DNA from: an uncultured virus (IMG/VR IMGVR_UViG_3300033550_000001)
Lineage: Duplodnaviria; Heunggongvirae; Uroviricota; Caudoviricetes
Length of the DNA: 64,000 nt
IMG/VR virus record: IMGVR_UViG_3300033550_000001
Reading direction: 5' to 3' (one strand)
In this document: positions 1-64,000 of the stretch, in pieces
How positions within the stretch are numbered: position 1 is the first letter of the stretch
Layout of the letters: every line of letters starts with the position of its first letter
Program-made: the position numbers and the translations under genes
Notes under the pieces: generated by a model
Seen by the model: the letters and a program-made list of their open reading frames with translations, nothing else
The model's database searches: none
What the model was told of the DNA's origin: nothing

Positions 1-1
1 C

Positions 2-2011
2 CCCGGAGGGGACCCTTTCGGAGGTGATCCGTTCGCGGAAGCGGAAGCCGATCACGCGCCCGTGGCCACCGTCCCCGCCCCGTCCCCGCCGCCGGCCGCC
101 GAGACCGTGCCCCCGCGCGCCGGCGGGTCCGTCGGGTTCGACATCGAGTCGCACAGCGCCAAGCGACTGTTCGTTCACAAGGACATCGGCGGCGACCCGT
201 ACACCCGGCTGTCCGGCTACGTCACCGAGGACGGGACCGAGGTCGTCGTCAACTCCGTGGACGAGCTGATCCGGCGCCTGGAGGACGCGGACGAGATCTA
301 CGGTCACAACCTGCTCGGGTTCGACCTGATGGCCCTCGCCCGCCACCACGGCGCCGACTACGACAAGCTGGCCGCCAAGACGGTGGACACCCTGCGGTGG
401 GCGCAGACCATCGACCCGCCCGGCGCCGCGCACGAGAAGCCGTGGGCGGCCAAGGGCTATTACGGTCTGGACGGCCTCGCCGCCCGGCTCGGCATGTCGG
501 GCAAGACCGACGACCTGAAGGCCCTCGCCCTCAAGCACGCCCCCGAGGAGATCGACGGGCGCAAGCTGAGCACCGAGGAGCGGTTGGAGATCGGTTTCGG
601 ACGTATCCCCGCCGACGACCCGGAGTACCGCGCCTACTTCAGCGGCGACCTGAAGGCGACCCGGGGCGTGCGGCGCGCCCTGGGCGAGCCGACGGACTAC
701 GTCAGGCGTGAGATGCGCGTGGCGCACATCCAGCACCGGCCGACCCTGACCGGGTGGAAGGTGGACGTCCCCGTCCTGCGCGAGATGGTGCAGGCGGAGG
801 CGGACAAGCGGCAGGAGTCGCTGGAGTGGCTGCACGAGAACTGCGGCGTGCCGCTGACCCGCTCCGTCGGCAAGGGCCGGGGCAAGAACAGGGTGTTCAC
901 CGACGAGCCGGTGAAGTCGCCGCTGTCCACCACCGAGGGCCGTGGGGCGGTCATCGCCGCGTTCGCCGACCGGGGCGCCAACTTCTACCCCAAGACGGCC
1001 TCCGGACTGATCAGCCTCAACAAGGATGCGCTGGGCGAGTCGTCGTACATGGTGGGCAAGGGCGCGAACGCCCGGACGGTCCCGGCGATGCTCAACCCCA
1101 ACGTGCTGCGCACCTTCGCCGAGGGCGGCGCCGACGTGGACGCGCTGCGCGAGATGTGCGGCCACATCGTCACCGTGACCTCCACGGTCCAGAAGTACCA
1201 GGAGATCCTGGACCACCTCGTCGGCGACCGGGTCCACCCGCAGGTCGGTGACCTTCAGGGGTCGGGCCGGTGGGCGTACGTCCGCCCGTCGGTGACCAAC
1301 ATCGGCAAGCGTGGCGGCAAGGTGGGCCAGCGCCGCCCGCTCATCGCCGACGACGGACACCTGCTGATCTGTTTCGACATGGACCAGGTCGACATGCGCG
1401 CCATCGCCGGCCACTGCCAGGACCCGGCGTACATGCAGAACTTCGCGCCCGGAGCCGACGCGCACAGCATGATCGCCGAGGCAGTGTTCGGCCGGGCCGA
1501 CGGCGAGTGGCGCGACAACGCCAAGCGCATCGGCCACGGCTGGAACTACGGCATGGGTGTGAAGGGCATCGCCAACTCCGGTGTGGAGATGGAGCTGGCG
1601 CAGAAGTTCGACGACCAGATGAACGCCCAGTACCCGGTGCTGTGCGCCTGGCGGAACGAGGTGCGCGAGCGGGGCGCGGCCGGACAGATGCTCGACAACG
1701 GGTTCGGCCGGCTCATGCGCTGCAACCCGGACCGCGCGTGGACGCAGGCGCCCGCGCTCATGGGCCAGGGCGGCGCCCGGGACATCATGTGCACGGGCCT
1801 GCTGCGCCTGACCGACATGCTGCCCGAGGCCCTGGAGTGGCTGCGCTGCGTCGTCCACGACGAGGTGGTCCTGAGCGTCCCCGAGCACCTGGTGGACGGC
1901 GTCCGGGAGGCCGTGCTGGAGGCGTTCACGTTCGAGTTCAAGGGCGTGCCGATCACGGCCGGTGCGAGCAAGGCGGCCCGGTCGTGGGACGCCTGCTACG
2001 CGAAGGACTGA
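2..2011 (+). CDS. Family A DNA polymerase with 3'-5' exonuclease domain; frame is open to the window start, so 5'-partial
   Basis: ExoI GFDIES, ExoII YGHNLLGFD, motif A DMDQVDMR, motif B RDNAKRIGHGWNYG, motif C VHDE. Confidence 0.93.
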   Translation, partial: PGGDPFGGDPFAEAEADHAPVATVPAPSPPPAAETVPPRAGGSVGFDIESHSAKRLFVHKDIGGDPYTRLSGYVTEDGTEVVVNSVDELIRRLEDADEIYGHNLLGFDLMALARHHGADYDKLAAKTVDTLRWAQTIDPPGAAHEKPWAAKGYYGLDGLAARLGMSGKTDDLKALALKHAPEEIDGRKLSTEERLEIGFGRIPADDPEYRAYFSGDLKATRGVRRALGEPTDYVRREMRVAHIQHRPTLTGWKVDVPVLREMVQAEADKRQESLEWLHENCGVPLTRSVGKGRGKNRVFTDEPVKSPLSTTEGRGAVIAAFADRGANFYPKTASGLISLNKDALGESSYMVGKGANARTVPAMLNPNVLRTFAEGGADVDALREMCGHIVTVTSTVQKYQEILDHLVGDRVHPQVGDLQGSGRWAYVRPSVTNIGKRGGKVGQRRPLIADDGHLLICFDMDQVDMRAIAGHCQDPAYMQNFAPGADAHSMIAEAVFGRADGEWRDNAKRIGHGWNYGMGVKGIANSGVEMELAQKFDDQMNAQYPVLCAWRNEVRERGAAGQMLDNGFGRLMRCNPDRAWTQAPALMGQGGARDIMCTGLLRLTDMLPEALEWLRCVVHDEVVLSVPEHLVDGVREAVLEAFTFEFKGVPITAGASKAARSWDACYAKD

Positions 2012-2016
2012 GCGCC

Positions 2017-2223
2017 GTGACTGACATGGTGATCGGAACGGAGATGTGCCCGGCGTGCGGCCGGGTGGTGTGGCTGGTCCGGTTGCACGCCGGCCCGGCG
2101 TACTCGCACCTCGGCGTCGGGCCGTGCCTCGGGGACTCGTTCCTTCCGGTGCGTGACGCCGAGGCGGTACGCCGCATCCGCGAGCGCGGCGGCGAGCGGC
2201 TGCGGCTGGCGGCCCACCCGTGA
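2017..2223 (+). CDS. Small hypothetical protein with CxxC
   Basis: GTG just after the polymerase stop; CPACG motif; followed by a promoter. Confidence 0.5.
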   Translation: MTDMVIGTEMCPACGRVVWLVRLHAGPAYSHLGVGPCLGDSFLPVRDAEAVRRIRERGGERLRLAAHP

Positions 2224-2245
2224 ACGGGCGCCGGGACGGCTCCGA

Positions 2246-2286
2246 GGGGTTGTCCCGGCACCGTCGACAGTGGTTTAATTAAATCG
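2246..2286 (+). promoter_or_regulatory. Conserved promoter/palindrome P1
   Basis: TTGTCC-N18-TTTAAT with extended -10 TG, inside TGGTTTAATTAAATC. Confidence 0.85.
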
Positions 2287-2357
2287 AGTGGTCCGGGTCG
2301 TTCGGCGATTCACCGGCGGCCCGGTTCACTGACCAAGGAGTCGAGGAAGGCAGGGCC

Positions 2358-2699
2358 ATGGACTACTTCCAGAAGGAAGCCGCCGAGCGCCAGCGGGACA
2401 TCGACGCGGCCCGTCGGTGGGCCGAGGGCGCCGGGAAGAACACCCGCGACGGGTTCCCCGAGTGGTGCGGGAATACCGGTCGGAACGGCGACTACGCGGC
2501 GGCGCACGCCGTGTGGCTGACGTCGCCGGCCCGCATCGAGCGGTGGGCCGAACGCAGCGGCATCTTCGTCGGCAAGGGCTTCGCCCGGTGGTACCTCGGG
2601 GAGGGCCGCACCGACACCTTCGCGGACGCCTACGAGATCTACCGCGCCATGGTGCACGCCGAGGCCGAGGCAGCCCGAGTGCAGCGGACGGAGGCCTGA
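2358..2699 (+). CDS. Hypothetical protein
   Basis: ATG after leader GACCAAGGAG..GAGGAA; high-GC3 codons. Confidence 0.8.
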   Translation: MDYFQKEAAERQRDIDAARRWAEGAGKNTRDGFPEWCGNTGRNGDYAAAHAVWLTSPARIERWAERSGIFVGKGFARWYLGEGRTDTFADAYEIYRAMVHAEAEAARVQRTEA

Positions 2700-2701
2700 C
2701 C

Positions 2702-3397
2702 ATGACGACGACACTGGAAGCCCTGGCCACCGGGGCGAAGCACGACCCGGCGATACTCCTGCCGAACCTGTGGTCCGAGCTGCTGCGCTGCGTCGAGGCC
2801 ATGTGCCCGTGCGGCAACACGGCGCGCGTCGACCGTGGCGGCACGCTGGGCACGCACGAGCCGAAGTCGACGTGGGACATCGACGGCCAGCGCCGTCCGG
2901 CGATCCGGGACGCAACCGGCATCGGGTGGACCTGCCGTTACAGCGGCCGGACCGCCACCCTGGACGCAGCCCTGGAACGCGACAACGTCCTGACCCCGGC
3001 CGAGAAGCACGCACGGGACACCACGGAGCGCAGGCTCCGGGCGGGCATCACGGACACGGCGCCCGAGGGCTACGCACTGCCGAAGCCGGTCGCCGGCCTG
3101 TTCGCGCTCGCCGAGGCCAACGGCTGGACCACGCAGCAGGCGTGGGCGCCGCGCGACGACGGCTTCGCCCTGAATCTCCGGGTGGGCCGGGCGGCCGACG
3201 AGGGCCGGCGCTGGCAGTACGACCTGACGTACTTCGTCGCCCCTGGCGTCGCCCGCCGGACCCAGTTCGGGCTGAGCGTCACCCCGGACCGCCCGGCCCC
3301 GCACGACACCCCGTCCCTCAAGGCCATCCGGGCCGTCGTCGAGGCCATCCGGGCCGTCGTCGAGGCCAACCCGGTACCGGCGGAGGACGCTGCGTGA
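2702..3397 (+). CDS. Hypothetical protein
   Basis: ATG 2 nt after the upstream stop, GGAGG SD. Confidence 0.75.
   Translation: MTTTLEALATGAKHDPAILLPNLWSELLRCVEAMCPCGNTARVDRGGTLGTHEPKSTWDIDGQRRPAIRDATGIGWTCRYSGRTATLDAALERDNVLTPAEKHARDTTERRLRAGITDTAPEGYALPKPVAGLFALAEANGWTTQQAWAPRDDGFALNLRVGRAADEGRRWQYDLTYFVAPGVARRTQFGLSVTPDRPAPHDTPSLKAIRAVVEAIRAVVEANPVPAEDAA
3321..3368 (+). repeat. 21-bp tandem duplication (AIRAVVE x2)
   Basis: AGGCCATCCGGGCCGTCGTCG twice plus a partial third copy. Confidence 0.9.
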
Positions 3398-3615
3398 CAA
3401 CGCGGCTGGCGCACACGCGTATCGCGGCCTCGCCAACCGACTGCACCGCCTGCGCGCGGATGGACCCGTCCCGGGCGTTCTGCGGCCTGTGCCGCGCGAC
3501 CCGGGGCCTGCCCGCCTGCTGGCGGTGCGGCGACAAGCGATGGACCGTGACGAACGACCGATGGGGTCGGTGCCCCTGCGCCACCCCGACCAAGGAAGCG
3601 AGGAACGAGGAATGA
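3394..3615 (+). CDS. Small Cys-rich (Zn-binding) protein
   Basis: GTGA overlap with the upstream gene; three CxxC plus CxC. Confidence 0.6.
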   Translation: MTTRLAHTRIAASPTDCTACARMDPSRAFCGLCRATRGLPACWRCGDKRWTVTNDRWGRCPCATPTKEARNEE

Positions 3616-4235
3616 GCAACGACAAGGGTCACGGCTACGACTGGAGCGACCTGCGCGACAGGCCTGCCCGGGAACTGGCGGTCGGCGACACGTTCGTGTC
3701 CGGCCTGGGCGCGTTCACGGCGTACTTCACGGGCCGGGACGGACGCGTGCGCCCCGCCATGGGCTGCGAGCCGCCCGGCGGCACCGCGTGGACCGTCACG
3801 GCCCGGGACGGCAACGACACCACCTGCCGGGGCCACGACGGCCGTACGGAGTCGCAGGAGATCCCGGACGGCGCCCGCGTGCTGCTGGTCGTCCCGCCCG
3901 AGCCGGTCGGCACCGTGCTGGCGGTCAACTCCCACCGGGCGGCCGACCGGCTGAAGCGGGCGCTGGGGCGCAAGCCGGCCGCGTACTACGACAAGGCGAT
4001 GAGGCGAGGCGGCAAGTTCGTCGTGCTGTACGGCGACGACGTGGCGACGGCGCTGGAGATCACGTCGGTCACCCGGACCCGGTTGAAGCCCGAGGACGTC
4101 GCGCTGTGCCTCAGCAGCCGGACGACGGTGGACGACGACGGCCTGCGCGTCACCTACGACGACTCGGAGCACGCCCGGCGCGAGGCGGACCGTGCGGCCG
4201 GCCGGCGGACCGGGGAAGCGAGGGCCGACGCGTGA
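3612..4235 (+). CDS. Hypothetical protein
   Basis: ATG after CCGACCAAGGAA..GAGGAACGAGGA. Confidence 0.75.
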   Translation: MSNDKGHGYDWSDLRDRPARELAVGDTFVSGLGAFTAYFTGRDGRVRPAMGCEPPGGTAWTVTARDGNDTTCRGHDGRTESQEIPDGARVLLVVPPEPVGTVLAVNSHRAADRLKRALGRKPAAYYDKAMRRGGKFVVLYGDDVATALEITSVTRTRLKPEDVALCLSSRTTVDDDGLRVTYDDSEHARREADRAAGRRTGEARADA

Positions 4236-4615
4236 GCGTCCACCTGGAGTGCGACCGCTGCGGGTTCCAGGAACAGACGTCCAGCGTGATGCTGTTCGCC
4301 GGGACCGTGGGCCCCGGCATCCCGACGGCGCGTCCCGAGCTGCCGGACGGCTGGACACGGTCCCGGCTCCCGGCCGAGGACGGTTCGGCGTGGGACCGGG
4401 AGCTGTGCCCCGGCTGCAAGGCGGAACTGCTGCGGTTCATGGCCGGCGCCCCGGTCGTCGACATCCGGTCGGTGTCGGAGCAGTCGGCTGTCTGCCGTGG
4501 GTGCGGGCACCTCGTCCACCAGGGCACGGAGTGCCCGGCACTCACGATGCCGGACGGGCCGGGCCCCGCGCGCACCTGCGGATGCAAGGCGGAGGGAGTG
4601 GGGACCGATGGCTGA
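4232..4615 (+). CDS. Zn-finger-like hypothetical protein
   Basis: GTGA overlap; CDRC, CPGC, CRGC motifs. Confidence 0.7.
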   Translation: MSVHLECDRCGFQEQTSSVMLFAGTVGPGIPTARPELPDGWTRSRLPAEDGSAWDRELCPGCKAELLRFMAGAPVVDIRSVSEQSAVCRGCGHLVHQGTECPALTMPDGPGPARTCGCKAEGVGTDG

Positions 4616-5069
4616 GCGACGCACGCGGCTGGTCGTGGACATCGTCTGGAACGGGCCGGACGCGCCCCGGCCGGACGAGCACTACTACAGCGACGACGAG
4701 CTGGCCCGGGTGTCCACGGACTGGATCGTGGGCGCGGTCGAGGACCACGACGACTGCCCCCGCGTCACCGTGACCGAGGTGGGCGGAGCGTCGGCGGACC
4801 GGGGCCGGGACAGCGGTGAGGCGCTGACGTCCGTGCGCACCGTGCTGAGCCGGGCCGAGACGGCGCTGGGGGAGCTGGGGCCCGAGGGCACCCGGACGGA
4901 GTTCCCGCCGAGGACAGGCGACCAGGCGCAGGACAACTACCCCCTGCGCAAGGCGGGGAGGTTCGAGGACCCCGACGCCCCGTCCATGCGGCAGGCCCTG
5001 CGGGCCGTCGTCGCACTGCTGGACCCTTGGCGGAAGACCGGCCGGACCAAGCGCTCCACCTGTCACTGA
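4608..5069 (+). CDS. Hypothetical protein
   Basis: Overlapping ATG with SD; followed by a terminator. Confidence 0.7.
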   Translation: MAERRTRLVVDIVWNGPDAPRPDEHYYSDDELARVSTDWIVGAVEDHDDCPRVTVTEVGGASADRGRDSGEALTSVRTVLSRAETALGELGPEGTRTEFPPRTGDQAQDNYPLRKAGRFEDPDAPSMRQALRAVVALLDPWRKTGRTKRSTCH

Positions 5070-5083
5070 CCGCCGCTCACCAC

Positions 5084-5123
5084 CGACGAAGCCCCGGAGC
5101 CCTCCCGGCCCGGGGCTTCGTCG
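5084..5123. terminator. Hairpin of the GAAGCCCCGG..CCGGGGCTTC family
   Basis: 14-bp inverted repeat after the operon end. Confidence 0.8.
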
Positions 5124-5195
5124 CGTCTCCGGAACGATCATGGCCCTTCGCCGTCTTAACATCGCCGCGTCCGCCGACCGGGTGAAGGGGTAGCG

Positions 5196-6023
5196 ATGAC
5201 CACGACCGTCGGGACCGAGCGGGTCCCCCTGGAAGACCTCACACCGTTCCCTGGCAACGCCCGGCGCGGCGACGTGGACGCGATCCTCGAATCGCTGCGC
5301 GCGAACGGGCAGTACAAGCCGCTCACCGTTCGCCGGCACGGCGAGACGCTGACGATCCTCGCCGGGAACCACACGTATCTGGCGCTGCTGCGGCACGAGG
5401 AGTCCGACCGCGAGGACTGCCGGGACTGGGAGCTGGCCAACGACCGCCCGTGCCAACTCTGCGTCAACGTGGAGGCGGACGACCCGACAGCCCTCTCCCA
5501 CCTCATCGAATGCGACGACGCCACCGCCACGCGCATCAACCTGGTGGACAACAAGGCGGCCGACGACGGTTCCTACGACGACGAGGCGCTGGCCGCGCTG
5601 CTCGCCTCGCTGGACGGCGGCCCGGTCGGCACCGGCTACACCGACGAGGAAGCCGACTCACTGCTGGCGAGGTACGAGGAGGAAGAGGTCGTCGAGTACA
5701 CCCGCCCGGCAGTCGCCGAGTACAACGACGACCCCGAGGAGCGGAAGGCCCGGGTGGACCGCCTCGGTGGCGAGAACAGCCAGCCGTACGAGTCGCGCGG
5801 TGTGCGGGACATCTTCCTCGCCATGCCCAACGCCGAGGCCGACGAGCTGGGCCGCTGCATCATGGCGCTGCGCGAGCACTTCGGCGCGATGACGCAGAGC
5901 GAGGTCGTGCTGCGGGCGGCCCGGGTGGCCGTCGCGGTCATGGACGGCGCGGACGCGGGACTGACCCTCGCGGACTGCCTGAGCCGGGGGGAAGCCGTCT
6001 ACAACCCCGGGGCCGAGGAGTGA
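5196..6023 (+). CDS. ParB/Srx-like N-terminal domain protein
   Basis: LTPFPGNARRGD, GQYKPL, ILAGNH, DNK motifs. Confidence 0.85.
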   Translation: MTTTVGTERVPLEDLTPFPGNARRGDVDAILESLRANGQYKPLTVRRHGETLTILAGNHTYLALLRHEESDREDCRDWELANDRPCQLCVNVEADDPTALSHLIECDDATATRINLVDNKAADDGSYDDEALAALLASLDGGPVGTGYTDEEADSLLARYEEEEVVEYTRPAVAEYNDDPEERKARVDRLGGENSQPYESRGVRDIFLAMPNAEADELGRCIMALREHFGAMTQSEVVLRAARVAVAVMDGADAGLTLADCLSRGEAVYNPGAEE

Positions 6024-7102
6024 GCGACACACTGACGGCCGGTCTCGACTTCCGGCTACCGCAGTACCGGCGGGAGGTGTTCCTGCGGTTCTACGAGTGG
6101 TCGGTGCGTCACCGCTCGTTCCCTGGGGGAGTGCACTACGCGCTGCCGCACCTTGCCGACGCACTCGACTGGGACACCGAGCAACGATTCTGGGCGGCGT
6201 TCCTCAACGCCAACACGCAGAACCCTGTCACCACGCTGCTGCTCATGCAGGCCGCATCGCGCCCCGGCGACGCGGACGGGGCCGTGGAGTTCTGGCGGGG
6301 GCACTACCGCGAGCTGGAGTGGGACACCGACCGCCGGTACCACAAGGCCCGGTTCGCGGACGCGGTGGACGGGTATCGGCGGCTGACCGGCCCGGGGCCG
6401 GACGCACAGGCCCGGTACTTCCGGCTGCCGCACGAGTGGGGCGCGTGGTGGGACGCCGCCGCCGCGATACCGACCATGGGCCGGCTGTCCACCTGGAGCT
6501 ACCTGGAATACCTGCGCATCCTGGAGTGCGGAGCCCCGGACGCTGACACGCTGCTGCTCACGGACATCCCCGGCTCCCGCAGCCACCGCAACGGCCTCGC
6601 CCTCGTCGCCGGCCGGGACGAGTGGATCGCTGACAAGCAGCTCGGGGACCCCGCGTTCGGCTACACCCCGGACGTGCTCAGCGAACTGGCGTCCGTCGGC
6701 TACGGTTTGCTGGCCGAGGCGCGACGCCGGGTCCCAGGGGACCGCACGGTCGGCTATCTGTCGCTGGAGTCGGCACTGTGCACGTACAAGAGCTGGCACA
6801 AACCGAACCGTCGCTACCCCGGCGTCTACAACGACATGCTGCATGACCGGCTGGTGCGTGCGGAGAACCGGTTCGGCCGGCGGTTCGGCGTCATCTGGGA
6901 CGCCCGCCGAGAGGCGCTGCCCGCCCGGCTGCGGCTGGAGGACAACCCCGGGGACCCCGGCTGCGTGCCGGTCAAACAGAACTGGTACCGGACCACCGGT
7001 CAGGTCATCGGCATGGCGGACGACTGGCCTTGCTTCACCAACGGTTTCGACCGGTTGGTACGGGACGGGCTGCTCGGCCAGAGGGAGCGTGCGTGGATCT
7101 GA
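6020..7102 (+). CDS. Amino acid:DNA transferase (aGPT-Pplase2 family, HhH fold)
   Basis: DTDRRYHK, MGRLSTWSYLEYL, SRSHRNGL, LESALCTYKS..RYPG motifs; operon context. Confidence 0.75.
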   Translation: MSDTLTAGLDFRLPQYRREVFLRFYEWSVRHRSFPGGVHYALPHLADALDWDTEQRFWAAFLNANTQNPVTTLLLMQAASRPGDADGAVEFWRGHYRELEWDTDRRYHKARFADAVDGYRRLTGPGPDAQARYFRLPHEWGAWWDAAAAIPTMGRLSTWSYLEYLRILECGAPDADTLLLTDIPGSRSHRNGLALVAGRDEWIADKQLGDPAFGYTPDVLSELASVGYGLLAEARRRVPGDRTVGYLSLESALCTYKSWHKPNRRYPGVYNDMLHDRLVRAENRFGRRFGVIWDARREALPARLRLEDNPGDPGCVPVKQNWYRTTGQVIGMADDWPCFTNGFDRLVRDGLLGQRERAWI

Positions 7103-7962
7103 ACTCCTGGCTCAGCCCGGTGGAGAACCGGGGCGGCCGTCTCTACAAGCGGGAAGACCTCGCCGCGCTGCCTGTCGGCGTCAACGGCTCCAAGCTGCGC
7201 GCCTGCGAGCACCTGATCGGCCGGGCCGCCCGCGCCGGCGCCAAGCGGGTCATCTCCGCCGCCTCGGTGCTCTCCCCGCAGAGCGCCATGGCCGCCGTCC
7301 TCGCACGGCGCCACGGCCTCGGCTGCACGGTCGTCGTCGGCGGCACCAAACCCACCACAGCCATCCGGCACCCGTCCATCCGCATGGCCGTGGACCACGG
7401 GGCGGGCCTGGAGTTCGCGGCCGTCGACTACAACCCGGCGCTTCAGTCCTACGCGCGCAGGCTCGCCGCCACCGACCCCGCCGCGTACTGGCTCCAGTAC
7501 GGCATCACCACCCCACCCGCCGCCACCCGCGAGGAGCTGCTGGACTTCCACGCGGTCGCCGCCCGGCAGACGGAGAACCTGCCGGACGGGGTGGGGACGC
7601 TGGTGGTGCCGTTCGGGTCCGGCAACACGGCGGCCGGTGTGCTCATGGGCTTGGCCCAGCGATCGTCGGCCGACCGCCCCCGAAAGACGGTGCTGGTGGG
7701 CATCGGCCCGGACCGGAGGGCCTGGCTGGCAGACCGGTTCGCCGCCATGGGTCTGGAACTCCCGGCGTACGAGCACCTGGACCTGCACGGCTCCGGATAC
7801 GCCTCCTACGGCGACAAGATGCCCGGCACCGCCGACGGCATCCGCCTGCACCCCACCTACGAGGGCAAGGTGGTGCGCTACCTGAACGAGAAGCGACCCG
7901 ACTGGTGGACCCGCCGGGACGGCACGACGTGCCTGTGGATCGTGGGAGGACCCATCTCGTGA
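7093..7962 (+). CDS. PLP-dependent enzyme (fold II, ACC deaminase/D-Cys desulfhydrase-like)
   Basis: KREDL..NGSKLR PLP lysine motif, VPFGSGNT, LHPTYEGK. Confidence 0.85.
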   Translation: MDLNSWLSPVENRGGRLYKREDLAALPVGVNGSKLRACEHLIGRAARAGAKRVISAASVLSPQSAMAAVLARRHGLGCTVVVGGTKPTTAIRHPSIRMAVDHGAGLEFAAVDYNPALQSYARRLAATDPAAYWLQYGITTPPAATREELLDFHAVAARQTENLPDGVGTLVVPFGSGNTAAGVLMGLAQRSSADRPRKTVLVGIGPDRRAWLADRFAAMGLELPAYEHLDLHGSGYASYGDKMPGTADGIRLHPTYEGKVVRYLNEKRPDWWTRRDGTTCLWIVGGPIS

Positions 7963-8534
7963 TACGTGGCCTGCTGTACGTCATCGGCCCGCCGGGGGTG
8001 GGCAAGTCCACGCTTGTCCGGGAGCTGCGCACCGGCTGGGACACAGAGGTGGACCGGCACCACGCCGTCCCCCACACCCGTCTCAACCACCCCGCCACCG
8101 GCCGCACCGCCGGACTGGAACTCGGGGTGCCCCGCGAGGACTTCCCCGGCACCGACGCCCTGGCCATGGACATAGGGCCCCGGGCGCTCCAGTTTCTGTC
8201 GGCCAGCTACACGCCCTTCGCCGTGGGGGAGGGCGCGCGGCTGGCCACCCGGCCTTTCCTCGGCGGACTGGCGCAGCAGGGCGTGGCGGTCACGGTGGTG
8301 GAGCTGATGGCGTCACCGGCGCTGCTGGATCAGCGGTGGCGCGAGCGCGGGGCGCGACAGAACCCGTCCTGGCGCAAGGGTGCGGCCACCCGGGCGTCCC
8401 GCCTGGCCGACTGGGCCGCCGGTGCGCCGGGCGTCCGGCTGCGGTGCATCGACGTGGAGCAGTACAGCCCGGCGGAGATGGCGGCCGAGGTGCGCGACGT
8501 CTTCCCGCCGATAACCCCGGAGGTGAACCGTTGA
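7959..8534 (+). CDS. P-loop nucleotide kinase, likely 5-hydroxymethylpyrimidine DNA kinase
   Basis: GPPGVGKST, FPGTDALAM, GEGARL, RGARQNPSW motifs; next to the transferase. Confidence 0.75.
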   Translation: MIRGLLYVIGPPGVGKSTLVRELRTGWDTEVDRHHAVPHTRLNHPATGRTAGLELGVPREDFPGTDALAMDIGPRALQFLSASYTPFAVGEGARLATRPFLGGLAQQGVAVTVVELMASPALLDQRWRERGARQNPSWRKGAATRASRLADWAAGAPGVRLRCIDVEQYSPAEMAAEVRDVFPPITPEVNR

Positions 8535-9433
8535 TCTCTATTCGTCTGCGCTCCCGGATTGGCAAGCAGGAGCTTGAGGAAAAAGCTGGCAAGGTACTCG
8601 GGGACGACGCCTACAACGTGAAGCTGACAGGGCCAACCCGGGTGTTCCTGCCCAACGGGCAACCGCTGTGCGTCTACCTACCCGGCGCGATGAAGGACGT
8701 CGTCACCGAGGAGCAGTACGCGATCCTGCACAGCCTGCGACGGACCACAACAGGGAACCGGGGCCCCGCCTCGGGCTCCAAGGCCGTTCGTGCGGGCGCG
8801 CAGAAACGGCAGTACTTCAAGGCGGTCAGCTCCAGCATCCTCGGGGCGTTCGACCCCGGGGGCACCTTCAGGTTCTGCCGCCTGACGGCCTGGACCGGCA
8901 AGAACCTCCCGGAGTGGGAGGCGCTGCACCCGGCGTTGCAAGCCGTAGCCGGGGCGATGCAGGAACACGTCCCCGAGCGCTACGCGGCGCAGATGGAGGA
9001 GATCGAGCGGACGCACCCGGACTGGGTGGTGCCCGGTACCCCGTTCACGACGGTCACCGTCAACAACACCTACCCAACCGGTGTGCACACCGACAAGGGC
9101 GACCTGGACAAGGGGTTCAGCACGATCTTCGCGCTCCGTCGGGGCACGTACACCGGAGGGACGTTCGTGTTCCCGGAGTTCCGGGTGGGCGTGGACCTTC
9201 AGGACGGCGACCTGATCCTGATGGACGCCCATCAGTGGCACGGCAACACGGCCATCGTCTGCGCCTGCGGTGAACGACGGACGGCCTACTGCGAGGACTG
9301 CGGGGCGGAACGCATCTCGGTCGTCTCGTACATGCGCACCGCGATGACCCGGTGCGGTAGCGAGGCCGAGGAGATCGACCGGGCCCGGGAGTACCGCGAG
9401 CGCACCAAGGGCGTCCTGCGCGAGACCCGTTAA
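8531..9433 (+). CDS. TET/JBP-family 2OG-Fe(II) dioxygenase
   Basis: CRLTAW, TPFTTVTVN, HTDKGD (HxD), distal HGN, RISVVSYMR; TTG start coupled to the upstream stop. Confidence 0.85.
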   Translation: MISIRLRSRIGKQELEEKAGKVLGDDAYNVKLTGPTRVFLPNGQPLCVYLPGAMKDVVTEEQYAILHSLRRTTTGNRGPASGSKAVRAGAQKRQYFKAVSSSILGAFDPGGTFRFCRLTAWTGKNLPEWEALHPALQAVAGAMQEHVPERYAAQMEEIERTHPDWVVPGTPFTTVTVNNTYPTGVHTDKGDLDKGFSTIFALRRGTYTGGTFVFPEFRVGVDLQDGDLILMDAHQWHGNTAIVCACGERRTAYCEDCGAERISVVSYMRTAMTRCGSEAEEIDRAREYRERTKGVLRETR

Positions 9434-9454
9434 TCATTAGGGAGGCTAAGGACT

Positions 9455-10087
9455 ATGGCGAAGGGTGACCCGCCCAGCCACCAGCCGAGCCACCGGGCGA
9501 TGGTGGCGCAGCGGCGCGCACGGGCCATCGAGTTGAAGAACCGGGGCCTGTCCTGGCAGCAGGTTGCCGAGCAGATGTCCCCGCACTACCTGGACGCCGA
9601 CGGCCAGCCGTCGGCCGCCGCCGCCTGCGTGGACGTCTCCCGCGCGCTGAAGCAGGCGAACAAAGAGCTGGCGATGGGGCTGGAGGAGTACCGCGAGGCG
9701 GCGCGGATGCGGCTGGACGGCCTGCGCCGCCAGGTCCACGCGGTCCTCGCCCGGCCGCACTACGTGCTGCACGCGGGGCAGATCGTCCGCGACGAGGACG
9801 GCCAGCCGCTGCGCGACAGCGCCCCCGTCCTCGCGGCCGTGGACCGGCTCATGCGCATCGAGGAGCGACAGGCGAAGATCGACGGCACGGACGCCTCCGA
9901 GAAGCTGACCATCGCGCTGGACCGCCGGGTGGACGAGGAGACCACGGTCGTGGTGGAGGCCATCCTGGCCGGCGCCAACGCCGTGGAGCTGGAGCCGGCG
10001 CAGCGGCAGCGGATGCTGGAGGCGGCCGGCGCGCACCTGCGCGTGGTGGAGGGCGAGGTCGTCGGCGAGAGCGAGGACCCCGGCTGA
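9455..10087 (+). CDS. Probable terminase small subunit (HTH)
   Basis: RRARAIELKNRGLSWQQVA helix-turn-helix and AVDRLMRIEERQAKIDG, typical of actinophage TerS. Confidence 0.65.
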   Translation: MAKGDPPSHQPSHRAMVAQRRARAIELKNRGLSWQQVAEQMSPHYLDADGQPSAAAACVDVSRALKQANKELAMGLEEYREAARMRLDGLRRQVHAVLARPHYVLHAGQIVRDEDGQPLRDSAPVLAAVDRLMRIEERQAKIDGTDASEKLTIALDRRVDEETTVVVEAILAGANAVELEPAQRQRMLEAAGAHLRVVEGEVVGESEDPG

Positions 10088-10152
10088 CCAGCGCCGTAGG
10101 CGAGCGGGGCAACCCGTGGCATCATCCGGGGCCCGACAACCCAAGGAGCATC

Positions 10153-10398
10153 ATGGCCCTGCCCACCGACGGATACGCGCCCACGTCCATCGGCTACATG
10201 ATCGGGACCGACAACAACCTGACCGTGACGGTGTCCGTCAGCGCGAACACCGCGTCCCAGCGCGAGGCGGCGGAGCAGTTCCTGCCGTACCTGGAGACCG
10301 CGCTGACCGAACTCCGCGACAACTACCAGAGCGGCACGCAGCAGACGGTGCTCTACATCGAGCGCACGCACAGCGGCAGCCTGGTCGACGGCATCTGA
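10153..10398 (+). CDS. Hypothetical protein
   Basis: AAGGAG SD; good codon usage. Confidence 0.7.
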   Translation: MALPTDGYAPTSIGYMIGTDNNLTVTVSVSANTASQREAAEQFLPYLETALTELRDNYQSGTQQTVLYIERTHSGSLVDGI

Positions 10399-10586
10399 CT
10401 CGGGTTCGGGAGTAGCCCGCCGCCCTCGTGGGTACGACACAGCAGACGGCGGTCTGACGCCGCCTCAGCTCTGGAACCGCCCGGCGCCGCACCGGGCGGT
10501 TCCCGCGTTTTCCAGGCCGTTCGGCGATTCCCCGGTCCGTGGCTACCCTGCCGCCACGATCAAAGACCACGGAACAAGGGGTGTCC

Positions 10587-11666
10587 ATGCGCGTCCTGCT
10601 CACCGGGGCGGCCGGGTTCGTCGGCTCGCACGTCCTGCGTCACCTGCTCGCCCGCACGGACTGGGAGATCGTCTGCCCGGTGTCCTTCCGGCACAAGGGG
10701 CTGCCCGCCCGTGTCGCCTCCGCCGTGTGCGACACCGACTGGGGCAAGCGCGTGGACATCGTCCACTGGGACATGCGCGCCCCGGCGGACCCGCTGACCC
10801 TGCACATGTTCGGGGACTGCGACGTCATCATGAACGTCGCCAGCGAGTCGCACGTGGACCGGTCCATCGCCCACCCCGTCGACTTCGTGCAGAACAACGT
10901 CGCCCTGATGCTCCACGTGCTGGAGGTCGCGCGGGAGATCCGGCCGCGCCTGTTCCTCCAGATGTCCACCGACGAGGTGTACGGTCCGGCGTACGGCGAC
11001 CACCGGCACACCGAGTGGGAGACGGCCGTGCCGTCCAACCCGTATTCCGCGAGCAAGGCGGCGCAGGAGTCCATCGCCGTCAGCTACTGGCGGACCTATG
11101 ACGTGCCCCTCGTCCTCACCAACACGATGAACATCATCGGCGAGACGCAGGACCCCGAGAAGTTCCTCCCGATGGTCGTCCGGGGCCTGCGGGACGGCTT
11201 GCCGATCACCGTGCACACCGCGCTCGACGGCACGCCCGGTTCACGGTTCTACCTGCACGCGCGCAACCTCGCCGACGCGTGGCTGTACCTGACGCGCCGG
11301 TACACCGAGGCCGAACCGGAGGTGTGGACGCTGGGCGGCGACATGATCCGCATCGCCATGGGCCCGGCGCGCTACGGCGACGGGGTCACGCGGCCCGAGC
11401 GGTTCCACATCGTCGGCGAGCGCGAGGTGGACAACGTCGAACTGGTGCGGATGGTCGGGGAGGTCATGGGGCTGTCCGACGACTACGTCCGGGCCCTGGT
11501 GCAGCCGGTGTCCTTCCACGCCTCGCGGCCGGGGCACGACCTGCGGTACGCCCTGGACGGCTCGCGGATGGCGGCCTTCGGCTGGACGCCTCCGGTGTCC
11601 CTGGAGAAGTCGCTGGAGACCACCGTGCGCTGGTCGCTGGACAACCCCGAGTGGCTGGCCCTGTGA
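10587..11666 (+). CDS. NAD-dependent epimerase/dehydratase (dTDP-glucose 4,6-dehydratase-like)
   Basis: TGAAGFVG, ASESHVDRS, STDEVYG, YSASK, RPGHDLRYALD. Confidence 0.92.
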   Translation: MRVLLTGAAGFVGSHVLRHLLARTDWEIVCPVSFRHKGLPARVASAVCDTDWGKRVDIVHWDMRAPADPLTLHMFGDCDVIMNVASESHVDRSIAHPVDFVQNNVALMLHVLEVAREIRPRLFLQMSTDEVYGPAYGDHRHTEWETAVPSNPYSASKAAQESIAVSYWRTYDVPLVLTNTMNIIGETQDPEKFLPMVVRGLRDGLPITVHTALDGTPGSRFYLHARNLADAWLYLTRRYTEAEPEVWTLGGDMIRIAMGPARYGDGVTRPERFHIVGEREVDNVELVRMVGEVMGLSDDYVRALVQPVSFHASRPGHDLRYALDGSRMAAFGWTPPVSLEKSLETTVRWSLDNPEWLAL

Positions 11667-11705
11667 TGGTTTAGCAAAACCATGGAACGGGGATTTAACT
11701 AAATG
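11666..11705. promoter_or_regulatory. Two degenerate copies of the promoter palindrome
   Basis: ATGGTTTAGCAAAACCAT and GATTTAACTAAATG upstream of the regulator. Confidence 0.55.
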
Positions 11706-11816
11706 AGTGTCCCGGCCAGACCCGGCGGAACGACCCCGGGCCGTCGCCGGTCGACAAGGACCCCGGGCCAGTGGACGTGGCCCGGGGTCCAACCCAATCT
11801 ACGAGAGGGGCGTCCC

Positions 11817-12635
11817 GTGGATGCAGCACTTCAGCCCATCGTCCTGACGGAGCGCCAGCGCCGGCTGCTGTGGCTGCTGTCCGTCGGCCGCCCCCGCGAA
11901 GTAATCGCACGGGAGACGGGCGTCACGTCCGTCGGGGTCAAGAGTTCCTGCAATCGCATTTACCGTCAGCTCGGGGCGTCCACGGCCGCACAGGCCGTAC
12001 GCAACGGTCTGCTGGCCGGGCACATCGGCCCGTACGAGGATTGCGGGACGCTCGCAGCCTACCGCCGCCACATCAAGCGGGACGAGGCGATCTGCGCGGC
12101 GTGCAAACGCGGCAACCGCGAGCGGGCCGAGACCGAGGCCGCGTTGCGCAACCGCCGGGTGACCCTGTCCGAGGCCGAGACACGGCTGTTGCGCGCGTTC
12201 GACGCCGGCCGCACGGTGGCGCAGATCTGCACCCGTTGGGGCGTCAGTCAGAAGGTCGTCAAGGAACTCACCGCGTCCGCCTATGCGGCCCTCGGGGTGA
12301 GCCACCTGCCTCAGACGGTGCGCCGTGAGGCCGCGCTGCGCGAGGCCGCCGCCCGGGGTCTGCTCCGCCTGCGGATGCCGGAACCCCGCGTCGTCCGAAC
12401 CAACCCGGTCACCCTCACGGACACGCAGGTGAGAGTACTCGTAGCGCTAGAGGACGGGGCGTCCCTTTCCGAGGCGGCACGTGAGCTGAAGATGCATCCG
12501 GGGACCCTGTCCACGCGGCTGAGCGAGGCGTACCGGCGCCTGGACGTGGCGTGGATGGACAAGGCCGACCGCCGCCCCGCCGCCCTGCGCAAGGCTCGTG
12601 AGCACGGCCTGCTGCCCGAGCCGGCCACCACCTGA
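11817..12635 (+). CDS. Transcription regulator with three LuxR-like HTH repeats and a Cys/His motif
   Basis: LTERQ.., LSEAE.., LTDTQ.. HTH repeats; CGTLAAYRRH..CAAC. Confidence 0.75.
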   Translation: MDAALQPIVLTERQRRLLWLLSVGRPREVIARETGVTSVGVKSSCNRIYRQLGASTAAQAVRNGLLAGHIGPYEDCGTLAAYRRHIKRDEAICAACKRGNRERAETEAALRNRRVTLSEAETRLLRAFDAGRTVAQICTRWGVSQKVVKELTASAYAALGVSHLPQTVRREAALREAAARGLLRLRMPEPRVVRTNPVTLTDTQVRVLVALEDGASLSEAARELKMHPGTLSTRLSEAYRRLDVAWMDKADRRPAALRKAREHGLLPEPATT

Positions 12636-12655
12636 GCCGTTTGGCCGTTTCGTGA

Positions 12656-13908
<1,253 letters not shown>

Positions 13909-14011
13909 ACTCGCCGCCGTCTGCATTGCACCACCGAGGCCCGCACCGACACCCCCGTCCGGTGCGGGCCTCGTCGTGCTCCGGAAACCGCGCGCCGCCC
14001 GGCAGCCGACA

Positions 14012-16216
14012 ATGGCGGGCATGGCGGACACGAGGCTGAGGAGCCGCGCGGCGGAGAAGCTGCTCATGCACGCGCGGACGCTGACGGAGCCGCGCTGGAC
14101 TCCGCTGCCCCACCAGGTCCCGCCGCCCGGCGACTGGTACGGATGGCTGCTGCTGGCCGGGCGAGGCGCCGGGAAGACCGACGCGTGCGCGCGGTACGTC
14201 CACGAGCACGTCATGGGCCCGCCGTGCCTGCCCGGTCCCATCCCGCACTGGATCGGGATCATCGCGCCCACCCTCGGCGACGCGGCGACGTCCTGCTACG
14301 CCGGCCCGTCCGGCCTGCGGGTGCACAGCCCCGAGGCGAAGATGACGACCCGCCAGGGCGGCACGATCATCAAGTGGCCCAACGGTAGCGAGGCCAAGGT
14401 GTTCGGCGCGCACAGCCCGGAGGACATCGAGCGCCTGCGGTCCGGCGGTAACCGGTGCGTGGCCGAGGGCACCCTGGTGCGCACCGAGTACGGAGAGAGA
14501 CCCATCGAGACCATCCGGCCCGGGGACCGCGTGTGGACGCGCAACGGCCTGCGAGAGGTTCTGGCGGCCTGGGACAACGGCATCAAGGACGTCGTGCGCT
14601 ACGACCACGACGCGGGGTCCACGTGGCTCACGCCGGATCACAAGGTGGCGACGGCCGACGGCTGGAAGCCGGTTTCGCTCGTTCAGCCAACGGAGACAAT
14701 CTTTACATGGGGAAATACGGGGATTCGATACGGTACGACGGCGTCACCTGGCATGCAGGCCCGGACGACTACTACCGGAGCACGCGGCACGGACTGCTGC
14801 ACCGGTACATGTACGCGCGGGAGGTCGGTCCGATCCCCGCAGGCATGCAAGTGCACCACCGCAACCACAACAAGCGGGACAACCGGGTCAGCAACTTCGT
14901 GCTGCTCGCGCCGGGCCAGCATTGGCACGAGCACGGCGAGGAGCGCGGAGAGGACTGGCACCGTAAGGGCGGCCGGGCAACCTGGGACCGCGCGGAATAC
15001 CGGGACTTCACCTGTCAGCGGTGCGGCGCAGTCTTCCGCTCCCGAGGGACGACCGGAGCGCGGTACTGCCCCGGAGCCTGCCGGGAGGCTGTTGCTCCGT
15101 CACGAGCACGGGAGCAGCGGGTGTGCGGCGTGTGCGGCGACGCGTTCGAGTGCCAGCGCCGGAACCCGACCCGCACTTGTTCGCGCCGGTGCACTTCGGT
15201 CCTCGCGTACCAGTCGCGCCGTGCGCGTGTACGACCTGACGATTGAACACGATCACGAGTTCTTCGCGGGCGGCCTGCTCGTCTCCAACTGCCTTGCGTG
15301 GCTGGAGGAGCTGGCCGCGTGGCGCTACCTGGACGACACCTGGGACCAGATGCGGTTCGGCCTACGCGTCGGCCCACGCCCGCACTGGATCGCCTCCACC
15401 ACCCCCAAGCCCCGGGCCCTGATCAAGAAACTCGCGGCCGGCGGTGTGGGCAACGTCGTGCGCACGCACGCGTCCATGTACGACAACCCCCACCTGCCCG
15501 AAGACATCCGGGCCGCGCTGGAGGACGCCTATGCGGGCACGCAGATCGGTCGGCAGGAACTCCACGCGGAGATCATCGACGCCGACGAGAACGCGCTGTG
15601 GAACCGCGCGATGATCGACGACCACCGGGTGCGCCCGAGCGACCTGCCCGACCTCGCACGGATCTCCGTCGGGGTGGACCCGTCGGGCGGCCGGGGCGAA
15701 CAGGGCATCGTCGTCGTCGGCAAGGCGGTGCAGGAGCACGTGCGGGCCGACGGCCGCCCGACGCAGCTCGCGCACGGCTACGTCCTCGCCGACAGGTCGT
15801 GCCACCTCTCCCCGGACGGCTGGGGCCGCCGCGCGGTGCAGGCCGCCGTCGACCACGAGGCGGACGACATCTGCGTGGAGGTCAACTTCGGCGGGGACAT
15901 GGCCGTCAACACGATCCGCGCGGCGGCCGACGCCCTGGGCGTGCGCATCCCCATCAAGGTCGTGCGGGCGACGAGGGGGAAGAAGGTCCGCGCGGAGCCG
16001 GTCAGCGCCCTTTCGGAGCAGGGCCGGTGGCACATGGTGGGGGAGCACCCGGAGCTGGAAGACCAGATGTGCACCTGGTACGACGAGCTGGACTGGAGTC
16101 CGGACCGTCTGGACGCGATGGTCTGGCCGGCCTGGCACCAGCGGATCGTGAAGGCGACCATGACCGGCATTGCCGTGGCCGGCGGTCTGTCCTCGGCGAC
16201 ACGCTCCATCGGGTGA
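14012..16216 (+). CDS. terL: Terminase large subunit containing an intein (alternative start 14021)
   Basis: Walker A AGRGAGKT, Walker B LAWLEE, ASTTPKP, nuclease GVDPS and SPDRLDA. Confidence 0.93.
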   Translation: MAGMADTRLRSRAAEKLLMHARTLTEPRWTPLPHQVPPPGDWYGWLLLAGRGAGKTDACARYVHEHVMGPPCLPGPIPHWIGIIAPTLGDAATSCYAGPSGLRVHSPEAKMTTRQGGTIIKWPNGSEAKVFGAHSPEDIERLRSGGNRCVAEGTLVRTEYGERPIETIRPGDRVWTRNGLREVLAAWDNGIKDVVRYDHDAGSTWLTPDHKVATADGWKPVSLVQPTETIFTWGNTGIRYGTTASPGMQARTTTTGARGTDCCTGTCTRGRSVRSPQACKCTTATTTSGTTGSATSCCSRRASIGTSTARSAERTGTVRAAGQPGTARNTGTSPVSGAAQSSAPEGRPERGTAPEPAGRLLLRHEHGSSGCAACAATRSSASAGTRPALVRAGALRSSRTSRAVRVYDLTIEHDHEFFAGGLLVSNCLAWLEELAAWRYLDDTWDQMRFGLRVGPRPHWIASTTPKPRALIKKLAAGGVGNVVRTHASMYDNPHLPEDIRAALEDAYAGTQIGRQELHAEIIDADENALWNRAMIDDHRVRPSDLPDLARISVGVDPSGGRGEQGIVVVGKAVQEHVRADGRPTQLAHGYVLADRSCHLSPDGWGRRAVQAAVDHEADDICVEVNFGGDMAVNTIRAAADALGVRIPIKVVRATRGKKVRAEPVSALSEQGRWHMVGEHPELEDQMCTWYDELDWSPDRLDAMVWPAWHQRIVKATMTGIAVAGGLSSATRSIG
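14456..15289 (+). mobile_element. Intein (278 aa) in TerL just before Walker B
   Basis: Block A CVAEGTLV, block B LTPDHKV, block F VYDLTIEHDHEFFAGG, block G LLVSN followed by Cys +1. Confidence 0.92.
14707..15246 (+). CDS. HNH homing endonuclease with Zn-finger C-terminus, nested out of frame in the intein
   Basis: GGAG SD at 14692; LHRYMY..GPIPAGMQVHHRNHNKRDNRVSNF..H; CQRC, CPGAC, CGVC, CSRRC. Confidence 0.88.
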   Translation: MGKYGDSIRYDGVTWHAGPDDYYRSTRHGLLHRYMYAREVGPIPAGMQVHHRNHNKRDNRVSNFVLLAPGQHWHEHGEERGEDWHRKGGRATWDRAEYRDFTCQRCGAVFRSRGTTGARYCPGACREAVAPSRAREQRVCGVCGDAFECQRRNPTRTCSRRCTSVLAYQSRRARVRPDD

Positions 16217-16299
16217 CCAGGCTTCGCCGTTGCCCGAGATGGTGAATCGGGGGATCTGCCCTACCCTGCCCCGGGATTGATCCCCTCAAGGAGGCAGTC

Positions 16300-16665
16300 A
16301 TGGGCAAGGTCTACGGGCGAGAGCCGGCGGTATGGCTGGCGGCCGTCGGCGCGGTGTGGCAGATCCTGAGCGCCTTCGGCTTCGGGTTCGACGCGCAGCT
16401 CCAGTCCATCATCACGGCCGTCGTCGCGGCCGTCCTCGGCGTCATCGTCGCCGTGCAGGTGGGTGACGGCATCATCGCCGCCGTCAACGGTCTCGTGGTG
16501 GCAGGGGTGTCACTGGTGAGCTACTTCGCGTTCGAGTGGAGCGCGGAGGACCAGGCGAAGGTCGTGGGCGCGGTCATGCTGCTCGTCGCGTGGTTCGTCA
16601 CCCGGCCGAACGTGGCCGCGCCGCAGCCCGCAGCCGTCTCACCGTCCGGCCGTCTCGTCGCTTGA
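16300..16665 (+). CDS. Membrane protein, holin-like (about 4 TM)
   Basis: AAGGAGG SD; GREPA N-terminus; hydrophobic helices. Confidence 0.7.
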   Translation: MGKVYGREPAVWLAAVGAVWQILSAFGFGFDAQLQSIITAVVAAVLGVIVAVQVGDGIIAAVNGLVVAGVSLVSYFAFEWSAEDQAKVVGAVMLLVAWFVTRPNVAAPQPAAVSPSGRLVA

Positions 16666-16776
16666 CGCAACCGGGTCACCAGGCGCAACGTCTCTCCTAT
16701 GGCGGGGCGTTCGGCCTGGTGACCACCTCCAATCGTCGCCCGACAGGGCGTCCCGTCCACGACCCTGGAGCGCCCC

Positions 16777-17211
16777 GTGCCCGCCTGGCTGCTCGTCGCC
16801 TGCATGATCCTCGCCAGCTACCGCGCCTCCCGCCTCGCCGCGAAGGACACGTTCCCGCCCGTGTTGTGGCTGCGCGACCGCCTCGCCGGCGGGTGGCGAC
16901 CGCTCACCGACCGGGAAGAGGAGAAGTGGGGCCCGGTGCCGGGTCTGTCGGACGACGAACCGTTCGTGCGGCACCCCTCCCTCGGCACCCTGACCCGACT
17001 CGACGGCCGGGTGAACCGCTACGTCCGCCGGGCCAAATGGTCGCCCCACTGGCTCGCCGAACTGATCACCTGTCCGTGGTGCGTGTCCGGGTGGCTGTCG
17101 GCCGCGATCACAGCCGGCGTCGCCTTCACCGTCGGCGTCCCGGCGCCGCTCCTCGTGTGGGGCGCGGTGTGGGCCGGCGCCGCACTGCTCGCCTCGCGGG
17201 AATGGGCCTGA
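16777..17211 (+). CDS. DUF1360-like membrane protein
   Basis: YRASRL..KDTFPP..LRD and ELITCPWC motifs. Confidence 0.7.
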   Translation: MPAWLLVACMILASYRASRLAAKDTFPPVLWLRDRLAGGWRPLTDREEEKWGPVPGLSDDEPFVRHPSLGTLTRLDGRVNRYVRRAKWSPHWLAELITCPWCVSGWLSAAITAGVAFTVGVPAPLLVWGAVWAGAALLASREWA

Positions 17212-17242
17212 CCGCCCTCGCCGGACCGATAGCCTTCGGGGC

Positions 17243-17494
17243 ATGGACGTCACGAGAAACCCCGACGGGAGCCACACACCGTCGTACGACCCCGAGTGGC
17301 CGCCACACCTGGAGGTCCAGTGGACCGCAGGGGTCGCAGCCTGTGAGACCGGACTGCGTATCCACGTCGTCGACCTGGACGACGACAAGTACGCCGTGCA
17401 CGTGGGCGGCAGCGGCCAGAGCCCGATGGACCGGGCGAGCGTGTACGCGTACCTGGACGGGGTCGTCGCCGGTGCGCGGGAGGCACGGCGTTGA
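17243..17494 (+). CDS. Hypothetical protein
   Basis: ORF with good codon usage, coupled to the next gene. Confidence 0.6.
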   Translation: MDVTRNPDGSHTPSYDPEWPPHLEVQWTAGVAACETGLRIHVVDLDDDKYAVHVGGSGQSPMDRASVYAYLDGVVAGAREARR

Positions 17495-17859
17495 CCAAGG
17501 AACCCCGCACCCCTGCCCAGCTCGCCGACGACGCCGCCGAGGCAGTCCGCGCCCTGGCCCACGCCACCCTGTCCCGTCCGGCCGCCGGGTGGGAGTACCC
17601 GAGCGACGCGTACAGCACCGTGGCGAACCTGGCGATCCTGGCGAACCGGCTCACGCAGGCCGTTGGCCAGTTGGAGGGGTTCGTCGGTGAGATGGAGGAC
17701 GACGGCCGTCTGCGCAGCGACCACGGGCCGGACGATCTGGAGGTCCGGCTGCTCGCCTTTCACAGCGCCATGGCCGAGGCCATCCAGAAGACTCGCGCGC
17801 TGTACGCCTCCCTGGACCGCGCGCACCAGGCCCTCGGCTCCGTCGGTTCCCCGGAGTGA
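17491..17859 (+). CDS. Hypothetical helical protein
   Basis: TTGA overlap, GGAGG SD. Confidence 0.7.
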   Translation: MTKEPRTPAQLADDAAEAVRALAHATLSRPAAGWEYPSDAYSTVANLAILANRLTQAVGQLEGFVGEMEDDGRLRSDHGPDDLEVRLLAFHSAMAEAIQKTRALYASLDRAHQALGSVGSPE

Positions 17860-17896
17860 CCGCACGCTGTCGGCGGGTGCCGGTAGCGTACGGGCC

Positions 17897-18445
17897 ATGA
17901 CGACCGAGGAACCCCGGGGTGCCCGCACCCACGCCATCCCGCTGCCTGAGTCCCGCCGGGTCAAGCGGGCCATCGACAGCCTGGAGACCGGGCTGGACGC
18001 CCGCAGGCCCGCCGGTGCGCAGCACCCGATGGGCGACGCCGGGTACGCCGCGCAGTATGTCGGCCTGCTCAAGGGCCTCGTGGCGCAGATGGAGGAAGGG
18101 CTGCGCGGCGGGCCGCTGGAGGCCGACGTGCAGAAGGGGTGGTTCACCGCGTACGAGCGGGACCTGCCCGCGATGCTGTCGGGCCTCGCCGGACAGTTCC
18201 GGGCCCTGTCGGAGTTCGCCCGGCAGGGCATCGTGCAGGTGCCGCAGGCGAGTCAGCAAATGTCCGTGGCCGCCGTCGCGCTGCTCGCGGCGTACCACGC
18301 GTTCGGCGCCGCGTCGGAGATCGCCGTGGGCACCGGCTCGGAGGACTTCCACGCCGACGAGGTGGCCCGGCACTCGGAGGAGATGTACGGGGCCGCCGAC
18401 ATGCTCACCGACTACGTGGCGAAGAAGCGGGCCGAGGGGTTGTGA
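17897..18445 (+). CDS. Hypothetical protein
   Basis: ATG start, high-GC3 codons. Confidence 0.7.
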   Translation: MTTEEPRGARTHAIPLPESRRVKRAIDSLETGLDARRPAGAQHPMGDAGYAAQYVGLLKGLVAQMEEGLRGGPLEADVQKGWFTAYERDLPAMLSGLAGQFRALSEFARQGIVQVPQASQQMSVAAVALLAAYHAFGAASEIAVGTGSEDFHADEVARHSEEMYGAADMLTDYVAKKRAEGL

Positions 18446-18473
18446 CAACGACCTCGGGATGATTTAATCAAAC
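18436..18473 (+). promoter_or_regulatory. Conserved promoter/palindrome P2
   Basis: TTGTGA-N17-TTTAAT; TGATTTAATCAAACC. Confidence 0.8.
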
Positions 18474-18502
18474 CAAGGAACCCGACCAAGGAAGGAACGG
18501 CC

Positions 18503-18682
18503 ATGGACCGTACCGCGCTTGCCCACCAGGTGTCCCTCACCCTCGGTGACCACACCGGGGACTACGACATCGACGCCGTCGTGGAAGACCTGGTCCAGGA
18601 ACACGGACCCATCGAGAACATCGACGCCGTCCCCAATGACGTCTACTGGGAGACCGTCCGCAAGCACGACCGCGCCGCCTGA
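18503..18682 (+). CDS. 59-aa acidic protein (absent from the ORF track)
   Basis: MDRTALAHQVSLTLGDHTGDYDIDAVVEDL..; follows P2 and a GACCAAGGAAGGAAC leader. Confidence 0.75.
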   Translation: MDRTALAHQVSLTLGDHTGDYDIDAVVEDLVQEHGPIENIDAVPNDVYWETVRKHDRAA

Positions 18683-18752
18683 CCCGCGCGGCCAGGGAGC
18701 CCCGGAGCCACACGGCCCGGGGCTCCACAGTTCAGACCAAGGAATGATGACC

Positions 18753-19139
18753 ATGGGGCGCGAGACGTTCGCGGTGAAGCCGAGGCAGACGTACGTGCCG
18801 TGTCGGACCTCCGCCGGGTCCCGGTGCCGGCCGTTCGTCGTGGAGCGCGTGCACGGTGACGACGTCTACGTCTGGGACCCGTTCGGCGGTATCAAGGGCC
18901 TCGGCGGGCACCGGTGGGTGAAGGTCTCGTCGCTGCACCCGACGGGCCTGACCGACAGGGGCGCGGAGCGCCGGACCGGATACCGGCTGCACTCCGCGCC
19001 CGCGCCGGGGCAGGAGCTGTGCGGGATGTGCATGACCTACGTCGACCCCGACGCCCTCGCCGTCTCGGCGTGGGGCTCCGGGCACAGCGCCTGCAAGCCG
19101 TGCATGGCGGACATCGAGCAGCGGTACGGACAGCGTTGA
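18753..19139 (+). CDS. Hypothetical protein with C-terminal CxxC pairs (start 18744-18753)
   Basis: GACCAAGGAA leader; followed by a terminator. Confidence 0.65.
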   Translation: MGRETFAVKPRQTYVPCRTSAGSRCRPFVVERVHGDDVYVWDPFGGIKGLGGHRWVKVSSLHPTGLTDRGAERRTGYRLHSAPAPGQELCGMCMTYVDPDALAVSAWGSGHSACKPCMADIEQRYGQR

Positions 19140-19149
19140 CCGCACCGCA

Positions 19150-19185
19150 ACGAAGCCCCGGAGCCGCATCGGCCCGGGGCTTCGT
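19150..19185. terminator. Hairpin between convergent genes
   Basis: ACGAAGCCCCGG..CCGGGGCTTCGT. Confidence 0.8.
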
Positions 19186-19189
19186 CGTG

Positions 19190-20281
19190 TCACAGGAACC
19201 GGTCCACCAGGCCCTCGTACACGCGGACGGCCGCCGCCGCGTGCGTCCGCTTCAGCGCCTCGTCGTCGCGGCGGCGGATGTAACGCATCGTCGTGGACAG
19301 GTGGCTGTGGTCGGCGAAGCGCCGGATGTCGTCCGGCGTCGGCTTCCCGTCCTGCGCCTTCTGCCCCTCGTCGTACATGTGGGTGAGCTTGCTCGCGCGC
19401 AGCACGTGCGGGGTGAGGTCCCGGCCGGGCAGGACGCCGGCCGCGCGGCCGAGGCGGTTCAGCAGCCGGTCCACCGCGTGCCGGTCCATCGGCCGGCCCT
19501 CGTCGTCCAGGAACAGCGGCCCGGACTCCTGTCCGTCCCAGCACCGGGCGCCCAGCTCGCACAGCAGCGGCGGCAGGGTGAACACGCGGCCCTTGCCGCC
19601 CTTGCGGGTGAGGTCCAGCTTGCACTCGCCGCCCACCGACCTGATGTCCCGCCGGTCGGCCGCGCAGCACTCGGAGACCCGCCCGGCCAGGGTGTAGATG
19701 AGCACCGGGACGAACGCCTGCCGCGCCGTGGCCGCCTGTTCCACCACGGCCTGGAACTCCTCCACCTCCAGGACCGGCGTCATCGCCGTCTCGTCGTGCT
19801 GGTCGATCACCGGCCGGTCGTACCGGGTGATCGGGTTGACGATGTCCAGCCGGGTGCGGAACTTGGTGTACTCGATGAGCGAGGTCAGCGAGGAGCACAG
19901 CCGGTTGACCCGGCGGGAGCCCAGCTTGATGTCGTCGGTCCACGCGCGCCAGTGCGGGATGACGTCCGGGGTGATCGCCCCGAGGTACCACGGCTCGGTG
20001 CCCACCAACTCCCGGCCGGCGCGGGCCCAGTGCCGGACGTCGTCCGCGTACTCGCGCCGGGTGCCGTCGGAGGTGAACCGCTCGGAGGACAGCCACCCGC
20101 AGACGTGTCCGAACGTCTCGCGCTCGCACAACTGGTGCAGCAGGTCCAGCCGGTGTACGCGCGGCCCGAGCCGGCGCGTCCTCGGGTCACGGGGCGCGAC
20201 GGTGCCCAACCGGTCCCGCAGGGTCATGACGGTGCGCAGCGCCGGGTCGTCGGCGGCGAGCGTTCCGGGTCCCGGGGTCAT
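19190..20281 (-). CDS. Tyrosine recombinase (XerC/D-like resolvase/integrase); start uncertain
   Basis: Catalytic R (GRVSE), K (RKGGK), HxxR (HVLR), H (DHS), Y (TTMRY); N-terminal core-binding domain. Confidence 0.9.
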   Translation of the reverse strand: MTPGPGTLAADDPALRTVMTLRDRLGTVAPRDPRTRRLGPRVHRLDLLHQLCERETFGHVCGWLSSERFTSDGTRREYADDVRHWARAGRELVGTEPWYLGAITPDVIPHWRAWTDDIKLGSRRVNRLCSSLTSLIEYTKFRTRLDIVNPITRYDRPVIDQHDETAMTPVLEVEEFQAVVEQAATARQAFVPVLIYTLAGRVSECCAADRRDIRSVGGECKLDLTRKGGKGRVFTLPPLLCELGARCWDGQESGPLFLDDEGRPMDRHAVDRLLNRLGRAAGVLPGRDLTPHVLRASKLTHMYDEGQKAQDGKPTPDDIRRFADHSHLSTTMRYIRRRDDEALKRTHAAAAVRVYEGLVDRFL

Positions 20282-20398
20282 GATCGTCACGGGCGATGAG
20301 CCTACCGGGGCCCGTCGACCGGCTCCTGCAAAACACACGTTTTGCGCTTCGCCCAGAGCGATTCTGCGGCTGCCGGGTTCCGTGGCATCCTCCGCTCC

Positions 20399-20439
20399 GG
20401 GTTGTCCTTCGGCCCGCGAGTATGATTTAATCAATCCAT
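20399..20439 (+). promoter_or_regulatory. Conserved promoter/palindrome P3
   Basis: TTGTCC-N18-TTTAAT; TATGATTTAATCAATCCAT. Confidence 0.85.
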
Positions 20440-20484
20440 CGGACGGGGTGCCGTCCGACAGACCAAGGAAAGAAGGAACCGGCC

Positions 20485-20868
20485 ATGGCCGACAATCCCA
20501 GTCAGGCGGGCGCGCCCCGGAGCGCCCTGCCGTTCGAGATCGTGATCGAAGGGCCCGGCTTCCGTCAGTCCGACAGGTACGCCACGGAAGACGAGGCGTA
20601 CGCCGAAGCCCGGCGCATCCGGGACGAACGCGGCCGTGCGGACAGGGTGGCCTTCCGCACGAAGTTCGGTCACACGGGCACCTACGCCGTAGGCGGTGTC
20701 ATGGTCAACAGGTGGAACCCTCTTACGCGGCGGTGGGCCAGCCACGCGCAGCCCTGGAGCAGGAACCGTCCGAAGCCCGGGGCCCTTACCCCGCTGCCGC
20801 GCGACTGGCACGGCGACCCGCTGCCGGCCGACTGGTACGCCGACCCGTCCGACGGGGAGAACTGGTGA
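20485..20868 (+). CDS. Hypothetical protein
   Basis: Follows P3 and a GACCAAGGAA..GGAACCGGCC leader. Confidence 0.75.
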   Translation: MADNPSQAGAPRSALPFEIVIEGPGFRQSDRYATEDEAYAEARRIRDERGRADRVAFRTKFGHTGTYAVGGVMVNRWNPLTRRWASHAQPWSRNRPKPGALTPLPRDWHGDPLPADWYADPSDGENW

Positions 20869-21521
20869 GCAGCGTGACCCGACGCGAGATGCCCAAGACG
20901 GAGCGCGCGGCCCGCGACGCGATGAAGCCCTACGTCCGCGACGGCCTCATCAGCCAGGCCGAGGCGAACAAGGTGCTCCGCAAGGGACTCACCCTGGTGG
21001 AGAGCGTCGTCCGCGACAACTACTCGCCGGACCAGACGCTGTACTACGCCGGCAAGGTCGCGGCGGCGCGAGAGGCGTTCGACGCACAGGACAACCCCGT
21101 GGTGCGCGTCATCCTCCGGGGCAAGCTGATGGGCTGGGAGATGTACGCGGCCGTCTACGCTGTGGTGCGCGAGGAGCACGGCGACACGGACATCCCGACG
21201 GGCCTGGCCGAAGAGGTCGTGACTACTGTCCGCGAGACCGCGCGGGAGGCCCGCGAGACGTACCGCGTCCTGATCGAACGCCACCACCCGCGCGGCGGCA
21301 TGATCGGCGCCGGCGTCCGCGTGGTGTCGGCCGCCGACAAGGACGAGGCCGCACGCATCGCGGTCGCCGAATCCGTGGACTTCCGCCGGGAACAGAACGC
21401 AAAGGCCCGCGCGGAGATGGCTCGCACCGGCCAGACCTGGCCGCTCCCGTCCGAGGACCCGAAGGACTTCGTGGTCAAGAACGTCCGCCGCGCCCCGAGG
21501 CGTAAGGCCGCCACGGTCTGA
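20865..21521 (+). CDS. Hypothetical protein
   Basis: GTGA overlap; good codon usage. Confidence 0.7.
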   Translation: MSSVTRREMPKTERAARDAMKPYVRDGLISQAEANKVLRKGLTLVESVVRDNYSPDQTLYYAGKVAAAREAFDAQDNPVVRVILRGKLMGWEMYAAVYAVVREEHGDTDIPTGLAEEVVTTVRETAREARETYRVLIERHHPRGGMIGAGVRVVSAADKDEAARIAVAESVDFRREQNAKARAEMARTGQTWPLPSEDPKDFVVKNVRRAPRRKAATV

Positions 21522-21577
21522 CCCGCCTGCGCACCGGCGCCTCGATCCGGGGCACCGGCCGATCCGAGGATGGTCCC

Positions 21578-21619
21578 GGGGTTGTCTTCTCCGCAAGGTC
21601 ATGGTTTAATTAATTCATC
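21578..21619 (+). promoter_or_regulatory. Conserved promoter/palindrome P4
   Basis: TTGTCT-N17-TTTAAT; ATGGTTTAATTAATTCAT. Confidence 0.85.
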
Positions 21620-21664
21620 GGGACGGGGTACCGGACCGACAGACCAAGGAAGAAGGAACCCGCC

Positions 21665-22021
21665 ATGAACACCACCGCCACCCGCACCGCCGCCCCCGCC
21701 ATGGTCTGCATCGCCGCCGTCCTGCGCGAGCACGAGGCGCTGCTGGCCAAGTACGGTGTCCACGGCGTCGCCGGTGTCCTCGCCTACATCACCGCCGACG
21801 GCTACGGCTACCGCTACGACGAGGACAACCCGCTGCCCCTGCTGGCCCGCCGCATCGGCCGCATCGGCTCCCGCATCGCCGGTGTCCGCCGCGTCAACCG
21901 CCGCACCGTCGAGACCCACGAGGTGGGCGAAGCCCGTATGCGGGACGGCATCCTGCTCCAGGACATCGCCAACACCATCGACTCCCTGCTCACCGGCGGC
22001 GGGGTCGTCGGCCGCACCTGA
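21665..22021 (+). CDS. Hypothetical protein
   Basis: Single-gene unit with P4, leader and terminator. Confidence 0.8.
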   Translation: MNTTATRTAAPAMVCIAAVLREHEALLAKYGVHGVAGVLAYITADGYGYRYDEDNPLPLLARRIGRIGSRIAGVRRVNRRTVETHEVGEARMRDGILLQDIANTIDSLLTGGGVVGRT

Positions 22022-22034
22022 CCCGCAGACACAC

Positions 22035-22072
22035 CGAAGCCCCGGGACTCCACCACAGGTCCCGGGGCTTCG
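22035..22072. terminator. Hairpin between convergent genes
   Basis: CGAAGCCCCGGGAC..GTCCCGGGGCTTCG. Confidence 0.8.
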
Positions 22073-22085
22073 TCGTTCCCGTGTC

Positions 22086-22466
22086 TCACACGGGCCAGTG
22101 CCGGCCGCCCGCCTGCCCGAAGGCGCCGACGTACACCCGGTGCAGGTATCCGCCGGGCTGCCAGTGGGTACCCCGCCTGCCGGAAATAAACCTGTGACCC
22201 GTGCGGGCCATCACACGGGCCACCTCCGGGAACTGACGGTCCAGCAGAAGCGCGGACAGCTCCACCGCCACCGGCGCGACGAGAGCGGCGGCGTCCTCGT
22301 CCTTGGTGGCCTCGTGCACGGCGGCCCGGACGGCGAGGACCCGTACGGCATCGGCCACGCACCCGGCCACGTCCGGCATCTCCGGGTCCGCCGTCCAGGC
22401 GTCGTGGATCTCCGCCGCGCGGCGGACGGTGTCGGTGAGGGTGGGAAGGCCGAGTGTGGCGGGCAT
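22086..22466 (-). CDS. Hypothetical protein divergent from the XRE regulator
   Basis: GGAGGA SD before the ATG. Confidence 0.7.
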   Translation of the reverse strand: MPATLGLPTLTDTVRRAAEIHDAWTADPEMPDVAGCVADAVRVLAVRAAVHEATKDEDAAALVAPVAVELSALLLDRQFPEVARVMARTGHRFISGRRGTHWQPGGYLHRVYVGAFGQAGGRHWPV

Positions 22467-22596
22467 GATGTCCTCCGGGGGTTGCTGTCGTAATGGCCAG
22501 TCAACCCCCTGCCACGGCCCGCGCGTAGCTGCCAGACTGTAGGCCAGGCGTAGGCCAGCCGTAGACCAGAGACCAGTGACCAGGACCGAGGAAGAC

Positions 22597-23892
22597 ATGT
22601 CGACAATCGGCGAACGCATTCGCGCCGCCCGGGAGGCCCGGACCCCACGGTGCAGCCAGGCCGCCCTCGCGGACCAGTTATCGGAGCTGCGCTGGGGACG
22701 GCGGGGACACTGCGACCGGCAGCAGGTCTACCGGTGGGAGACCGGCCGGCGTATCCCGGTGGACTGGCTCCCCTACATCGAACAGGCGCTGGGCGTCGCC
22801 CTCCAGGATCACTTTCGCGGTGCTGCGGAAGTGACCGCCGGCCCGGACGACACGGTGACCTCGGTCATGACCCTTGGGGGAGACGACGTGAACCGGAGGA
22901 CGTTCCTCGCCGCCTCGGCCGGCGCGGGCCTGGCCGCCCTGGACCTCCCGGACCCCGAGGCGGTGACCCGGCGCGTGGCCCGGTCCGGCCCGGCGGCCGT
23001 CGGCATGGGCGAGGTGGCCGCCGTGCGCACCATGACCGGCACCCTCGGGGACGCGGCCTCGGAACTGGGCGGCGGACACGCGCGGCACCTCGCCGTGCGC
23101 TACCTGACCGAGGACGTACGCCGGTGGCTGGACGGCCGGTACACCGCAGCCGTGGGCCGGGAGCTGTTCGCGGCGACCGCCGAACTGGTCCACCTCATCG
23201 GCTGGATGGCGCGGGACGAGGGCAACGTGGGCCTGAGCCAGCGCTACCTCGTCCACTCCGTACGGCTGGCCACCGAGGCCGGGGAGAACGAGCTGGCGGC
23301 GACCGCGCTGCGCGGGCTCGCTGACCAGGCCATCGACCTCGGGCACATCCCCACGGCGGTGCGGCTGGCCGAGGCGTGCGAGGAGCGCGGCCGGCGGCTG
23401 GACAACCCCAAGGCGCTCGCCTACTACCGCAACACCCTCGCGCGGGCGAAGGCGGCCGACGGCGACCGCGCCACGGCGGCCCGGCTGCTGTCCGCCGCGC
23501 AGGGCGCGATGGAGCACGCCCCGTCCGCTCCGGGGCAGTCGTGGGCGTCGCACTACAGCCACGGCCGGTGGGCGCACGACTCCGGGATGATCCACGCCCG
23601 GCTCGGTGACCTCGCCGCCGCCGAGGAGCACCTGAACCTGGCACTGGACATTCACGGCCTGGACCGCAAGCGCACGCGGGCCATCGTGCTCGCCGACCTG
23701 GGACACGTGCAGCTCAAGCGCGGCAACACCGCGCAGGCGCTGCACACCTGGGACGACTTCCTGACGTGCTCCGCCGGCGTGCAGTCCACGAAGATCTCCG
23801 ACGGCCTGGCCACCGTGGCCGCGCGACTGCCGTCCGTCCCCGACTCGCCGGCCGTCACCGACCTGCGCGAGCGGGTGTCCGCGCGGCTGTGA
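22597..23892 (+). CDS. XRE-family HTH plus TPR-like regulator (Streptomyces NsdA-like type)
   Basis: IGERIRAAR..SQAALA..VYRWETGRRIP, then VNRRTFL and helical repeats; TTA codon at 22678. Confidence 0.85.
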   Translation: MSTIGERIRAAREARTPRCSQAALADQLSELRWGRRGHCDRQQVYRWETGRRIPVDWLPYIEQALGVALQDHFRGAAEVTAGPDDTVTSVMTLGGDDVNRRTFLAASAGAGLAALDLPDPEAVTRRVARSGPAAVGMGEVAAVRTMTGTLGDAASELGGGHARHLAVRYLTEDVRRWLDGRYTAAVGRELFAATAELVHLIGWMARDEGNVGLSQRYLVHSVRLATEAGENELAATALRGLADQAIDLGHIPTAVRLAEACEERGRRLDNPKALAYYRNTLARAKAADGDRATAARLLSAAQGAMEHAPSAPGQSWASHYSHGRWAHDSGMIHARLGDLAAAEEHLNLALDIHGLDRKRTRAIVLADLGHVQLKRGNTAQALHTWDDFLTCSAGVQSTKISDGLATVAARLPSVPDSPAVTDLRERVSARL

Positions 23893-23974
23893 GCCCCGGA
23901 ACACCCTGACCTCTTCCCACGGCCCGGCGTCCACCCGGCGCTAGGCTCGGCCCCTACACGAGAAGGAACAGACT

Positions 23975-24247
23975 GTGACCGCCACCCTCACCCCGTTCGC
24001 ACTCCTCGTCGCAGACCCGGAGCCGCCCACCGACCGCACGCCGGCGCACACGTACGACCGGCTGCGCCAGCTCAACATCACCCCGGCCGGCGACGCCGTG
24101 GTGGACGTCGCCGACGTCTGGGCCACGACCATGACCCACAACAACAAGGGATTCAAGCGGGACGACGACTTCGCCGACGCCACGCCCGCGCTGGTCGGAC
24201 CGACCATGACCCACAACTCCACCGGGCTCAAGAAGGACGACGACTGA
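23975..24247 (+). CDS. ATP-grasp RiPP (graspetide) precursor with two core repeats
   Basis: Leader PFAL..YDRLRQLN; cores TTMTHNNKGFKRDDD and PTMTHNSTGLKKDDD. Confidence 0.85.
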   Translation: MTATLTPFALLVADPEPPTDRTPAHTYDRLRQLNITPAGDAVVDVADVWATTMTHNNKGFKRDDDFADATPALVGPTMTHNSTGLKKDDD

Positions 24248-24249
24248 TC

Positions 24250-25257
24250 ATGCCGCTCCCACCCACCGTGCTTGTCGTCACCTCCCCCGGCGACCTCGGG
24301 GCCGACATGGTGATACGGCAGATTCAGGAACGCGGCGTCTCCATCCACCGCGTCGACCCGTCGGACCTCGCGCGCCCGGGGGTCCTGACGATGACCGGTC
24401 TCTCGGACGGCGAGCCGCTACGGTTCACGCTCTCGGACGCGCACCGGTCCACCCTGTCGCAGTCGGTCGTGTCGGTTCTCTGGTGGCACCCCGGCCTGCC
24501 GGGCGGGTGGGAGCAGCAGGAGTCCCGCGTCATCCTGGAGGACTTCCTGTTCGGTCTCGACGACGTGCTGTGGGTCAACCACCCGCACCGCGCCCTGTCG
24601 GCGAGGCCGGGGCCGAGGCAGTTGCGGCTGGCCGCGTCGCTCGGGTTACGCACGCCGCCCGCCCTGTTCACCAACGACCCGAGCCGTGCCGTCACGTTCG
24701 CCCGGGAGCAGGGCGGCCGGGCGGTGTGCAAAACCCTCACCGCGCACCCGTCCCGGTTCGTCCAGGCCCGGCTCACGACGGCCGAGGAGATCGAGGACGC
24801 GGCCGACAGCGTGCGCCAGGCCGTGTGCTACCTCCAGCGGCCGGTGGACAAGGTGTACGACGTCCGGCTGACCGTGGTCGGCGACCGCGCGTTCCCCTGC
24901 AAGGTGACCTCCGGGGGCGCGCTGGACTGGCGGGCCGCCCCGGAGCGGGACCTGCGGTTCGAGGCCGTGGGCGCCAGCCTGCCCCTGGTCCAGAAGGTGC
25001 AGCGGCTGATGGACGCGTTGGGCCTGGAGTACGCGGCGCTGGACTTCGCCGTCGATCGTGACGGCACGTGGTGGTTCCTGGAGGCGAACCCGTTCGGCCA
25101 GTTCGGGTTCGTGGAGGCGGCGACCGGCATGGTCATCTCGCGCGCCGTCTCCGACCACCTCGTCCAGACCGCGCTCGCCACCCGCGTCTACACCCCGGGA
25201 GGCGGCCACCGCGCGTCTTCCGGGGCGGCGTGGCAGCGGGGTTCCGCCGGCGCGTAG
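24250..25257 (+). CDS. ATP-grasp ribosomal peptide maturase
   Basis: WVNHP, QLRLAASLGL, YDVRLTVVG, LDWR, DFAVD..WWFLEANPFGQF; TTA codon at 24646. Confidence 0.9.
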   Translation: MPLPPTVLVVTSPGDLGADMVIRQIQERGVSIHRVDPSDLARPGVLTMTGLSDGEPLRFTLSDAHRSTLSQSVVSVLWWHPGLPGGWEQQESRVILEDFLFGLDDVLWVNHPHRALSARPGPRQLRLAASLGLRTPPALFTNDPSRAVTFAREQGGRAVCKTLTAHPSRFVQARLTTAEEIEDAADSVRQAVCYLQRPVDKVYDVRLTVVGDRAFPCKVTSGGALDWRAAPERDLRFEAVGASLPLVQKVQRLMDALGLEYAALDFAVDRDGTWWFLEANPFGQFGFVEAATGMVISRAVSDHLVQTALATRVYTPGGGHRASSGAAWQRGSAGA

Positions 25258-25269
25258 GGCCGCCCGCTG

Positions 25270-25300
25270 AGCCCCGGAACCGTCGGGTTCCGGGGCTTTG
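25270..25300 (+). terminator. Hairpin terminator
   Basis: AGCCCCGGAACC..GGTTCCGGGGCT followed by TTG. Confidence 0.75.
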
Positions 25301-25501
25301 CTGTGGGAGTAGGCGATATGGCCTGGTGCGCGTATGGTGCGCGCAGTTCCCCGACTTCCTCGGGTCAGGGTGCGCAGGGGTGTGGGCCCCGCTGGTGGTG
25401 GCCGGCGGGGCCCACGCATGAGCCGGTCCCGGGCGTCCGTAAAACGGCTATTCGGATGATCGCGGCTACCATGCCCCACGATCCGAGCCGGGGAGGTCCG
25501 C

Positions 25502-27343
25502 ATGCCGTGGTACGACGTATTCCGGGGACGAGGTGTCACCCACCCCTCCCCGCTGCCCGCGCCGCAGCCCGAGGCGCTGACGGCCGCCGCAGCAGAGCCA
25601 CCCGGCCCGGAGACCAAGTTCCTGCGCCGCACGGACCGCTGGCAGGAAGAGGTCTGGCAGTTCCACGAGAGCCTGGGGGAGTTCAACTACGGCGTCTGGT
25701 GGCTCAGCAACATGCTGTCCCGGGTACGCCTGCGCGCCGCCAGGCTCCAGCCGGACAGCGACGAACCGGAGATCGTCACCGGTGGTACGGCCGCTGACCT
25801 GATGATGCGCCTCGGCGGAGGGGTCGCCGGGCAGGCCCAGCTCATGCGCCGCCTGACGGTGCAGCTCTCCCTCCCCGGTGAGGGCTACCTGGTCGGCGAG
25901 CAGGACGGCAAGGTGGAGCGCTGGCAGGTCCGGTCCGTGGACGAGATCCGCGTCCAGTCCGGCAAGTACCAGGTGATGGACGAGGAGTCGGCGACCACCG
26001 GCCAGGACTGGCGGGACCTCGCGCCGGACCACCACGTCGTCCGCGTCTGGCGTCCGCACGACAGGTACTTCCACCTCGCCGACTCCCCGGCCCGCAGCGC
26101 GCGGGACATCATGCGCGAGCTGGAGCTGGTCAACCGGAAGATCACGTCTGAGTACCTGTCCCGCCTGGCGTCGGCCGGCCTCGTCCTGCTGCCGGACGAA
26201 CTGACCTTCCCGGTACGCGAGGAGTTCGCCGACGAGCCCAACCCGCTCATGGCGGAGTGGATCGAGATCAGCGCCACCGCGATCCAGAACCCTGGCACCG
26301 CCTCCGCCGTCGTCCCCATCCCGCTGGTCGGTCCGGCGGACGCCATCGACAAGGTGAAGCACATCGACTTCACCCTGAAGATCGACGAAAAGATCATCGA
26401 GAAGCGGGACAGCGCGATCAAGCGTCTGGCCACCAAGCTGGACATGCCCGCCGAGATCCTGCTGGGCATGGGTGACGTCAACCACTGGGGCGCCTGGCAG
26501 CTCGAAGAGGGCGCGCTGAAGACGCACATCGCCCCGGTGGCGGAACTGATCTGCGACGCCCTCACGCGCGGCTACCTCCAGCCCCGGCTGGAGGCGTCCG
26601 GCGAGGACCCTGCCGCGTGGGTCGTCTGGTACGACATGAGCGAGCTGGCCATGCGCCCGGACCGCAGCGGCAACGCGACGCTGGCATACGACCGCATGGA
26701 GCTGTCGCCCGAGGCGTACCGCCGGGAACTTGGTTTCGGCGAGTCCGACAAGCCGGAAGGCGACGAGCTGCGCAACCTGGCCTTGAAGACCATCATCCGC
26801 ACGCTGCCGTCCGGCGCCGCGTCCGCCCTCGCGCAACTGCTTGGCGAGGACGTCCCGCAGATCGTCCCCGTCTCCCCGCAGGACCCCGGCACGGCCGAGG
26901 CAGTGCAGGAGGGCAACACCCCGCCGCCTGCGGGCGAGCAGACGTCCGGGAGCCCTGCCGACCGCCCGGCCCCGCAGGGCGACCAGCCGCCGCCGACGCA
27001 GGACGAGACCGGGCCCCCGTCGCAGGCGGCGGCAGCGGAGCGGGCGCGGCTCCTCGTCCAGCAGGCGCGCACACAGCACATGCTCCGGGTCGGCGCGGCC
27101 GGCCGGTGGGAACTGCTGCACCCCGCGCTGTGCGGCGAGCACGAGTACTCCTGTCCGTTCACGCACGCGGTCGCCACGGCGGCCCCGTCGGCACGGCCCG
27201 GGAGCAGCGGGACCTACCTGTGCCACCTGGACGCCTTCGGCCGCCTGGTGCTGGACGGCCGCAGCCCCTACGCGGACACCACGGCGATGATCTCTACGTC
27301 CCTGCGGCCGAGGGCGGTGAGCGGTCATGGAGCAGCACGCTGA
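25502..27343 (+). CDS. Portal protein with C-terminal extension
   Basis: SRLASAGL, AIKRLA..LDMPAEILLGMGDVNHW motifs; first gene of the head module. Confidence 0.85.
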   Translation: MPWYDVFRGRGVTHPSPLPAPQPEALTAAAAEPPGPETKFLRRTDRWQEEVWQFHESLGEFNYGVWWLSNMLSRVRLRAARLQPDSDEPEIVTGGTAADLMMRLGGGVAGQAQLMRRLTVQLSLPGEGYLVGEQDGKVERWQVRSVDEIRVQSGKYQVMDEESATTGQDWRDLAPDHHVVRVWRPHDRYFHLADSPARSARDIMRELELVNRKITSEYLSRLASAGLVLLPDELTFPVREEFADEPNPLMAEWIEISATAIQNPGTASAVVPIPLVGPADAIDKVKHIDFTLKIDEKIIEKRDSAIKRLATKLDMPAEILLGMGDVNHWGAWQLEEGALKTHIAPVAELICDALTRGYLQPRLEASGEDPAAWVVWYDMSELAMRPDRSGNATLAYDRMELSPEAYRRELGFGESDKPEGDELRNLALKTIIRTLPSGAASALAQLLGEDVPQIVPVSPQDPGTAEAVQEGNTPPPAGEQTSGSPADRPAPQGDQPPPTQDETGPPSQAAAAERARLLVQQARTQHMLRVGAAGRWELLHPALCGEHEYSCPFTHAVATAAPSARPGSSGTYLCHLDAFGRLVLDGRSPYADTTAMISTSLRPRAVSGHGAAR

Positions 27344-30300
27344 GGTGGAAGTCAACGAGGGTGGGGACCTGCTGCGCGGGCAACTTCCGCCGGACGCCGT
27401 GGCCGTGGTCCGTCGGCAGTCTCACCCGCACCCACCAGTCCTGACGGCCGCTGCCGACGGCTCGCACACGCAGGGTTGCATGATCGCCCTCATGCCGACG
27501 GCCGAGGACGCCGAACGCCTCGCGGTGCCCGGCGGCGAGCCGGCTGACGAACTGCACCTGACGCTGTTCTTCCTCGGAGACGATGGCGCCACCTGGACCG
27601 AGGACCAGCGCGACACGCTGGAGAGCCGAGTAAGGAATCTCGTCGCGGGGCTGCCGACCGTACAAGCGAGGGCGTTCGGCGCCGCTCACTGGAACGGCGG
27701 CGGGGACTACCCGTGCTGGGTGTGGTCCGTCGGCGACGATCGGGATGCAGAGCCTGCGGGCGGCTCCCTCGTGGAAGCCCGGGTTCTGGCTGGGACCGCA
27801 CTCACCATGACGATGGACCTCCCGGAAATCCCCGAGCAGCACAGCCCGTGGGCCGCGCACGTCTGCGCTGCCTACAGCGACGACCCGGCGCTCCTGCCTG
27901 AACTGGAGCAGCGGCTGGGCCCGGTGACGTTCGACCGCATCCGGCTCAGCTTCGGCGATGACGACCGGGACATCCCGCTGTCCGGCGACGCGGTGACGGC
28001 CGCTGGCGGGCCGCTGCGCCGGGAGCCGACCGACCTGGAGCTGTCCAGCCGCGCCGACTTCGCGTCGGTACACGCCGAGTGGGAGGCCGCGACAGCCGGG
28101 GCGGTCCAAGCGCTGAAGTCCACGACGGCCGCGTGGCGCCTGGATCTGCGCGAGCAGATCGTCAAGCACCTCGCCGCCGACGACCCTGAACTGCTGCCGG
28201 ACCTGACGCTATCCACCCTGGACGCCACCGCCACCCTGACCGGCCTCATGGAGGAGTACGCGGTCAAGGCCGGCAGGGCCTGCCAACGGGAGGCCGAGGC
28301 GCAGGGCGTGACCGTGCCGGACTGGTCGCTGCCCGAGGACGGCGACGGCCCCGACGTACTCACCGCAGGGGTCGGCGGACGGCGACTGCTCACCTCCGTC
28401 GCCCGGCTCACCTCCGACCTCGCAGCCTCCGCCCTCGTGCAGGCGGCCAAGCGGAAACTGTCCGGGCTGCTGCGGTCCTCGGCCCCGGCAGAAACGGTGG
28501 CGGCGGAGGTGGACCGGGAGCTGGCCACGATGGACGACGCCGGGGTGCGCGCCTCGGTCGGCTCGGCCATGACGGCCGCGCAGAACGCCGGGCGGCACGC
28601 GGTGATGGAGGCCGCGCCGCCCGCCTCCACCTACGTGGCGAGCGAGATCCTGGACAGCCGGACGTGCGGCCCGTGCAAGGTCATCGACGGCCGCACCTTC
28701 ACCACCTTGGACGCCGCCGTCGCGGAGTACCCGGTCATGGGTTACCGGGACTGCACCGGCGCCCGCTACGGCAACGCCTGCCGTGGCTTCATCGTCGCCG
28801 TCTGGCAGGAGGTACGTACGGCGACCACGGCGAGCGGAGAGGAGACCGGCATGCCCTGGCACAAAGTGGAGGGCCATTCTGGGTGTCCGGACGGCAAGCC
28901 GTGGGCCGTGGTCAAGGACGCCGACGGATCGGTGTCCGGCTGCCACGCAACCGAAGACGACGCCGATGATCAACTGGCCGCGCTGTACGCGGCGGAGGGA
29001 GACAGCACCGTGACGAGCGCGACCGAGACGGCCGAGGCCCTGGGCAAGGGCGAGCCGAACCCCGGCACGAAGAAGGACAAGCGGCTGAAGGAGAACCAGT
29101 CGGCAGCCGGCGAGGAGGCGCAGTGCCCGCCCGGCATGGAGCCGGACGAGGAGAGCGGCGAGTGCGTCCCGGTCGGCGAGCAGAAGGCAGCCGGGCAGGC
29201 CGAGGCGCTGGCGCACGGCGCGGCTGCCGACGCCGACCGGGTGGCGGGCAAGCCGGCTGCGGAGATAGGCGCCGACGGCGAGACGGCGCCGTGGCGTGGC
29301 CCGCTGACGGTGGAGGGTATCGAGACCGGCGACGGCCGGGAGTTCAAGGCGGACGCCCTCACGTGGGCTGACCTGCCGCTGCCGCTGCGCTGGAACAAGG
29401 AGGACTCCCACGGCGGGGAGCCCCGCACCATCGCCGTCAACGTGGGCCGGATCGACCGCATCTGGCGCGAGGACGGCGGCCTGATCATGGGCGAAGGCGT
29501 GCTGGACCTGTCCACCGACGACGGCCGCACCGTCCACGGGAAAATCAAGGGCCAGTTCCTGCGCGGTGTGAGCGTGGATGTCGACTCCATCAAGGACGCC
29601 GACATGGAACTGGTGTGGCCCGCAGACCCGGACGCCGACGGCGAGGGCCCCGACCCGTTCGACATGCTGTTCGCGTCCCCGGAGAAGGTCGTGTTCAACC
29701 GGGGCCGCATCCGCGCGGCGACCCTCGTGGACATCCCGGCGTTCGCGGAGGCGTACATCGCGCTGCTGGGTGAGGACGGCGCGGTCGTCGCCGGCGGCGA
29801 GCCCATCGGCGCGGTGCGCGAGACGCGGGTGGCCCGCTTCCGGTCCCTGACGGTGCAGGCGCCGCAGCGCCCGCCGGCCGCGTGGTTCGCCAGCCCGGCC
29901 CTGTCCGTCCCGACCGGGATCACCGTCACCCCGGAGGGCCGCGTCTACGGACACGCAGCCCTGTGGGGCACCTGTCACATCGGGCAGGAGGGTGTGTGCG
30001 TGACGCCTCCGCACGAGGAGTCGCACCCGTACTTCATGACCGGCAACGTGTGGTGCGACGACGGCGGGACCACCTCCGTCGGACAGATCACCGTCGGCAC
30101 CGGGCACGCGCCGCTGTCGTACGGCCACCGGGCCGCCGCTGACCACTACGACAACACCGGGGCCGCCGTGGCGGACGTCGCGGTGGGCAACGACGCGCAC
30201 GGCATCTGGGTCGCCGGGTCCGTGCGGCCCGGCACCCCGGAGTCGCGCATCCACGAGCTGCGCGCGGCCGGGCAGGTGTCGGGCGACTGGCGTCGCATCG

Positions 30301-30521
30301 GCGGTCACCTGCGCCTCGTCGGCCTGCTCGCCGTGAACGTCCCCGGCTTCCCGGTGCCCAAGCTGAAGACGGCCCTGGCCGCCGGACAGCAGCTCGCCCT
30401 CGTCGCGGCGGGTATCCCGCAGCTCAGCGAGGGACTGACCGAGGACGAGTTGGACCAGTGGGCCTACCGGCGCGTCCTGACCGCGCTGTCCCGCCGGGTC
30501 CACACCACCGAGGGGAGGTGA
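27327..30521 (+). CDS. Fusion of 2H phosphoesterase, MuF-like domain and capsid maturation protease
   Basis: LHLTLFFLG and AHVCAAY (2H); SEILDSRTCGPC..NACRG (MuF); GIETGDGR, GVSVD, ATLVDIPAF, SGDWR (protease region). Confidence 0.75.
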   Translation: MEQHAEVEVNEGGDLLRGQLPPDAVAVVRRQSHPHPPVLTAAADGSHTQGCMIALMPTAEDAERLAVPGGEPADELHLTLFFLGDDGATWTEDQRDTLESRVRNLVAGLPTVQARAFGAAHWNGGGDYPCWVWSVGDDRDAEPAGGSLVEARVLAGTALTMTMDLPEIPEQHSPWAAHVCAAYSDDPALLPELEQRLGPVTFDRIRLSFGDDDRDIPLSGDAVTAAGGPLRREPTDLELSSRADFASVHAEWEAATAGAVQALKSTTAAWRLDLREQIVKHLAADDPELLPDLTLSTLDATATLTGLMEEYAVKAGRACQREAEAQGVTVPDWSLPEDGDGPDVLTAGVGGRRLLTSVARLTSDLAASALVQAAKRKLSGLLRSSAPAETVAAEVDRELATMDDAGVRASVGSAMTAAQNAGRHAVMEAAPPASTYVASEILDSRTCGPCKVIDGRTFTTLDAAVAEYPVMGYRDCTGARYGNACRGFIVAVWQEVRTATTASGEETGMPWHKVEGHSGCPDGKPWAVVKDADGSVSGCHATEDDADDQLAALYAAEGDSTVTSATETAEALGKGEPNPGTKKDKRLKENQSAAGEEAQCPPGMEPDEESGECVPVGEQKAAGQAEALAHGAAADADRVAGKPAAEIGADGETAPWRGPLTVEGIETGDGREFKADALTWADLPLPLRWNKEDSHGGEPRTIAVNVGRIDRIWREDGGLIMGEGVLDLSTDDGRTVHGKIKGQFLRGVSVDVDSIKDADMELVWPADPDADGEGPDPFDMLFASPEKVVFNRGRIRAATLVDIPAFAEAYIALLGEDGAVVAGGEPIGAVRETRVARFRSLTVQAPQRPPAAWFASPALSVPTGITVTPEGRVYGHAALWGTCHIGQEGVCVTPPHEESHPYFMTGNVWCDDGGTTSVGQITVGTGHAPLSYGHRAAADHYDNTGAAVADVAVGNDAHGIWVAGSVRPGTPESRIHELRAAGQVSGDWRRIGGHLRLVGLLAVNVPGFPVPKLKTALAAGQQLALVAAGIPQLSEGLTEDELDQWAYRRVLTALSRRVHTTEGR

Positions 30522-30526
30522 TCGTT

Positions 30527-30589
30527 ATGTGTGGCTGCAACCGTCCCGCACCGCCCCCGCCGCCCGAGCCGGAACCCATCGGCGGCTGA
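30527..30589 (+). CDS. 20-aa peptide MCGCNRPAPPPPPEPEPIGG
   Basis: Strong GGGGAGGTGA SD 5 nt upstream. Confidence 0.5.
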   Translation: MCGCNRPAPPPPPEPEPIGG

Positions 30590-30698
30590 CCAGCAGCGAC
30601 GGCCGGATCGTCTGAGCCTGTGTGGCTTTTGGCGATTCGGCCGTTTGTATGTACCGTGCGCGCCGATTCGATCAGACCACTTTCCCGGGAGGTCCGCA

Positions 30699-32483
30699 GT
30701 GTCGGAGCCCGAGCTGTTCAGCGCACCCGACGACCTCTCGCTGGTGGGGGAGTCGGAGCTGCGTGAGCTGGAGTCCACGGCGGTCGCGGAGTTCGACCGC
30801 GTTGCCGGACTCGCCAGTCTCACCCCCGAGCACATCAGCTACAGCCAGCGCCTCACCCGCGACCTGGACCGCCTCCGCGCCGAGCTGCGCGTGCGCGCGG
30901 TCCGCGCGGAAGAGGAAGCGGCCTCAGCTCAGCAGGAGCGGACCCGCCAGATGGCGCTCCTGCGTCAGTCCGTCCACGGTGGCGAGGGCGGCGAGGGCGG
31001 TGACGGGGGCGAGGGCGCCGCACCCGTCACCGCCGGCGGCCGGTTCAACCTGGACGCCGTGGCGGAGGCCGTGGCCAAGGGCGTGACCTCGGTCCTCTAC
31101 GACGGAAACCCGGACCTGGCGACGCGCCGGGTCGCCTCCCTCTCCCAGGTGCGCGAGCGGGCCCCGCAGCCCAAGGCACCCGGCACGCAGACCATGGCCG
31201 TGACGGCCTCCGTGGACATCCCGGGCGTCGCGGCGGGACAGTCCATGCCGACGCTGGAGGCCCTGGGCGAAGCCTTCCGTGCCAAGGCGAAGGCGGTCCC
31301 GACGACGCAGTACGGCGACCAGGGCGCCCCGCGTCACCTCGTCGCGTCGGTGCGCAACCAGTTCGACCACACGGTGGACGACCGGACCAGCGCGAGCACC
31401 ATCGAGGAGCTGTGGCACTCGATGACGCAGCAGCGCGGGCAGGCGGACGCCCTGCTCGCGGGCGGCGGCTGGTGCGCGCCGTCCGAGGTCACGTACGACT
31501 TCTTCAACATCGCCGACACGCCGGTGGGCCTCGTCGACCTGCCGACCGTCGGTGTCTCCCGGGGCGGCATCCGCTTCCCGGTCAGCCCCAGCATCGGTGA
31601 CGTGTTCTTCCAGAACGCGGGCTCCAACCCGGCGAGTGGCTTCGGCGGCTTCGGCGTCACGTTCTCCAACGCGTCCGACCCGTGGCTGTGGACCGAGGCG
31701 GACGACATCGCCACCGTCACCGGCTCCGTCAACAAGCCCACCCTGCGCGTGCCGTGCCCGACGTTCGACGAGGCGCGGCTGGAGGCGTACGGCATCAGCC
31801 TGACCGCCGGTAACCTCACCGACGACGCGTACCCGGAGGCGACGCAAAATTTCATCCGCCTGCTGCGCGCCGCGTACGCGCACGTCATCAACGCGCGGCT
31901 GATCTCCCTCATGGTCGCCCGGTCCACGGCCGCCATCACCCTCGGCGGCAACGTCCCGGCGACGCAGACGCTGCTCAACTCGGTGGAGCTGGCGGCCATC
32001 GACTACCGCGCGAAGTTCGCCATGCGTGAGGACGCGGTGCTGGAGATCGTCCTGCCGCGCTGGGCGCTCGCCGTCATCCGGGCCGACCTCGCCTGGAGGA
32101 CCTCGGTCGAACGCGAGTCGGTCAGCGACGCGCAGATCACCGCGTGGTTCACCGACCGCAACGTGCGCCCGCAGTTCGTGAGCGACTGGCAGGTGCGCGG
32201 CACCGGGCAGTTCGGCCGGACCTCCGCCAACATGACGGCCTGGCCCACGTCGGTGGACTTCATGCTGTACGCGGCCGGCACGTTCCTGCACGGCAACGGC
32301 CTCCAGCTCGACCTCGGCGTGGTGCGCGACAGCGCGCTGAACGCCGAGAACGACCACACGGCCCTGTGGGCCGAAGAGGCGCACCTGGTCGCCAAGGTCG
32401 GTCACGAGTCGCGGCTGTACCGCGCCAGCTTCCAGGTCAACGGTGCCGGCACCGCCGGGCTCACCGCAGCGGCGCAGATCTGA
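30699..32483 (+). CDS. Major capsid protein with N-terminal scaffold region
   Basis: Coiled N-terminus; AGGGWCAPSEVTYD, LDLGVVRDS..NDHT..EE as in mycobacteriophage B-like capsids. Confidence 0.85.
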   Translation: MSEPELFSAPDDLSLVGESELRELESTAVAEFDRVAGLASLTPEHISYSQRLTRDLDRLRAELRVRAVRAEEEAASAQQERTRQMALLRQSVHGGEGGEGGDGGEGAAPVTAGGRFNLDAVAEAVAKGVTSVLYDGNPDLATRRVASLSQVRERAPQPKAPGTQTMAVTASVDIPGVAAGQSMPTLEALGEAFRAKAKAVPTTQYGDQGAPRHLVASVRNQFDHTVDDRTSASTIEELWHSMTQQRGQADALLAGGGWCAPSEVTYDFFNIADTPVGLVDLPTVGVSRGGIRFPVSPSIGDVFFQNAGSNPASGFGGFGVTFSNASDPWLWTEADDIATVTGSVNKPTLRVPCPTFDEARLEAYGISLTAGNLTDDAYPEATQNFIRLLRAAYAHVINARLISLMVARSTAAITLGGNVPATQTLLNSVELAAIDYRAKFAMREDAVLEIVLPRWALAVIRADLAWRTSVERESVSDAQITAWFTDRNVRPQFVSDWQVRGTGQFGRTSANMTAWPTSVDFMLYAAGTFLHGNGLQLDLGVVRDSALNAENDHTALWAEEAHLVAKVGHESRLYRASFQVNGAGTAGLTAAAQI

Positions 32484-32524
32484 TCCGTCATCGGTGACCG
32501 AGCAGGACGTGAAGGGGGCGTGAC

Positions 32525-33418
32525 GTGGCAGGAATCCGGGGCATAGTCGACGGGCCCGGCTTCGTCGCGCTCCCCAACACACTGTGGGACGCGGCGCAGC
32601 ACCCGGGCCCGTCGGGGCCGCACTGGCAGCAGGGCGTGACCTGGACGGACTGGTGCGGTGGGGCGGACACGACGTACGCCGACGAGTGCGACGCGCTCAC
32701 CGGCACCGGCGGCGCGGTCCCGGCCGCTGCGCCGCTGGAGCCCACGGCCGACGGCGGTGTGGACCGTGGGGCCACGGCGTTCACGGTGTACGCCGCGTTC
32801 GACTGCTCGCTCATCGGCCTGCCCGACGTGGACCAGGCGGCCGAGGCGCTGGCGCGCTCCGAGGCGTTCCAGGTCTCCCGGGCGTTCTGGTCGGGGCGGG
32901 CCGGCGGACAGGCGGCCGTGTGGCCGCACCTCGCCGCCTCCGCCACGCTGGACGACCCGCAGGGCATCCGCCTCCAGACGGCGGCCGACACCGTCTCGGC
33001 CACGGCCGCCGACGCGGCCACCGTCATCGGCCGGCTGGACCAGGCGCTCGCCGAACAGTACGGCGGCGCGGGTGTGGTGCACGTGCCCGTGTCCGCGATG
33101 GCGACGCTGAAGGCCCGCCGCCTGGTGTGCGAGGACGAGGCGGACGGCCTGCCGCGCACGCCGGGCGGGCACCTGATCGTGGCGGCGGCAGGCTACTCGG
33201 GGACGGGGCCGGACGGGGCCGCCGCTCCGTCCGGGGCGGCGTGGCTGTACGCCACCGGCGCCCTGTTCGGCTACCGCTCCGACGTCGCGGTGCGGGACTT
33301 CCCCGGCACGTTCGACCGGGCGACCAACACGGTGCGCAAGCAGGCTTCGCGCACCTACCTGTTCGGGTGGGAGTGCGCGCACCTCGCCGCCCTCATGACT
33401 CTCGGCGTTCCCGCGTAA
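32525..33418 (+). CDS. Capsid pentamer/minor capsid protein
   Basis: Follows the major capsid gene; HWQQG, FTVYA, AAAGY, WLYATG. Confidence 0.65.
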   Translation: MAGIRGIVDGPGFVALPNTLWDAAQHPGPSGPHWQQGVTWTDWCGGADTTYADECDALTGTGGAVPAAAPLEPTADGGVDRGATAFTVYAAFDCSLIGLPDVDQAAEALARSEAFQVSRAFWSGRAGGQAAVWPHLAASATLDDPQGIRLQTAADTVSATAADAATVIGRLDQALAEQYGGAGVVHVPVSAMATLKARRLVCEDEADGLPRTPGGHLIVAAAGYSGTGPDGAAAPSGAAWLYATGALFGYRSDVAVRDFPGTFDRATNTVRKQASRTYLFGWECAHLAALMTLGVPA

Positions 33419-33431
33419 GGGGTGAACAGCA

Positions 33432-34127
33432 ATGCCATCAACCGTCGCCAGCGCGGCAACCGCCATCAAGGGCACGCACGCGAGGATCGTCCGCGTGGAC
33501 GCCTGCGGCAACCCGGTCACCGGCACCGGCTCTCTGGTCGTCGTGACCAAGGGCTTCGTTCAGGTGCAGATGGAGCCGCAGTACGAGGACGGCGAGGAGT
33601 TCTTCGAGCGGACTGCGGACGGCTCGCCGTGCGTCAACCAGAAGGACGACCCGGTCCTGAAGCGAATGCAGCTCACCATCGACTTCTGCGAGATCAACAC
33701 CACCGGCGTGGCGTACCTCGCGAGCGCGCGTGAGCTGACCGTCAACGGCGCCGGGGTCACCGGGACCGGCTTCGCCTTCGCGGAGGGCACCCCGTCCAAC
33801 CGGTACTCGCTGGAGGTCTGGCAGCGCGTCGCCGGCTCCGGGGCGTGCGACCCTTCCGGGGCGCAGCGCTACATCTACAACGCGTGGCCCAACGTCGGTG
33901 CCAGCCGCATCGGCACGTACACCGTGGAGAACGGGCGCTCCACACTCCAGGTGCAGTCCGAGACGCAGGCCGCCTCCGTCACACCGGTGGTCGGCTGGAA
34001 CCGGGGCCCGGGGTCCACCTCGTGGCTGCCCGCCGGGGACAGTGCGCAGGCCGGTGAGCACTGGCTGTGGAACCTGACGACCACGGCCCCGCCCACCCCG
34101 CAGGTCAACCCGCTCCAGCTCACATGA
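33432..34127 (+). CDS. Major tail protein
   Basis: RIVRVDACG, YEDGEE..RTADG..CV motifs; position in the module. Confidence 0.75.
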   Translation: MPSTVASAATAIKGTHARIVRVDACGNPVTGTGSLVVVTKGFVQVQMEPQYEDGEEFFERTADGSPCVNQKDDPVLKRMQLTIDFCEINTTGVAYLASARELTVNGAGVTGTGFAFAEGTPSNRYSLEVWQRVAGSGACDPSGAQRYIYNAWPNVGASRIGTYTVENGRSTLQVQSETQAASVTPVVGWNRGPGSTSWLPAGDSAQAGEHWLWNLTTTAPPTPQVNPLQLT

Positions 34128-34417
34128 TCCTGGACCCCGAGCGGCGGTGGTCGTGCCCCAACTGCACGGCCACCGCCGTCACGCGTGGACCGGGCGACCG
34201 CTTCCACGCGTGCCCCGGCCTCGCGGGGCTGCTCGCGCCGATGGTGCTGGACGGCGTGCGGTGCGCGGTGCGGGCCGTGGCCCGGGAGGACTACGTGGGC
34301 GGCGAGGACGTACGCCGTGACGGCGACGGCCGCCCGGTCATGGCCGTGACGGTGACGAGGGACGACGGTGAGGACCGCGTGGTGTACGCCCCGGCCGCGC
34401 ACGTGCGAAGGAGCTGA
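34124..34417 (+). CDS. Hypothetical virion-region protein
   Basis: ATGA overlap; WSCPNC, FHAC. Confidence 0.65.
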   Translation: MILDPERRWSCPNCTATAVTRGPGDRFHACPGLAGLLAPMVLDGVRCAVRAVAREDYVGGEDVRRDGDGRPVMAVTVTRDDGEDRVVYAPAAHVRRS

Positions 34418-34421
34418 ACCG

Positions 34422-34904
34422 ATGGCGTGGACGGAAAGCCGTGTCTTCCGCGAGTGGGTGCGCGGCCCGATGATGCAGGCGTCCGGGACCGGCTACACCG
34501 GGCTGGACTCCGACATCGTCAAGGCCGCGCTGTTCGACAACACGGTGACGCCGGACCTGGACGCGGTCGTCGGCTCCACCGCCTACGGCGCCGGCACGTG
34601 GACGGCGGCGCGCGAGGTCAGCGGCGGCACCAACTGGCCCGCCGGCGGGCGGCCCCTCGCGTCCAAGACTTTCACCGCGCCGTCCTCCGGGACAGTCACG
34701 TTCGACGCGGCGGACCTCGCCGGCGCCGGCTCCCTCACCCTGACCGACGCGTACGGCTGCCTCGTCTACGACGACTCCATCACCGCCGGAACCGTCGCCG
34801 ACCAGGGTGTGGCCTACCTGTACTTCGGCGGCGCGCAGTCGGTGGTGTCCGGGACCTTCACCGTGGTCTGGCACGACGCCGGTCTGATCACCTTCACCGC
34901 GTAG
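34422..34904 (+). CDS. Structural protein
   Basis: Gly/Thr-rich beta protein in the virion module. Confidence 0.7.
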   Translation: MAWTESRVFREWVRGPMMQASGTGYTGLDSDIVKAALFDNTVTPDLDAVVGSTAYGAGTWTAAREVSGGTNWPAGGRPLASKTFTAPSSGTVTFDAADLAGAGSLTLTDAYGCLVYDDSITAGTVADQGVAYLYFGGAQSVVSGTFTVVWHDAGLITFTA

Positions 34905-34912
34905 GAGGGGCA

Positions 34913-35689
34913 GTGGCGGACGCTCTGCTGTGCGAGGACTGGCCGGTGTACTGGACGTGCGACGTGTCCGCGCGGTCCCCGGAGGCCACGGGGTACGCGG
35001 TGCGCGCGGCCTCGCGCATCCTGTGGGCCCTGTCCGGGCGCCGGTTCGGGCAGTGCGCGGTGACGCTGCGCCCCTGTGCGGACGACTGCGGCGACTGGTC
35101 CGGGGTCCCGCTGTGGGACGGCCCGTCGCTGCTGGTGTCGCGTACGCCGTGGGACGTCTACCGGCTGCCGTACTGCTCGGGCGGCTGCCGTCGCGGCTGC
35201 TCCTGCACGGACCTGTCCACCGTCCGGCTGCCCGCGCTGACGAGCCGGGTGGACGAGGTGCGGGTGGACGGGGCGGTGCTGGCGGCCGGGGCGTACCGGC
35301 TCGCCGGGCGGGACCTGATCCGCGTCGACGGCGCCGCGTGGCCGCGCTGCAACGACTTCTCCGCCGGTGACGACGAGCCGGGCACGTGGTCGGTGACGGC
35401 GGTCGTCGGTGAAGAGGTGCCCGACTCCGGGCGTCTCGCCATGGGCGAACTCGCCTGCGAGATCGTCAAGGCCATGTCCGGGCTGGACTGCCGTCTGCCG
35501 CCGGGCGTGACGCAGCTCGTCCGCCAGGGCGTCACCATCCAGTACCCGGACATCGGGCAACTGCTCAAGGACGGCCGTACCGGCCTGTACCTGGTGGACA
35601 TGTTCCTCGCCTCCGAGAACCCGTCGGGCCTGCGCTCCCGGGCGCGCATCGGGGACGTGGACGCGATCCTGCGGAGGGGGTTGTCGTGA
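34913..35689 (+). CDS. Head-to-tail adaptor
   Basis: LWALSGRRFG, ELACE, CRLP..V..RQGV, TGLYLVD. Confidence 0.75.
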   Translation: MADALLCEDWPVYWTCDVSARSPEATGYAVRAASRILWALSGRRFGQCAVTLRPCADDCGDWSGVPLWDGPSLLVSRTPWDVYRLPYCSGGCRRGCSCTDLSTVRLPALTSRVDEVRVDGAVLAAGAYRLAGRDLIRVDGAAWPRCNDFSAGDDEPGTWSVTAVVGEEVPDSGRLAMGELACEIVKAMSGLDCRLPPGVTQLVRQGVTIQYPDIGQLLKDGRTGLYLVDMFLASENPSGLRSRARIGDVDAILRRGLS

Positions 35690-36186
35690 TCGCAGGGGCC
35701 GCGCGCTGGTACACCGTCGGCACGCACCTGGTGACCGCTGTGCGGGACGGCCTGTCGTCCAAGCCGTCCCGCGTCGGCCTGGTCCCCGGGGAGGTCGCCT
35801 GGGACTCGTGCGACTGCGGCGGGATGCTCGCCGTGTCCCTGTCCCGGCTGTACCTGTCCGAGGGGTTCCCCGAGGAGTCGGAGGCGGTCAACGGCGCCTG
35901 CCAGCCGCCGTACGAGGTGGGCCAGTTCACCGTGGCGGTGGTGCGCTGCGCGCCCAACCCGGACGGCGTGGAGGCTGCCCCGCCGGCCGACGAACTGGAC
36001 ACGGCGGCGGGCCTGCTGCTCCAGGACGCCACCGAGATGCTGGACGCGGTGTCCGCGCTGCTGTGCCGTCTCAAGGAGGACGACGAGGTGCTGGACTACC
36101 TCGTCACGCCGGTGGAGCCGGCCGGCCCGGAGGGCGGGTGTGTGGGCGTGACCCTGACCGTCCGCGTCTGTCTGGTGCGGGGCTGA
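35686..36186 (+). CDS. Tail terminator-like protein
   Basis: AWDSCDCG, GPEGGCVG; position in the module. Confidence 0.6.
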   Translation: MIAGAARWYTVGTHLVTAVRDGLSSKPSRVGLVPGEVAWDSCDCGGMLAVSLSRLYLSEGFPEESEAVNGACQPPYEVGQFTVAVVRCAPNPDGVEAAPPADELDTAAGLLLQDATEMLDAVSALLCRLKEDDEVLDYLVTPVEPAGPEGGCVGVTLTVRVCLVRG

Positions 36187-36187
36187 C

Positions 36188-36553
36188 GTGCCCGCCGCGC
36201 GCATCGAGATCCGCGCCGACGGGGTCAACGGCCTGCTGCTGTCCCCGGACTCGCCGGTGATGAAGGAACTGGTCCGCAAGGCCCGCCGGGTGCAGCGCAA
36301 CGCCCGGCGCATGGCCCCGGGGAAGATGGGCCGCAAGGTACGCGCGGTCGTCGTCGGCCGGCACGTGCGCGTGGAGTCCAACCACCCCGCCACGATGTAC
36401 GTCCACAACGGGACGAGGCCGCACCGCATCTACCCGCGCACCCGGCAGGTGCTGAAGTTCTCCGTGAAGGGCCGCACGGTGTTCGCCCGGGTCGTCAACC
36501 ACCCGGGGACGAAGCCGAACCCGTTCATGACCAAGGCCCTGCGCATGGGCTGA
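36188..36553 (+). CDS. HK97 gp10-like neck/tail protein
   Basis: YVHNGTRPH, VNHPGTKPNPFM. Confidence 0.7.
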   Translation: MPAARIEIRADGVNGLLLSPDSPVMKELVRKARRVQRNARRMAPGKMGRKVRAVVVGRHVRVESNHPATMYVHNGTRPHRIYPRTRQVLKFSVKGRTVFARVVNHPGTKPNPFMTKALRMG

Positions 36554-36601
36554 CGGGGCCACCGGAACGATCATGCTACGCGGTGGGCTTACCGTGCGCG
36601 C

Positions 36602-37033
36602 ATGACCGAGATGCGCGACTTCAGCAAGAAGCGGAAGGACATCACCTTCCGCGTGGACGAGGACGTGTTCCAGGCGGCGCGCGGTGTCCCTGCCGAGGTG
36701 CTGCTGGACTTCGCCAGGGAGTTCGCCGGCATGGACGTGTCGGCGACCGTCGACCAGCAGCTCAAGGCGTTCCGCAGCCTGCTGGACGTCGTGCTGCTCC
36801 CGGAGTCGCTGGAGCGCTTCAACGCGCGCATGCGGGACCGGGAGAACCCCATCGAGATCGACCAGGTGGAGGACATCGTCACCTGGCTCATGGAGGAGTA
36901 CGGGCTCCGCCCTACCGAAGCGCCCTCATCCTCGCCGGATGGGCGCTCCGTCCCGGTACCTGGCATGTCCTTGACGGACAGTACACCGGGCGAGGTGTTG
37001 ATCTCCGCAGCCTCCCCATCGACCGGTTCCTGA
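36602..37033 (+). CDS. Tail assembly chaperone
   Basis: Upstream of the tape measure; ends YGLRPT plus a Ser-rich tail; overlapping -1 frame runs to 37257. Confidence 0.7.
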   Translation: MTEMRDFSKKRKDITFRVDEDVFQAARGVPAEVLLDFAREFAGMDVSATVDQQLKAFRSLLDVVLLPESLERFNARMRDRENPIEIDQVEDIVTWLMEEYGLRPTEAPSSSPDGRSVPVPGMSLTDSTPGEVLISAASPSTGS

Positions 37034-37257
37034 ACGTCGTCTACTACGAGATGAGCCAGCGGGCGGAGCCGGGCGAGAACGAGCCCGAGGACGCAGCGCA
37101 GCAGCGGCTGGACTCCGACCTGGAGGTCCGTCTGTGGCGGGTGCCCGGACAGGACGCGCCCGCCCCGGTGGAGGTCGAAGAGGGAGCGCCGTACTGGTGG
37201 CACGGCGACGAGGACGCAAGCCAGGCGTTCCTCGCGGCTCAAGGGGTGATGTTGTAG

Positions 37258-40200
37258 ATGGCTGGCGTTCTCATCGGGACCGGCTTCGTCCGGATCGACG
37301 CCGACACGTCGCCGGCGATGAAGGCAGTCAAGGGCCTCGGGTCCATCGGTGCCTCGGCCCTGTCCACGGCGATCCTCCCCGTGACGGCGGCCGTGACGGC
37401 GGGTGTCGGCGCGATGACCGCGTCCCTGATGTCCGCCGGCGCGGCGGCGGGCGGCTTCGCGGCGGCCGTCGTCCCGCAGTTCCAGAAGATCACCGAGGCC
37501 GGGGAGAAGCTGGACGCGGCCGAGGAGGCGCAGGAGAAGGCGACCATCGCCAAGGCCAACGCGCAAAAGCTGGCCAAGGACATGGGCGTCAAGTACGGCC
37601 AGCAAATCAAGATCACGGCCGACATGTCTGCGGAGGCCAAGGCCAAGGCGCAGGAGTACAACCGGGCGCTGGGCGAGGTCACCACCACGACCAACACCGC
37701 CCGCCGGTCACAGGCCATCTACGACGAGAAGATGAAGGCCATGACCCCGGCCACCCGGGAGACGGCCAAGGCGTTCGAGGGCCTGAAGGACGACATCGAC
37801 AAGTGGTCGGACAGCCTGTCCGGCACCACCATGCCGATCTTCACCGCAGGCATCAACAAGCTGCGGGAGATGCTGCCCAAGCTGACCCCGTTCGTGCGCA
37901 TCGCCTCGCGCGAGATCAAGGAGTTCACCGCCTCGCTCGGCGAGGGCCAGGCCGGCCGTGTCTTCCGGGAGTTCGGCGCGAACCTCCAGGGCAACGCGGG
38001 CAGCGCGCTCGGCAACTTCCTGGAGTCGGTCAAGAACATCACCGTCGGCGTGGTCGGCATGGTCAACGCGTTCATGCCCGCGCAGTCCGAGGTGTCGGGC
38101 GGGCTGGTGGAGCTGACGCAGCGGTTCGCCGACTTCGGCGCGGGCCTCGGGAAGTCCGAGAGTTTCGCCCTGTTCATGGAGCGGGCGCGGGCGGCCGTCC
38201 CGGCCCTGTCCGAGTTCGGCTCGGCACTGGCGGACATCGCCTCGGCCGCCGGGCCGATGGGCGGGTTCGGCCTGCTCATGCTCCAGGTGTTCGCGCAGAT
38301 CGTCGCCGCCATTCCCACGCCGGTGCTGAAGCTGCTCGTCCCGGCGATCCTCGCCGTCAACGCGGCGCTGAAGCTGTACCGCATCTACCAGGCGGCTGCG
38401 ACGGCCGCCACGTGGCTGTTCCGCACGTCGGTCACCGCCGCCTCGGGAGCCGTCTACGCCAGCCGCGCCACGATGATCGCGCACCGGGTCACCCTCGTCG
38501 CCTCGGCGGCGGCCTCCCGGGCGGCAGCGGCGGCGACGTGGCTGCACACCACGGCGATGAGGGTGGGCCGCGCGGCCATGCTCGCCTTCCGCTACGCGAT
38601 GGTGGCGGTACGCCTGGCAGTCGTGCTGACCACGGCCGCCTTCCGCGTGCTGGCCGTGGCGATGATCTCCTCACCCATCGGCATCGTGATCGGCCTGCTC
38701 GTCGCCCTCGGCGCCGTGTTCGTGCTGCTGTGGAAGAAGTCGGAGACCTTCCGCAACATCGTCAAGGGCGCGCTGGGCGGTATCGCCGACGCGGCGCGGG
38801 CCGTCGGAGCGTGGTTCTCCGGGCCTTTCGTCAACTTCTTCACCGGCGCCTGGGACTGGCTGCGCGACAAGGTCTTCGGCCCCATAGGGCGGTTCTTCAC
38901 GCAGAAGCTGCCGGCCGCCGCCGGGGCCCTGCGCACGAAGGTGGAGATGGCCTGGCGGGTGATGGTGGCGAACGTGCTCGCCGTCTGGCTCGGCCTCAAA
39001 GACCAGGTGCTCTCACCCATCGGCCGGTTCTTCACCAAGACGATCCCCGGCTGGGCGGGCACGGCGCGCGACCGCGTGGTGGGCGCGTGGACCGGTCTGC
39101 GCGACCGGCTCGCCGGGGTCTACGAGTCCGTCCGCAACAGGGTCTTCGCACCCATCGGCGACTTTTTCACCCGGAGGATTCCGACCGGGGCGCGCAACGC
39201 GCGGGACAAGGTCACCGGCGCCTGGCGGAGCCTGCGCGACGGGCTCGCCGACGCCTACGGCTCCATCCGGTCCCGGGTCTTCTCGCCCATCGGCAACTTC
39301 TTCACCCGGACGATCCCCGGCTGGGCGCGGACCTTGCGCGACAAGGTGAAGGGGTATTTCCGGGAGATGCGTGACGGCATCGGCTCCATCTGGTCCGGCA
39401 TCCGCAGCAAGACGAAGGCGCCCGTGAACTGGGTGCTGGACAAGATCTGGAACAAGGGCCTGGTCAACATCTGGGGCAAGATCACCAGTTGGATCGGCCT
39501 GGACAACAGGCTGAAGCCGGTCAAACTGCTGGAGTCCGGCGGCACCGTGGGCCCGCGCGAGCCGATGGGTGTCTTCAACCGGCCGACCGCCATCGTCGGC
39601 GAGGGCAACACGACACGGCCCGAATACGTCATCCCGACGGACCCCCGGTACGGCTCGCGGGCGCGTGCGCTGTGGCAGGCGGCCGGACACCACCTCGGCA
39701 TCCCGATGATGGAGTCCGGCGGCATCCTCGGCTCCATCAAGGGCGCCATCGGCTCCGCGCTGGAGAAGGGCGCCAACTTCGGCAAGGGCGCGCTGGACTT
39801 CCTGAGCAACCCGGTCGGCAAGGCCAAGGATCTGCTGATGGGCCCGCTGAAGAGGATCACGGCGGCCATCGGCAAGAGCCCGTGGGCGCGCATGGCCGCG
39901 CGCATCCCGCGCATGGCCGTGGACGGCCTCATCCGCGCGGTGAGGTCGGTCGGCACGGACCTGCTCGGCTTCGGCGGCGGAGGCGGCAACGTGGACATCG
40001 GAGGGTCCGGCGTCAAGCGGTGGTCCGGCGTCGTCCAGCAGGCGCTCCGCCTCGTCGGCCAGCCGGCCGCGTACACCAACATCACCCTGCGCCGGATGAA
40101 CCAGGAGTCCGGGGGCAACCCCCGGGCGGTCAACCTCTGGGACATCAACGCCAAGCGCGGATACCCCTCGGTCGGCCTCATGCAGGTGATCCGCCCGACC

Positions 40201-40623
40201 TTCCAGGCGCACGCAGGCCGGTTCCGCAAGACCGGCCCGTTCATGTACGGCACGTCGATCAACCCGCTCGCCAACATCTACTCCTCGATGCGGTACGCGC
40301 TGTCGGCGTACGGCTCGCTGCCCCGGGCATACAACCGGCCCGGCGGCTACGCACTGGGCACCGACGGCTCCGCGCCGGGCTGGCACTGGACGGGCGAGCT
40401 GGGCCCGGAGCTGATGAAGCTGCCCGCCGGGACCCGCATCCGCAGCCACCGCGCCTCGCTGCGCCAGGCCGCCGCGCCCACCGGCGGGGGCGTGGTCCAC
40501 CTGACCGTGGAGAACCACGGGGTGATCGGCTCCCGCCGGGAGACGGAGGACTGGCTGGTGTCGTCCCTGGACCAGCTCCGCCGTAAAGGCCGTCTGCCCA
40601 AGGCGCTGGGAGGGACCGCCTGA
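37258..40623 (+). CDS. Tape measure protein with C-terminal lytic transglycosylase
   Basis: Long Ala-rich helical protein with W/F periodicity; QESGGNPRAVNLWD.N..GLMQVI. Confidence 0.92.
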   Translation: MAGVLIGTGFVRIDADTSPAMKAVKGLGSIGASALSTAILPVTAAVTAGVGAMTASLMSAGAAAGGFAAAVVPQFQKITEAGEKLDAAEEAQEKATIAKANAQKLAKDMGVKYGQQIKITADMSAEAKAKAQEYNRALGEVTTTTNTARRSQAIYDEKMKAMTPATRETAKAFEGLKDDIDKWSDSLSGTTMPIFTAGINKLREMLPKLTPFVRIASREIKEFTASLGEGQAGRVFREFGANLQGNAGSALGNFLESVKNITVGVVGMVNAFMPAQSEVSGGLVELTQRFADFGAGLGKSESFALFMERARAAVPALSEFGSALADIASAAGPMGGFGLLMLQVFAQIVAAIPTPVLKLLVPAILAVNAALKLYRIYQAAATAATWLFRTSVTAASGAVYASRATMIAHRVTLVASAAASRAAAAATWLHTTAMRVGRAAMLAFRYAMVAVRLAVVLTTAAFRVLAVAMISSPIGIVIGLLVALGAVFVLLWKKSETFRNIVKGALGGIADAARAVGAWFSGPFVNFFTGAWDWLRDKVFGPIGRFFTQKLPAAAGALRTKVEMAWRVMVANVLAVWLGLKDQVLSPIGRFFTKTIPGWAGTARDRVVGAWTGLRDRLAGVYESVRNRVFAPIGDFFTRRIPTGARNARDKVTGAWRSLRDGLADAYGSIRSRVFSPIGNFFTRTIPGWARTLRDKVKGYFREMRDGIGSIWSGIRSKTKAPVNWVLDKIWNKGLVNIWGKITSWIGLDNRLKPVKLLESGGTVGPREPMGVFNRPTAIVGEGNTTRPEYVIPTDPRYGSRARALWQAAGHHLGIPMMESGGILGSIKGAIGSALEKGANFGKGALDFLSNPVGKAKDLLMGPLKRITAAIGKSPWARMAARIPRMAVDGLIRAVRSVGTDLLGFGGGGGNVDIGGSGVKRWSGVVQQALRLVGQPAAYTNITLRRMNQESGGNPRAVNLWDINAKRGYPSVGLMQVIRPTFQAHAGRFRKTGPFMYGTSINPLANIYSSMRYALSAYGSLPRAYNRPGGYALGTDGSAPGWHWTGELGPELMKLPAGTRIRSHRASLRQAAAPTGGGVVHLTVENHGVIGSRRETEDWLVSSLDQLRRKGRLPKALGGTA

Positions 40624-43600
40624 TGCCTATCGCCTTCCGTTCCGCAGGCGCCTCGGTCAAGGCCAACATCGGTGTGTCGCCCACCTGGCAGGTGGTCCCC
40701 ATGCCCCCGGGCCATCAGGCCGGGGACCTGCTGCTGATCGTCCTCGCCTACGACAGCAACACCGGCCCCGCCACACCGGCCGGCTGGACGCTGCTGAGCA
40801 AGGCCAGCGCCGGGCAGACGCCGTCCGGGGCCAGTTACTCCCGGGTGCAGACGCGGGTCTACTACCGGGTGGCCACCAGCGGGTCGACCTCGGGTGCGCT
40901 GTTCACCTTCTCCCGGGAGCCGTGGCCGACGGGCAGCCCGTACGTGCTCGGGTTCGCGGTCGCCTACTCCGGGGTCGACCCGGCCGGGCCCATCGAGAAG
41001 TTCGCGGCCGTCGGCACCGCCGGCACGGCGTCCTCGCAGACGCACCCGCAGCTCACCACCGTGGCCGACGGGGACTGGCTGCTGACGCTGCGCACCGGCT
41101 CCGCCTGGGGCGCGCGGTCCACGACCATCGCCGGCGGCACCAACACCAAGCGGGTCGACGACAACGACGGCATGGGCGAACTGTTCGCCTCGCTGTACGA
41201 CTCCGACTCCACCATCACCCCCGGTGCGCAGGCGGTCCGCGCGACCTTCGCCACCGGCGGTGACGGCCTGTGCGCGGGCGGGTCCACGATGTGGTCCGTC
41301 GCCTTGAAGCCCGTCACCGTCGCCGCCTTCGCGCTGCCCGGCTCGGCCGCCGTGTCCGCGACGGCGAACAGCCCGACGGTGGTCACGCAGCCGGGTGGGT
41401 GGGACCTGTGCGGGGAGCAGGGTCTGCCCCGTTACCGGTTTGCCATCGACTGGAGCGGTGACGGGACCATCGGAGACACCGAGGCGGTGGGCGCGGCGTA
41501 CGCGGCTGACACCTTCGGCCGCAGCGTCACAGGCGGCTGGGGTACGGCCGACAGCGGTCAGGCGTGGTCGACGGGGTCCATCGCGTCCAACTTCTCCGTC
41601 AACGGCTCCGCCGGTGTGCACGCGGTGAGCACGCGCAGCGCGTCCCGCTTCTCCACCGTGCCCGCGTCCTCGCCGGACACGGACCTGCGCGTCACCTTCT
41701 CCGTCGACCAGACCGCCGCTTCGGACAGCATGTACGTGTACCTGATGGCCCGGCACACCGACGCGAACAACTTCTATTTCGTCCGTGTGCAAATGGCGTC
41801 CACGGGTGCCGTCGTCCCGACGCTGCGCAAGCGGGTGGGCGGCACAGAGGTCGTCCTTGCCACCGGGGCCACCGGGCTGACGCACGCCGCCGGGGCGGCC
41901 TACGCGGTGCGGCTGCGCGTGGCGGGCAACCGGCTGCTGGCCAAGGTGTGGCCCGCCGGGAGCGCGGAGCCCGGCTGGCAGGTGTCCGCCACGGACCCCG
42001 ATCTGACGGCCGCCGGGGCGGTCGGCGTGCGCACCCTTCTGGGCGGCAGCACGACCAACACGCTGCCGGTGACGTTCCTGTTCGACGATTTCACCGCGTC
42101 GTTCACGGCCGACACCGAGGACGTGACCGGGGACATCGTCTCGGACGTGTCGGTGAGCTACGGCCGCGACCAGGAACGGCAGCTCAGTCCGGCCGCCGTC
42201 GGCTCCGCCGGGTTCACCGTGAACAACACCAGCCGGCGCTACAGTCCGGAGAACACCGGCAGCCCGCTGTACGGGGACCTGGACCCGGCCCGGCTGATGG
42301 GCGGGTCGGTGACGTTCAACGGCCAGACGTACCCCCTGTTCACGGGCCGCACCGACGACTACAACGTGCACGCGGACTTCGCCGACCGCACGGCGGAGTT
42401 CACCTTTCTCGACGGTCTCAACGATCTGGCGGGCGTGAAGCTGTCGACGGCCGTCTACACGTCAATGCGCACGGGCGACCTCGTCCGCGCTGTGCTGGAC
42501 CTGGCCGGGTGGACCGGAGGGCGGGACATCGACCCGGGCGCCTCGGTGGTGCGGTACTGGTGGCTGGAGGGCACCGACGCGCTGAGCGCCATCAACGACC
42601 TGGTGAAGTCGGAGGGCCCGCCGGCCGTCGCCTACGTCGCCCCGGACGGGACGTTCGTCTTCCGGGACCGGCACCACCGGCTGCTGCGGCAGGCGTCGCT
42701 CACGTCCCGGGCGACGTTCACCGCCGGGCGGCTGGGGGACTGCGCGGCCGGGGCGCCCGCCGAGGGGTACGACTTCACCAAGCCGTTCACCTACGCCCAC
42801 GGCTGGCGGGACATCGTCAACGTGGTGGCGTTCGACGTGGAGGAGCGCAGCCCGGCGCCGGTGCTGGAGGCGGTGTGGTCCGACGAGTCGACGTACAGCC
42901 TCGCGCCGGGGCAGTCGGTGGACGTCGCGGTCAACGTCTCGGAGCCGTTCGTGGGCGCGGTGCTGCCGGTGCTGGGTACGGACGTCACCTACTTCAGCTC
43001 GGGCGGCGGGGTGCCGTCCCTCCAGCTCGACCGCCGCTCGGGCGCGTCGGCGACGCTGACGGTGCGCGCGGTGGGCGGGCCGCTGGAGGTGACACGGCTT
43101 CAGCTCCGGGCGCGGTCGCTGGGGGTGCAGCGCACGGTGCGGGTGTCGATGACCGACCCCGGCTCGGTCGGCCGCCACGGGGAGCGGTCCTACCCGGACA
43201 GCGCGCCGTGGGCCTCGCCGGCGGACGCGGAGGCCATCGCCGGGATGATCCTGCTGCACTACGCACGGCGGCGGCCCACGGTGCAACTCCGGATCACCTC
43301 CAGCGACCCCGCGCACTTCATGCAGGTGGTGCGACGCACCGTCAGCGACCGCGTCCGCATCGTCAACGAGGAGATGGGGCTGGACGCGGACTTCTTCGTG
43401 GAGCGGGTCGCGCACTCCATTCAGCGGTTCAACCGGGCGGGGCAGCCGCCGGTGCACTCGGTGGTCCTCGGCTGCGAGCGGGACCTGTTGGTCCCGGAGA
43501 ACGTGTTCACGTTCGACCAGCGCGGCGCGGGGTTCGACCAGGGCGTGTTCGACCTGACGGTGGCGGACGCGGCCGACGAGGTGTTCGTGTTCGACGACCC

Positions 43601-43640
43601 GGTCCAGGGTCAGTTCGACGTCGGGAAGTTGGGCACATGA
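40623..43640 (+). CDS. Minor tail/baseplate hub protein
   Basis: 1005 aa, beta-rich, directly after the tape measure. Confidence 0.8.
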   Translation: MPIAFRSAGASVKANIGVSPTWQVVPMPPGHQAGDLLLIVLAYDSNTGPATPAGWTLLSKASAGQTPSGASYSRVQTRVYYRVATSGSTSGALFTFSREPWPTGSPYVLGFAVAYSGVDPAGPIEKFAAVGTAGTASSQTHPQLTTVADGDWLLTLRTGSAWGARSTTIAGGTNTKRVDDNDGMGELFASLYDSDSTITPGAQAVRATFATGGDGLCAGGSTMWSVALKPVTVAAFALPGSAAVSATANSPTVVTQPGGWDLCGEQGLPRYRFAIDWSGDGTIGDTEAVGAAYAADTFGRSVTGGWGTADSGQAWSTGSIASNFSVNGSAGVHAVSTRSASRFSTVPASSPDTDLRVTFSVDQTAASDSMYVYLMARHTDANNFYFVRVQMASTGAVVPTLRKRVGGTEVVLATGATGLTHAAGAAYAVRLRVAGNRLLAKVWPAGSAEPGWQVSATDPDLTAAGAVGVRTLLGGSTTNTLPVTFLFDDFTASFTADTEDVTGDIVSDVSVSYGRDQERQLSPAAVGSAGFTVNNTSRRYSPENTGSPLYGDLDPARLMGGSVTFNGQTYPLFTGRTDDYNVHADFADRTAEFTFLDGLNDLAGVKLSTAVYTSMRTGDLVRAVLDLAGWTGGRDIDPGASVVRYWWLEGTDALSAINDLVKSEGPPAVAYVAPDGTFVFRDRHHRLLRQASLTSRATFTAGRLGDCAAGAPAEGYDFTKPFTYAHGWRDIVNVVAFDVEERSPAPVLEAVWSDESTYSLAPGQSVDVAVNVSEPFVGAVLPVLGTDVTYFSSGGGVPSLQLDRRSGASATLTVRAVGGPLEVTRLQLRARSLGVQRTVRVSMTDPGSVGRHGERSYPDSAPWASPADAEAIAGMILLHYARRRPTVQLRITSSDPAHFMQVVRRTVSDRVRIVNEEMGLDADFFVERVAHSIQRFNRAGQPPVHSVVLGCERDLLVPENVFTFDQRGAGFDQGVFDLTVADAADEVFVFDDPVQGQFDVGKLGT

Positions 43641-44038
43641 GGGAGGCAGCGATGGGGATGGAAGTGCCGCAGGAGCGGGTGGCGGTGGCGAGGGCGTACG
43701 TGTACGCGGGGGAGTGGGTGGCGGACTGCCCGCGCCCCGGGGCCGCGCCCGACCGGGCCGGCTGCGGCAATGCGGAGTTCCTGCTGCGGCCGTCGCGCAT
43801 GGGCGGGCCGAGGGACGCGGAGGTCGGGTTCTTCCTGTGCTCGTACTGCGGGATGCAGGCGCCGGTCTCGTGGCCGGACGACCGGCACGCCATCCTCGCG
43901 GTGCTGGCCCGCAGGCCGGTGCCGAACACGCGGAACTGGTACCCGACGGACCATCCGGTGGCGCTGCGTTTCGGCCTGCCCCACGGGCAGAGCGTGCGGG
44001 ATCTGGAGGCGGAGGGTGAGGCGCACGGTGTGCGCTGA
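43637..44038 (+). CDS. Hypothetical Cys-containing protein (alternative start 43652)
   Basis: ATGA overlap; WVADCP, CSYC, TRNW. Confidence 0.65.
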   Translation: MREAAMGMEVPQERVAVARAYVYAGEWVADCPRPGAAPDRAGCGNAEFLLRPSRMGGPRDAEVGFFLCSYCGMQAPVSWPDDRHAILAVLARRPVPNTRNWYPTDHPVALRFGLPHGQSVRDLEAEGEAHGVR

Positions 44039-44264
44039 GGGCGTGCCTGCGGCCCCTGGAGGGCTTCGGGAAACGTTAGGCGCTATAAGGGTTAAGGTCG
44101 AAAATCCGCAGGTGGGGGCACACAGCAAGATCAGGTACCGCCGGTACCGTGTTGTCAGGTTAACCGTGAAATTGGCCTCTCCTATACGTAATGGGGAGCA
44201 CACGGTACCGGGAGTACCGAAACTAATTCGTTTCGATAAGCGTCCTTTGGAGGTGGCCTGAACG

Positions 44265-44804
44265 ATGGCCTGGACCGCACCCATGACCGCCGTGGCCGGC
44301 GCGACGTTCAGCGCGAGCCAGTTCAACACCTTCGTCCGCGACAACCTGCTGGAGTGCCCCGCCGCCAAGGCGACGAGCGACGCCCAGTTCTTCGTCTCCA
44401 CCGGGCCCAACGCCCTCGCCGCGCGACAGCTCGCGCAGGACTCCGTACTCACCAGCCAGGGCACCACGTCGATGACCTACGCGGACCTCGCCACCGTCGG
44501 GCCCCGGGTGACCGTCCCCACCAGCAGCCGCGCGCTGGTCATGTTCTCCGCCGACCTCAACAACACCGTGAGCAACGGCGCCTCCACCGTGTCCGTCGGC
44601 GTCTCGGGCGCGTCCAGCATCGCCCCGTCCCCCGCCTGGCGCCTGGTCCGCGACGGCGCGGCGGCCGGCAACGTCTGGCGCATGGGCACGTCCCACCTGT
44701 TCGACACCCTGACCCCCGGCATCAACACCTTCACGATGAAGTACCTCGTCGGCTCGGGCTCCGGGACCTTCGGCAACCGCGAACTGATCGTCCTCCCCTT
44801 CTGA
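44265..44804 (+). CDS. Minor tail/fiber protein, paralog 1
   Basis: MAWTAPMTAVAG..QFNTFVRDNL; GGAGG SD. Confidence 0.75.
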   Translation: MAWTAPMTAVAGATFSASQFNTFVRDNLLECPAAKATSDAQFFVSTGPNALAARQLAQDSVLTSQGTTSMTYADLATVGPRVTVPTSSRALVMFSADLNNTVSNGASTVSVGVSGASSIAPSPAWRLVRDGAAAGNVWRMGTSHLFDTLTPGINTFTMKYLVGSGSGTFGNRELIVLPF

Positions 44805-44813
44805 GGTGACCCC

Positions 44814-45350
44814 ATGGCCTGGACCGCACCCATGACCGCCATCGCGGGCTCCGTCTTCACGGCGGCGCAGTTCAACACCTTCATCCGCGACAACCTCGCC
44901 GAGGTCGCGCCCGCCAAGGCGACCACCCCGGGGTCCTGGTTCACCACCGTCGCCACCAACCAGATCGTCGAACGCACCGCGAAGGTGGGCGTCGACCTGA
45001 GCAGCGGCACCACCACGTCCACGTCCTTCGGCGACCTGGACACCGGCCCCGGCCCGGCCGTCACCGTCGACACCAGCAACTGCGCCCTGATCCTGTTCTC
45101 CGCGTCCATGACGAACACCAGCGCGTCCTCGTCCCGCGTCGCGTTCGACATCAGCGGCGCCACGTCCATGTCCGCCTCCGACAACCGGGGCCTGGCCACC
45201 TTCGGCGCGGCCGGGGTCGGCCAGGTCGCCGGGAACGCGGTCTTCCACAGCGACCTGACCGCCGGGTCCAACACCTTCACGATGAAGTACCGGGTCGCCG
45301 GCGGGACCGGAACCTTCCTGTCCCGGCGCCTGCACGTCATGCCCTTCTAG
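44814..45350 (+). CDS. Minor tail/fiber protein, paralog 2
   Basis: Same N-terminus and NTFTMKY..LPF/MPF C-terminus as paralog 1. Confidence 0.75.
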   Translation: MAWTAPMTAIAGSVFTAAQFNTFIRDNLAEVAPAKATTPGSWFTTVATNQIVERTAKVGVDLSSGTTTSTSFGDLDTGPGPAVTVDTSNCALILFSASMTNTSASSSRVAFDISGATSMSASDNRGLATFGAAGVGQVAGNAVFHSDLTAGSNTFTMKYRVAGGTGTFLSRRLHVMPF

Positions 45351-45359
45351 GAGACGACC

Positions 45360-45842
45360 ATGCCAGCCGGCTACACCCCCGTCCGCGTCCACCACGACCA
45401 CGACACCGGTACGTGGTACGCCACCCTGTCCGGCCGCGAGAGCACCCCGCCCCGGCCCCTCGCGGCCACCGACCGCGAGAGCGCGCAGACCGAGGCTGCT
45501 GGTCTGCTCACGCGCGCCGGGCTCAGCCTCGTCTCCGCCTGGACCTACGGCGGTGACGACGAGGCGGGCGCGCACGCCGTGTTCGCCGAGGCCGGTTCGG
45601 GCGACGCCACCAAGGCGGGCCTGCTCGCCTTCTGGAAGGCCCACCGCGTGCTGCTGGCCAAGCTGAGCGTGGACGTCGCGGCGCTCCCCGCAGGCCAGCG
45701 CGCACTGCTGTTCAGTCAGGACGTCATGCTCATCGGGCTGGCCAAGACTCTCGTGGACAAGGGCGTGCTGTCGGACGACGACCTGACGGCGGCCGTCGGT
45801 GCCGTCGGGGCCGCCGACTTCTCCTGGCTGACCGGGCTGTGA
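45360..45842 (+). CDS. Hypothetical protein
   Basis: AGGAG SD; coupled to the next gene. Confidence 0.7.
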   Translation: MPAGYTPVRVHHDHDTGTWYATLSGRESTPPRPLAATDRESAQTEAAGLLTRAGLSLVSAWTYGGDDEAGAHAVFAEAGSGDATKAGLLAFWKAHRVLLAKLSVDVAALPAGQRALLFSQDVMLIGLAKTLVDKGVLSDDDLTAAVGAVGAADFSWLTGL

Positions 45843-46171
45843 CCCCCGTGGACGGCTTCGCCGCTTTCCTCACCCCGACCCTCGGCGCCGGCGGCGTCGT
45901 GCTGCTGGTCGTGCTGATGGTGCTGCGCGGGGCGCTGGTGCCCCGGTCCACCGTGGACCTCGTCGTGCAGGACAAGGACCGGCAGATCGACGTCTGGCGC
46001 TCCCTCGCCGACGGCCGCAAGGAGATGATCGACCTTCAGCAGTCCCAACTGGACCTGCTGATGGGTACGGCCGTGACCACCGAGCGCGTGCTGGACGCCG
46101 TCTCCGAGGCGGCCCGCGCCAACCGTGAGGGAGGGGGCGGCCGTGCGCTGGCGCCGACACAAGGCGAGTAG
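45839..46171 (+). CDS. Membrane protein (lysis cassette)
   Basis: One TM then RGALVPR and a coiled segment. Confidence 0.7.
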   Translation: MTPVDGFAAFLTPTLGAGGVVLLVVLMVLRGALVPRSTVDLVVQDKDRQIDVWRSLADGRKEMIDLQQSQLDLLMGTAVTTERVLDAVSEAARANREGGGGRALAPTQGE

Positions 46172-46364
46172 GGCCGAAGACGAGCGGGCGGCCGAGGACG
46201 TCCGCGCGGCGGAGGAAGCGCTGCACGACCTGGAAGGCGACCTCGCCCGCGCCCGGGAGCGCACGGCGGTGATTTCGGAGATTTCGCGTACCCTGCGGCG
46301 GCTGGGTGAACGCAACCACTTCGCCCCGCTGATCAAGGACGCACTTGGGGGCAAGTTCCAATGA
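46143..46364 (+). CDS. Small coiled-coil protein (lysis cassette)
   Basis: ERNHFAPLI motif; coupled to the next gene. Confidence 0.6.
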   Translation: MRWRRHKASRAEDERAAEDVRAAEEALHDLEGDLARARERTAVISEISRTLRRLGERNHFAPLIKDALGGKFQ

Positions 46365-46678
46365 CGACAGGGGAGACGGTGAACCTGTGGGGCAGCATCC
46401 TCGCCCTGTCGGGAAGCCTCACCTTCGTCGCCGTCTACTCCCTGCTGGCGCGCTGGTGGCGTGACTCCGTCGGCCGGCTGCTCGTCATCAAGGCTCTGGC
46501 CATCTCCGCGTTCATGGCCATCTCCATCTGCGTCACCCTGCTCCGGGCGGACATCGAGGTGCTGCGCACCGTGCGCGGGGTCCTCGCCGCCCTGTTTGGG
46601 GCGCTGATGCTCTACCAGGCATGGCTTGTCGGCCGTACGCAGATCAAGGGAGCGCGCCGTGACACAACCGGCACCTGA
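46361..46678 (+). CDS. Putative holin (3 TM)
   Basis: Three hydrophobic helices, WWRDSVGR; near the endolysin. Confidence 0.65.
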   Translation: MTTGETVNLWGSILALSGSLTFVAVYSLLARWWRDSVGRLLVIKALAISAFMAISICVTLLRADIEVLRTVRGVLAALFGALMLYQAWLVGRTQIKGARRDTTGT

Positions 46679-46949
46679 CACGTTCCGTCCGCAACTTCCC
46701 TCCGTCGGGCGGATCGTCCACTACGTCAGCCACGGCACGCCGGTCCGCGAGGACGGCAGCCAGGCATACACCGCGCAGTGCCGCGCGGCCATCATCACGG
46801 AGGTGGAAGACCCTGCCGGGGAGGCCGGCGGAGGGATCGTTTCGCTGGCCGTGTTCAACCCGACCGGACAATTCTTCAATCAAGGGGTCTCGCACGTCGA
46901 CCGCGAGCACATGGCGGGCGGCACCTGGCACTGGCCGGAGCGTGTGTGA
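46659..46949 (+). CDS. Hypothetical protein
   Basis: PSVGRIVHY..AAIIT..WHWPER, a recurrent phage family pattern. Confidence 0.7.
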   Translation: MTQPAPDTFRPQLPSVGRIVHYVSHGTPVREDGSQAYTAQCRAAIITEVEDPAGEAGGGIVSLAVFNPTGQFFNQGVSHVDREHMAGGTWHWPERV

Positions 46950-47938
46950 TGTCGACGACCCCGCTGACCGCAGACCAGTGGCTGCGCATCCTGCGCGCCG
47001 AAGGCGTGAAGGTCTCCGAGTACCCGGGCTGGCGCACCCGCTCGCGCGACTCCGCCACGGGCCTCACCTTCGGCCCGGTGCGGATGATCCTCAACCACCA
47101 CACGGCCGGCCGGAACTCCCGGGACATCGTCGCCAAGACAGGCGTCCCCGGCCTGCCCGCCCCGCTCGCACACATCCACCTCGCCAAGGACGGCACGGCC
47201 ACGATGTGCAGCGCGGGCCGCGCCAACCACGCCGGGCCGATGGCCGTCAACGCCTACCAGTCCTTCCGCGACGAGCTGTCGGCGCACCCCGCGCCGTCCC
47301 GCGCGTCGGGCACCATCGACGGCAACGACGTCAGCTACGGCGTGGAGACGGAGAACCTGGGCGACGGCACGGACGTCTACCCGCGCGCCCAGTACGACGC
47401 GTGGGTGCGGCTCGACGCGGCCGTGTGCCGCCACCACGGCTGGACGGCCGAGTCTGTCGGATGCCACAAGGAGACGAGCGTGGAGGGGAAGATCGACCCG
47501 AAGGGGCCGGTCGAGGGGTACGGCACGCGCGGCCGGTTCACCTTCACCCCGGACCAGTTCCGCCGGGACGTCGACGAGCGGCTGAAGCACGGGCCCGACT
47601 GGAGCCCCGGAGAGGAAGAGGACCCCATGGCAGGGATGACCAAGCAGGACATCTACAAGGCGGTGTGGGAGACGGACGCGATCACCGCGCCCACCAGCGC
47701 CGCCGACCGCAAGACGAACCCGACCTGGCAGCCGGCGAGCTACCTCAAGGACATCGGCAACCGGGTGCGGTCGATGGACAGCCGTCTCGCCGCGCAGTCC
47801 GCGACCATCGCGGAGCTGACCAAGACGGTCGCCGCCCTCGCCGCCAACCGGCAGGACATCGACGAGGACGCGCTGGTCGCCCGGATTCAGGCGGCCATCG
47901 AGTCCATAGACATCCGGCTTGAGACCGGCGCGAGCTGA
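46949..47938 (+). CDS. Endolysin, N-acetylmuramoyl-L-alanine amidase
   Basis: NHHTAG, GRANHAG, YGVETEN, GCHKE..KIDP. Confidence 0.9.
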   Translation: MSTTPLTADQWLRILRAEGVKVSEYPGWRTRSRDSATGLTFGPVRMILNHHTAGRNSRDIVAKTGVPGLPAPLAHIHLAKDGTATMCSAGRANHAGPMAVNAYQSFRDELSAHPAPSRASGTIDGNDVSYGVETENLGDGTDVYPRAQYDAWVRLDAAVCRHHGWTAESVGCHKETSVEGKIDPKGPVEGYGTRGRFTFTPDQFRRDVDERLKHGPDWSPGEEEDPMAGMTKQDIYKAVWETDAITAPTSAADRKTNPTWQPASYLKDIGNRVRSMDSRLAAQSATIAELTKTVAALAANRQDIDEDALVARIQAAIESIDIRLETGAS

Positions 47939-47951
47939 AGGCGGGCGGGCC

Positions 47952-48167
47952 ATGTCCCAGGAAGCACGCGTGCGCGCGTCCATCGACGAGGCGGTGGCCC
48001 GCGCCACGGCGCCGCTGGAGGAGCGCCTGGCGGCCGTAGAGGCCCGTCTGCGGACCGTGGAGGACGGCGGCGGCCGGACGTCCGCCCCGGAGCCCAAACG
48101 GCCGTCTGCGGGTCGTACGGCGCGGGTGAAGGGGTCTGCGGGGGAACAGGCCGGGACCGGACAGTAG
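47952..48167 (+). CDS. Small coiled-coil protein
   Basis: ORF between the endolysin and the glycosyltransferase. Confidence 0.55.
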   Translation: MSQEARVRASIDEAVARATAPLEERLAAVEARLRTVEDGGGRTSAPEPKRPSAGRTARVKGSAGEQAGTGQ

Positions 48168-48200
48168 CCGGGCAGTGGACCAGGGAACGGAGACCGAGGA

Positions 48201-49289
48201 ATGCGAGTCGTCGTCTATCCGGCGGACACGGGCGGGTGCGGGCACTTCCGGCTCATCTGGCCGGCGGAGCTGCTGCGGGCGGCCGGCCACGACGTGGAGA
48301 TCCGCCCGCCCGCCGACCGTGGGCTGAAGCTGAAGATCGGCGCGGATGACCGGGTGGAAGACGTGCTGGACGTGGATGGCGTGGACGTCCTCGTCTTCCA
48401 GCGCCTCACCCACCAGTGGATGGCGGAGGCGGTGCCGCTGCTGCGCGCCAAGGGCATCGCCGTGGTGGTGGACGTGGACGACGACCTGGCAGCCGTCCAC
48501 CCGCGTAACCCGGCGTACGAGTCGATGCATCCCCGCTTCGCGGGGAGGGTCGACCCGCGCACGCGGCAGGTCCGGCGGCACTCGTGGCAGCACCTTGCCG
48601 CCGCGTGCCGTGATGCCACGCTGGTCACCGTGTCCACCCCGGCGCTGCTGGAGCGCTACGCCCGGCACGGCCGGGGGCATGTGATCCACAACCACCTGCC
48701 GGACAGCTACTACGGCGTGCCCCGCGTCGATCGCGACACCATCGGCTGGCCCGCCGCGCTCGCCTCCCACCCGGACGACCCGGCCGTCCTCGGCGGCGCC
48801 GTCGCGCGTCTCGTCTCCGAGGGCGGGGACTTCCGCGTCGTCGGCGACCCGACCGGGGTGGGCGTGGCGTTCGGCCTGTTCCACGACCCGCAGGGGCGCA
48901 CCGGTGTGGATGTGCACGGCTGGCCGGCCGCCGTGGCGGGGGACGTCGGGGTCGGCATCGCCCCGCTGGCGGACACCGCGTTCAACCGGGCCAAGTCGTG
49001 GCTCAAGCCGCTGGAGCTGTCGGCCCTCGGCATACCGTGGGTGGCCTCGCCCCGTGCGGAGTACGTGCGGCTGCACGCACGGGGCGCCGGGGTCCTCGCC
49101 GACACGCCGCGCCGGTGGTACCGGGAGCTGCGGCGGCTGACCGGCTCGGCGGCCCTGCGGGCGGAGCGGGCGGAGGCCGGCCGGGAGGTGGCCGAGGGCC
49201 TGCGGCTGTCGGCGAACGCGTGGCGGTGGGCCGAGGCGTGGGCGCGGGCGCGTGACGTGCAGGATGCGCGCGGCGTGCACGCGGCGTAA
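48201..49289 (+). CDS. Glycosyltransferase (GT-B-like)
   Basis: GCGHFRLIWP, VDVDDD, TVST, GIAPL.D..FN.AKS.LKPLE. Confidence 0.85.
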   Translation: MRVVVYPADTGGCGHFRLIWPAELLRAAGHDVEIRPPADRGLKLKIGADDRVEDVLDVDGVDVLVFQRLTHQWMAEAVPLLRAKGIAVVVDVDDDLAAVHPRNPAYESMHPRFAGRVDPRTRQVRRHSWQHLAAACRDATLVTVSTPALLERYARHGRGHVIHNHLPDSYYGVPRVDRDTIGWPAALASHPDDPAVLGGAVARLVSEGGDFRVVGDPTGVGVAFGLFHDPQGRTGVDVHGWPAAVAGDVGVGIAPLADTAFNRAKSWLKPLELSALGIPWVASPRAEYVRLHARGAGVLADTPRRWYRELRRLTGSAALRAERAEAGREVAEGLRLSANAWRWAEAWARARDVQDARGVHAA

Positions 49290-49327
49290 GGAAATCTTGT
49301 CCCGGGGGCAAATTTACTTCAACTAGG

Positions 49328-49360
49328 CCGGGCGCCCCCTCACTGAGCGGGACGCCCGGC
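49328..49360. terminator. Hairpin where the two genome arms converge
   Basis: CCGGGCG..CGCCCGG inverted repeat. Confidence 0.55.
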
Positions 49361-49411
49361 CACTACGTTGTCCCTACTGAAGGCCCTCCCCGATGTCAGC
49401 GGGGAGGGCCT

Positions 49412-49816
49412 TCAGGCCACCGGCCGGACCGTGGTCCGGGTGCGGGGCTGGGCGGCGGCCTCGGTCAGCCAGGAGACGCCGCAGGCCAGGCAGAGGGCGT
49501 CCATGCTCTCCTCCATGTCGACCACCCTCCGGGACTCGCACGACGGGCACTTGGCCCGGTTCTTCTTCGCCTTCAGGCGCCTGCGCTCCGCCGTGTCCGT
49601 ACCACCCCAGTACCCACGCTGACCATACGTCAAGGCGTAGCGCAGGCAAGTCGCCCGGACGGGACAGGGGTTGCAGTAGGTCTGCGCGGCCTCCAGACCG
49701 GCCTCGTCTTCCTTGTCGGGGACGAACGTCTCCAGCGGCGCCCCGTTGCACAGGGCGTCGTCCTGCCAGCGCACCTCCGACGCGGCGTACCCGCCGACAG
49801 TTACCGGTATCACCAT
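49412..49816 (-). CDS. WhiB-family transcription factor with C-terminal Zn ribbon
   Basis: WQDDALC..CNPCPVRATC..GYWGG..ERR; then CPSC and CLACG. Confidence 0.9.
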   Translation of the reverse strand: MVIPVTVGGYAASEVRWQDDALCNGAPLETFVPDKEDEAGLEAAQTYCNPCPVRATCLRYALTYGQRGYWGGTDTAERRRLKAKKNRAKCPSCESRRVVDMEESMDALCLACGVSWLTEAAAQPRTRTTVRPVA

Positions 49817-50116
49817 CTGACTCCTCGGACGCAGTGACACTTTCAGACTGAACTATTGCGGTGTGCACGCGGGTTTGGAACGGCACACACGTAGATAAAT
49901 GTGCCCCTCACACTAAGTGAGAGACGCGTCTCCGATTGTGAGTCATCGCAGCTCAGGGGCGGAGGACTTCACGAATCGTTCACCGGGAGCACGTACCGCG
50001 AGGTCAACTGACTTATTGTCAACAGGAGTTGGGGCGGACGCGCGACAGCCCCGCCCGGGTGTCAGGAACGGGGCTGTCAACAGATTGTCACCGACCGTCG
50101 AGTTCTGGCCAAAGGA

Positions 50117-51115
50117 TCAAACGGGGCGGTCGCCCCGCTCCCGCTCCTCGTGCGCGGCCATCTCCTCGGCGCCCCTGCGCCCGGTGATCCCGTCGTCGTA
50201 GCGGGCAGTCCACGTCCAGTCGCTCAGCCGGCCGCCGTCCCCCTTGCGCACCACGTCCCGCCCGACGCCGATGTGGATGTGCGGGATGGTCAGCGACTTG
50301 GGGTTGACCCGCAGCACCTCGTACCAGGTCCCCCGGTACCGCACGAAGTCGCCGCGCGTGAAGTCGGCCCGGGACCAGACCTTGAACCCCTCGGCCTCGG
50401 CCCGCCGGACGACGACCCGCCAGTGGTCGAGCTGGTCGTCCAGCTCCGCGAGCTGACGGCGCAGCTCGCCGGCGTAGTCGGAGCCCGGGGTGCACCGGGA
50501 CAGCGACCGCTCCACCCGGCGCCGGTCCGCCTGAAGCTTCTCGATGCGCCGCAGGGTGCGCGCCGGGTCGTTGCGCCGCTCGCTGTACCCGGCGGCCGTC
50601 CCGGCCCGCTCGGCCAGCCGCTCCGCCCGCTGGCCCTCGCCGATGAACTTCCGCTCCCCGGCGTCCATGCGCGCGAGGTCCCGGCGGTGACGGCCCTCCG
50701 AGTGATGGCCCCGCAGAACCGGCTGGCCCGGAGGGATGTGCTCGGCTATCTCGCGCGCCCGGCGGTACCCCGCCTCGGACGCGGCCTGCGCCCGGCCGGC
50801 CGCGCCGGTGAGCCGTTCCGCCCGGTCCTCGGCGCGCTGCTCGCGGTCGGCCTCCGCCTCGGCGAACGGCCGCGCGGTGTCCTCGTCGGTGACGACGTCC
50901 ACGGTCCACCCGGCGGCCTCCAGGGCGTCCTTCGCGCCGTTGATGCGCCACATCTGCGCGGCCCGGTCCCGGGAGCGCTGGATGCCGAGGCAGCCCAGCG
51001 AGGGGAACCAGCGGAAGCCGTGCGGCCGGACGGCTTCCAGGACGCCGTCGCCCTTGCGGGAACCTTCCAGCAGCGTGCCGTCGGCGCGGGTGTGCGTGAT
51101 GGTGATGATGCCCAT
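50117..51115 (-). CDS. DUF3560-domain protein
   Basis: IPPGQPVLRGHHSEGRHRR motif. Confidence 0.8.
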   Translation of the reverse strand: MGIITITHTRADGTLLEGSRKGDGVLEAVRPHGFRWFPSLGCLGIQRSRDRAAQMWRINGAKDALEAAGWTVDVVTDEDTARPFAEAEADREQRAEDRAERLTGAAGRAQAASEAGYRRAREIAEHIPPGQPVLRGHHSEGRHRRDLARMDAGERKFIGEGQRAERLAERAGTAAGYSERRNDPARTLRRIEKLQADRRRVERSLSRCTPGSDYAGELRRQLAELDDQLDHWRVVVRRAEAEGFKVWSRADFTRGDFVRYRGTWYEVLRVNPKSLTIPHIHIGVGRDVVRKGDGGRLSDWTWTARYDDGITGRRGAEEMAAHEERERGDRPV

Positions 51116-51274
51116 GGCGGGCCCCCTGTTCCTTGGTCAGGTGATGCGGTGGTGCGAGCGCCCCGTCCAGTGGGGTGCGGACGGGGCGCTGTGACGCCGG
51201 GCCCGGTGGGGGAGGGGCCACGGCGTACCGGCTCGGAGTGTGCCGGCGGTGGTGCGTATCGCCGAACGGGCCGG

Positions 51275-51718
51275 TCAGGCCGTCGCGGTGCGCGGCGTCC
51301 AGTCCTCGGCGTCCGTCCGGCGCAGCCAGGCCGCCGCCGACTGGCGGCCCTCGGGCGGGAGCAGCACGGACGTCCCGTACTCCTTGCCGCGCGGGCCGAT
51401 GGCCACCCGGGCGTCGCCGTACGGCGTGAGGCATTCCAGCCGAGCCCAGGTGTACGTGTTCCAGACGGTGGCCGTCTCGTCGCCGTGGACGGCGAGGCTG
51501 GCCCCGTACAGCGTGCCTGGCCGGTCCCCGAGGGCGGCCGGCTGCGCCTCGCCGGCGAACCACGCCGCGAGCGGGAGCAGCCAGTCGGCCGACAGCAGCA
51601 CGGTGGTGTACTGCCCGGCGAACAGCCCTTCCACGGTCATGGCCGGCTTGCCGTCCTCGGGAGGCGTGAACCTCAGCGCGGCGCCCAGGACCGTCCCCGG
51701 GATCGTGAGTGCGTCCAT
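51275..51718 (-). CDS. Hypothetical protein
   Basis: CCGACCAAGGAA leader before the ATG. Confidence 0.7.
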   Translation of the reverse strand: MDALTIPGTVLGAALRFTPPEDGKPAMTVEGLFAGQYTTVLLSADWLLPLAAWFAGEAQPAALGDRPGTLYGASLAVHGDETATVWNTYTWARLECLTPYGDARVAIGPRGKEYGTSVLLPPEGRQSAAAWLRRTDAEDWTPRTATA

Positions 51719-51850
51719 GAGTCCTGCTTTCCTTGGTCGGGGGTGCGGGGAGTGCTCCCGGCCGGTCACGATCCGGCACTTCCGGGTTGAGGGCCCGGCG
51801 GACATCCGTTATCCCACGGGAGCGGGTTGGGGCCTAACGGCCCCGGGCGG

Positions 51851-52135
51851 TCAGTCGGTGATCTCGACGCCGTCCCAGTAGGCGATGGTGCTGAACCCCA
51901 TCGAGTCGGTGCGCGTCTTGCGGGCCAGCTCCCGCGCGTCCTCGCCCCGGCCGTCCTCGGCGAGCAGCAGCGCGAGCGAGACCATGAACTCGGTCACCTC
52001 GCCGGTGCTGGGGAGGACGACGCCGGCGCAGGTCTCGCCGTAGCTGGCCGGGTACGACTCGCGGATGCTGTAGTCGTCCTCGCTCAGCTCGATGTTCTCG
52101 GCGGCGGTGACGATGTCCTGGCGGGAGAGCTGCAT
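51851..52135 (-). CDS. Hypothetical acidic protein
   Basis: GGAACCGACC-ATG leader downstream of P5. Confidence 0.8.
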   Translation of the reverse strand: MQLSRQDIVTAAENIELSEDDYSIRESYPASYGETCAGVVLPSTGEVTEFMVSLALLLAEDGRGEDARELARKTRTDSMGFSTIAYWDGVEITD

Positions 52136-52178
52136 GGTCGGTTCCTTCTTCCGTAGTCCTCGGCCGGCGTGTCCGGCT

Positions 52179-52220
52179 GATGAATTAATTAAACCATAAC
52201 GCCCCGGGGAAGACAACCCC
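52179..52220 (-). promoter_or_regulatory. Conserved promoter/palindrome P5
   Basis: TTGTCT-N17-TTTAAT; TATGGTTTAATTAATTCATC. Confidence 0.85.
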
Positions 52221-52240
52221 GGGGCGCCGGCTTCGTTCGG

Positions 52241-52447
52241 TCAGTGCTTGTCCGCCTCGGCGGCCGGGCGCCGCGCGGTCCACCCGATGATCAGGGTCGT
52301 GGCACCCAGCGCGATGAAGGCGCCGGACGCCAGGCCCGTGGTCACGGCGAGGACGGCGGCGCGGTCCTCGGCCGCGCCGGACGCCGCCAGGGCGCTCGTC
52401 GTTCCGACGGCCAACATGGCCGCGCCCAGCTTCGTCGACTTCAGCAT
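52241..52447 (-). CDS. Small membrane protein
   Basis: Two hydrophobic segments; GACCAAGGAA leader. Confidence 0.65.
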   Translation of the reverse strand: MLKSTKLGAAMLAVGTTSALAASGAAEDRAAVLAVTTGLASGAFIALGATTLIIGWTARRPAAEADKH

Positions 52448-52611
52448 CAGTTCCTCGATTCCTTGGTCAGTGCCTGGCCGATGACGCGGGCGGCCTCGCC
52501 GTACAGCGGCTCGTCCACCGGGAGCCGCAGCAGCCGGCCGGCCGCCTTCGCGGCCTCGCCGTACAGCGGTTGGTCGACGGGACGCATCAGCAGGGTGCGC
52601 GGGTCGGTCAT
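52447..52611 (-). CDS. 54-aa protein with an internal repeat (absent from the ORF track)
   Basis: MTDPRTLLMRPVDQPLYGEAAKAAGRLLRLPVDEPLYGEAARV..; follows P6; TGATG coupling. Confidence 0.7.
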   Translation of the reverse strand: MTDPRTLLMRPVDQPLYGEAAKAAGRLLRLPVDEPLYGEAARVIGQALTKESRN

Positions 52612-52653
52612 CGGGTCCTCGTTCCTTGGTCCGCCGGGCCGGCTGTCCGGCCC

Positions 52654-52696
52654 GATGAATTGATTAAATCATAAGGGCCCCGAGGTCGACAACCCC
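52654..52696 (-). promoter_or_regulatory. Conserved promoter/palindrome P6
   Basis: TTGTCG-N18-TTTAAT; TATGATTTAATCAATTCATC. Confidence 0.85.
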
Positions 52697-52715
52697 GGGG
52701 CCCTCGGCGGTTCGG

Positions 52716-53042
52716 TCAGCTCTGGCACCACTTGTGCGAGCAGTTCCACTCCGGGCGGCACTTGGGCGCGCGACGCTCACGGCCGTCCAGGCAGATGCCG
52801 CACGGGTCGGAGTTCGGATTGTCGAGTGACCGCTGCGACGGAAGCCCGAAGTTGTTGATCATGTCGGCGGGCGCGGCGATGCCGCAGTGCCGGTACAGGT
52901 CGCCCCGCCCGCGCCACGTCCACACCCGGCCGTGGCTGTCGGTGATGTCCGGGTGCTCGGCGCGCTCCAGCTCGGCCAGCGCCGCGCGGGCATCCTGCCA
53001 GTCGGCGATCAGCCGGCCCACGGCCTCGGTTACGTTGCTCAC
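52716..53042 (-). CDS. Hypothetical protein, Cys-rich C-terminus
   Basis: GAGGAG SD; GTG start. Confidence 0.7.
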   Translation of the reverse strand: MSNVTEAVGRLIADWQDARAALAELERAEHPDITDSHGRVWTWRGRGDLYRHCGIAAPADMINNFGLPSQRSLDNPNSDPCGICLDGRERRAPKCRPEWNCSHKWCQS

Positions 53043-53085
53043 GTCGTCTCCTCGGTTCTGGTTCGGTCAGTTGAGTACGGTGCGG

Positions 53086-54285
53086 TCAGCGCTTGAGCCG
53101 CACCGGCATGAGCATGTGCACGAAGCCCTCGCCGGTGACGGCCTCGCCGTCGGTGAGGACGAACGGCTTGAGCGAGGTCCGCGCGTGGACGACCACCGCC
53201 GGACCGTTGAACGTCCCGAGGGCGTCCAGCAGGTACGCCCCGTTCACCACCATCGGGGCGTCCAGGCTCCCGCCGGCCAGCGCCTCGCCGCCCACGGCGA
53301 CCCCGCGCACCCGGTCCTGCACCCCGTCGTCCAGGCCCGGCGAGACGGTCACGCCAGCCGGGGCGAACTCCAGCAGCACGTGCGGCGCCTTGAGACCCTT
53401 GGCCTTGGACAGGGCGTGAGCCTTGCGGACCGCCCGCGTCAGGGCCTCACGGTCCACCCGCACGGCCAGCGGCAACGCCCCCGACGGGAGCATGCCCCAC
53501 AGGTCCGGGAAGTCCCCCGCCGCGACCGGGCAACGCACCGTCACCGTCACCGCTCCGACGGTGAACGTCACCCAGTCGTCCATCACCCCGACGGTGACCG
53601 GGCCGGTGTGCCTGCCCAGCAGCCTGGACATCTTTTCCAGCAGCCACGCGGGCACCAGTGCGGCAGTCTCCGCCCGGCCTCCGTCTATCGCCTCCACCTC
53701 GCCCACGGTGACGCGGTAACGGTCGGTGGCGGTCAGGCGCAGCACTCCGCCGGCGATGCGCAGGTGCACGTACGTCAGCGCCGGCAGCATGTCGTCCCGG
53801 CCGGCGGCGGCGGGCAGCACACGGGCCACCCGCGCGAACCACTCCGCGCCGTTCACGGTCACCTGCCCCGGGGCGTCCGGCGGGAAGGCCGGGTATTCCT
53901 CCAGCGGCAGCGTGTTGAGCGGCACCGCCAGGTCCGGCGTGGACAGCGTCCCGTCGTCCACGGTGACTCGCGTGCGGGCGGCCACGGCCGTCTTCTCGCC
54001 GGCGACAGCGGCGGCCAGGACGTCCTTCGCGTCGTAGAAGTTGAACAGGCTGGCCCCGTCGCCTCCCGTCCCGCCGTCCACGCGGACGGACACGGAAGTC
54101 TCGTAGTCGAACGCGCGCAAGGTGAGCGCGCCGTCGGACGTCTCGGCCATCACCCCGCCCAGGATGGGGACGGGCGGCTTGGCGGCGACCCCGAGCGCCA
54201 CGGTCTTCAACGCGTCGGACAGTTCGCGGTGGGTGGTGGTGAAGCGGGCCGGGGCCGTCTCGGGTGCCTGCGCGTGCGTCGTCAT
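53086..54285 (-). CDS. dnaN: DNA polymerase III beta sliding clamp homolog
   Basis: PPVPILGG, AFDYE, EEYP, ATDRYR, GDFPD, YLLDAL, LMPVR. Confidence 0.9.
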   Translation of the reverse strand: MTTHAQAPETAPARFTTTHRELSDALKTVALGVAAKPPVPILGGVMAETSDGALTLRAFDYETSVSVRVDGGTGGDGASLFNFYDAKDVLAAAVAGEKTAVAARTRVTVDDGTLSTPDLAVPLNTLPLEEYPAFPPDAPGQVTVNGAEWFARVARVLPAAAGRDDMLPALTYVHLRIAGGVLRLTATDRYRVTVGEVEAIDGGRAETAALVPAWLLEKMSRLLGRHTGPVTVGVMDDWVTFTVGAVTVTVRCPVAAGDFPDLWGMLPSGALPLAVRVDREALTRAVRKAHALSKAKGLKAPHVLLEFAPAGVTVSPGLDDGVQDRVRGVAVGGEALAGGSLDAPMVVNGAYLLDALGTFNGPAVVVHARTSLKPFVLTDGEAVTGEGFVHMLMPVRLKR

Positions 54286-54318
54286 GTCTTCCTCGTTCCC
54301 TGGTCGGTTCCGGTTCGA

Positions 54319-54594
54319 TCAGTTGTGCGCGGCGGCGCGGTGCTGTTCGTCCACGCCGATGCGGGAGACGGCCAGCAGGGCCTCGCCCTCGGGGCAGTCC
54401 GCCCGGTCGTCGCGCCGGCAGTCGGCGCAGCCGACGACGTGGAAGCGGTAGTCGGAGAACGCGGCGTGGTACGGCATGGACTCCACCAGCCGCTGCTCGG
54501 GGACCTTCAACGCGGTCAGGTCCGTGTACCCCTCCAGCTCCGCCGCCTCGCTCATGGCGTCCGGCTCCCATTCGGCCCATGTCGTCTGCCGCAT
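54319..54594 (-). CDS. Hypothetical protein
   Basis: First gene after P7; HVVGCADC..C. Confidence 0.7.
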   Translation of the reverse strand: MRQTTWAEWEPDAMSEAAELEGYTDLTALKVPEQRLVESMPYHAAFSDYRFHVVGCADCRRDDRADCPEGEALLAVSRIGVDEQHRAAAHN

Positions 54595-54638
54595 GTCGGT
54601 TCCTCGTTCCGTGGTCTGCCGGTCCGGCCGTCCGTCCC

Positions 54639-54680
54639 GGTGACTTAATTAAATCATAGTCGCCCGTCCGGGACAACACC
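54639..54680 (-). promoter_or_regulatory. Conserved promoter/palindrome P7
   Basis: TTGTCC-N17-TTTAAT; TATGATTTAATTAAGTCA. Confidence 0.85.
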
Positions 54681-54758
54681 CGCGACCCTTCCGGCGGAGC
54701 CCGCCCGGCGCTCGCTACGCTCATCCCGGACCACCGACCGAGGAACCGGGAGACAGGC

Positions 54759-55424
54759 ATGACACGACTACCAGCCGAGGGCAGGCGCATCGGCGTCATC
54801 GGCAAGGGCGGCAGCGGCAAATCCACCACCTGTGGTCACCTGCTCGCGCACTGGGGCTCCACCGGCGTCCCCGCCGTCGGCATCGACGCCGACGACCCCG
54901 GCGAGCAGGAGGACGGCAGCCTGTACGCCTGGTCGGACAGCGCGGATCTCGGCGCCCCGGTCTACCGCGCGCCCGCCGCGTCCCGCATCGCCGACGAGGC
55001 CCGCCGGCTCACCCCACCCCACGGCCTGGCGCTCATCGACACCGGGGCGTGGGAGCGCCGGTCGGGGAACGCGCACTTCGCCGTGCTGGCCGCCAGTGAC
55101 CTGGTCGTCCTCGCCGTGCAGCCCACCCCGATAGAGCTGGAGCGCGCCGGCTCGGTGCTCAAGGCAGTCGAGCAACTGGAAGCCGTCGGCGTCGTGCCGC
55201 CCCGGCTGCTGCTGCTCATGACGATGGTCAACCGCTCCGCGTCCTCCGCCCGCGAGACGCGGGAAGACCTGACGGGCGCCGGCTTCACCGTGATGCGTAC
55301 CGAGGTGCCCCGCAGCGACGGCCGCGACGGCTACGCGCAGGCGTTCGGCCGCCCGCCCCGCATAGAGCAGGGCAGCCCCATGGCGCTGCTCGCCGGCGAG
55401 CTGCTGGACGAGGTGACCCGGTGA
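54759..55424 (+). CDS. parA: ParA-family partition ATPase
   Basis: Deviant Walker A GKGGSGKSTT, IDAD, LIDTG, QPTPIELER. Confidence 0.88.
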   Translation: MTRLPAEGRRIGVIGKGGSGKSTTCGHLLAHWGSTGVPAVGIDADDPGEQEDGSLYAWSDSADLGAPVYRAPAASRIADEARRLTPPHGLALIDTGAWERRSGNAHFAVLAASDLVVLAVQPTPIELERAGSVLKAVEQLEAVGVVPPRLLLLMTMVNRSASSARETREDLTGAGFTVMRTEVPRSDGRDGYAQAFGRPPRIEQGSPMALLAGELLDEVTR

Positions 55425-56236
55425 GCACCGCACGCCCCCGCGTCGACCGCGCCGCGCTGCTCACCGGAGCCCGGTCCCGCGTCGCCGCGCCGGCCGTCAA
55501 CCCGCTGCTGCCCGCGCAACCCGAGACGCCGGACCCGTTCGCACCCCGGCCGCTCGACCCGGCGGCCGTCACCGGCACCGACGAACAGCGTCTCGCCGCG
55601 TTCGAGGCGGCCATCTCCGAGGCGCAGGAGACGGCCGCCGGGTCGCTCAAGGCGGCCCGCGCACGGTTCGTCGTGGAGGCCGGGACGGCGCTGCGCGCGA
55701 TCCGGGACGACACCCTGTTCCGGCTGACGCACGAGACGTTCGAGGACTACATCAGGCAGCGGTGGGACATGGACCGCACCCGCGCCTACCAGCTCATCGA
55801 CGCCGCCCCGGTCATGCTGGTCATGTCGAAAATTTTCGACACGGCGCCGGTGGAGTCGCAGGCCCGCGCCCTCGCCCCGGTCCTCGCCGCCCACGGGGAG
55901 GTCGCCGTGCGCGAGGTGGTCGCCGCCGCACGGCAGTCCGGCGACAAGGTCACCGTCAAGGCGATCCGGGGAGCGGCCGACCGGCTCAACTACCTTCCGC
56001 CGCCCGCGCCCGCCCCGGCCGAGGGGCAGCCGGCGGAGCCGGTGACCGAGCACACCCCCGAGCAGGCCCGCGCACTCGTCCGGCTGGAACAGGGTCTGGC
56101 CGCGCTGCGCGGTGCCCACCGGGCGCTGCGCGGGCGGGTCATCGCCGACGCCCTGGAGGCCGATCCGGAACGGGGTCAGGTGCTGGCCGCGCAGGTCCGC
56201 GACCTCGCCGGGAAGATCGACCGCCTCACGCGGTGA
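55421..56236 (+). CDS. ParA partner, probable centromere-binding HTH protein
   Basis: GTGA-coupled to parA; TFEDYIRQRWDMDRTRAYQLI HTH-like segment. Confidence 0.6.
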   Translation: MSTARPRVDRAALLTGARSRVAAPAVNPLLPAQPETPDPFAPRPLDPAAVTGTDEQRLAAFEAAISEAQETAAGSLKAARARFVVEAGTALRAIRDDTLFRLTHETFEDYIRQRWDMDRTRAYQLIDAAPVMLVMSKIFDTAPVESQARALAPVLAAHGEVAVREVVAAARQSGDKVTVKAIRGAADRLNYLPPPAPAPAEGQPAEPVTEHTPEQARALVRLEQGLAALRGAHRALRGRVIADALEADPERGQVLAAQVRDLAGKIDRLTR

Positions 56237-56246
56237 GCGGACACGA

Positions 56247-56281
56247 CGAAGCCCCGGCGCCGTGAGGGCTCCGGGGCTTCG
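56247..56281. terminator. Hairpin between convergent genes
   Basis: CGAAGCCCCGG..CCGGGGCTTCG. Confidence 0.8.
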
Positions 56282-56293
56282 GGCTGTGCGGGG

Positions 56294-56473
56294 TCAGCAG
56301 GGCGTGCCACAGGCGGTGCAGGGACCACCCCACAGCGGGACCCAGCGGCGGGGCTGGTCGTCGCCGACCGGTAGCGGGAACCCTTCCGGGTCGAACCGTG
56401 AGCCCGCGTTGCAGATAGGTCGGGGCTCCACGTTCAACGGGTCCGTGTCGGACGCCTTCACGTACGTCGCCAT
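56294..56473 (-). CDS. 59-aa hypothetical protein
   Basis: ATG 2 nt after the upstream stop; CTAC near the C-terminus. Confidence 0.55.
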   Translation of the reverse strand: MATYVKASDTDPLNVEPRPICNAGSRFDPEGFPLPVGDDQPRRWVPLWGGPCTACGTPC

Positions 56474-56475
56474 GG

Positions 56476-57144
56476 CTACCCCTCGCCCGCGAGACGCTTC
56501 AGCGACTCCAGCGCCGCCTCGTCGGCGTCGGTGAATTCGTCACCGCGCGAGAACATCTGCTCCTGCGCGAGGCCCACGGCGTAGCGCAGGATCGCGCGCT
56601 CGTCGTCGGACAGGAGCGACGCGGCGTGGTCCCGGGCCAGCCCCGCCAGCCAGTCGGGCAGCCAGCCGATGTCCTCGGGCGCTGCGTCCGCCTCGCCGGC
56701 GATGGCTCGCAGTTGGGCCGTGGCCCATCGGGCGCCGTCACAGAAGTCGGCCGTGTCCTCGGCGGTCTGCGGCACGTCCTCCGCGTCGATCCGGTCGGCC
56801 GCGCCCCGCAGGACGTCGGGCAGCGTCTGCCGGGAAGGCATCTCCCCGTCCCAGCCGTCGTCCCGCGCGGGCTTGCCGTCGGCCAGCCACTTCACGTAGT
56901 CGGCCAGGATCGAGTCCTCAGCCCCGTCCTGGTCCCACCGGTCCGGGTCGGCCATCGTGGCCTGGATGCCGTCTCGCAGCCGCCGGTACGCCTGCGCGTC
57001 CAGCACGAGGCTGGAGGGGTTCAGGTCGCTGCCCAGGATCTCCCGGCGCGCTTCCTCGTGGTAGTCGTCCAGCTTCCGGGCCGCGTCTTCCGGGCTGATG
57101 CGGGCCCCGGTCAACCGGGCGTAGACCCACTCTCGTGCGCTCAT
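56476..57144 (-). CDS. Hypothetical protein
   Basis: CGACCAGGGAA..GAGGAA leader. Confidence 0.75.
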   Translation of the reverse strand: MSAREWVYARLTGARISPEDAARKLDDYHEEARREILGSDLNPSSLVLDAQAYRRLRDGIQATMADPDRWDQDGAEDSILADYVKWLADGKPARDDGWDGEMPSRQTLPDVLRGAADRIDAEDVPQTAEDTADFCDGARWATAQLRAIAGEADAAPEDIGWLPDWLAGLARDHAASLLSDDERAILRYAVGLAQEQMFSRGDEFTDADEAALESLKRLAGEG

Positions 57145-57180
57145 GCTTCCTCACTTCCCTGGTCGTCGGTGGTCTGTCGG

Positions 57181-57279
57181 TGGTGGGCCTGTCCGGACTC
57201 GAACCGGAGTCTCCCGGAGCGCGGGAACCGACCAAGGAACGCGCTTCACGGGTGCACTGCCTGACTGTGCTACAGCCCC
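57181..57279 (-). ncRNA. tRNA-like RNA with the anticodon arm replaced by an extended stem and 16-nt loop
   Basis: GGGGCTG TA GCAC AGTCAGGCA GTGC A CCCG TGA AGCGCG [TTCCTTGGTCGGTTCC] CGCGCT C CGGG AGAC TCCGG TTCGAGT CCGGA CAGGCCC A CCA: acceptor stem, D arm, T arm and encoded CCA all present. Confidence 0.88.
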
Positions 57280-57343
57280 GTGTGCCGCAGGCCCGTGAGC
57301 CTGCGAGCGGTGCCGGGATCGCGGCTCCCGGCCGGCCGTCGTG

Positions 57344-57595
57344 CTACGCCTCGCCGACCCAGTGAGCCCGCGCACCCTTCAGAATGTCCTCGTTGGTCGT
57401 CTCGCCGTCCTCGCTCCAGTCGTAGAAGACTCCGTCCAGCCACTTGGCGAATGCGTCGGCGGAGACGGCGGGGAGACCACCCCCGTGGGGGTCCTCGGCC
57501 CACTCACGGATGTCGTACGTCGACAGGGCTTTCACACCGGGCCGGTCGTCGCCGTCCTCCATCTCGGCCAGGGCCTTCAGCAGGTTCTTGTTCAT
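57344..57595 (-). CDS. Hypothetical acidic protein
   Basis: GAGGAACGAC-ATG leader. Confidence 0.7.
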   Translation of the reverse strand: MNKNLLKALAEMEDGDDRPGVKALSTYDIREWAEDPHGGGLPAVSADAFAKWLDGVFYDWSEDGETTNEDILKGARAHWVGEA

Positions 57596-57615
57596 GTCGT
57601 TCCTCGTCTCGGCGG

Positions 57616-58212
57616 TCAGTGACCCGCGACGCGGGCCGCGTTGGCCATGTCGGCCTCGGTCTGCTGCGTGCCGCCGCCGTTGACCAGCAGGTAGAACCTG
57701 GCCTCGTCTGCCTCGGTCGCGCACGCCTTCGTCTCGGCGACCATGAACTGCGCTCGGTTGGCGAAAATCCGCTGCCCCGGCACGGTCAGACCGGTGTACC
57801 GGACGTACGGGCCGTCGCAGGTGTCCTCGGTGAATTCGATGCGGTCGGTCGGGAACCATGACGCGGGGACGGCGAACTCGCCGGCGAACCACATGCACGC
57901 GGTGGTGAGTCGCTGCCGGCCGTCGATGACCGCCCAGAAGGCACCGCCCGTCTCGTACGGGTCGCGGCCGGGGTTGGCCGTGCGCCACTCCTCGGTGGCC
58001 CGGTCGGCGAGGATGACAACGCCAACGGGCAGGCCGCGCAGCCAGGACTCCACCAGGGCGATGCGCTGGTCGGTCGTCCACACGCTGCCGCGCTGGTACG
58101 GCGGGCTGAGCAGGAGGTGCCCCTCGGTGACGGTTCGTGCGATTTCGCGCGCCTGACGGGCTGAGGGGTTCAGGCTGGCGTGTTCCAGCGGGGCGGCGGT
58201 CTGCCTGGTCAT
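57616..58212 (-). CDS. DUF262-domain protein (ParB/Srx fold), stand-alone
   Basis: PPYQRGSVW, VIDGRQRLTT, NGGG. Confidence 0.85.
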   Translation of the reverse strand: MTRQTAAPLEHASLNPSARQAREIARTVTEGHLLLSPPYQRGSVWTTDQRIALVESWLRGLPVGVVILADRATEEWRTANPGRDPYETGGAFWAVIDGRQRLTTACMWFAGEFAVPASWFPTDRIEFTEDTCDGPYVRYTGLTVPGQRIFANRAQFMVAETKACATEADEARFYLLVNGGGTQQTEADMANAARVAGH

Positions 58213-58279
58213 GGTCGGTTCCTCGTTTCCGTGATCGGTGGGGCCGGGGCGACGGTGCCCCGGCCGTCGTGCGCCAGGT

Positions 58280-58867
58280 CTACGGGGTGGTGCGCTGGGC
58301 GATGAACTCCGCCGCGTTGGACGCGCCGAACATGCCGCGCGAGCCGACGGGGCCGACGGCCGACCACACGCCGCACGGCTCGCCCGTGACCGCGTGCGGC
58401 TCCGGGCGCAGCGTCCAGTCGATGTCGTTCGTGGTCACGGTCACCGTGCCGTCCGGCCGCGCGGAGGGGTCCAGCCCCTTGGCCCGGAGGGCCGCGAGGA
58501 GCGGGGCCGACAGTTCGGGCGCGGCCGGGGTCACCGGCTCATCGGCGGACAGGTCGTCCTCGTCGCAGGTGCCGCACAGCGTGTACCCGCCGTCGGTGCG
58601 GCCGAGTTCGGTGGCCCACTGGTCGCGGCACACGGCGCAGCGCTGCGGCTCCACCACGGTCTCGCCGGTCGCACGGTCGGTGACCCGGATCTCCAGCTCT
58701 CCGCCCCGCGCGTTCGCGGCGCGCAGCGTGTCGAGCATCGCGGCCTCGGCCGCGCCCAGGGTCCACTTCGCGTTTCGGACCGGCTTGTCGCCGTCCCACG
58801 CGTACACGACGGCGTACGGCATGGACTGGCCCTTGCTGTGGCCTCCGCCCTTGCGGGGTGCGCTCAT
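58280..58867 (-). CDS. Hypothetical protein
   Basis: First gene after P8; GGAACCGACC-ATG leader; two CxxC. Confidence 0.75.
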   Translation of the reverse strand: MSAPRKGGGHSKGQSMPYAVVYAWDGDKPVRNAKWTLGAAEAAMLDTLRAANARGGELEIRVTDRATGETVVEPQRCAVCRDQWATELGRTDGGYTLCGTCDEDDLSADEPVTPAAPELSAPLLAALRAKGLDPSARPDGTVTVTTNDIDWTLRPEPHAVTGEPCGVWSAVGPVGSRGMFGASNAAEFIAQRTTP

Positions 58868-58902
58868 GGTCGGTTCCTCGTTCCCGGCCGGTCCACCCGG
58901 CC

Positions 58903-58944
58903 ATTGATTTAATTAAACCACAGGGCCCCGGGACGCACAACCCC
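58903..58944 (-). promoter_or_regulatory. Conserved promoter/palindrome P8
   Basis: TTGTGC-N17-TTTAAT; TGGTTTAATTAAATCA. Confidence 0.85.
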
Positions 58945-58970
58945 GGGACCCTGGCGAGTCTGGCCGGCCG

Positions 58971-59852
58971 TCAGCGGCCGTACTGCTCCGCGCCGTGCGA
59001 GACGTAGCCCTTGCCGTCGCAGTGGCTGCACGCGGCGACCGACACGGACTCCACCACGCCCGTCCAGTGGGTGACCTGCTGCTGCCACTGCTCCAGCGCC
59101 TCGGCGTAGTTGTCGGCCGCGACCCGGTCCGGGATCGGCAGAGTCAGACGCCGGTTGACCTTCACCGGCACGTGCCTGCCCGACTTCAGCGGCCGGCCGC
59201 CGCGTCCGGTGTTGGCACGCCACTCGGTGCGGGGCTCGTCGTACGGGACGTACAGGCTCACGTGCACGCCGGGCCTGTTCTGGAAGTTCAGGGAGACGAA
59301 GTCGACGCGCGGCATCCCCTTGAAGACGGCCATCAGGTGGGCGGCCAGGCCAGGGATGTGCCCGGGGAACAGGTGCGCGTACTCCGTCCGCTCGGCCAGC
59401 ATGTACGGGAGCTGCGCGACCCACTGCGGCTCGTCAGGTGCCGGCGGCTCCCGGCCCTCCAGGAACACCACCGGGCCGTCGTAGACGTGCTCCAGCGGCG
59501 GCTGCTCCTCGGTGACGTCCGTGTAGAACGACCACAGCGCGTCCTCGTCGCCCCTCACGCGCTCGTTCCGCTCCTCGACGGTGAGGGTGGCCGGGTAGCG
59601 CACGGACTCCGCGTTCGGGTCGATCAGCCGGTAGCCGACGGTCTTCGGCCGGGGCTGAGCCGTGGCGGTGAGCCGGACGGCCTCGCGGTCCGTGGCCCAC
59701 CAGTCGCCGTGCAGCTCCGCCATCGGGCGGCCGTCGGCGAACATCCCGGTCAACTTGGCGCGGGCGGTGAACCCGGGCCGGCCGAACGCGTCCGGCACCG
59801 GCAGGTGGTACAGCCGGCGGCCGTCGGGGTGCTTCAGCGCGTAGACGGTCAT
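58971..59852 (-). CDS. Hypothetical protein
   Basis: CCGACCAAGGAACGAGGAACCGACTC-ATG leader; C-terminal CSHCDGKG. Confidence 0.8.
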   Translation of the reverse strand: MTVYALKHPDGRRLYHLPVPDAFGRPGFTARAKLTGMFADGRPMAELHGDWWATDREAVRLTATAQPRPKTVGYRLIDPNAESVRYPATLTVEERNERVRGDEDALWSFYTDVTEEQPPLEHVYDGPVVFLEGREPPAPDEPQWVAQLPYMLAERTEYAHLFPGHIPGLAAHLMAVFKGMPRVDFVSLNFQNRPGVHVSLYVPYDEPRTEWRANTGRGGRPLKSGRHVPVKVNRRLTLPIPDRVAADNYAEALEQWQQQVTHWTGVVESVSVAACSHCDGKGYVSHGAEQYGR

Positions 59853-59884
59853 GAGTCGGTTCCTCGTTCCTTGGTCGGTGGTCG

Positions 59885-60100
59885 TCAGGACGCGGCGGCC
59901 GGGACGTCCAGCATCCGCAGGCCGAGGTGCAGGCCCCGGTCCCGGCCGGCGCTGTAGACGCGCTGCACCACGACGATCGCCTGGTCCATCGGCACGCCGA
60001 GGCCGCGCAGCTCCGCTATCGCCGTCTCGGTGGTGTCCATGGCCCGGGTGAACCCCGGGTCCACGATGCGCTCGTCCGGGCTCTGCACACTGGTCGTCAC
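59885..60100 (-). CDS. Small hypothetical protein
   Basis: AGGAGG SD. Confidence 0.6.
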   Translation of the reverse strand: MTTSVQSPDERIVDPGFTRAMDTTETAIAELRGLGVPMDQAIVVVQRVYSAGRDRGLHLGLRMLDVPAAAS

Positions 60101-60177
60101 GGTCGTTATCCCTCCTGCCCCGCCCCTGGCGCCGGATCATACGGGCGGGGGCGGGAATTGCGTTCCTGGTTCCTTGG

Positions 60178-60390
60178 TCAGTGAGCGGTGGTGCAGAACT
60201 CCCGGCGGAACCGGGAGACGGTGTAGCCGGTGCGGGGTGGCTCGGCGCCGGTCGTGTCGATGACGTACCAGCGCTTCGGGCCTCGGCCGCGCGTCACCTC
60301 GGTGTCGTCGTTGTACGGCTCCAGCCGGTAACGGCCGTCGCTGGTGGCGTACACGCTGCTGCCGAGGTGACGCAGGGTCCTAACAGCCAT
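60178..60390 (-). CDS. Small hypothetical protein
   Basis: GAGG SD; ATG start. Confidence 0.6.
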   Translation of the reverse strand: MAVRTLRHLGSSVYATSDGRYRLEPYNDDTEVTRGRGPKRWYVIDTTGAEPPRTGYTVSRFRREFCTTAH

Positions 60391-60407
60391 CGTCTGTGCC
60401 TCATCCC

Positions 60408-60950
60408 TCAGTCGCGGGTGAAGTGGTCGGCGATGCAGCGGCGCAGCTCCCGCAGCGCCTCGCGCTTGTTCGGGATCGGGTCGCTGCTGCCCACGACCCA
60501 CCCGGAGAAGTAGGCGCCCTCGTTCTTGAAGAACCAGCTGGCTTCGGCGATGACCTCCACCTCGTACGGCAGGTCACGGTGCAGGATGTTCTCCAGCGCG
60601 ACCGCCGGGTCCACGGTGGGGTCGGAGCACCACACGGCGGTGACGACGACGCCCGCGTCCACGATCCGCACGTTCTCCGCGTTGTACGGCCGGCGGGCCG
60701 GCTGCTCGGTGGCGGCCTTGCGCACGGAGCGCGGGTGCCAGTCATTCCGGCGCAGGACCGCGACGTCCCGCTTGACGCGTGTCGGTGCGTCGTCGCACTC
60801 GACTCGGACGGTCTTCTCGGTGACCTTGACGACCGCACCGGTGCGCTCGTACCAGCCGCGCCCGCCGTAGCCGTTCTCGTTGGTGACGAACTGGACGCGG
60901 TCGCCCTCGTGCACGTTGCTGAAGTCCACCGGCTCGAACGTCTCGGTCAT
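60408..60950 (-). CDS. Hypothetical protein
   Basis: First gene after P9; GACCAGGGAA..GGAACCGACC-ATG leader. Confidence 0.8.
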   Translation of the reverse strand: MTETFEPVDFSNVHEGDRVQFVTNENGYGGRGWYERTGAVVKVTEKTVRVECDDAPTRVKRDVAVLRRNDWHPRSVRKAATEQPARRPYNAENVRIVDAGVVVTAVWCSDPTVDPAVALENILHRDLPYEVEVIAEASWFFKNEGAYFSGWVVGSSDPIPNKREALRELRRCIADHFTRD

Positions 60951-60997
60951 GGTCGGTTCCCCGTTCCCTGGTCTGCGGTCCGCCCGGCCAGCGCCCC

Positions 60998-61039
60998 GAT
61001 GAATTAATTAAACCATAGGGTGCCGGGGAAGACAACCCC
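60998..61039 (-). promoter_or_regulatory. Conserved promoter/palindrome P9
   Basis: TTGTCT-N17-TTTAAT; TATGGTTTAATTAATTCATC. Confidence 0.85.
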
Positions 61040-61048
61040 GGGCACGAC

Positions 61049-61080
61049 GAAGCCCCGGGCCGCGAGGGCTCCGGGGCTTC
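61049..61080. terminator. Hairpin after the methyltransferase operon
   Basis: GAAGCCCCGG..CCGGGGCTTC. Confidence 0.75.
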
Positions 61081-61186
61081 AGGGTGGGGCGGTCGGTCGT
61101 TCAGGGGGACAGCGGGCGGATGATGCGGTCCCAGGCGGGCGTCACCATGTAGCGGCCGACGGAGCGTATCCACGCCTGTCAGTCGG

Positions 61187-62194
61187 CTACGCCGCCAGCA
61201 CCTCGCCGCGCTCGCCGACACCGGACGCGGCGAGGACGGCCGCGAGCGCCAGGGCCTTCGGAACGGCGTTGCCGACCTGGAGGTGCCGCTGGCCGGACCT
61301 GCCGAGGAAGACGAGGTCCGGCCGGAACCCCTGGAGCGCCGCGCACTCGGCCAGGGACGGCCGCAGGTGTTTGCACGGCTCGGCCGGGTCCCGCTCCCCG
61401 CCCTCCGCGCACTGCACGCACAGCGGCGCCCGGTCCCGCCACGCGTCAGTGCCGATGACCTTCCGCATGGCCTGCCGGGAGCCGTTGCCGAACGGCTCCG
61501 CGCCCCCGGTGTAGACCCCGCCGCCGGTCACCGCCGGGGACGGGCGGCGGGTGTACCCCCACCCGACGACGTCCGCCATGGCGACCAGCGGCGGCTGTCC
61601 CGGCCCGCCGTGCGTCGACGCGGGCAGTGACACCTCCCGCACCCGGGACGCCAGCAGGAGGGCGCGAGGCCGCTTCTGCCCAGCGCCGTGCCGCTCGGCG
61701 TGCAGGACGCCGGCGGCCGTGCTGTACCCCCAGTCGCCCAGAATCTCCGCGTAGTGCCCCCACACCGGCAGCACCGACGGCACCTGCTCCAGGACGACCC
61801 ACGCCGGGCGCAGGTCGTACAGCCAGCGCATCGGCTCGGCGGTCAGGATGGACCGGGCGTCCAGGCACCCCGCAGCGTGCGCGGCCCGGGTGTCCCGGCC
61901 CCGGGCCAGACTGTCGATGGCCTCGTGAACCAGCGGCAGGTCGGTGAGGCCCAGCCTCCGCCCGGACTTGCCGAACGGCGGGCAGGGCGGCCCGCCCACC
62001 AGGCCGCCCGTGCCTGCGAACGGCTCGGTGGGGTGCCGGGTGACGTCGCACTCGATGGTCCAGTGCCCGGCGGCCCGTCGGGTGGCGCAGGCGGCCGGGT
62101 CCATTTCCAGCCCCGGGCCGTGCAGGCCGAGGGGCCGCAGCACCTCGCTGAAGCCGACGCCCGCGAATATCTCGGTAACCTGCGCGCCGTTCAT
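61187..62194 (-). CDS. DNA cytosine-C5 methyltransferase
   Basis: Motif I FAG, IV GPPCPPF, VI EQV, VIII QKRPR, X QVGNAVP. Confidence 0.9.
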   Translation of the reverse strand: MNGAQVTEIFAGVGFSEVLRPLGLHGPGLEMDPAACATRRAAGHWTIECDVTRHPTEPFAGTGGLVGGPPCPPFGKSGRRLGLTDLPLVHEAIDSLARGRDTRAAHAAGCLDARSILTAEPMRWLYDLRPAWVVLEQVPSVLPVWGHYAEILGDWGYSTAAGVLHAERHGAGQKRPRALLLASRVREVSLPASTHGGPGQPPLVAMADVVGWGYTRRPSPAVTGGGVYTGGAEPFGNGSRQAMRKVIGTDAWRDRAPLCVQCAEGGERDPAEPCKHLRPSLAECAALQGFRPDLVFLGRSGQRHLQVGNAVPKALALAAVLAASGVGERGEVLAA

Positions 62195-62703
62195 CCCTCG
62201 TCCTCCGCCTCGTCGTCCTCGTCGGCCAGGCCGTCGGCGAGGTCGCCGAGGGTGTAGCCGCTCCAGCACCGCGCGCAGTAGAAGGCGGCGTCCTTCCGGT
62301 CCGGGAGGTCGGAGGGCTTCGCGAACAGTCGCTCCGTGGCGTGGCTGCACGACTGGCAGCGCAGTATGGCGATGGACCGGAACACGATCTTTCGCCGGTT
62401 CATCTCCGCCCGCAGGGCCCGCGCGTAGTCGTAGACGAAGCCTTTGTCCTGACCGGAGAACACCGTGCTGGTCAGCTCGCAGAGCTGCGCCCGGCGCAGC
62501 ACCGTCGCGTCGTCCAGGCGTTCCCACTGCGAGCGGAACGCCGGCGAAGTGCGGTAGCCCTTGGCCCGCCGCAGCAGGTCGGCGAACTCTTCCGCCGTCG
62601 GGGCGGTGTACCCCTCGGGCGGCCAGACCCTGTACCGGGGCGCGTAGTCGTTGTCCCGCTTCATCTCCAGCAGGGCCCGGCGGGACAGTGTGTCGACGGC
62701 CAT
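62191..62703 (-). CDS. Hypothetical protein with two CxxC
   Basis: Coupled to both neighbours; GAGGTG SD. Confidence 0.7.
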   Translation of the reverse strand: MAVDTLSRRALLEMKRDNDYAPRYRVWPPEGYTAPTAEEFADLLRRAKGYRTSPAFRSQWERLDDATVLRRAQLCELTSTVFSGQDKGFVYDYARALRAEMNRRKIVFRSIAILRCQSCSHATERLFAKPSDLPDRKDAAFYCARCWSGYTLGDLADGLADEDDEAEDEG

Positions 62704-62704
62704 G

Positions 62705-63166
62705 TCACCTCGCCCGCTTCACGGAGTGGAGGGTGAACCGGAAGTTGGCCCGCGCGCCGAACCGGGCGCGCACCTGCTTCAGCGCCTCGTACCGCGCCTC
62801 CAGCTCGGTGCGTGCGGAGACGAACACCGGCAGCAGGCTGTCCCGGCTGCCGTCCTCCGCCATCGCCTTGTGCTGGAGCGTGACGGTCCAGCGGCGGTAG
62901 GTCTCCCGGCGCGGGAACACCTGCGAGGGGCGGTAGCGGCGGGACTGCTCCTCGCCGGCCTTGGCGCAGTACAGGTGCGTGCGGTCGGTGCGCACGTAGA
63001 CGGCCGGGAACTCCACCTCGTCGCCGTCCTCGTCCAGCGTGCGGATGGTCACCGGCTGGCCCATCGTCGCCTCGCCGGGGCGCAGGTGCACCAGCCCGGG
63101 GCGGACGCGGGACGCGGGGCCGGACGGCTTGCGCCGCACCGGTCGCTCCACGGAGTAGCTGGTCAT
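62705..63166 (-). CDS. Hypothetical protein
   Basis: First gene after P10; GACCAAGGAA leader. Confidence 0.75.
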   Translation of the reverse strand: MTSYSVERPVRRKPSGPASRVRPGLVHLRPGEATMGQPVTIRTLDEDGDEVEFPAVYVRTDRTHLYCAKAGEEQSRRYRPSQVFPRRETYRRWTVTLQHKAMAEDGSRDSLLPVFVSARTELEARYEALKQVRARFGARANFRFTLHSVKRAR

Positions 63167-63211
63167 GGGGCCCTACTTTCCTTGGTCTTTGGTCTCCGAC
63201 CTAACGGCCGT

Positions 63212-63253
63212 TATGACTTAATTAAACCATGAAGCCCCGGGGCGGACAACCCC
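63212..63253 (-). promoter_or_regulatory. Conserved promoter/palindrome P10
   Basis: TTGTCC-N17-TTTAAT; ATGGTTTAATTAAGTCAT. Confidence 0.85.
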
Positions 63254-63271
63254 GGGGCACAGGTTCTGCGG

Positions 63272-63427
63272 TCAGTCCTCGTCCGGGACGTGCACGCGGA
63301 ACGTGTCGCTGGCCGGGTCCATCCGCACCTCGGCCTGTCCGCCGTTGCTGCGGATCTCCTGCGCCTTCGCCTCGGCCGGCTTGACGCCGCGCGGGTGGCC
63401 CGCCGGCGACGTGAACACCACTGCCAT
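63272..63427 (-). CDS. 51-aa hypothetical protein (absent from the ORF track)
   Basis: CCGACCAAGGAATGAGGAAGATC-ATG leader. Confidence 0.65.
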   Translation of the reverse strand: MAVVFTSPAGHPRGVKPAEAKAQEIRSNGGQAEVRMDPASDTFRVHVPDED

Positions 63428-63515
63428 GATCTTCCTCATTCCTTGGTCGGGCGCTCGGACTGAGCTGCCTCACAGGGGGCGCGGACGGCTCACCGGCCGC
63501 GCCCCCGGGCGGCGT

Positions 63516-63794
63516 TCAGCGCGCGGAGGCGTTCCCCGGGAACGTCGGCACCCCGGCGGCCTCGTTCCACGCCGCGAAGTCCTCGCCGGGCATCCCGTTC
63601 GACAAGGACCCCAGCGCCGTGGCGGCAGCGCCGGCGAGGGTCGCGTGGACCAGGGCGGCGGTCAGGTCCGCCGTACGCCGGGCGATCCGCTCCTCTCCGG
63701 ACATGTCCGCCTTCCAGCCGGTGTCCGCGTTCTCCCACGTCTCGGCCTGGCGCTGAAACCGTTCGGCCTCCAGGTAGTGCTCGGGTCCGGTCAT
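63516..63794 (-). CDS. Hypothetical protein
   Basis: GAGGAACCGAC leader; MTGPEHYLEAE..VHATLA pattern. Confidence 0.75.
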   Translation of the reverse strand: MTGPEHYLEAERFQRQAETWENADTGWKADMSGEERIARRTADLTAALVHATLAGAAATALGSLSNGMPGEDFAAWNEAAGVPTFPGNASAR

Positions 63795-64000
63795 CGTGTC
63801 GGTTCCTCTCGTGTTCGGTGGGCCGGGGCCGCCGGTCGACGGCCCCGGGTCTGTCTGTCGGTCAGGCGCTGACCAGTTCGCGGGTCTTCGCCGGGCGCAC
63901 CGTCTGGCGGACGGTCACCGGGGCGCCGCCGGCCAGGACCATGAGCACCACGGCCGCCCTGTACTCCGCCTTGCGCGGCCTGTAGTTCCGCAGCAGGACG

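Follow-up and report, generated by a model that had tools for sequence, protein, structure and literature searches.

A start-associated leader tag in a Streptomyces phage is mirrored in the loop of a conserved tRNA-like RNA

A bipartite sequence tag fronts ~35 non-structural genes of an uncultured Streptomyces phage. The same phage encodes a tRNA-like RNA with a loop exactly reverse-complementary to the tag's second half, GGAACCGACC, fused to AAGGAA. With modest confidence, we propose that the tag is the shared target of this one phage-encoded, tRNA-scaffolded antisense RNA, which would pair at or beside the ribosome site of early mRNAs. This arrangement suggests that one small RNA controls the translation of the whole tagged gene set.

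Results

The window analysed here is a stretch of 64,000 nt within a phage contig of 76,514 nt. Alignment of upstream regions gave the full leader consensus GACCAAGGAA-cGA-GGAACCGACC-ATG. The first half, GACCAAGGAA, lies ~10-14 nt ahead of the start and is followed by a GAGGAAC-type ribosome site, often extended to GGAACCGACC and then reaching the ATG. Searched as GACCAVGGAA, the first half has 21 exact matches in the window versus a mean of 0.23 and a largest count of 1 in 100 shuffles, which bears out its enrichment over shuffled controls, and 31 in the whole contig versus 1 for the reversed control pattern. Exact matches to the second half, searched as GGAACCGACC, number 6 in the window; allowing up to one mismatch raises the count to 17 versus 10.8 expected, and this half is therefore informative only when exact or near-exact. 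Position 6 of the motif is degenerate, and 40 single substitutions there in six genomes are distributed as C 28, G 8 and T 4. In every one of these genomes, AA predominates as the motif's ending.

The preliminary description had placed the tag before 24 starts, 9 on the plus strand and 15 on the minus strand, and the upstream alignment and the site table recovered it at every one. The gene starts used throughout are codon-bias calls made in this analysis rather than curated annotation. On the plus strand, the first-half variant GACCAAGGAG (2331-2340) precedes the start at 2358, and first halves precede those at 3612 (3588-3597), 10581/10587 (10565-10574, a C variant), 18744/18753 (18735-18744) and 48201 (48178-48187, a G variant). 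The first half at 18484-18493, ahead of the start at 18503, is itself preceded by a degenerate second copy, AACCAAGGAA. First halves are joined to GGAACCGGCC at 20461-20484 (start 20485) and to GGAACCCGCC at 21642-21664 (start 21665), and the variant GACCGAGGAA(CC) at 54736-54745 precedes a ParA-like gene starting at 54759.

On the minus strand, first halves precede the starts at 51115 (51129-51138), 51718 (51729-51738, 13 nt after a tRNA-Glu), 52447 (52459-52468), 52611 (52622-52631), 63166 (63178-63187) and 63427 (63439-63448); a G variant at 57155-57164, 16 nt after the tRNA-like RNA, precedes the start at 57144. Second halves abut the starts at 52135 (GGAACCGACC, 52136-52145), 58212 (58213-58222) and 58867 (58868-58877). 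Both halves are present ahead of 59852 (59854-59876) and 60950 (60951-60973), a C-variant first half is joined to GGAACCGAC at 54594-54616 (start 54594), and the second-half variant GGAACCGACA lies at 63797-63806 (start 63794). The fused form GGAACCGACCAGGGAA at 54296-54311 precedes a DnaN-like gene starting at 54285. Additional sites are an atypical plus-strand first half at 17493-17502, which overlaps both the end of the upstream gene and a TTG start at 17491, an orphan minus-strand first half at 60170-60179, 81 nt before a predicted start at 60088, and 10 further sites past the right end of the window on the same contig.

The tag is tied to gene starts and to one strand. In this contig, 29 of 31 copies lie no more than 30 nt ahead of a same-strand start. 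In six related phage genomes together, a same-strand predicted start follows 177 of the 221 exact sites by no more than 30 nt, with a spacing of 10-14 nt in most cases. Among 285 sites in these genomes with up to one mismatch, 213 are upstream of starts, 45 are intragenic in the sense direction and 27 are intergenic, and none is antisense within a gene. Of 40 exact copies of GGAACCGACC, 30 are followed by a start at a distance of 0-6 nt, and another 6 are the loops of the RNA described below. The claim that the tag is always on the sense strand holds everywhere except at a single copy (57224-57239), which lies inside the minus-strand tRNA-like gene in antisense orientation.

The tag is also restricted by gene class and by genome. 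As the preliminary description had stated, the late portal, capsid and tail genes are without it: no exact first half occurs between 22,000 and 48,000 of the window, and none of 25 late-block leaders pairs strongly with the RNA loop. The tag is nearly missing from host DNA. In a Streptomyces genome with a related phage there are 36 copies in the 92-kb phage contig versus 6 in the remaining ~8.8 Mb, and in a second such genome 33 versus 12 outside. Thus the tag was common neither in antisense orientation within genes nor in the host. Within leaders, the predicted unpaired probability of the tag is 0.61, versus 0.45 at the same positions of other leaders.

The tRNA-like RNA gene (57181-57279, minus strand) lies within an early operon. 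It has acceptor, D and T arms and an encoded 3' CCA, and its anticodon arm is lengthened by a 32-nt insert that replaces 9 positions of the tRNA model. A GCGCG/CGCGC stem (57240-57244 and 57219-57223) holds a 16-nt apical loop, UUCCUUGGUCGGUUCC (57224-57239, minus strand), which is antisense to the leader motif; the sequence, the MFE fold and two plus-strand motif matches over the loop (57224-57233 and 57230-57239) agree on this. A local scan with the Rfam tRNA model (RF00005) gave 43.4 bits and an E value of 3e-08, versus a gathering score of 29, although the whole-window scan at the gathering threshold missed the gene; a covariance model built here (R1) scores it 124 bits. The cloverleaf of RF00005 is present, but its 5-bp anticodon stem and 7-nt anticodon loop are not, and ARAGORN does not call a tRNA at 57181-57279. 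Therefore, this RNA is tRNA-like and not a decoding tRNA.

Homologues of the RNA, with compensatory changes in their stems, were found in all 9 motif-bearing relatives compared. In their alignment 98.6% of cells are paired and 5 pairs are changed on both sides, and none of 500 shuffles scored as high. The loop core CCUUGGUCGGUUCC and the display stem are invariant in all 9, loop length is 16-19 nt, and CCA is encoded in 7 of 9. The RNA is present in 6 of 6 motif-bearing genomes and in none of 3 motif-free relatives, and tag and RNA co-occur in every examined related genome that has either. Motif and loop are invariant in all relatives found and never vary together, so this co-occurrence may reflect shared ancestry only.

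Predicted duplexes with the loop reach -16.8 kcal/mol for the first half and -18.3 kcal/mol for the second. When leaders were ranked against the loop, as had been proposed, 32 of 100 paired at -19.5 kcal/mol or better (0 of 25 late leaders and 32 of 75 others), whereas 300 shuffled loops gave 2.0 such leaders on average and 18 at most. The top-ranked leader is GGAACCGACCAGGGAA of the DnaN-like gene, with 16 contiguous pairs, one of them G-U. Both halves of the tag use the GGUC of the loop; therefore, one loop cannot pair with both simultaneously. The match is also imperfect in places. A C at motif position 6 gives a C-U mismatch that costs ~4 kcal/mol, and in four of six genomes the loop has no UU for the motif's final AA. 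The earlier proposal that the tags are targets of this RNA is thus partly supported by the exact complement, the predicted duplexes and the co-occurrence, while the C at position 6 and the terminal AA are left unexplained.

Discussion

Combining these results, we propose that the bipartite leader would serve as a private tag on early and non-structural phage mRNAs. The tRNA shape makes RNase P cleavage likely; tRNA-processing enzymes would cut the RNA from an early operon and leave it stable. Its loop could then pair with either half of the tag. Antisense RNA that pairs over a ribosome site normally blocks initiation. The second half of the tag spans both spacer and ribosome site, with the first half inside the ribosome footprint, so pairing with either would be expected to have this effect. 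As the stable RNA accumulates, translation of the early set would be turned down, and late mRNAs with ordinary GGAGG sites would escape. The same action may occur in a lysogen or against a superinfecting relative. That the effect is repression is the least secure part of this proposal.

The tag could instead be an ordinary start-associated sequence, first read by the ribosome or by a phage RNA-binding protein, with the tRNA-like RNA a secondary user or unrelated to the tag's conservation. We regard this as unlikely but worth serious attention. The ribosome version would be a double weak Shine-Dalgarno or a standby site built on AAGGA and AGGA, and both halves do bear AGGAA at ribosome-site distances. 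Several observations count against the antisense reading and favor this one. Loop pairing explains neither the degeneracy at position 6, which is A, C or G and only rarely T and where C is disfavored in the duplex, nor the final AA, which is retained in the four genomes without a matching UU. In a more distant relative, G007, CGACCACYGACCAAGGAG is the ribosome site before ~7 genes and GACCAAGGAG serves as the ribosome site itself, with no such RNA, and Cluster K mycobacteriophages retain their own start-associated sequence (SAS) without a matching loop. In the available text of their papers, the Cluster K authors allowed for either a protein or an RNA as partner (PMC3203893) and later suggested a DUF3310 protein (PMC11373665). 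However, pairing of the first half with the host 16S tail is predicted to be weak (-5.2 kcal/mol), and no other 16S complement of at least 8 nt to the leader was found. Searches with 99 of the 102 predicted phage proteins revealed no CsrA, S1, KH, Hfq or DUF3310 family; for CsrA/RsmA-type GGA sites, this search of phage proteins gave no CsrA family match at E values up to 0.001-0.01. The sole RNA-related match, a RapZ C-terminal domain, is missing from the complete motif-bearing genomes G003 and G004. This reading also does not account for the exact 16-nt antisense copy that a conserved, structured RNA presents in its loop in 9 of 9 genomes.

The RNA might also act positively. In that case the loop would pair with the leader, and the tRNA body would recruit or position the ribosome or protect the message, giving a private initiation route. 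Being encoded in an early operon, the RNA would be produced alongside its targets. In at least 6 genes of this phage the second half runs exactly up to the ATG, and selection keeps the tRNA shape, including the CCA encoded in most homologues. Yet the two halves lack complementarity to one another, which leaves no inhibitory leader hairpin for the RNA to open, pairing at a ribosome site normally blocks initiation, and processing and stability explain the tRNA shape equally well. We consider positive action improbable. A bolder form, to which we likewise give little credence, is that the RNA is a trans-acting initiation adaptor whose body either docks on ribosomes or is treated as a tRNA. A 14-nt 'super-anticodon' would read the 10 nt directly 5' of the AUG, and tagged mRNAs would gain private initiation independent of the host anti-Shine-Dalgarno. 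If this were true, actinophage start-associated sequences would generally be docking sites for phage-made RNAs.

Least probable of all, the sites could work as DNA, as oriented operators of the stoperator type for a phage DNA-binding protein such as the two-HTH LuxR-type protein at 11817-12635: the phage is temperate, with integrase and ParA-like genes, the sites are asymmetric and oriented with transcription like the Cluster A stoperators mentioned in the available text of PMC3203893, and the two-HTH protein is in 5 of 5 motif-bearing relatives and 0 of 2 motif-free relatives compared, but this pattern is common to many proteins because the motif-free relatives are more distant, action on the message is indicated by the tight start spacing (10-14 nt; second half 0-6 nt) and by the way the tag merges with the ribosome site, and a DNA site would have no reason to fall exactly within the loop that caps a conserved RNA hairpin.

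The preferred antisense reading can be compared with known systems. The closest are the SAS of Cluster K mycobacteriophages and Cluster EF Microbacterium phages, described in 2011, whose function is still called unknown in the available text of papers from 2024 and 2025 (PMC3203893, PMC7302621, PMC11373665, PMC12699233). As far as that text describes them, SAS are short, asymmetric repeats in one orientation beside almost always ATG starts of non-structural genes, and are rare in the host. Likewise, the tag is repeated far above chance, with 31 exact copies in the contig, lies upstream of starts in one orientation, and is confined to non-structural genes and rare in the host. Its consensus matches neither GGGATAGGAGCCC (Cluster K) nor GGGAAAGGACCCC (Cluster EF), as the preliminary description had held for Cluster K. 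The tag is thus the same kind of element as SAS with a different sequence. It differs in being bipartite, with its best-conserved half 10-14 nt upstream, whereas SAS is at the ribosome site (3-7 nt in Cluster K), and in having 31-48 copies per genome versus 10-19. For SAS research, this phage group supplies a concrete candidate partner, one conserved RNA with a loop that mirrors the tag.

K1 phages have one reverse SAS copy, which we show here to sit in a hairpin loop. In mycobacteriophage Adephagia, this single copy occupies the apical loop of a long, conserved hairpin, which also has a GCGCG/CGCGC clamp and lies in a non-coding gap that separates genes 92 and 93. Late transcription starts in that gap according to the RNA-seq reported in the available text of PMC11373665. 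The antisense copy is carried by a tRNA body in the present phage group and by a plain hairpin in K1 phages. The Adephagia hairpin is an independent parallel to the tRNA-like RNA loop and offers another case for testing, in a phage that is tractable in the laboratory. In 10 further Cluster K phages, GGGATAGGAGCCC is retained at 13-17 sites in all, whereas four have a diverged hairpin loop, Keshu has an unrelated one, and Yuna and SirPhilip have lost theirs by deletion. SAS conservation is therefore independent of the anti-SAS loop, a warning that the RNA cannot be the sole reason such tags are conserved.

Several other systems share parts of this design. Cluster A stoperators, whose orientation with transcription the tag shares, are double-stranded DNA bound by the immunity repressor, which blocks transcription; tight start spacing is not in the family definition. 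The C4 RNA of phages P1 and P7 and the CI RNA of satellite P4 pair near the ribosome site or leader of their own phage's mRNA and shut genes off. Like the proposed RNA, these are phage-encoded small antisense RNAs that RNase P releases from a longer transcript, as the available text of PMC11143913 states for C4. They act on one operon via two sites, whereas the tRNA-like RNA would address ~35 leaders, and, unlike them, it is a full cloverleaf and has an actinomycete host. No match to the C4 family (RF01695) was found at 57100-57400 at E values up to 10, where a permissive scan listed only tRNA, YrlA (E 1.6) and permuted tmRNA (E 2.2).

Among the small RNAs with C-rich loops in Gram-positive bacteria, the 6C/B11 RNAs of actinobacteria and RsaE and RNAIII of staphylococci use pyrimidine-rich hairpin loops to pair with purine-rich ribosome sites without Hfq. 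The phage RNA would likewise set a hairpin loop against purine-rich ribosome sites; however, those RNAs are host-encoded, address generic G-rich sites and have no tRNA body, whereas the phage loop matches a private 14-16-nt tag. In the engineered 'tRNA scaffold', an RNA is inserted in the anticodon stem with the other arms kept, which gives correct processing and stability. The tRNA-like RNA has the same architecture, in which acceptor, D and T arms are kept and the stem displays a functional RNA. Should this pairing occur, the translation of ~35 genes would be under the control of a single tRNA-shaped RNA, a phage-wide post-transcriptional switch. It would then be a natural case of the man-made scaffold and, together with its leader, a ready orthogonal pair for gene control in Streptomyces.

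The leader tag

The start-associated leader sequence (the tag) is real and strongly non-random, and it is mirrored by a conserved tRNA-like RNA. Its first half, GACCAVGGAA, occurs 21 times in the window, where 0.23 copies are expected and shuffling gave at most 1. The contig as a whole contains 31 copies, whereas a reversed control pattern matches once. With AT-rich words set aside, the tag words CCAAGGAA and ACCAAGGA belong to the genome's most strongly over-represented 8-mers. Alignment of the 50 nt before every predicted start gave the full tag as GACCAAGGAA-cGA-GGAACCGACC-ATG. The first half is best conserved, the middle is a GAGGAA ribosome site and the tail CCGACC is found in a subset of genes only. 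In this alignment, 26 leaders have an exact first half, and ATG follows 25 of them. Gene positions come from our own codon-bias caller, which is good enough for counts and is not curated.

The preliminary description listed 24 tagged starts, and the upstream alignment and site table confirmed one or both halves at all 24. Of the 31 exact first halves in this genome, 29 have a same-strand start no more than 30 nt downstream; an orphan at 60170-60179 and a copy inside the tRNA-like RNA gene do not. Across six related genomes, this is true of 177 of 221 exact sites, mostly with a gap of 10-14 nt. When up to one mismatch is allowed (n=285), 213 sites are upstream of starts, 45 are within genes in sense orientation, 27 are intergenic and none is antisense within a gene. 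The claim that the tag is confined to the sense strand thus holds within genes, but a plus-strand copy at 57224-57239 lies amid minus-strand genes. Exact copies of GGAACCGACC in the six genomes (n=40) are found 0-6 nt before a start (30), in RNA loops (6) or elsewhere (4); with one mismatch, the second half is indistinguishable from chance in the window (17 versus 10.8 expected). Flanking C is mildly enriched (0.41 at -1 and 0.48 at -2, versus 0.32 background) in a site set that includes chance coding matches, and was given no weight as support. Structural genes were said to lack the tag, and indeed none is found in the late block (22576-47938), where GGAGG-type sites are used.

A further repeat of this 72% G+C genome is an AT-rich ~20-mer (sense strand about TATGGTTTAATTAATTCATC), found at 2269-2290, 11691-11710, 18458-18477, 20418-20440, 21599-21621, 52177-52201, 52654-52677, 54640-54662, 58901-58923, 60997-61019 and 63210-63234. 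In the right arm, the usual order is a GC hairpin that contains GACAACCCCGGGG, the 20-mer and, 10-25 nt further on, a tagged leader. Such sites look like terminator-plus-early-promoter or operator modules. The motif-bearing relative G003 also has the 20-mer.

Phage and host

The source of the window is a 76,514-nt IMG/VR virus contig with a completeness rating of 93%, in which it spans bases 10525-74524 on the minus strand; the window's G+C content is 71.7%. Judged by its Pfam content, it belongs to a temperate actinophage, with a family-A DNA polymerase, a tape-measure-like SLT protein, a holin, an amidase, WhiB, a DnaN-like clamp, a ParA-like ATPase, a tyrosine integrase (19190-20287, minus strand), a portal (25502-27340) and a large terminase (14012-16213). 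The Hint domain within the terminase (residues 149-183) suggests an intein. No close isolated phage was found in a 50,697-record collection, in which the best portal match has at most 37% identity; Streptomyces phage TurkishDelight has 450 nt in common with the window and no motifs. Relatives are present as stand-alone ~92-kb contigs in two Streptomyces assemblies (G011:C28, 92,184 nt; G012:C551, 92,743 nt), which identifies the host as Streptomyces. The separate phage-length contigs and a ParA-like gene pair may point to a plasmid-like prophage, though an integrase is also encoded. Frequent occurrence in the host, which the preliminary description regarded as fatal to its proposal, was not found: the phage contig holds 36 copies versus 6 in the remaining ~8.8 Mb, and the figures for the second host genome are 33 and 12. 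The stretch was found in 11 soil-metagenome DNA runs, from which it may derive, with no RNA run among the matching sequencing runs.

Position 44036 is T in the window and G in the contig, which creates a TGA stop in the window copy of the ORF at 43637-44095. Genes for an ADDT (amino acid:DNA transferase), a PLP-dependent enzyme, P-loop nucleotide kinase 3 and a Tet/JBP oxygenase are consecutive at 6020-9430, and a C5 cytosine methylase is encoded in the right arm (61187-62191). Together they likely form a DNA hypermodification set, whose kinase and oxygenase are common to G009 only among the relatives compared.

The tRNA-like RNA

The plus-strand copy at 57224-57239, GGAACCGACCAAGGAA, consists of the two tag halves fused via a shared GACC. 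On the minus strand the same positions read UUCCUUGGUCGGUUCC, the 16-nt loop of a 99-nt element at 57181-57279. This element scores 43.4 bits on the Rfam tRNA model in a local scan (gathering score 29), and in the Rfam tRNA alignment a 32-nt insert replaces the top of the anticodon arm. It was not called by ARAGORN and was missed by the whole-window gathering scan. In the MFE fold the 16 nt form the apical loop on a GCGCG/CGCGC stem; the fold energy itself is unremarkable (z = -0.95). The element is not a decoding tRNA. A tRNA with an intron was rejected, since no 7-nt anticodon loop would be left and bacteria are not known to have a splicing enzyme for such short tRNA inserts. Y RNA and tmRNA were rejected as well (E only 1.6 and 2.2).

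With a covariance model made from the window copy and one relative, all motif-bearing genomes tested gave a homologue (62-130 bits), and three motif-free relatives gave none. Among nine distinct homologues, one of them from a named Streptomyces assembly, 98.6% of cells are paired. Five pairs, in the acceptor, D, anticodon-base and T stems, are changed on both sides, which none of 500 shuffles reached. CCA is encoded in seven of the nine. The display stem and the loop core CCUUGGUCGGUUCC are invariant, and variation is limited to the first two or three and last two bases of the loop. Because stem pairs compensate while the display stem and loop core stay fixed, the comparison indicates that selection maintains the tRNA shape and, separately, the exact loop sequence. 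A search of genome contigs for tRNA-like patterns with a free loop gave at least 120 matches; among the matches listed, 118 were chance GC-rich ones and 2 were true. In viral contigs the exact 16-mer occurs in 40 stretches, 37 of which are unrelated coding DNA that matches by chance. The T-arm end of the RNA also matched an unannotated tRNA-like element between genes 47 and 48 of Gordonia phage Ghobes (KX557278, ~39290-39365; L280:120-195 in our numbering), which has an acceptor and T arm without a normal D or anticodon arm.

The tRNA-like RNA is co-oriented with its neighbours and lies three genes 3' of the AT-rich element at 58901-58923, with no promoter-like or terminator-like site between the two. 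A tag-led gene (start 57144) begins 37 nt after it. The same layout is found at 51752-51823 (minus strand), where a tRNA-Glu (CUC) is followed, after 13 nt, by the tag of the gene with start 51718. Both RNAs would be excised from early polycistronic RNA by tRNA-processing enzymes, and the 5' ends of tagged messages may be created by this processing.

Pairing between loop and leaders

The predicted duplexes with the loop have energies of -16.8 kcal/mol for the first half, -16.5 and -12.6 for its G and C variants, and -18.3 for the second half. The 3' tail of host 16S rRNA reaches -5.2 kcal/mol, and no stretch of 8 nt or longer in 16S rRNA is complementary to the 23-nt leader. On these results the tag was rejected as a stronger Shine-Dalgarno sequence or a 16S-complementary enhancer.

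A ranking of all leaders against the RNA had been proposed, and 100 of the 102 predicted leaders were ranked, the other two being too short at contig ends. A cut-off of -14 kcal/mol does not discriminate (62 of 100 leaders pass, but so do 28.8 on average with shuffled loops and 31% of internal windows), so stricter cut-offs were adopted. The ranking was informative at -19.5 kcal/mol or below, with 32 of 100 leaders and none of the 25 in the late block, whereas shuffled loops (n=300) gave 2.0 on average and never more than 18. Ranked first is the leader of the DnaN-like gene, in which the fused 16-nt form (54296-54311) includes one G-U pair. The motif has a higher predicted probability of being unpaired (0.61) than the same positions of other leaders (0.45).

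Several features do not fit pure pairing. Single changes at position 6 of start-associated sites are C (28), G (8) and T (4), and C is a mismatch opposite the loop U. In all six genomes most GACCAVGG sites, by a wide margin, continue with AA; in four of these genomes the loop starts with AUCC, AGCC, GACC or AACC, which cannot pair with this AA. A single loop cannot hold both halves at the same time, because both require the loop GGUC. In addition, G007 (88,895 nt; 54% portal identity) has no tRNA-like RNA and carries the related tag CGACCACYGACCAAGGAG at the ribosome-site position of ~7 genes (for example at 15148-15163, 16738, 17548 and 81317-81332), so that some of the tag may predate the RNA. 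GACCACTGA occurs 16 times in G007. The RNA is present in six of six motif-bearing genomes and in none of three motif-free ones, a contrast confounded with relatedness, and both motif and loop are invariant in every homologue found.

Discussion

The proposal that the tag is the target of the tRNA-like RNA gains from the complementarity, the leader ranking and the co-occurrence, and is weakened by the position 6 mismatch, the unpaired AA and the presence of a related tag in G007 without the RNA. On balance we lean towards a model in which messages of the early and non-structural genes are marked by the tag, and a trans-acting antisense partner, the tRNA-scaffolded RNA, blocks their initiation. 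The sequence data establish the tag's anatomy, its enrichment, its bias in strand and position and its near-absence from the host, as well as the conserved RNA structure, the complementarity and the co-occurrence. From these we infer that the RNA is transcribed, processed and paired with leaders in vivo, and that its effect is repressive. Pairing with the second half would cover the ribosome site and spacer; pairing with the first half would occur just upstream, within the ribosome footprint. Initiation would be blocked in both cases. Being tRNA-like, the RNA is expected to be stable and to accumulate, and its build-up would therefore turn down the early set with a delay and spare the late GGAGG messages. 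A prophage that makes the RNA would thereby reduce its own leaky early expression or the early expression of an incoming relative.

In the main alternative, for which the same three misfits speak, the tag serves the ribosome or a protein first, and the RNA is secondary. Set against the pairing results, we consider it possible, though rather doubtful. The phyletic pattern did not single out a protein partner: several proteins are found in all motif-bearing genomes and are absent from G007 and G008, which are merely more distant. The acidic protein at 56476-57144, downstream of the RNA, was rejected as a partner, being conserved only in part and not always adjacent. Separately, the contig beyond the window encodes a 133-aa protein with only the RNA-binding adaptor C-terminal domain of RapZ (E 2.7e-26; 70356-70757 on the window scale, minus strand), also found in G006 and G009 and absent from the complete genomes G003 and G004. 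That the RNA is an activating adaptor is improbable; it would use the same complementarity, but the tag halves are not complementary to each other, and the RNA would therefore not act by opening a leader hairpin. A DNA-level operator is slightly less probable still, given the tight spacing between tags and start codons.

The proposed working of our antisense model is like that of P4 CI and the Gram-positive C-rich-loop sRNAs, and like that of C4 of P1/P7, an antisense RNA processed by RNase P. In the Rfam test the tRNA-like RNA is not a member of the C4 family. C4 is listed as an RNase P substrate in PMC11143913.

The tag shares positional, strand, gene-class and host-absence features with the start-associated sequences (SAS) of Cluster K mycobacteriophages, but differs from the published consensus; it represents a new sequence type of such elements, with a new bipartite layout. 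Adephagia (JF704105) has 16 forward SAS copies and one reverse copy (58682-58694), within a 432-nt unannotated gap between genes 92 and 93. A long hairpin presents this reverse copy in its apical loop (GCGCGG-CCUCCUAUCCC-CGCGC), and its lower stem adds about a dozen further pairs (58640-58720, L259:940-1030 in our numbering; -39.9 kcal/mol, z = -2.96). This is the clamp-and-loop design of the Streptomyces-phage RNA, but without the tRNA body. The gap region is conserved in 168 Cluster K records, and in a consensus fold of 11 of them both stems are kept, with several lower-stem pairs changed on both sides. The 2024 Adephagia paper describes SAS as having no known role and places the apparent start of late transcription between genes 92 and 93 (PMC11373665). 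If so, the anti-SAS loop would sit at the head of the late transcript, which would be a sensible place for a shut-off signal against early genes.

Each of 10 further K phages examined has retained 13-17 GGGATAGGAGCCC sites. The loop matches the antisense of SAS perfectly in just three phages (Adephagia, Anaya and Peanam), and LilPharaoh comes close. In Ekdilam, Amgine, Unicorn and Krueger the loop is CU-rich with an imperfect match (-14 to -19 versus -21.7 kcal/mol); it is unrelated in Keshu and deleted in Yuna and SirPhilip. Since SAS persists where the loop has diverged, is unrelated or is deleted, the antisense loop is not what conserves it in Cluster K, and is at most a regulator that uses SAS. 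Among the open-licence PMC and bioRxiv literature we found no paper linking SAS to an antisense or tRNA-like RNA. An element of the SAS type, known but unexplained, here gains a concrete and testable candidate partner.

Follow-up and report, generated by a model that had tools for sequence, protein, structure and literature searches.

Positions 5196-9433 of the plus strand in the 64,000-nucleotide stretch of DNA analyzed here (the window) are filled exactly by five translationally coupled genes, which probably form a self-contained operon for the post-replicative hypermodification of thymine in a temperate actinophage. The cassette itself is real, and this type of pathway is already known from other phages (Lee 2021 NAR; O'Toole 2026 PNAS). 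From 5' to 3', the genes encode a ParB-like protein of 275 residues (5196-6023, ATG start), an amino acid:DNA transferase of 360 residues (AADT, previously aGPT-Pplase2 and named ADDT in Pfam; 6020-7102, GTG), a fold-type-II PLP enzyme of 289 residues (7093-7962, GTG), a P-loop kinase of 191 residues (7959-8534, GTG), and a TET/JBP-family Fe(II)/2-oxoglutarate dioxygenase of 300 residues (8531-9433, TTG). Consecutive genes overlap by 4, 10, 4, and 4 nt, the short overlaps being GTGA at the starts of the AADT and kinase genes and TTGA at that of the dioxygenase gene, which confirms the five overlapping or coupled genes described in the initial annotation. Its four enzyme assignments (TET/JBP, kinase, amino acid:DNA transferase, and PLP enzyme) also hold, each of these products (4/5 genes) exceeding the curated cut-off in a Pfam HMM search. 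The fifth gene, left without a name at that point, is the one for the ParB-like partner.

The full record comprises 76,514 bases (76.5 kb) with ~72% GC, is 93% complete by CheckV, and encodes an integrase, and one relative is embedded in a 909-kb Streptomyces contig; the phage is probably a temperate actinophage with Streptomyces as its host. The operon sits immediately ahead of the packaging genes, an adjacency also found in Prince, AlanGrant, L111, and HTVC112P. The first gene downstream (9455-10087, plus strand), which starts 21 nt past the dioxygenase stop behind a GGGAGG site and keeps its position in many relatives, encodes an HTH-bearing protein, possibly the small terminase subunit (PHROG 645 at 5e-14). 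Its location directly after the operon stands as first annotated, whereas its naming as a probable TerS is plausible but tentative, the tblastn matches of the product being faint (E 3e-5 to 5e-4) and directed to Streptomyces phage genes annotated as terminase small subunit, RNase E, or HTH. The large terminase subunit, split by a Hint (intein) domain, is encoded at 13769-16216 (plus strand; PF03237, PF17289, and PF13403; PHROG 2).

Of 64 related metaviromic loci from IMG/VR, 17 contain all five genes, a recurrence showing that they did not come to lie side by side by chance. Other related loci carry different tailoring modules (an FAD oxidoreductase, an amidoligase with a phosphatase, a radical SAM enzyme, or a glycosyltransferase), and in some close relatives an extra gene separates the PLP gene from the AADT gene or from the kinase gene.

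The dioxygenase matches the Tet_JBP family (PF12851) at 8.2e-18, with 64.6 bits against a cut-off of 34.9, and residues H186, D188, H234, H237, R261, and C275 are invariant in 40/40 aligned homologues, H186/D188/H237/R261 being the iron and 2-oxoglutarate residues. For its AF2 model (pLDDT 92.1), the best Foldseek matches are NgTET1 (4lt5, 9.5e-13), CcTet, and TET2. A four-cysteine insert (C244, C246, C257, and C260) is present, which marine relatives lack. Moreover, the protein shares 34% identity over 302 columns (1e-59) with an ORF of L111 that reads identical to the published 5mYOX176, the alignment being full-length and collinear, including the C-terminal extension past the conserved cysteine. 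5mYOX176 (clade C1) is a ParB-dependent thymine dioxygenase reconstituted in vitro, reported in a work that demonstrated phage thymine dioxygenases experimentally and tied the ParB-dependent subclass to kinases and AADTs (O'Toole et al. 2026 PNAS, PMC13229309). The enzyme described here is likewise predicted to be a ParB-dependent thymine dioxygenase.

The ParB-like protein gives no Pfam match at E<=0.05; it matches PHROG 723 ('ParB-like partition protein') at 8e-40, Spo0J (1vz0) at E 0.02 in a PDB sequence search, and gp1 of mycobacteriophage Prince with 31% identity (1e-27). Its AF2 model (pLDDT 82.2) has a ParB fold, with M. xanthus ParB (7bnk, 8e-7) as the best Foldseek match, together with the ParB proteins of B. 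subtilis (6sdk) and C. crescentus (7bm8). In the model, an N-terminal domain of the ParB/Srx nucleotide-binding type is followed by two short helices, a ~50-residue low-confidence linker, and a three-helix C-terminal domain; N21, S33, G57, N58, D118, and N119 are invariant across 29 aligned homologues. ParB176, the protein encoded beside 5mYOX176, likewise has a nucleotide-binding domain, a short helical segment, a ~50-residue low-confidence linker, and C-terminal helices, and its nearest structures are also M. xanthus and C. crescentus ParB (PMC13229309). However, the two sequences are scarcely alignable (17% identity in the alignment, BLASTP E 0.43), with T60 here corresponding to R56 of ParB176. 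The L111 locus also resembles the present one in having the ParB-like gene adjacent to the dioxygenase gene and an AADT, a kinase-like gene, and a terminase nearby. It differs in order, which is ParB, TET, AADT, unknown gene, kinase-like gene, and then terminase, and its AADT is M6 gp51-like (1e-14) without a PLP enzyme, whereas here a gp247-like AADT is combined with one. We predict the ParB-like protein to be a ParB-type activator of the dioxygenase, and in the first step of the proposed pathway the dioxygenase, assisted by this co-translated protein, would hydroxylate thymine at its methyl group in the phage DNA, yielding 5-hydroxymethyluracil.

The behavior of 5mYOX176 also bears on the extent of modification. 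The published enzymes show sequence preference (NTR for 5mYOX176 with its ParB) and limited conversion, their authors raise the idea of an epigenetic-like role, and phage thymine dioxygenases tested in E. coli oxidized <=25-35% of thymines (PMC13229309). The sequence preference and limited conversion, together with the proximity of the packaging genes here and in the four phages named above, would fit sparse sequence-specific marks instead of a bulk anti-restriction modification, that is, 5hmU or a derivative at a subset of sites picked by the ParB-TET pair, either for regulation or packaging or with the downstream enzymes inactive. Nonetheless, we consider this improbable: the conservation of five coupled genes, with their catalytic residues intact, points to a complete pathway, and in ViI and M6 the same downstream enzymes act on a large proportion of the thymines, 'up to half' (PMC8989533).

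A search for thymidylate-synthase-like genes (PF00303) was negative for all 76,514 bases of the record and for 4/4 related near-complete records, and a tblastn search with the M6 gp58 hydroxymethylase gave matches in 0/64 related loci and none in the phage's own genome. The lack of a dUMP hydroxymethylase, previously noted for the window, is thus extended to the rest of the record. Contigs without this enzyme that have TET_JBP near thymidine-hypermodification genes were described by Lee et al. 2021 (PMC8989533).

Besides thymine, the initial annotation had offered 5mC as the oxidized base. In this case, the dioxygenase would act on 5mC generated by the phage's own C5-methyltransferase, and the kinase, AADT, and PLP enzyme would build a hypermodified cytosine. 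The record indeed has a single C5-cytosine DNA methyltransferase gene (61187-62527, minus strand; PF00145 at 4.4e-13; PHROG 116), and the enzyme is present in two of the four related near-complete records. Also, 5mC-oxidizing phage TETs exist (Burke 2021, PMC8256090), and 5mYOX176 itself is able to oxidize 5mC in vitro (PMC13229309). However, the methyltransferase gene is separated from the TET gene by 52 kb and is on the opposite strand, none of the 64 related loci has one within 6 kb of TET, and it is wholly missing from the other two near-complete records, one of which is 100% complete and carries the same five-gene type. Moreover, the dioxygenase groups with the ParB-associated thymine dioxygenase, away from the methyltransferase-linked ones, and the characterized chemistry of AADTs, kinases, and PLP enzymes is all on 5-hmdU (PMC8989533). 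Thymine is therefore favored as the substrate, and a pathway on 5mC appears very unlikely.

The P-loop kinase carries the Walker A motif GPPGVGKS and matches Ploopntkinase3 (PF18751) at 4e-25, with 88.9 bits against a cut-off of 27; it shares 38% identity (3e-24) with Prince gp4, itself a member of PF18751 (1e-72). It is predicted to be a 5-hydroxymethyl-dU DNA kinase, which in the second step would phosphorylate the hydroxyl of 5-hydroxymethyluracil. The 5-hmdU kinases tested in the literature belong to other Pfam families (M6 gp54 to PF18748 and ViI gp243 to PF18747), and BLASTP detects no similarity of the present kinase to M6 gp54 (E 0.33) or to the kinase-like protein of L111.

The AADT matches PF18724 at 9.6e-11 (42.3 bits, cut-off 26.2) and PHROG 3271 at 1.7e-77, and is 55-57% identical to mycobacteriophage gp3. 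Judged by its sequence, it belongs to the ViI gp247-like subclade, with 26% identity to gp247 (orf00247; 9e-15), while similarity to M6 gp51, the glycine enzyme, is not detectable (E=0.03). The PLP enzyme matches PALP (PF00291) at 2.2e-13 (50.7 bits, cut-off 35) and, on alignment, is a homologue of the ViI decarboxylase gp226 (orf00226; 30% identity over 332 columns, 9e-44), M6 gp52 being a far weaker match (3e-6 versus 5e-43). Its Schiff-base lysine, K34, aligns with K92 of the ViI enzyme and K36 of M6 gp52 and is invariant in 8/8 aligned sequences. In the ViI pathway to 5-(2-aminoethoxy)methyl-deoxyuridine (5-NeOmdU), gp67 and gp243 are the kinases, gp247 is a serine:DNA transferase, and gp226 is a PLP decarboxylase (Lee 2021, PMC8989533). 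By analogy, in the third step the AADT would substitute a free amino acid for the phosphate; this is most likely serine, linked via the oxygen of its side chain. In the fourth step the PLP enzyme would decarboxylate the adduct using the free alpha-amine, giving 5-NeOmdU, the base known from Salmonella phage ViI. The cassette contains no radical-SAM isomerase, so the PLP enzyme would be limited to adducts that keep a free amine, such as O-serinyl-T. Since the AADT and PLP enzyme are of the gp247 and gp226 types, this known base is likelier than the new one suggested at first, and we regard 5-NeOmdU as the end product with about even confidence.

A thymine derivative so far undescribed, made by the same logic, is possible but doubtful. 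It would arise if the AADT added threonine, homoserine, cysteine, or a diamino acid through the side chain instead of serine, or if the PLP enzyme eliminated or deaminated instead of decarboxylating. The identities to the ViI enzymes are just 26-30%, and therefore both the amino-acid specificity and the PLP reaction type could differ. Moreover, the PLP enzyme lacks the ~55-residue insert of gp226, and its closest solved sequences, the D-cysteine desulfhydrase 4d8t (1e-9) and the ACC-deaminase homologue 1j0a, are not decarboxylases. The kinase family unlike those of ViI and M6, the free swapping of tailoring modules among relatives, and the extra gene of some close ones point in the same direction. 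Against this, the AADT subclade tracks the tailoring enzyme in the relatives, gp247-like AADTs occurring with gp226-like PLP enzymes and M6 gp51-like ones with FAD enzymes/oxidoreductase, a pairing that matches the characterized systems exactly; also, conservation relative to gp226, a proven decarboxylase, extends to the Schiff-base lysine and to the alignment as a whole.

Compared with the known systems, the operon shares with ViI the AADT subclade, the PLP type with its aligned lysine, and the order of the chemistry after 5-hmdU. However, in ViI 5-hmdU comes from a dUMP hydroxymethylase via the nucleotide pool (PMC8989533), whereas here a TET/JBP enzyme and its ParB partner are in the operon. 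The kinases are of PF18747/PF18748 instead of PF18751, and the genes are dispersed across a 157-kb lytic genome, in contrast to one coupled operon in a temperate phage of 72% GC. The ViI 5-NeOmdU pathway is reportedly also credited to Lee 2018. Pseudomonas phages M6 and PaMx11 follow the same general scheme of kinase, AADT, and tailoring enzyme on 5-hmdU DNA, in their case with a glycine:DNA transferase followed by a radical-SAM isomerase and PLP decarboxylase, or by a flavin lyase; the present cassette differs from theirs in having no radical-SAM gene, dUMP hydroxymethylase, or detectably gp51-like AADT. Kinetoplastid JBP1/2 also hydroxylate DNA thymine as the first hypermodification step, although a glucosyltransferase then completes base J, without a kinase, AADT, or PLP step or a ParB partner (PMC13229309 and general background).

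Among cultured phages, the left end of mycobacteriophage Prince carries genes for a ParB-like protein, a 'thymidine hydroxylase', an AADT homologue, an 'adenylate kinase', and the terminase. Four components are homologous (ParB 31%, TET 27%, AADT 57%, and kinase 38% identity), the AADT gene is 68% identical in DNA, and the cassette adjoins the terminase, but it has no PLP enzyme, its TET gene is second in order, and its TET product falls under the Pfam cut-off (26.1 versus 34.9 bits). The Gordonia phage Wooper encodes a 'Tet-like J-binding protein', an 'aGPT-Pplase2 domain protein', and a 'DNA kinase', the AADT of the Gordonia cassettes being of the other subclade. Our literature search found no report of a modified base for cultured actinophages with cassettes of the Prince or Wooper type.

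Finally, the four enzyme families, the lack of PF00303, the integrase, and the relative in a Streptomyces contig support the route initially proposed; therefore, oxidation in the DNA, phosphorylation, amino-acid transfer, and trimming by the PLP enzyme constitute the best reading of the operon. Probably, then, the phage modifies thymine in these four steps, a pathway that would leave the nucleotide pool untouched.

Direct reading of positions 5100-9500 reveals that the interval 5196-9433 is filled exactly by five plus-strand genes. These are, in order, a ParB-like gene (5196-6023), an amino acid:DNA transferase (AADT) gene (6020-7102, with a GTG start within GTGA), a PLP enzyme gene (7093-7962, with a GTG start and a 10-nt overlap with the AADT gene), a P-loop kinase gene (7959-8534, joined by a GTGA overlap) and a TET/JBP dioxygenase (TET) gene (8531-9433, with a TTG start within TTGA); the start codons fit the N-termini at which homologues from related loci begin. 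Four of the five products exceed the curated Pfam cut-offs, namely the AADT (ADDT, PF18724), the PLP enzyme (PALP, PF00291), the kinase (Ploopntkinase3, PF18751) and TET (Tet_JBP, PF12851), and the HMM search thus recovers every enzyme family that the initial annotation had named. The first product has no Pfam match and corresponds to PHROG 723, 'ParB-like partition protein' (8e-40). The next gene begins at 9455 and encodes an HTH protein (9455-10087). The operon had been placed directly upstream of a probable TerS; an HTH gene does follow, but its matches are weak and it is at most a possible small terminase. A consensus scan of 4400-13000, uninformative for a high-GC actinophage, returned no promoter and a single minus-strand terminator-like site not above shuffled sequences.

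The dioxygenase scores 64.6 bits against PF12851 (cut-off 34.9; E 8.2e-18). In an alignment of 40 sequences (the window, 33 TETs picked from 67 related loci for completeness and spread, and 6 from 50 motif loci), all 40 share H186, D188, H234, H237, R261 and C275, so that the HxD...H iron triad and the 2-oxoglutarate-binding arginine are present, with either H234 or H237 as the third iron ligand. The AF2 model (pLDDT 92.1, pTM 0.89) adopts a TET-type double-stranded beta-helix fold, its best Foldseek match being NgTET1 (4lt5, E 9.5e-13), followed by CcTet, TET2 and CMD1; a sequence search of the PDB with the same protein gave noise only (best E 0.46).

Phage thymine dioxygenases were defined by O'Toole 2026 (PMC13229309). 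In the excerpted text, the enzymes of one subclass depend on a ParB homologue encoded with them, and this subclass is said to be 'consistently linked' with GATases, P-loop kinases and AADTs. A pair of this kind, 5mYOX176 and ParB176, was reconstituted in vitro there. For comparison with 5mYOX176 the related locus L111 was used as a stand-in, its ORF being identical by eye to the printed Dataset sequence over the aligned part. L111 is one of three loci, with L074 and L100, in which a motif scan found a 303-aa ORF whose 40 N-terminal and 30 C-terminal residues are those of 5mYOX176; the published contig of 5mYOX176, IMGVR_UViG_3300025070_001026, is not among the 50 loci of that scan. The window TET is 34% identical to the L111 ORF over 302 columns (E 1e-59), and its C275 aligns with C280, given in the excerpt of the paper as the 'last conserved residue' preceding the C-terminal extension (PMC13229309). 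This pairwise comparison with a tested member indicates kinship with clade C1 of these enzymes, the C-terminal extension included.

A ParB homologue is also co-located, as in clade C1: the operon begins with the ParB-like gene, and three genes lie between it and the TET gene. In the AF2 model of the ParB-like protein (pLDDT 82.2), an N-terminal domain and two helices (129-160) are predicted with confidence; a segment of low confidence follows (161-211), and the C-terminal part consists of three helices (212-269). Judged from this predicted secondary structure, the protein would keep the nucleotide-binding and C-terminal domains of ParB and lack the canonical DNA-binding domain, which is the plan published for ParB176 in the excerpted text (PMC13229309). 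The best structural matches of the model are the ParB proteins of M. xanthus, B. subtilis and C. crescentus. Alignment with 28 homologues, among them the L111 ParB, shows N21, S33, G57, N58, D118 and N119 to be invariant; the L111 protein is 17% identical in this alignment, and BLASTP between the two gives no usable similarity (E 0.43). Of the positions reported as mutated in ParB176 (N14, R16, S29 and R56; PMC13229309, excerpted text), the first three are kept as N21, R23 and S33, whereas the fourth is T60. Placement in this subclass predicts, from sequence, a ParB-dependent thymine activity of the window TET on double-stranded DNA.

The genome also encodes a ParA-like protein (54759-55424, +), and we considered whether the ParB-like gene could be its plasmid-partition partner. 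This was rejected because the ParB-like gene is translationally coupled to the AADT gene, 49 kb from the ParA-like gene, and because 40 of 64 related loci show it in synteny with TET genes. An ORF without a family match (55421-56236, +) is itself coupled to the ParA-like ATPase gene, and the two may form a partition pair. Separately, a small GmrSD_N protein (DUF262, ParB-fold) without the nuclease half is encoded at 57616-58212 (-), a second ParB-superfamily member in this genome, near the C5-cytosine methyltransferase gene.

Regarding the substrate, supply of 5hmU from the nucleotide pool and oxidation of 5mC have to be weighed against oxidation of thymine. A dUMP hydroxymethylase had been reported as not visible in the window, and the whole-record check agrees: PF00303 (thymidylate synthase or dUMP hydroxymethylase) has no match in the window's own 76,514-base record, nor in any of four related near-complete records, while the same search was positive in 10 of 14 control genomes. 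Likewise, a tblastn search with the hydroxymethylase gp58 of Pseudomonas phage M6 had no match in the window's own genome or in any of the 64 related loci. The record is 93% complete by CheckV, the missing 7% being a small gap in this argument. As for 5mC, a C5-cytosine methyltransferase gene (PF00145) does exist at 61187-62527 (-). It is the nearest such gene, lying 52 kb from TET on the opposite strand, and the absence of a neighbouring C5-methyltransferase is a further feature of clade C1. Moreover, no C5-methyltransferase homologue lies within 6 kb of TET in the 64 related loci, and the enzyme is present in two of the four related records and absent from the other two. For example, L023, a locus with the same AADT, PLP enzyme, kinase and TET type, belongs to a record that is 100% complete with terminal repeats and has no C5-methyltransferase. 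The distance of the methyltransferase gene, its absence near TET and its absence from half of the records favour thymine over 5mC as the predicted substrate.

The kinase step is the weakest link of the proposed pathway. The protein matches PF18751 with 88.9 bits (cut-off 27), has the Walker A motif GPPGVGKS and is associated with TET and an AADT, a kinase match being found in 53 of the 64 TET loci; PF18751 serves as the kinase marker for such neighbourhoods in the SI excerpt of PMC13229309. PF18751 is the only one of the families concerned that it matches: it is not a member of PF18748 (HMUDK_HMUD1) or PF18747 (HMUD2), to which the demonstrated 5-hmdU DNA kinases M6 gp54 and Salmonella phage ViI gp243 belong, respectively. 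BLASTP detected no similarity to M6 gp54 (E 0.33) and no usable similarity to the kinase-like protein of L111. A role as 5-hmdU DNA kinase is therefore a putative one, assigned by context.

The last two enzymes point to a likely product. In the excerpted account of Lee 2021 (PMC8989533), ViI gp247 joins serine to 5-phosphomethyl-dU through the side-chain oxygen, and gp226, with Schiff-base lysine K92, decarboxylates the O-serinyl-T to 5-(2-aminoethoxy)methyl-dU (5-NeOmdU). In M6, gp51 transfers glycine via its amine, and the adduct becomes a substrate of the PLP enzyme gp52 (K36) only after isomerisation by a radical-SAM enzyme (PMC8989533, same excerpt). The gp226 and gp247 genes were identified through the orf00226 and orf00247 notes in the Vi01 record. 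The window AADT (42.3 bits against PF18724, cut-off 26.2) matches gp247 (orf00247) at 9e-15, and its comparison with M6 gp51 (E 0.03) counts as no match; a PDB sequence search gave nothing at E<=1. The PLP enzyme (50.7 bits against PF00291, cut-off 35) is 30% identical to ViI orf00226 (9e-44) and much nearer to gp226 than to M6 gp52 (5e-43 versus 3e-6). It has a fold-type-II PLP domain in which K34, aligned with gp226 K92 and gp52 K36 and invariant in eight of eight sequences, is the Schiff-base lysine. Decarboxylation of an amino-acid:thymine adduct by this enzyme is predicted by homology, and serine as the transferred amino acid is suggested by the gp247 subclade of the AADT together with its pairing with a gp226-like PLP enzyme. 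Since the PLP enzyme needs a free amine and no radical-SAM gene is found in the cassette, a side-chain-linked serine followed by decarboxylation is indicated. Thus, the AADT would link serine through its side chain and the PLP enzyme would decarboxylate the adduct, which makes 5-NeOmdU the most economical prediction.

A different outcome, which we regard as unlikely, is an undescribed thymine derivative, formed with another side-chain-linked amino acid or by another PLP reaction and placed at selected sites only, the ParB-like protein confining oxidation to phage DNA awaiting packaging. Such confinement would explain why the cassettes adjoin terminase genes, and if this were true the base would serve a temperate phage as an epigenetic-like, self-targeting mark and not as a bulk anti-restriction coat. 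The resemblance of both enzymes to their ViI counterparts points to 5-NeOmdU, which we retain as the preferred product.

The protein database contains 1,419 relatives at E<=1e-10 among 2,852 candidates, and there are 64 related IMG/VR loci whose TETs are 46-100% identical. A tblastn tally over these 64 loci, which gives lower bounds since many loci are incomplete, found the kinase in at least 53, any AADT in at least 48, the ParB-like protein in at least 40, the PLP enzyme in at least 21, an FAD oxidoreductase in at least 12, a TET-associated glycosyltransferase in at least 9, an amidoligase-like protein and an LMW phosphatase in at least 4 each and a radical SAM/SPASM protein in at least 3, with all five window genes occurring jointly in at least 17. 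The alternative tailoring modules were confirmed by Pfam (27 sampled ORFs). From these comparisons of sequence, tailoring modules are exchanged around a constant core of ParB, kinase and TET. For example, in L010, L016, L018-L020, L030, L035 and L041 (IMG/VR) and in L125, which are close relatives with TET identities of up to 86%, the position from ParB to the kinase is taken by an AADT of the M6 gp51 type and an FAD oxidoreductase, where the window has its gp247-like AADT and PLP enzyme. By analogy with PaMx11, the base predicted after this swap is another one, of the 5-aminomethyl-dU type. The AADTs beside an FAD oxidoreductase, and the AADT neighbouring 5mYOX176, match gp51 (1e-8 to 1e-15) and not gp247, so that, by pairwise BLAST, AADT subclade and tailoring enzyme vary together just as they do in the systems that have been tested.

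Other arrangements were observed. In L031, L032, L038 and L039 the order is ParB, AADT, amidoligase-like protein, low-molecular-weight phosphatase, FAD oxidoreductase, kinase and TET; the pathways in the excerpts of PMC8989533 and PMC13229309 contain no step for an amidoligase or a phosphatase. Otherwise identical cassettes carry extra ORFs between the PLP and kinase genes (L021-L024) or between the AADT and PLP genes (L009, L011-L014), one of which begins MTYRPQPGDIGLT (171-196 aa). At the left end of Mycobacterium phage AlanGrant (L072, 1-3152), a 479-aa protein joins a ParB-like N-terminal part to a domain resembling N6/N4-methylases (PF01555, E 3e-5, below the cut-off), and its gene is followed by a PLP enzyme gene (product 47% identical to that of the window) and a kinase gene; neither AADT nor TET is annotated there, the cassette being partial. 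Homologues at the left end of mycobacteriophage Prince are annotated as ParB-like, 'thymidine hydroxylase', 'DNA glycosylase' (the AADT homologue), 'adenylate kinase' and terminase, and the cassette of Gordonia phage Wooper bears the labels 'Tet-like J-binding protein', 'aGPT-Pplase2 domain protein' and 'DNA kinase'. None of the 13 matching cultured actinophage records has a match to the window TET at tblastn E<=1e-5.

The parent IMG/VR record is linear, 76,514 bases long, and G+C is about 72% throughout the window. The two differ at one base, position 44036 (T in the window, G in the record), where the T makes a TGA that ends a mechanical ORF (41564-44038); this frame is probably not coding, because it overlaps a GC3-supported gene (40623-43640). 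PHROG and Pfam scans of GC3-selected ORFs show a genome of tailed-phage type, with portal, capsid, tail and tape-measure genes, a family-A DNA polymerase (62-2011), a LuxR-type regulator, a lysin-like protein, a holin, an endolysin, a glycosyltransferase, a beta-clamp and a tRNA-Glu. The large terminase (13769-16216, +; 815-aa ORF) contains a Hint_2 domain at residues 230-264, before the terminase N and C domains, which is probably an intein; the AlanGrant terminase is also annotated as intein-containing. A 1064-aa protein (27327-30521, +) has a MuF/portal-associated region at its C-terminus, and its N-terminal segment matches PHROG 2659 ('RNA ligase'). Two NAD-dependent epimerase/dehydratase genes and a glycosyltransferase-like gene (PHROG 7162) were noted at 10539-11666 (+; epimerase/dehydratase), at 48201-49289 (+; a second epimerase/dehydratase or glycosyltransferase-like gene) and at 5462-6781 of the related locus L006, the first epimerase being conserved in 16 of the 64 related loci at 1-4 kb downstream of TET. 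A tyrosine integrase is encoded at 19190-20434 (-), and together with the putative partition pair it hints at alternative modes of maintenance. The dioxygenase has relatives in Streptomyces africanus NRRL B-24243 (a separate 92.7-kb contig), S. hazeniae (within a 909-kb contig) and Actinomadura rayongensis, and one protein cluster is named after Streptomyces sp. UC1A3. It is reasonable to see in this element a temperate actinophage whose host is Streptomyces-like. Its capsid protein is only about 34% identical to that of any cultured phage.

Systems of TET/JBP, kinase and aGPT-Pplase proteins were reportedly first predicted by Iyer et al. in 2013. The mechanism read from the operon in the initial annotation, that is, oxidation in the DNA, phosphorylation, amino-acid transfer and PLP trimming, holds as a set of predicted steps, given the enzyme families and the lack of a hydroxymethylase. 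According to the excerpts of both papers, it had already been proposed by Lee 2021, where the link of TET to hypermodification is inferred from contigs only (PMC8989533), and the oxidation step and the ParB requirement were demonstrated by O'Toole 2026, which ends at 5hmU and calls the enzymes 'priming' (PMC13229309). A complete TET-started thymine hypermodification, from oxidation to the final base, is absent from these excerpts, and our literature search found no published modified base for any actinophage with such a cassette. Particular to this case are, first, the exact set of genes, in which a TET of ParB-dependent type, a kinase of PF18751, an AADT resembling gp247 and a PLP enzyme resembling gp226 share one coupled five-gene operon; second, the temperate high-GC phage that carries it; and third, the four-cysteine insert of TET. 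This insert (CxC-x10-CxxC, residues 244-260) lies between the distal histidine and the 2-oxoglutarate arginine, is modelled at pLDDT ~93 and may be a zinc knuckle; it is found in most aligned high-GC TETs (L034, L046 and L126 are without it) and in none of the 13 lower-GC TETs aligned, the 5mYOX176-like marine members included.

Finally, the operon is useful for end-to-end reconstitution and unsurprising to specialists. Being compact and having clear homologues of the tested ViI enzymes, it is a convenient candidate for rebuilding the whole route in E. coli, and a pool-independent route to the ViI base is relevant to enzymatic DNA-labelling tools. Such a reconstitution would bear on PF18751 proteins as 5-hmdU DNA kinases, on the need for the ParB partner and on whether the ViI base is accessible with the nucleotide pool left untouched.

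What the first reader, a model, noticed from the sequence alone, without database searches (positions are those of the whole stretch)
14456..15289. Terminase intein with its homing endonuclease encoded in a different reading frame
Seen: the intein splicing blocks are in the TerL frame, but the ~180 aa between blocks B and F are Thr/Gly/Ser/Ala-rich, as expected for an off-frame read. The -1 frame over 14707-15246 encodes a clear HNH plus Zn-finger protein with its own GGAG SD, ATG and normal codon usage, and stops inside block F. Both frames stay open for 540 nt. Canonical inteins carry the endonuclease in frame, usually LAGLIDADG. Inference: a free-standing HNH gene invaded a mini-intein and is translated separately, while splicing removes the off-frame polypeptide from TerL. 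Similar architectures may already be reported in actinophages, so a literature check is needed.
Basis: partly seen in the sequence, partly recalled or inferred. Interest (0 to 1): 0.82.

Follow-up and report, generated by a model that had tools for sequence, protein, structure and literature searches.

The report
Terminase intein with overprinted HNH gene
A soil phage's DNA-packaging gene carries a self-splicing protein insert (an intein) whose middle also encodes, one base out of step, a complete HNH nuclease gene that probably spreads the insert; the layout is real and kept by selection, but layouts of this kind are already published.

Summary
The terL gene (14012-16216) holds a 278-aa class-1 intein (14456-15289) just before the Walker B motif. 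Intein-less relatives have the exact empty site RSGGNR|CL.WLEE. A 179-aa HNH_3 protein with two Zn ribbons (14707-15246) lies in the -1 frame.

In the terL frame this stretch is a linker that is 73% T/G/S/A/R and is predicted to be disordered. The layout is not an assembly error. All 24 related viral and metagenome loci that carry a close HNH relative share it. So do three GenBank phages at another terL site, one of them at 39% GC.

Purifying selection switches from the terL frame to the HNH frame inside the overlap. Presence of the intein is patchy among close relatives: 2 full, 1 decayed and 6 empty. That pattern fits a homing element.

The kind is already in print: brucellaphage terL (2015 paper, GenBank annotation) and preprints of 2025 and 2026. 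This scan has also noted it 12 times on other DNA. I file it as a new member of a known kind. Splicing, HNH expression and cleavage are inferred, not shown.

The parts
14012..16216 (+). terL precursor CDS (Terminase_6 type). The start at ATG 14012 is putative (alternative ATG 14021).
   Evidence: ORF 13769-16216. Pfam Terminase_6N E 2.2e-10 and Terminase_6C E 3.9e-9. Alignment to mu1/6 TerL. Motif coordinates.
14156..14179 (+). Walker A / P-loop (AGRGAGKT) of TerL
   Evidence: Read from the sequence. The motif name is recalled.
14456..15289 (+). Class-1 intein, 278 aa: Cys1 ... Asn278, followed by the +1 Cys
   Evidence: Exact gap against intein-less TerL. Pfam Hint_2 E 2.1e-9. HINT fold of the ends.
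14456..14710 (+). N-terminal splicing subdomain: block A Cys1, block B LTPDH at 14627-14641, ending in F-T-W
   Evidence: pLDDT 85-91 for residues 1-87. Invariant C1, T59, D61, H62 and W85 in 10 loci. pN/pS 0.42 in the terL frame.
14692..14695 (+). GGAG, SD-like, 11 nt upstream of the HNH ATG
   Evidence: Sequence. Not conserved in most relatives.
14707..15246 (+). HNH endonuclease gene, 179 aa, in the -1 frame relative to terL. The ATG is formed by the terL codons ACA-TGG (T-W); the TGA lies inside block F.
   Evidence: Pfam HNH_3 E 3.4e-13. 35 homologs of 49-91% identity and 172-192 aa. AF2 pLDDT 83.2. I-HmuI Z 8.1. pN/pS 0.56 in this frame against 1.07 in the terL frame.
14731..14946 (+). 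HNH catalytic module (residues 9-80), I-HmuI-like; family-invariant H51, N59, N63, H72 and H76 are all present
   Evidence: VIA-align: 1u3e Z 8.1, rmsd 2.6, 72 residues aligned. Invariant columns.
15013..15192 (+). Two CxxC-x14-CxxxC zinc-ribbon-like modules of the HNH protein (C103/C106/C121/C125 and C140/C143/C158/C162)
   Evidence: Cysteines invariant in 36 sequences. Coordinates. Weak fold matches to the YacG and FCS zinc fingers.
14717..15169 (+). terL-frame read-through linker (intein residues 88-238), the off-frame translation of the HNH gene
   Evidence: pLDDT below 50 throughout. 73% T/G/S/A/R. pN/pS 1.07. No stop codon.
15170..15289 (+). C-terminal splicing subdomain: block F VYDLTIEHDHEFFA at 15227-15268, block G LLVSN at 15275-15289. 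The penultimate residue is Ser, not His.
   Evidence: pLDDT 85-89 for residues 250-279. pN/pS 0.14. Invariant V258, D260, L261, E264, H267, E268, F269 and N278.
15290..15310 (+). +1 Cys followed by the Walker B-like LAWLEE; the intein sits immediately upstream of it
   Evidence: Sequence. The empty site is ...SGGNR|C[LTA]xW[LAM]EE in 6 intein-less relatives. The Walker B assignment is recalled from the hhhhDE pattern.

Best explanation
This is a composite selfish element in the large-terminase gene of a soil phage with high G+C. The host is probably an actinobacterium. The element has two parts.

(1) A class-1 intein sits directly before the Walker B motif of TerL. Ribosomes read the whole 278-aa intein in the terL frame. 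Its two ends fold into a HINT splicing domain. The 150 residues between them are a featureless flexible linker. Protein splicing removes all of it and restores TerL.

(2) A 179-aa HNH endonuclease gene is overprinted in the -1 frame of the linker DNA. The protein has an I-HmuI-like catalytic module and two zinc ribbons. It is translated on its own from an ATG built into the intein's Thr-Trp codons, and it ends inside block F.

The free HNH protein most likely nicks or cuts intein-less terL alleles during co-infection. Repair then copies intein plus HNH into the empty site (homing).

Shown here: the anatomy, its conservation, the frame-specific selection and the patchy distribution. Inferred: splicing, separate translation, cleavage of the empty site.
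For: Anatomy:
- The empty-site junction is exact in mu1/6 and in 6 close relatives.

Conservation of the layout:
- Of 13 viral loci returned, 11 carry an HNH of 42-100% identity, and 11 of 11 have it in the -1 frame of an open terL+intein ORF.
- 13 of 13 metagenome loci do the same. Some duplicate viral loci; there are about 17 distinct alleles in all.
- TJE1, Highwayman and LS06 have the same -1 register at another terL site. The intein N-domain's only GenBank phage relatives are largely these same records.

Selection (10 loci, 45 pairs):
- In the overlap, diversity by HNH codon position is 0.343/0.316/0.485.
- pN/pS is 0.56 in the HNH frame and 1.07 in the terL frame. In the flanks the terL frame gives 0.14-0.49.
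- Window against L008: 18 of 179 residues changed in the HNH frame and 37 of 178 in the terL frame.

Open frame:
- The terL frame has 0 stops in 13 of 13 loci; the third frame has 1-25 stops in each.
- The Met-[ITNKM] dipeptide would force a TGA in the terL frame. It occurs 0 times at 124 Met in the 36 close homologs, where 19.5 are expected.
- In 150 wider-family representatives it occurs near expectation (73 observed, 87.8 expected), and it occurs in 3 of 4 free-standing controls.

Folds:
- Intein ends pLDDT 85-91, linker below 50. The ends match mini-inteins (Mtu RecA E 1.2e-6; Ssp DnaB TM 0.81).
- HNH pLDDT 83.2. I-HmuI Z 8.1, next hit 4.7.

Mobility:
- 9 close terL relatives: 2 full, 1 decayed (catalytic half of the HNH deleted), 6 empty.
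- The extein tree needs at least 3-4 changes of intein state.
- The HNH family is absent from 5 of 5 records of intein-less relatives (4 of them complete). It is present exactly once in 4 of 4 intein-bearing records.

Start codon: ATG or GTG at the homologous place in 13 of 13 loci; it overlaps a TGG codon in 12 of 13.
Against: - No direct evidence of splicing, of the 179-aa protein, or of cleavage.
- The penultimate intein residue is Ser, not the usual His.
- An SD-like motif before the HNH start is seen only in a subset of loci. No sigma-70-type promoter was found in 13900-16400. How the HNH is initiated is therefore open.
- pS is near saturation (about 0.57-0.65), so the pN/pS values are rough.
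- The loci are related, so the counts are not independent events.
- The rows of the extein tree came from two different searches (HNH-based and extein-based). That biases the mix of intein-bearing and empty alleles.
- The divergence of the intein between the window and L008 (85% aa identity) is like that of the C-extein (85%). For that pair, vertical descent with losses is as good an explanation as transfer.
Confidence: 0.85

Rival explanations
1. Assembly artefact: two compensating indels hide an ordinary intein with an in-frame HNH domain.
For: This is a metagenome-derived record, and high-GC DNA keeps off-frames open easily (1113 of 3000 shuffles).
Against: The same two-frame layout occurs in 11 of 11 viral and 13 of 13 metagenome loci, down to 29% HNH identity. 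It also occurs in sequenced isolates TJE1 and Highwayman. Contigs of other runs match with 0 differences over 14699-15450 (X10) and over 14617-14939 and 15234-15384 (X11, not flagged as the source). The 'longer' protein search found no in-frame fusion: its 1 hit was an off-frame upstream extension.
Confidence: 0.01
2. The HNH is not a homing enzyme but a packaging helper of the terminase (the HNH-terminase partnership of cos phages), lodged inside terL.
For: Free-standing full-length relatives lie between terL and the portal gene in 4 of 4 phages inspected. The brucellaphage paper raised this idea for its nested HNH (passages of PMC4422536). Xu and Gupta discuss a packaging role for zinc-ribbon HNH nicking enzymes (passages of PMC3592412).
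Against: 5 of 5 intein-less relatives with 79-88% identical C-exteins have no member of this HNH family anywhere in their records; 4 of these records are complete genomes (positive control). One relative keeps a shortened intein whose HNH has lost the catalytic half. The phage therefore does not need the gene.
Confidence: 0.07
3. The HNH is made by -1 ribosomal frameshifting out of the terL frame, as an N-extein/N-intein/HNH fusion, and not by internal initiation.
For: A heptamer of slippery shape, G_GGA_AAT, lies at 14710-14716, exactly where the frames meet. No conserved SD was found.
Against: The heptamer is present only in the window and L008 and not in the other loci. An ATG or GTG is conserved at the homologous place in 13 of 13 loci. 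Gene callers found 35 stand-alone homologs of 172-192 aa.
Confidence: 0.04
4. Different origin: the layout arose from a canonical intein with an in-frame HNH domain that slipped out of frame, not from invasion of a mini-intein by a free-standing HNH gene.
For: A related HNH (30% identity over residues 22-92) is in frame in a DNA polymerase intein of a low-GC phage (L018/L019). In-frame HNH inteins are known (Gosselin preprint, section 8).
Against: Only the catalytic part is shared with the in-frame form. Free-standing phage genes match over 79-94% of the length, zinc ribbons included (SN1 33%, PAE1 31%, vB_EauM-23 26%). The ORF has its own start and stop in all loci. None of this fixes the direction of events.
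Confidence: 0.25

Closest known systems
Brucella phage Tb/Pr (Perisivirus) terL intein with a nested out-of-frame HNH gene (NC_019446; Virol J 2015, PMC4422536)
   Same: terL is annotated 'intein present', with a separate HNH CDS nested inside it in another frame. The intein sits directly before the Walker B-like hhhhDD (GNRAD|C...HN|CVIIDD). [quoted passage not shown]
   Different: The offset is +1, not -1. The HNH is 228 aa with its HNH motif near the C-terminus, and it is only marginally similar (hhalign probability 13%, 38 columns). The terminase lineage is different.
[quoted passage not shown]
   Same: Same design: same strand, other frame ('frame 3'), between the splicing blocks, many in terL. 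The in-frame read is unstructured. The authors propose invasion by a free-standing endonuclease gene (sections 8, 15 and 28 read).
   Different: Their nuclease is classed as endonuclease VII-like (IPR004211); this one is Pfam HNH_3. tblastn of this HNH against 50,697 phage records hit no actinophage other than Tetrasphaera phage TJE1, so the two are not detectably alike in sequence. Their supplements could not be read.
Cyanobacterial dnaX intein with an out-of-frame LAGLIDADG endonuclease (Phillips, DeSimone, Gogarten, bioRxiv 10.64898/2026.09.14.751524)
   Same: The splicing domain and the endonuclease are in overlapping frames. The in-frame region is disordered, selection is frame-dependent and the distribution is sporadic (passages read).
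   Different: A cellular gene, a LAGLIDADG enzyme and a different frame relation.
ShiLan-type out-of-frame HNH insertion in phage DNA methylase (Arsenault et al. 2025, PMC11855218)
   Same: The HNH gene is hidden in another frame of a host ORF that stays open. The question of how it is translated without an evident RBS is the same (abstract and section 4.3 read).
   Different: No intein splicing domain there; the read-through stays in the host protein.
I-HmuI, the HNH nicking homing endonuclease of a Bacillus phage SPO1 intron (PDB 1u3e)
   Same: Best structural match of the catalytic module: Z 8.1, rmsd 2.6, 72 residues, against 4.7 for the next entry.
   Different: 17% identity. I-HmuI is intron-encoded and has a helical/HTH C-terminal DNA-binding part where this protein has two zinc ribbons. 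That I-HmuI nicks and is SPO1 intron-encoded is recalled.
Canonical intein with an in-frame HNH domain (for example the DNA polymerase intein in L018/L019)
   Same: A related HNH core sits at the same slot between blocks B and F.
   Different: There one polypeptide carries both splicing and nuclease. Here they are two products from two frames.

Membership tests
Intein (class 1, HINT fold) | Nucleophile (Cys/Ser) at position 1 and Cys/Ser/Thr at +1 | tested here: met
   Cys1 at 14456 and Cys+1 at 15290. Both are invariant in 10 loci.
Intein (class 1, HINT fold) | Block B TxxH and C-terminal Asn (blocks F/G) | tested here: met
   LTPDH, with T59 and H62 invariant. VYDL..EHDHEFFA and terminal N278 are invariant. 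The penultimate His is replaced by Ser. This is not a defining feature; that some inteins splice without it is recalled.
Intein (class 1, HINT fold) | Precise insertion relative to intein-less homologs | tested here: met
   mu1/6 TerL reads RSGGNR|CLVWLEE. 6 empty-site relatives.
Intein (class 1, HINT fold) | HINT fold of the joined N and C parts | tested here: met
   AF2 residues 1-87 and 250-279 have pLDDT 85-91. Foldseek finds 33 PDB matches at E <= 0.001, led by mini-inteins. This is a prediction, not a structure.
Intein (class 1, HINT fold) | Protein splicing activity | not testable with these tools
   Inferred from purifying selection on the splicing blocks (pN/pS 0.14-0.42) and from TerL being essential.
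HNH (His-Me finger) endonuclease, Pfam HNH_3 | Profile match above the curated cut-off | tested here: met
   PF13392 at 49.4 bits against a cut-off of 24.8, E 3.4e-13.
HNH (His-Me finger) endonuclease, Pfam HNH_3 | Conserved His/Asn/His residues and the beta-beta-alpha fold | tested here: met
   H51, N59, N63, H72 and H76 are invariant in 36 sequences. I-HmuI Z 8.1.
Homing endonuclease (function) | Sits in a self-splicing element; sporadic presence with empty and decayed sites in close relatives | tested here: met
   2 full, 1 decayed and 6 empty among 9 relatives. At least 3-4 state changes on the extein tree. The HNH is absent from the intein-less genomes.
Homing endonuclease (function) | Cleaves or nicks the empty allele at or near the insertion site | not testable with these tools
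Empty-site DNA is listed.
Intein with an out-of-frame, same-strand homing endonuclease gene ('non-canonical architecture') | Endonuclease ORF between the splicing blocks, in another frame of the same strand, with the host frame open through it | tested here: met
Intein with an out-of-frame, same-strand homing endonuclease gene ('non-canonical architecture') | Selection acts on the endonuclease frame, not the host frame, inside the overlap | tested here: met
   pN/pS 0.56 against 1.07; the variable codon position shifts. GC3-type peak of 0.81 in the HNH frame.
Packaging-associated HNH of cos phages (HNH-terminase partnership) | Needed by, and kept in, phages that share the terminase type | tested here: not met
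   Absent from 5 of 5 records of close intein-less relatives, 4 of them complete; the control search was positive in 4 of 4.
Terminase large subunit, Terminase_6 type | [quoted passage not shown] | tested here: met
   PF03237 E 2.2e-10 and PF17289 E 3.9e-9.

The most novel reading that the evidence does not exclude
The overprinted layout is not a short-lived intermediate. It is an old, stable unit: one Hint domain plus one -1-frame HNH gene, with the start codon built into an xxA-TGG codon pair. This unit has moved between at least two terL sites and among phages of actinobacteria, proteobacteria and others while keeping its register. It may derive from the free-standing HNH genes that sit between terL and the portal gene. 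If so, out-of-frame coding would be favoured in itself, for example because it uncouples nuclease dosage from terminase dosage and leaves a small, fast-splicing intein.
Probability: 0.3. Interest if true: 0.5.

Novelty: new member of a known kind. Interest (0 to 1): 0.3.

Why it matters
The element shows two genes sharing about 540 bases in different frames, each under its own constraint. One frame needs only to stay open; the other needs a working enzyme. The data add three things to the published examples:

- A further nuclease lineage: HNH_3, I-HmuI-like, with two zinc ribbons.
- A protein-level signature of overprinting: no Met followed by I, T, N, K or M.
- Evidence that the same unit occurs outside actinophages, even in a genome of 39% GC.

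For annotation, a long terL ORF with a low-complexity middle should prompt a look at the other frames. For intein biology, the element supports the view that splicing domains and endonucleases join as separate genes. It changes no major picture, because the design is already described.

Tried and rejected
- Genome-contig scan with the single HNH protein: only two weak partial zinc-finger hits, of no use.
I repeated it with 3000 shuffles.
- Profile search of the PDB by sequence: only weak eukaryotic zinc-finger hits to the C-terminal part, not informative.
- Foldseek on the HNH model: no match at E <= 0.001. I-HmuI was first at E 0.037. VIA-align then gave Z 8.1.
- 'Longer' protein search for in-frame fusions: 1 hit among 686 candidates. 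It was an off-frame upstream extension of the HNH frame. This is weak evidence of absence.
- Promoter/terminator scan of 13900-16400: nothing found. The scan covers sigma-70-type sites only.
- Sequencing runs: no RNA holder listed, so nothing can be said on expression.
- Laying contigs: only X10 and X11 covered useful parts. X1 and X8 gave short pieces of other organisms. 14456-14611 was not covered by any laid contig.
- Frameshift heptamer at 14710-14716: rejected, because it is not conserved.
- Comparison with the brucellaphage HNH: only the HNH motif aligns, at probability 13%.
- Whether the endonuclease VII-like gene of Gosselin et al. is the same family could not be tested directly. Their phage records were not fetched and the bioRxiv supplements are closed. 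The indirect test is the lack of actinophage hits.
Full report
**1. What is there.**

The window comes from a 76.5-kb virus record. Its sequence is held by soil metagenome runs. The long ORF 13769-16216 is a Terminase_6-type large terminase: Terminase_6N E 2.2e-10 and Terminase_6C E 3.9e-9. A likely start is ATG 14012.

A 278-aa insert lies at 14456-15289. It begins with Cys (CVAEGTLVR) and ends in ...GGLLVSN, followed by Cys. Pfam finds Hint_2 at its first 35 residues (E 2.1e-9) and a weak Intein_splicing match at its end.

BLASTP against the intein-less TerL of Streptomyces phage mu1/6 joins ...ERLRSGGNR to CL(A/V)WLEE... exactly. The insert sits immediately before the Walker B-like LAWLEE; that motif name is recalled from the hhhhDE pattern.

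Between block B (LTPDH, 14627-14641) and block F (VYDLTIEHDHEFFA, 15227-15268) the terL frame reads a stretch that is 73% T/G/S/A/R and 7% hydrophobic.

The -1 frame holds an ORF from ATG 14707 to TGA 15244-15246 (179 aa). It matches Pfam HNH_3 (E 3.4e-13, 49.4 bits, cut-off 24.8). It carries two CxxC-x14-CxxxC modules. Its stop lies inside the block F codons.

**2. Is it more than chance, or an artefact?**

For this window alone the open terL frame is unremarkable. In 1113 of 3000 synonymous shuffles of the HNH ORF the terL frame stayed open, as expected at 69% GC. The comparative evidence is what decides the question.

- The HNH protein has 35 homologs of 49-91% identity, all called as 172-192-aa proteins.
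- A profile scan of viral contigs returned 13 loci. Eleven carry an HNH of 42-100% identity, and in 11 of 11 the HNH is in the -1 frame of an uninterrupted terL+intein ORF at the same site. L007 is a twin of the window, and L009 and L010 are identical.
- The other two loci (L018, L019; 30% identity over residues 22-92) have the HNH in frame, inside a DNA polymerase intein.
- A metagenome scan returned 13 loci, and 13 of 13 have zero stops in the terL-type frame across the HNH match. Several duplicate viral loci. Seven are new, down to 29% identity.
- Together this gives about 17 distinct alleles.
- tblastn against 50,697 GenBank phage records found full-length relatives (24-27% identity) under the annotated terL of Tetrasphaera phage TJE1, Acinetobacter phage Highwayman and Rhodobacteraceae phage LS06-2018-MD07.
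- In all three the HNH is again in the -1 frame of an intein. This intein sits near the C-terminal end of TerL, which is a different site.
- For Highwayman (HNH ORF 39% GC), 1 of 3000 shuffles kept the terL frame open.
- Over the 13 loci tested, the terL frame has 0 stops and the third frame has 1-25 stops in each.
- Contigs of other runs match the window with no difference over 14699-15450 (X10) and over 14617-14939 and 15234-15384 (X11, not flagged as the source). No laid contig covered 14456-14611.
- A search among longer proteins found no in-frame fusion. The single hit is an off-frame upstream extension.

The compensating-indel artefact is therefore excluded for practical purposes.

**3. 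Which frame is under selection?**

I used 10 loci and 45 pairs. In the overlap, diversity by HNH codon position is 0.343/0.316/0.485.

| Region and frame | pN/pS |
|---|---|
| Overlap, HNH frame | 0.56 |
| Overlap, terL frame | 1.07 |
| Overlap, third frame | 1.17 |
| N-terminal splicing part, terL frame | 0.42 |
| C-terminal splicing part, terL frame | 0.14 |
| Exteins, terL frame | 0.38 and 0.49 |

In the flanks the third position of the terL frame is the variable one.

For the closest pair (window and L008), the 53 differences in the overlap fall 12/5/36 by HNH codon position. They change 18 of 179 HNH residues but 37 of 178 terL-frame residues. pS is near saturation, so the ratios are rough.

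GC by codon position tells the same story. The GC3-type peak (0.81) is in the HNH frame, while the flanking terL parts have GC3 of 0.89-0.95.

There is also a protein-level signature. In this register, ATG followed by any A-starting codon makes TGA in the terL frame.

- Among the 36 close family members, 124 Met are followed by another residue. Met-[ITNKM] occurs 0 times against 19.5 expected. The Met positions are few and inherited, so this is not 124 independent trials.
- In 150 representatives of the wider family it occurs near expectation: 10 against 13.5, 26 against 30.6 and 37 against 43.7.
- It occurs in 3 of 4 free-standing phage relatives. All four of those have stops in that frame.

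**4. Folds.**

AlphaFold2 on the 10-sequence intein alignment gives pLDDT 85-91 for residues 1-87 and 250-279, and below 50 for all of 88-238. Foldseek matches the model to mini-inteins: Mtu RecA E 1.2e-6; Ssp DnaB 1mi8 at target TM 0.81. There are 33 matches at E <= 0.001.

The HNH model (36 sequences) has mean pLDDT 83.2. Foldseek gave no match at E <= 0.001, with I-HmuI first at E 0.037. VIA-align gave I-HmuI at Z 8.1, rmsd 2.6, 72 residues aligned (model 9-80), well above the next entry, I-PpoI at Z 4.7. The C-terminal part gave weak zinc-finger matches (YacG Z 4.5).

The family-invariant H51, N59, N63, H72, H76 and all eight cysteines are present in the window's copy.

**5. Mobility.**

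A scan with the C-extein alone found 9 close relatives of 79-100% identity.

- Two carry the full intein (the window's twin, and L040 = L005/L008).
- One (L038) has a 208-aa intein. Its -1 ORF has lost the catalytic half of the HNH and keeps the zinc-ribbon half.
- Six have the empty site ...SGGNR|C....

I built a maximum-likelihood tree of the exteins from these 9 rows plus 6 more distant intein-bearing loci. On it the intein state needs 4 changes, and well-supported branches force at least 3. For example, L011 (full) is sister to L043 (empty) at 98/96 support. The rows came from two searches of different design, so the proportions are biased.

The HNH family profile finds nothing in the records of 5 of 5 intein-less relatives, 4 of which are complete. 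It finds exactly one match, in terL, in 4 of 4 intein-bearing records.

The phage therefore does not need the gene. That argues against a packaging role and for a selfish one.

**6. How it most likely works.**

- The terL mRNA is read through in frame.
- The two ends of the intein fold into a HINT domain, joined by a flexible 150-residue loop.
- Splicing removes all of it.
- The HNH is translated separately. An ATG or GTG is present at the homologous place in 13 of 13 loci. In 12 of 13 it overlaps a TGG codon (mostly ACA-TGG, Thr-Trp), including TJE1 and LS06 at the other terL site.
- An SD-like motif is seen in the window (GGAG, spacer 11) and in a subset of loci (L016, LS06, Highwayman), but not in most.
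- No sigma-70-type promoter was found, so the mode of initiation is open. Arsenault et al. discuss the same problem for hidden HNH genes (section 4.3 read).
- The free enzyme would nick or cut empty terL alleles and be copied in by repair.

Splicing, expression and cleavage are inferences. The penultimate intein residue is Ser, not His. That some inteins splice without this His, and that endonuclease domains can be replaced by linkers, is recalled knowledge.

**7. Origin.**

Full-length free-standing relatives exist: SN1 at 33% identity over 93% of the query, and PAE1, vB_EauM-23 and Shemara at 26-31%. They lie between terL and the portal gene in 4 of 4 phages inspected.

The intein N-domain has 5 tblastn hits in GenBank phages. 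Four are records that also carry the -1 HNH: LS06, TJE1 (two records), and MT838676. For MT838676 the -1 register is judged by coordinates only. The fifth is a Thermus phage ribonucleotide reductase.

This fits a composite that formed from a terL-adjacent free-standing gene and then moved as a unit. The direction is not shown, and a frameshifted in-frame HNH intein remains possible.

**8. What is known.**

- The design is in print. [quoted passage not shown]
- The RefSeq record of Brucella phage Tb annotates terL 'intein present' with a nested HNH CDS.
- That intein also sits just before a Walker B-like motif. Its HNH is at +1 offset and barely similar (hhalign probability 13%).
- Gosselin et al. 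[quoted passage not shown] Their supplements could not be read.
- Phillips et al. (bioRxiv 2026, passages read) show the same for the cyanobacterial dnaX intein with a LAGLIDADG enzyme.
- Kelley et al. 2016 (passages read) map terL intein sites, including Walker B, and show splicing of terL inteins in a reporter.
- This scan has noted the layout 12 times in at least 11 other genomes. Those notes led me to open the brucellaphage paper, which my own search had already listed.

**9. Verdict.**

The feature is real, selectively maintained and well resolved, but it is a new member of a known kind.

What may be new in detail:
- this nuclease lineage (HNH_3, I-HmuI-like, two zinc ribbons);
- the conserved -1 register with the start codon inside the Thr-Trp codons;
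- its presence at two terL sites and in a low-GC phage;
- the Met-dipeptide signature.

I searched the paper library three times. None of the passages I read describes this lineage, but I cannot claim it is absent from print.

Noticed in passing
L016:729-4019: This terL has two inteins: the Walker B-site intein with the -1 HNH, and a second, long insert in the P-loop (GGRG|CVAPW...NHN|TGKSD). The middle of the second insert was not examined.
   Followed up: no
L051, L052, L053, L054 (phages SN1, PAE1, vB_EauM-23, Shemara): Free-standing full-length relatives of the HNH (196-205 aa) lie between terL and the portal gene in 4 of 4 phages inspected. This suggests a terL-associated family of free-standing homing or nicking genes.
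   Followed up: partly
L038:upstream of 2601 (also L050): A close relative has a shortened 208-aa intein. Its -1 ORF has lost the catalytic half of the HNH and keeps the zinc-ribbon half, which looks like a decaying stage of the homing cycle.
   Followed up: partly
L018 and L019:1202-3292: A low-GC phage DNA polymerase I gene holds an intein with a related HNH (30% identity over residues 22-92) in frame. There the shared EWHAKGG motif is followed by a helical region where this protein has zinc ribbons.
   Followed up: no
window 14710-14716: The heptamer G_GGA_AAT has the shape of a -1 slippery site and lies exactly at the start of the HNH frame. It is present only in the window and L008, so it is probably a by-product of Met-Gly-Lys.
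   Followed up: yes
alignment A1 (36 HNH proteins): Met is never followed by I, T, N, K or M (0 of 124, against 19.5 expected). This is a protein-level footprint of -1 overprinting. It could be used to spot embedded family members without their DNA.
   Followed up: yes
window 12668-13711 and 13705-13908: Upstream of terL, judged by eye only: an ORF with a signal-peptide-like start, an Rpf/transglycosylase-like motif (CESGGNW), an NlpC/P60-like part and a LysM-like end; then a small CxxC...C protein. Neither was tested.
   Followed up: no
L034-L036: A more distant variant at the same terL site (29% identity) has a 228-aa -1 HNH with additional cysteine pairs. Its terL frame has 0 stops while the third frame has 24.
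   Followed up: partly
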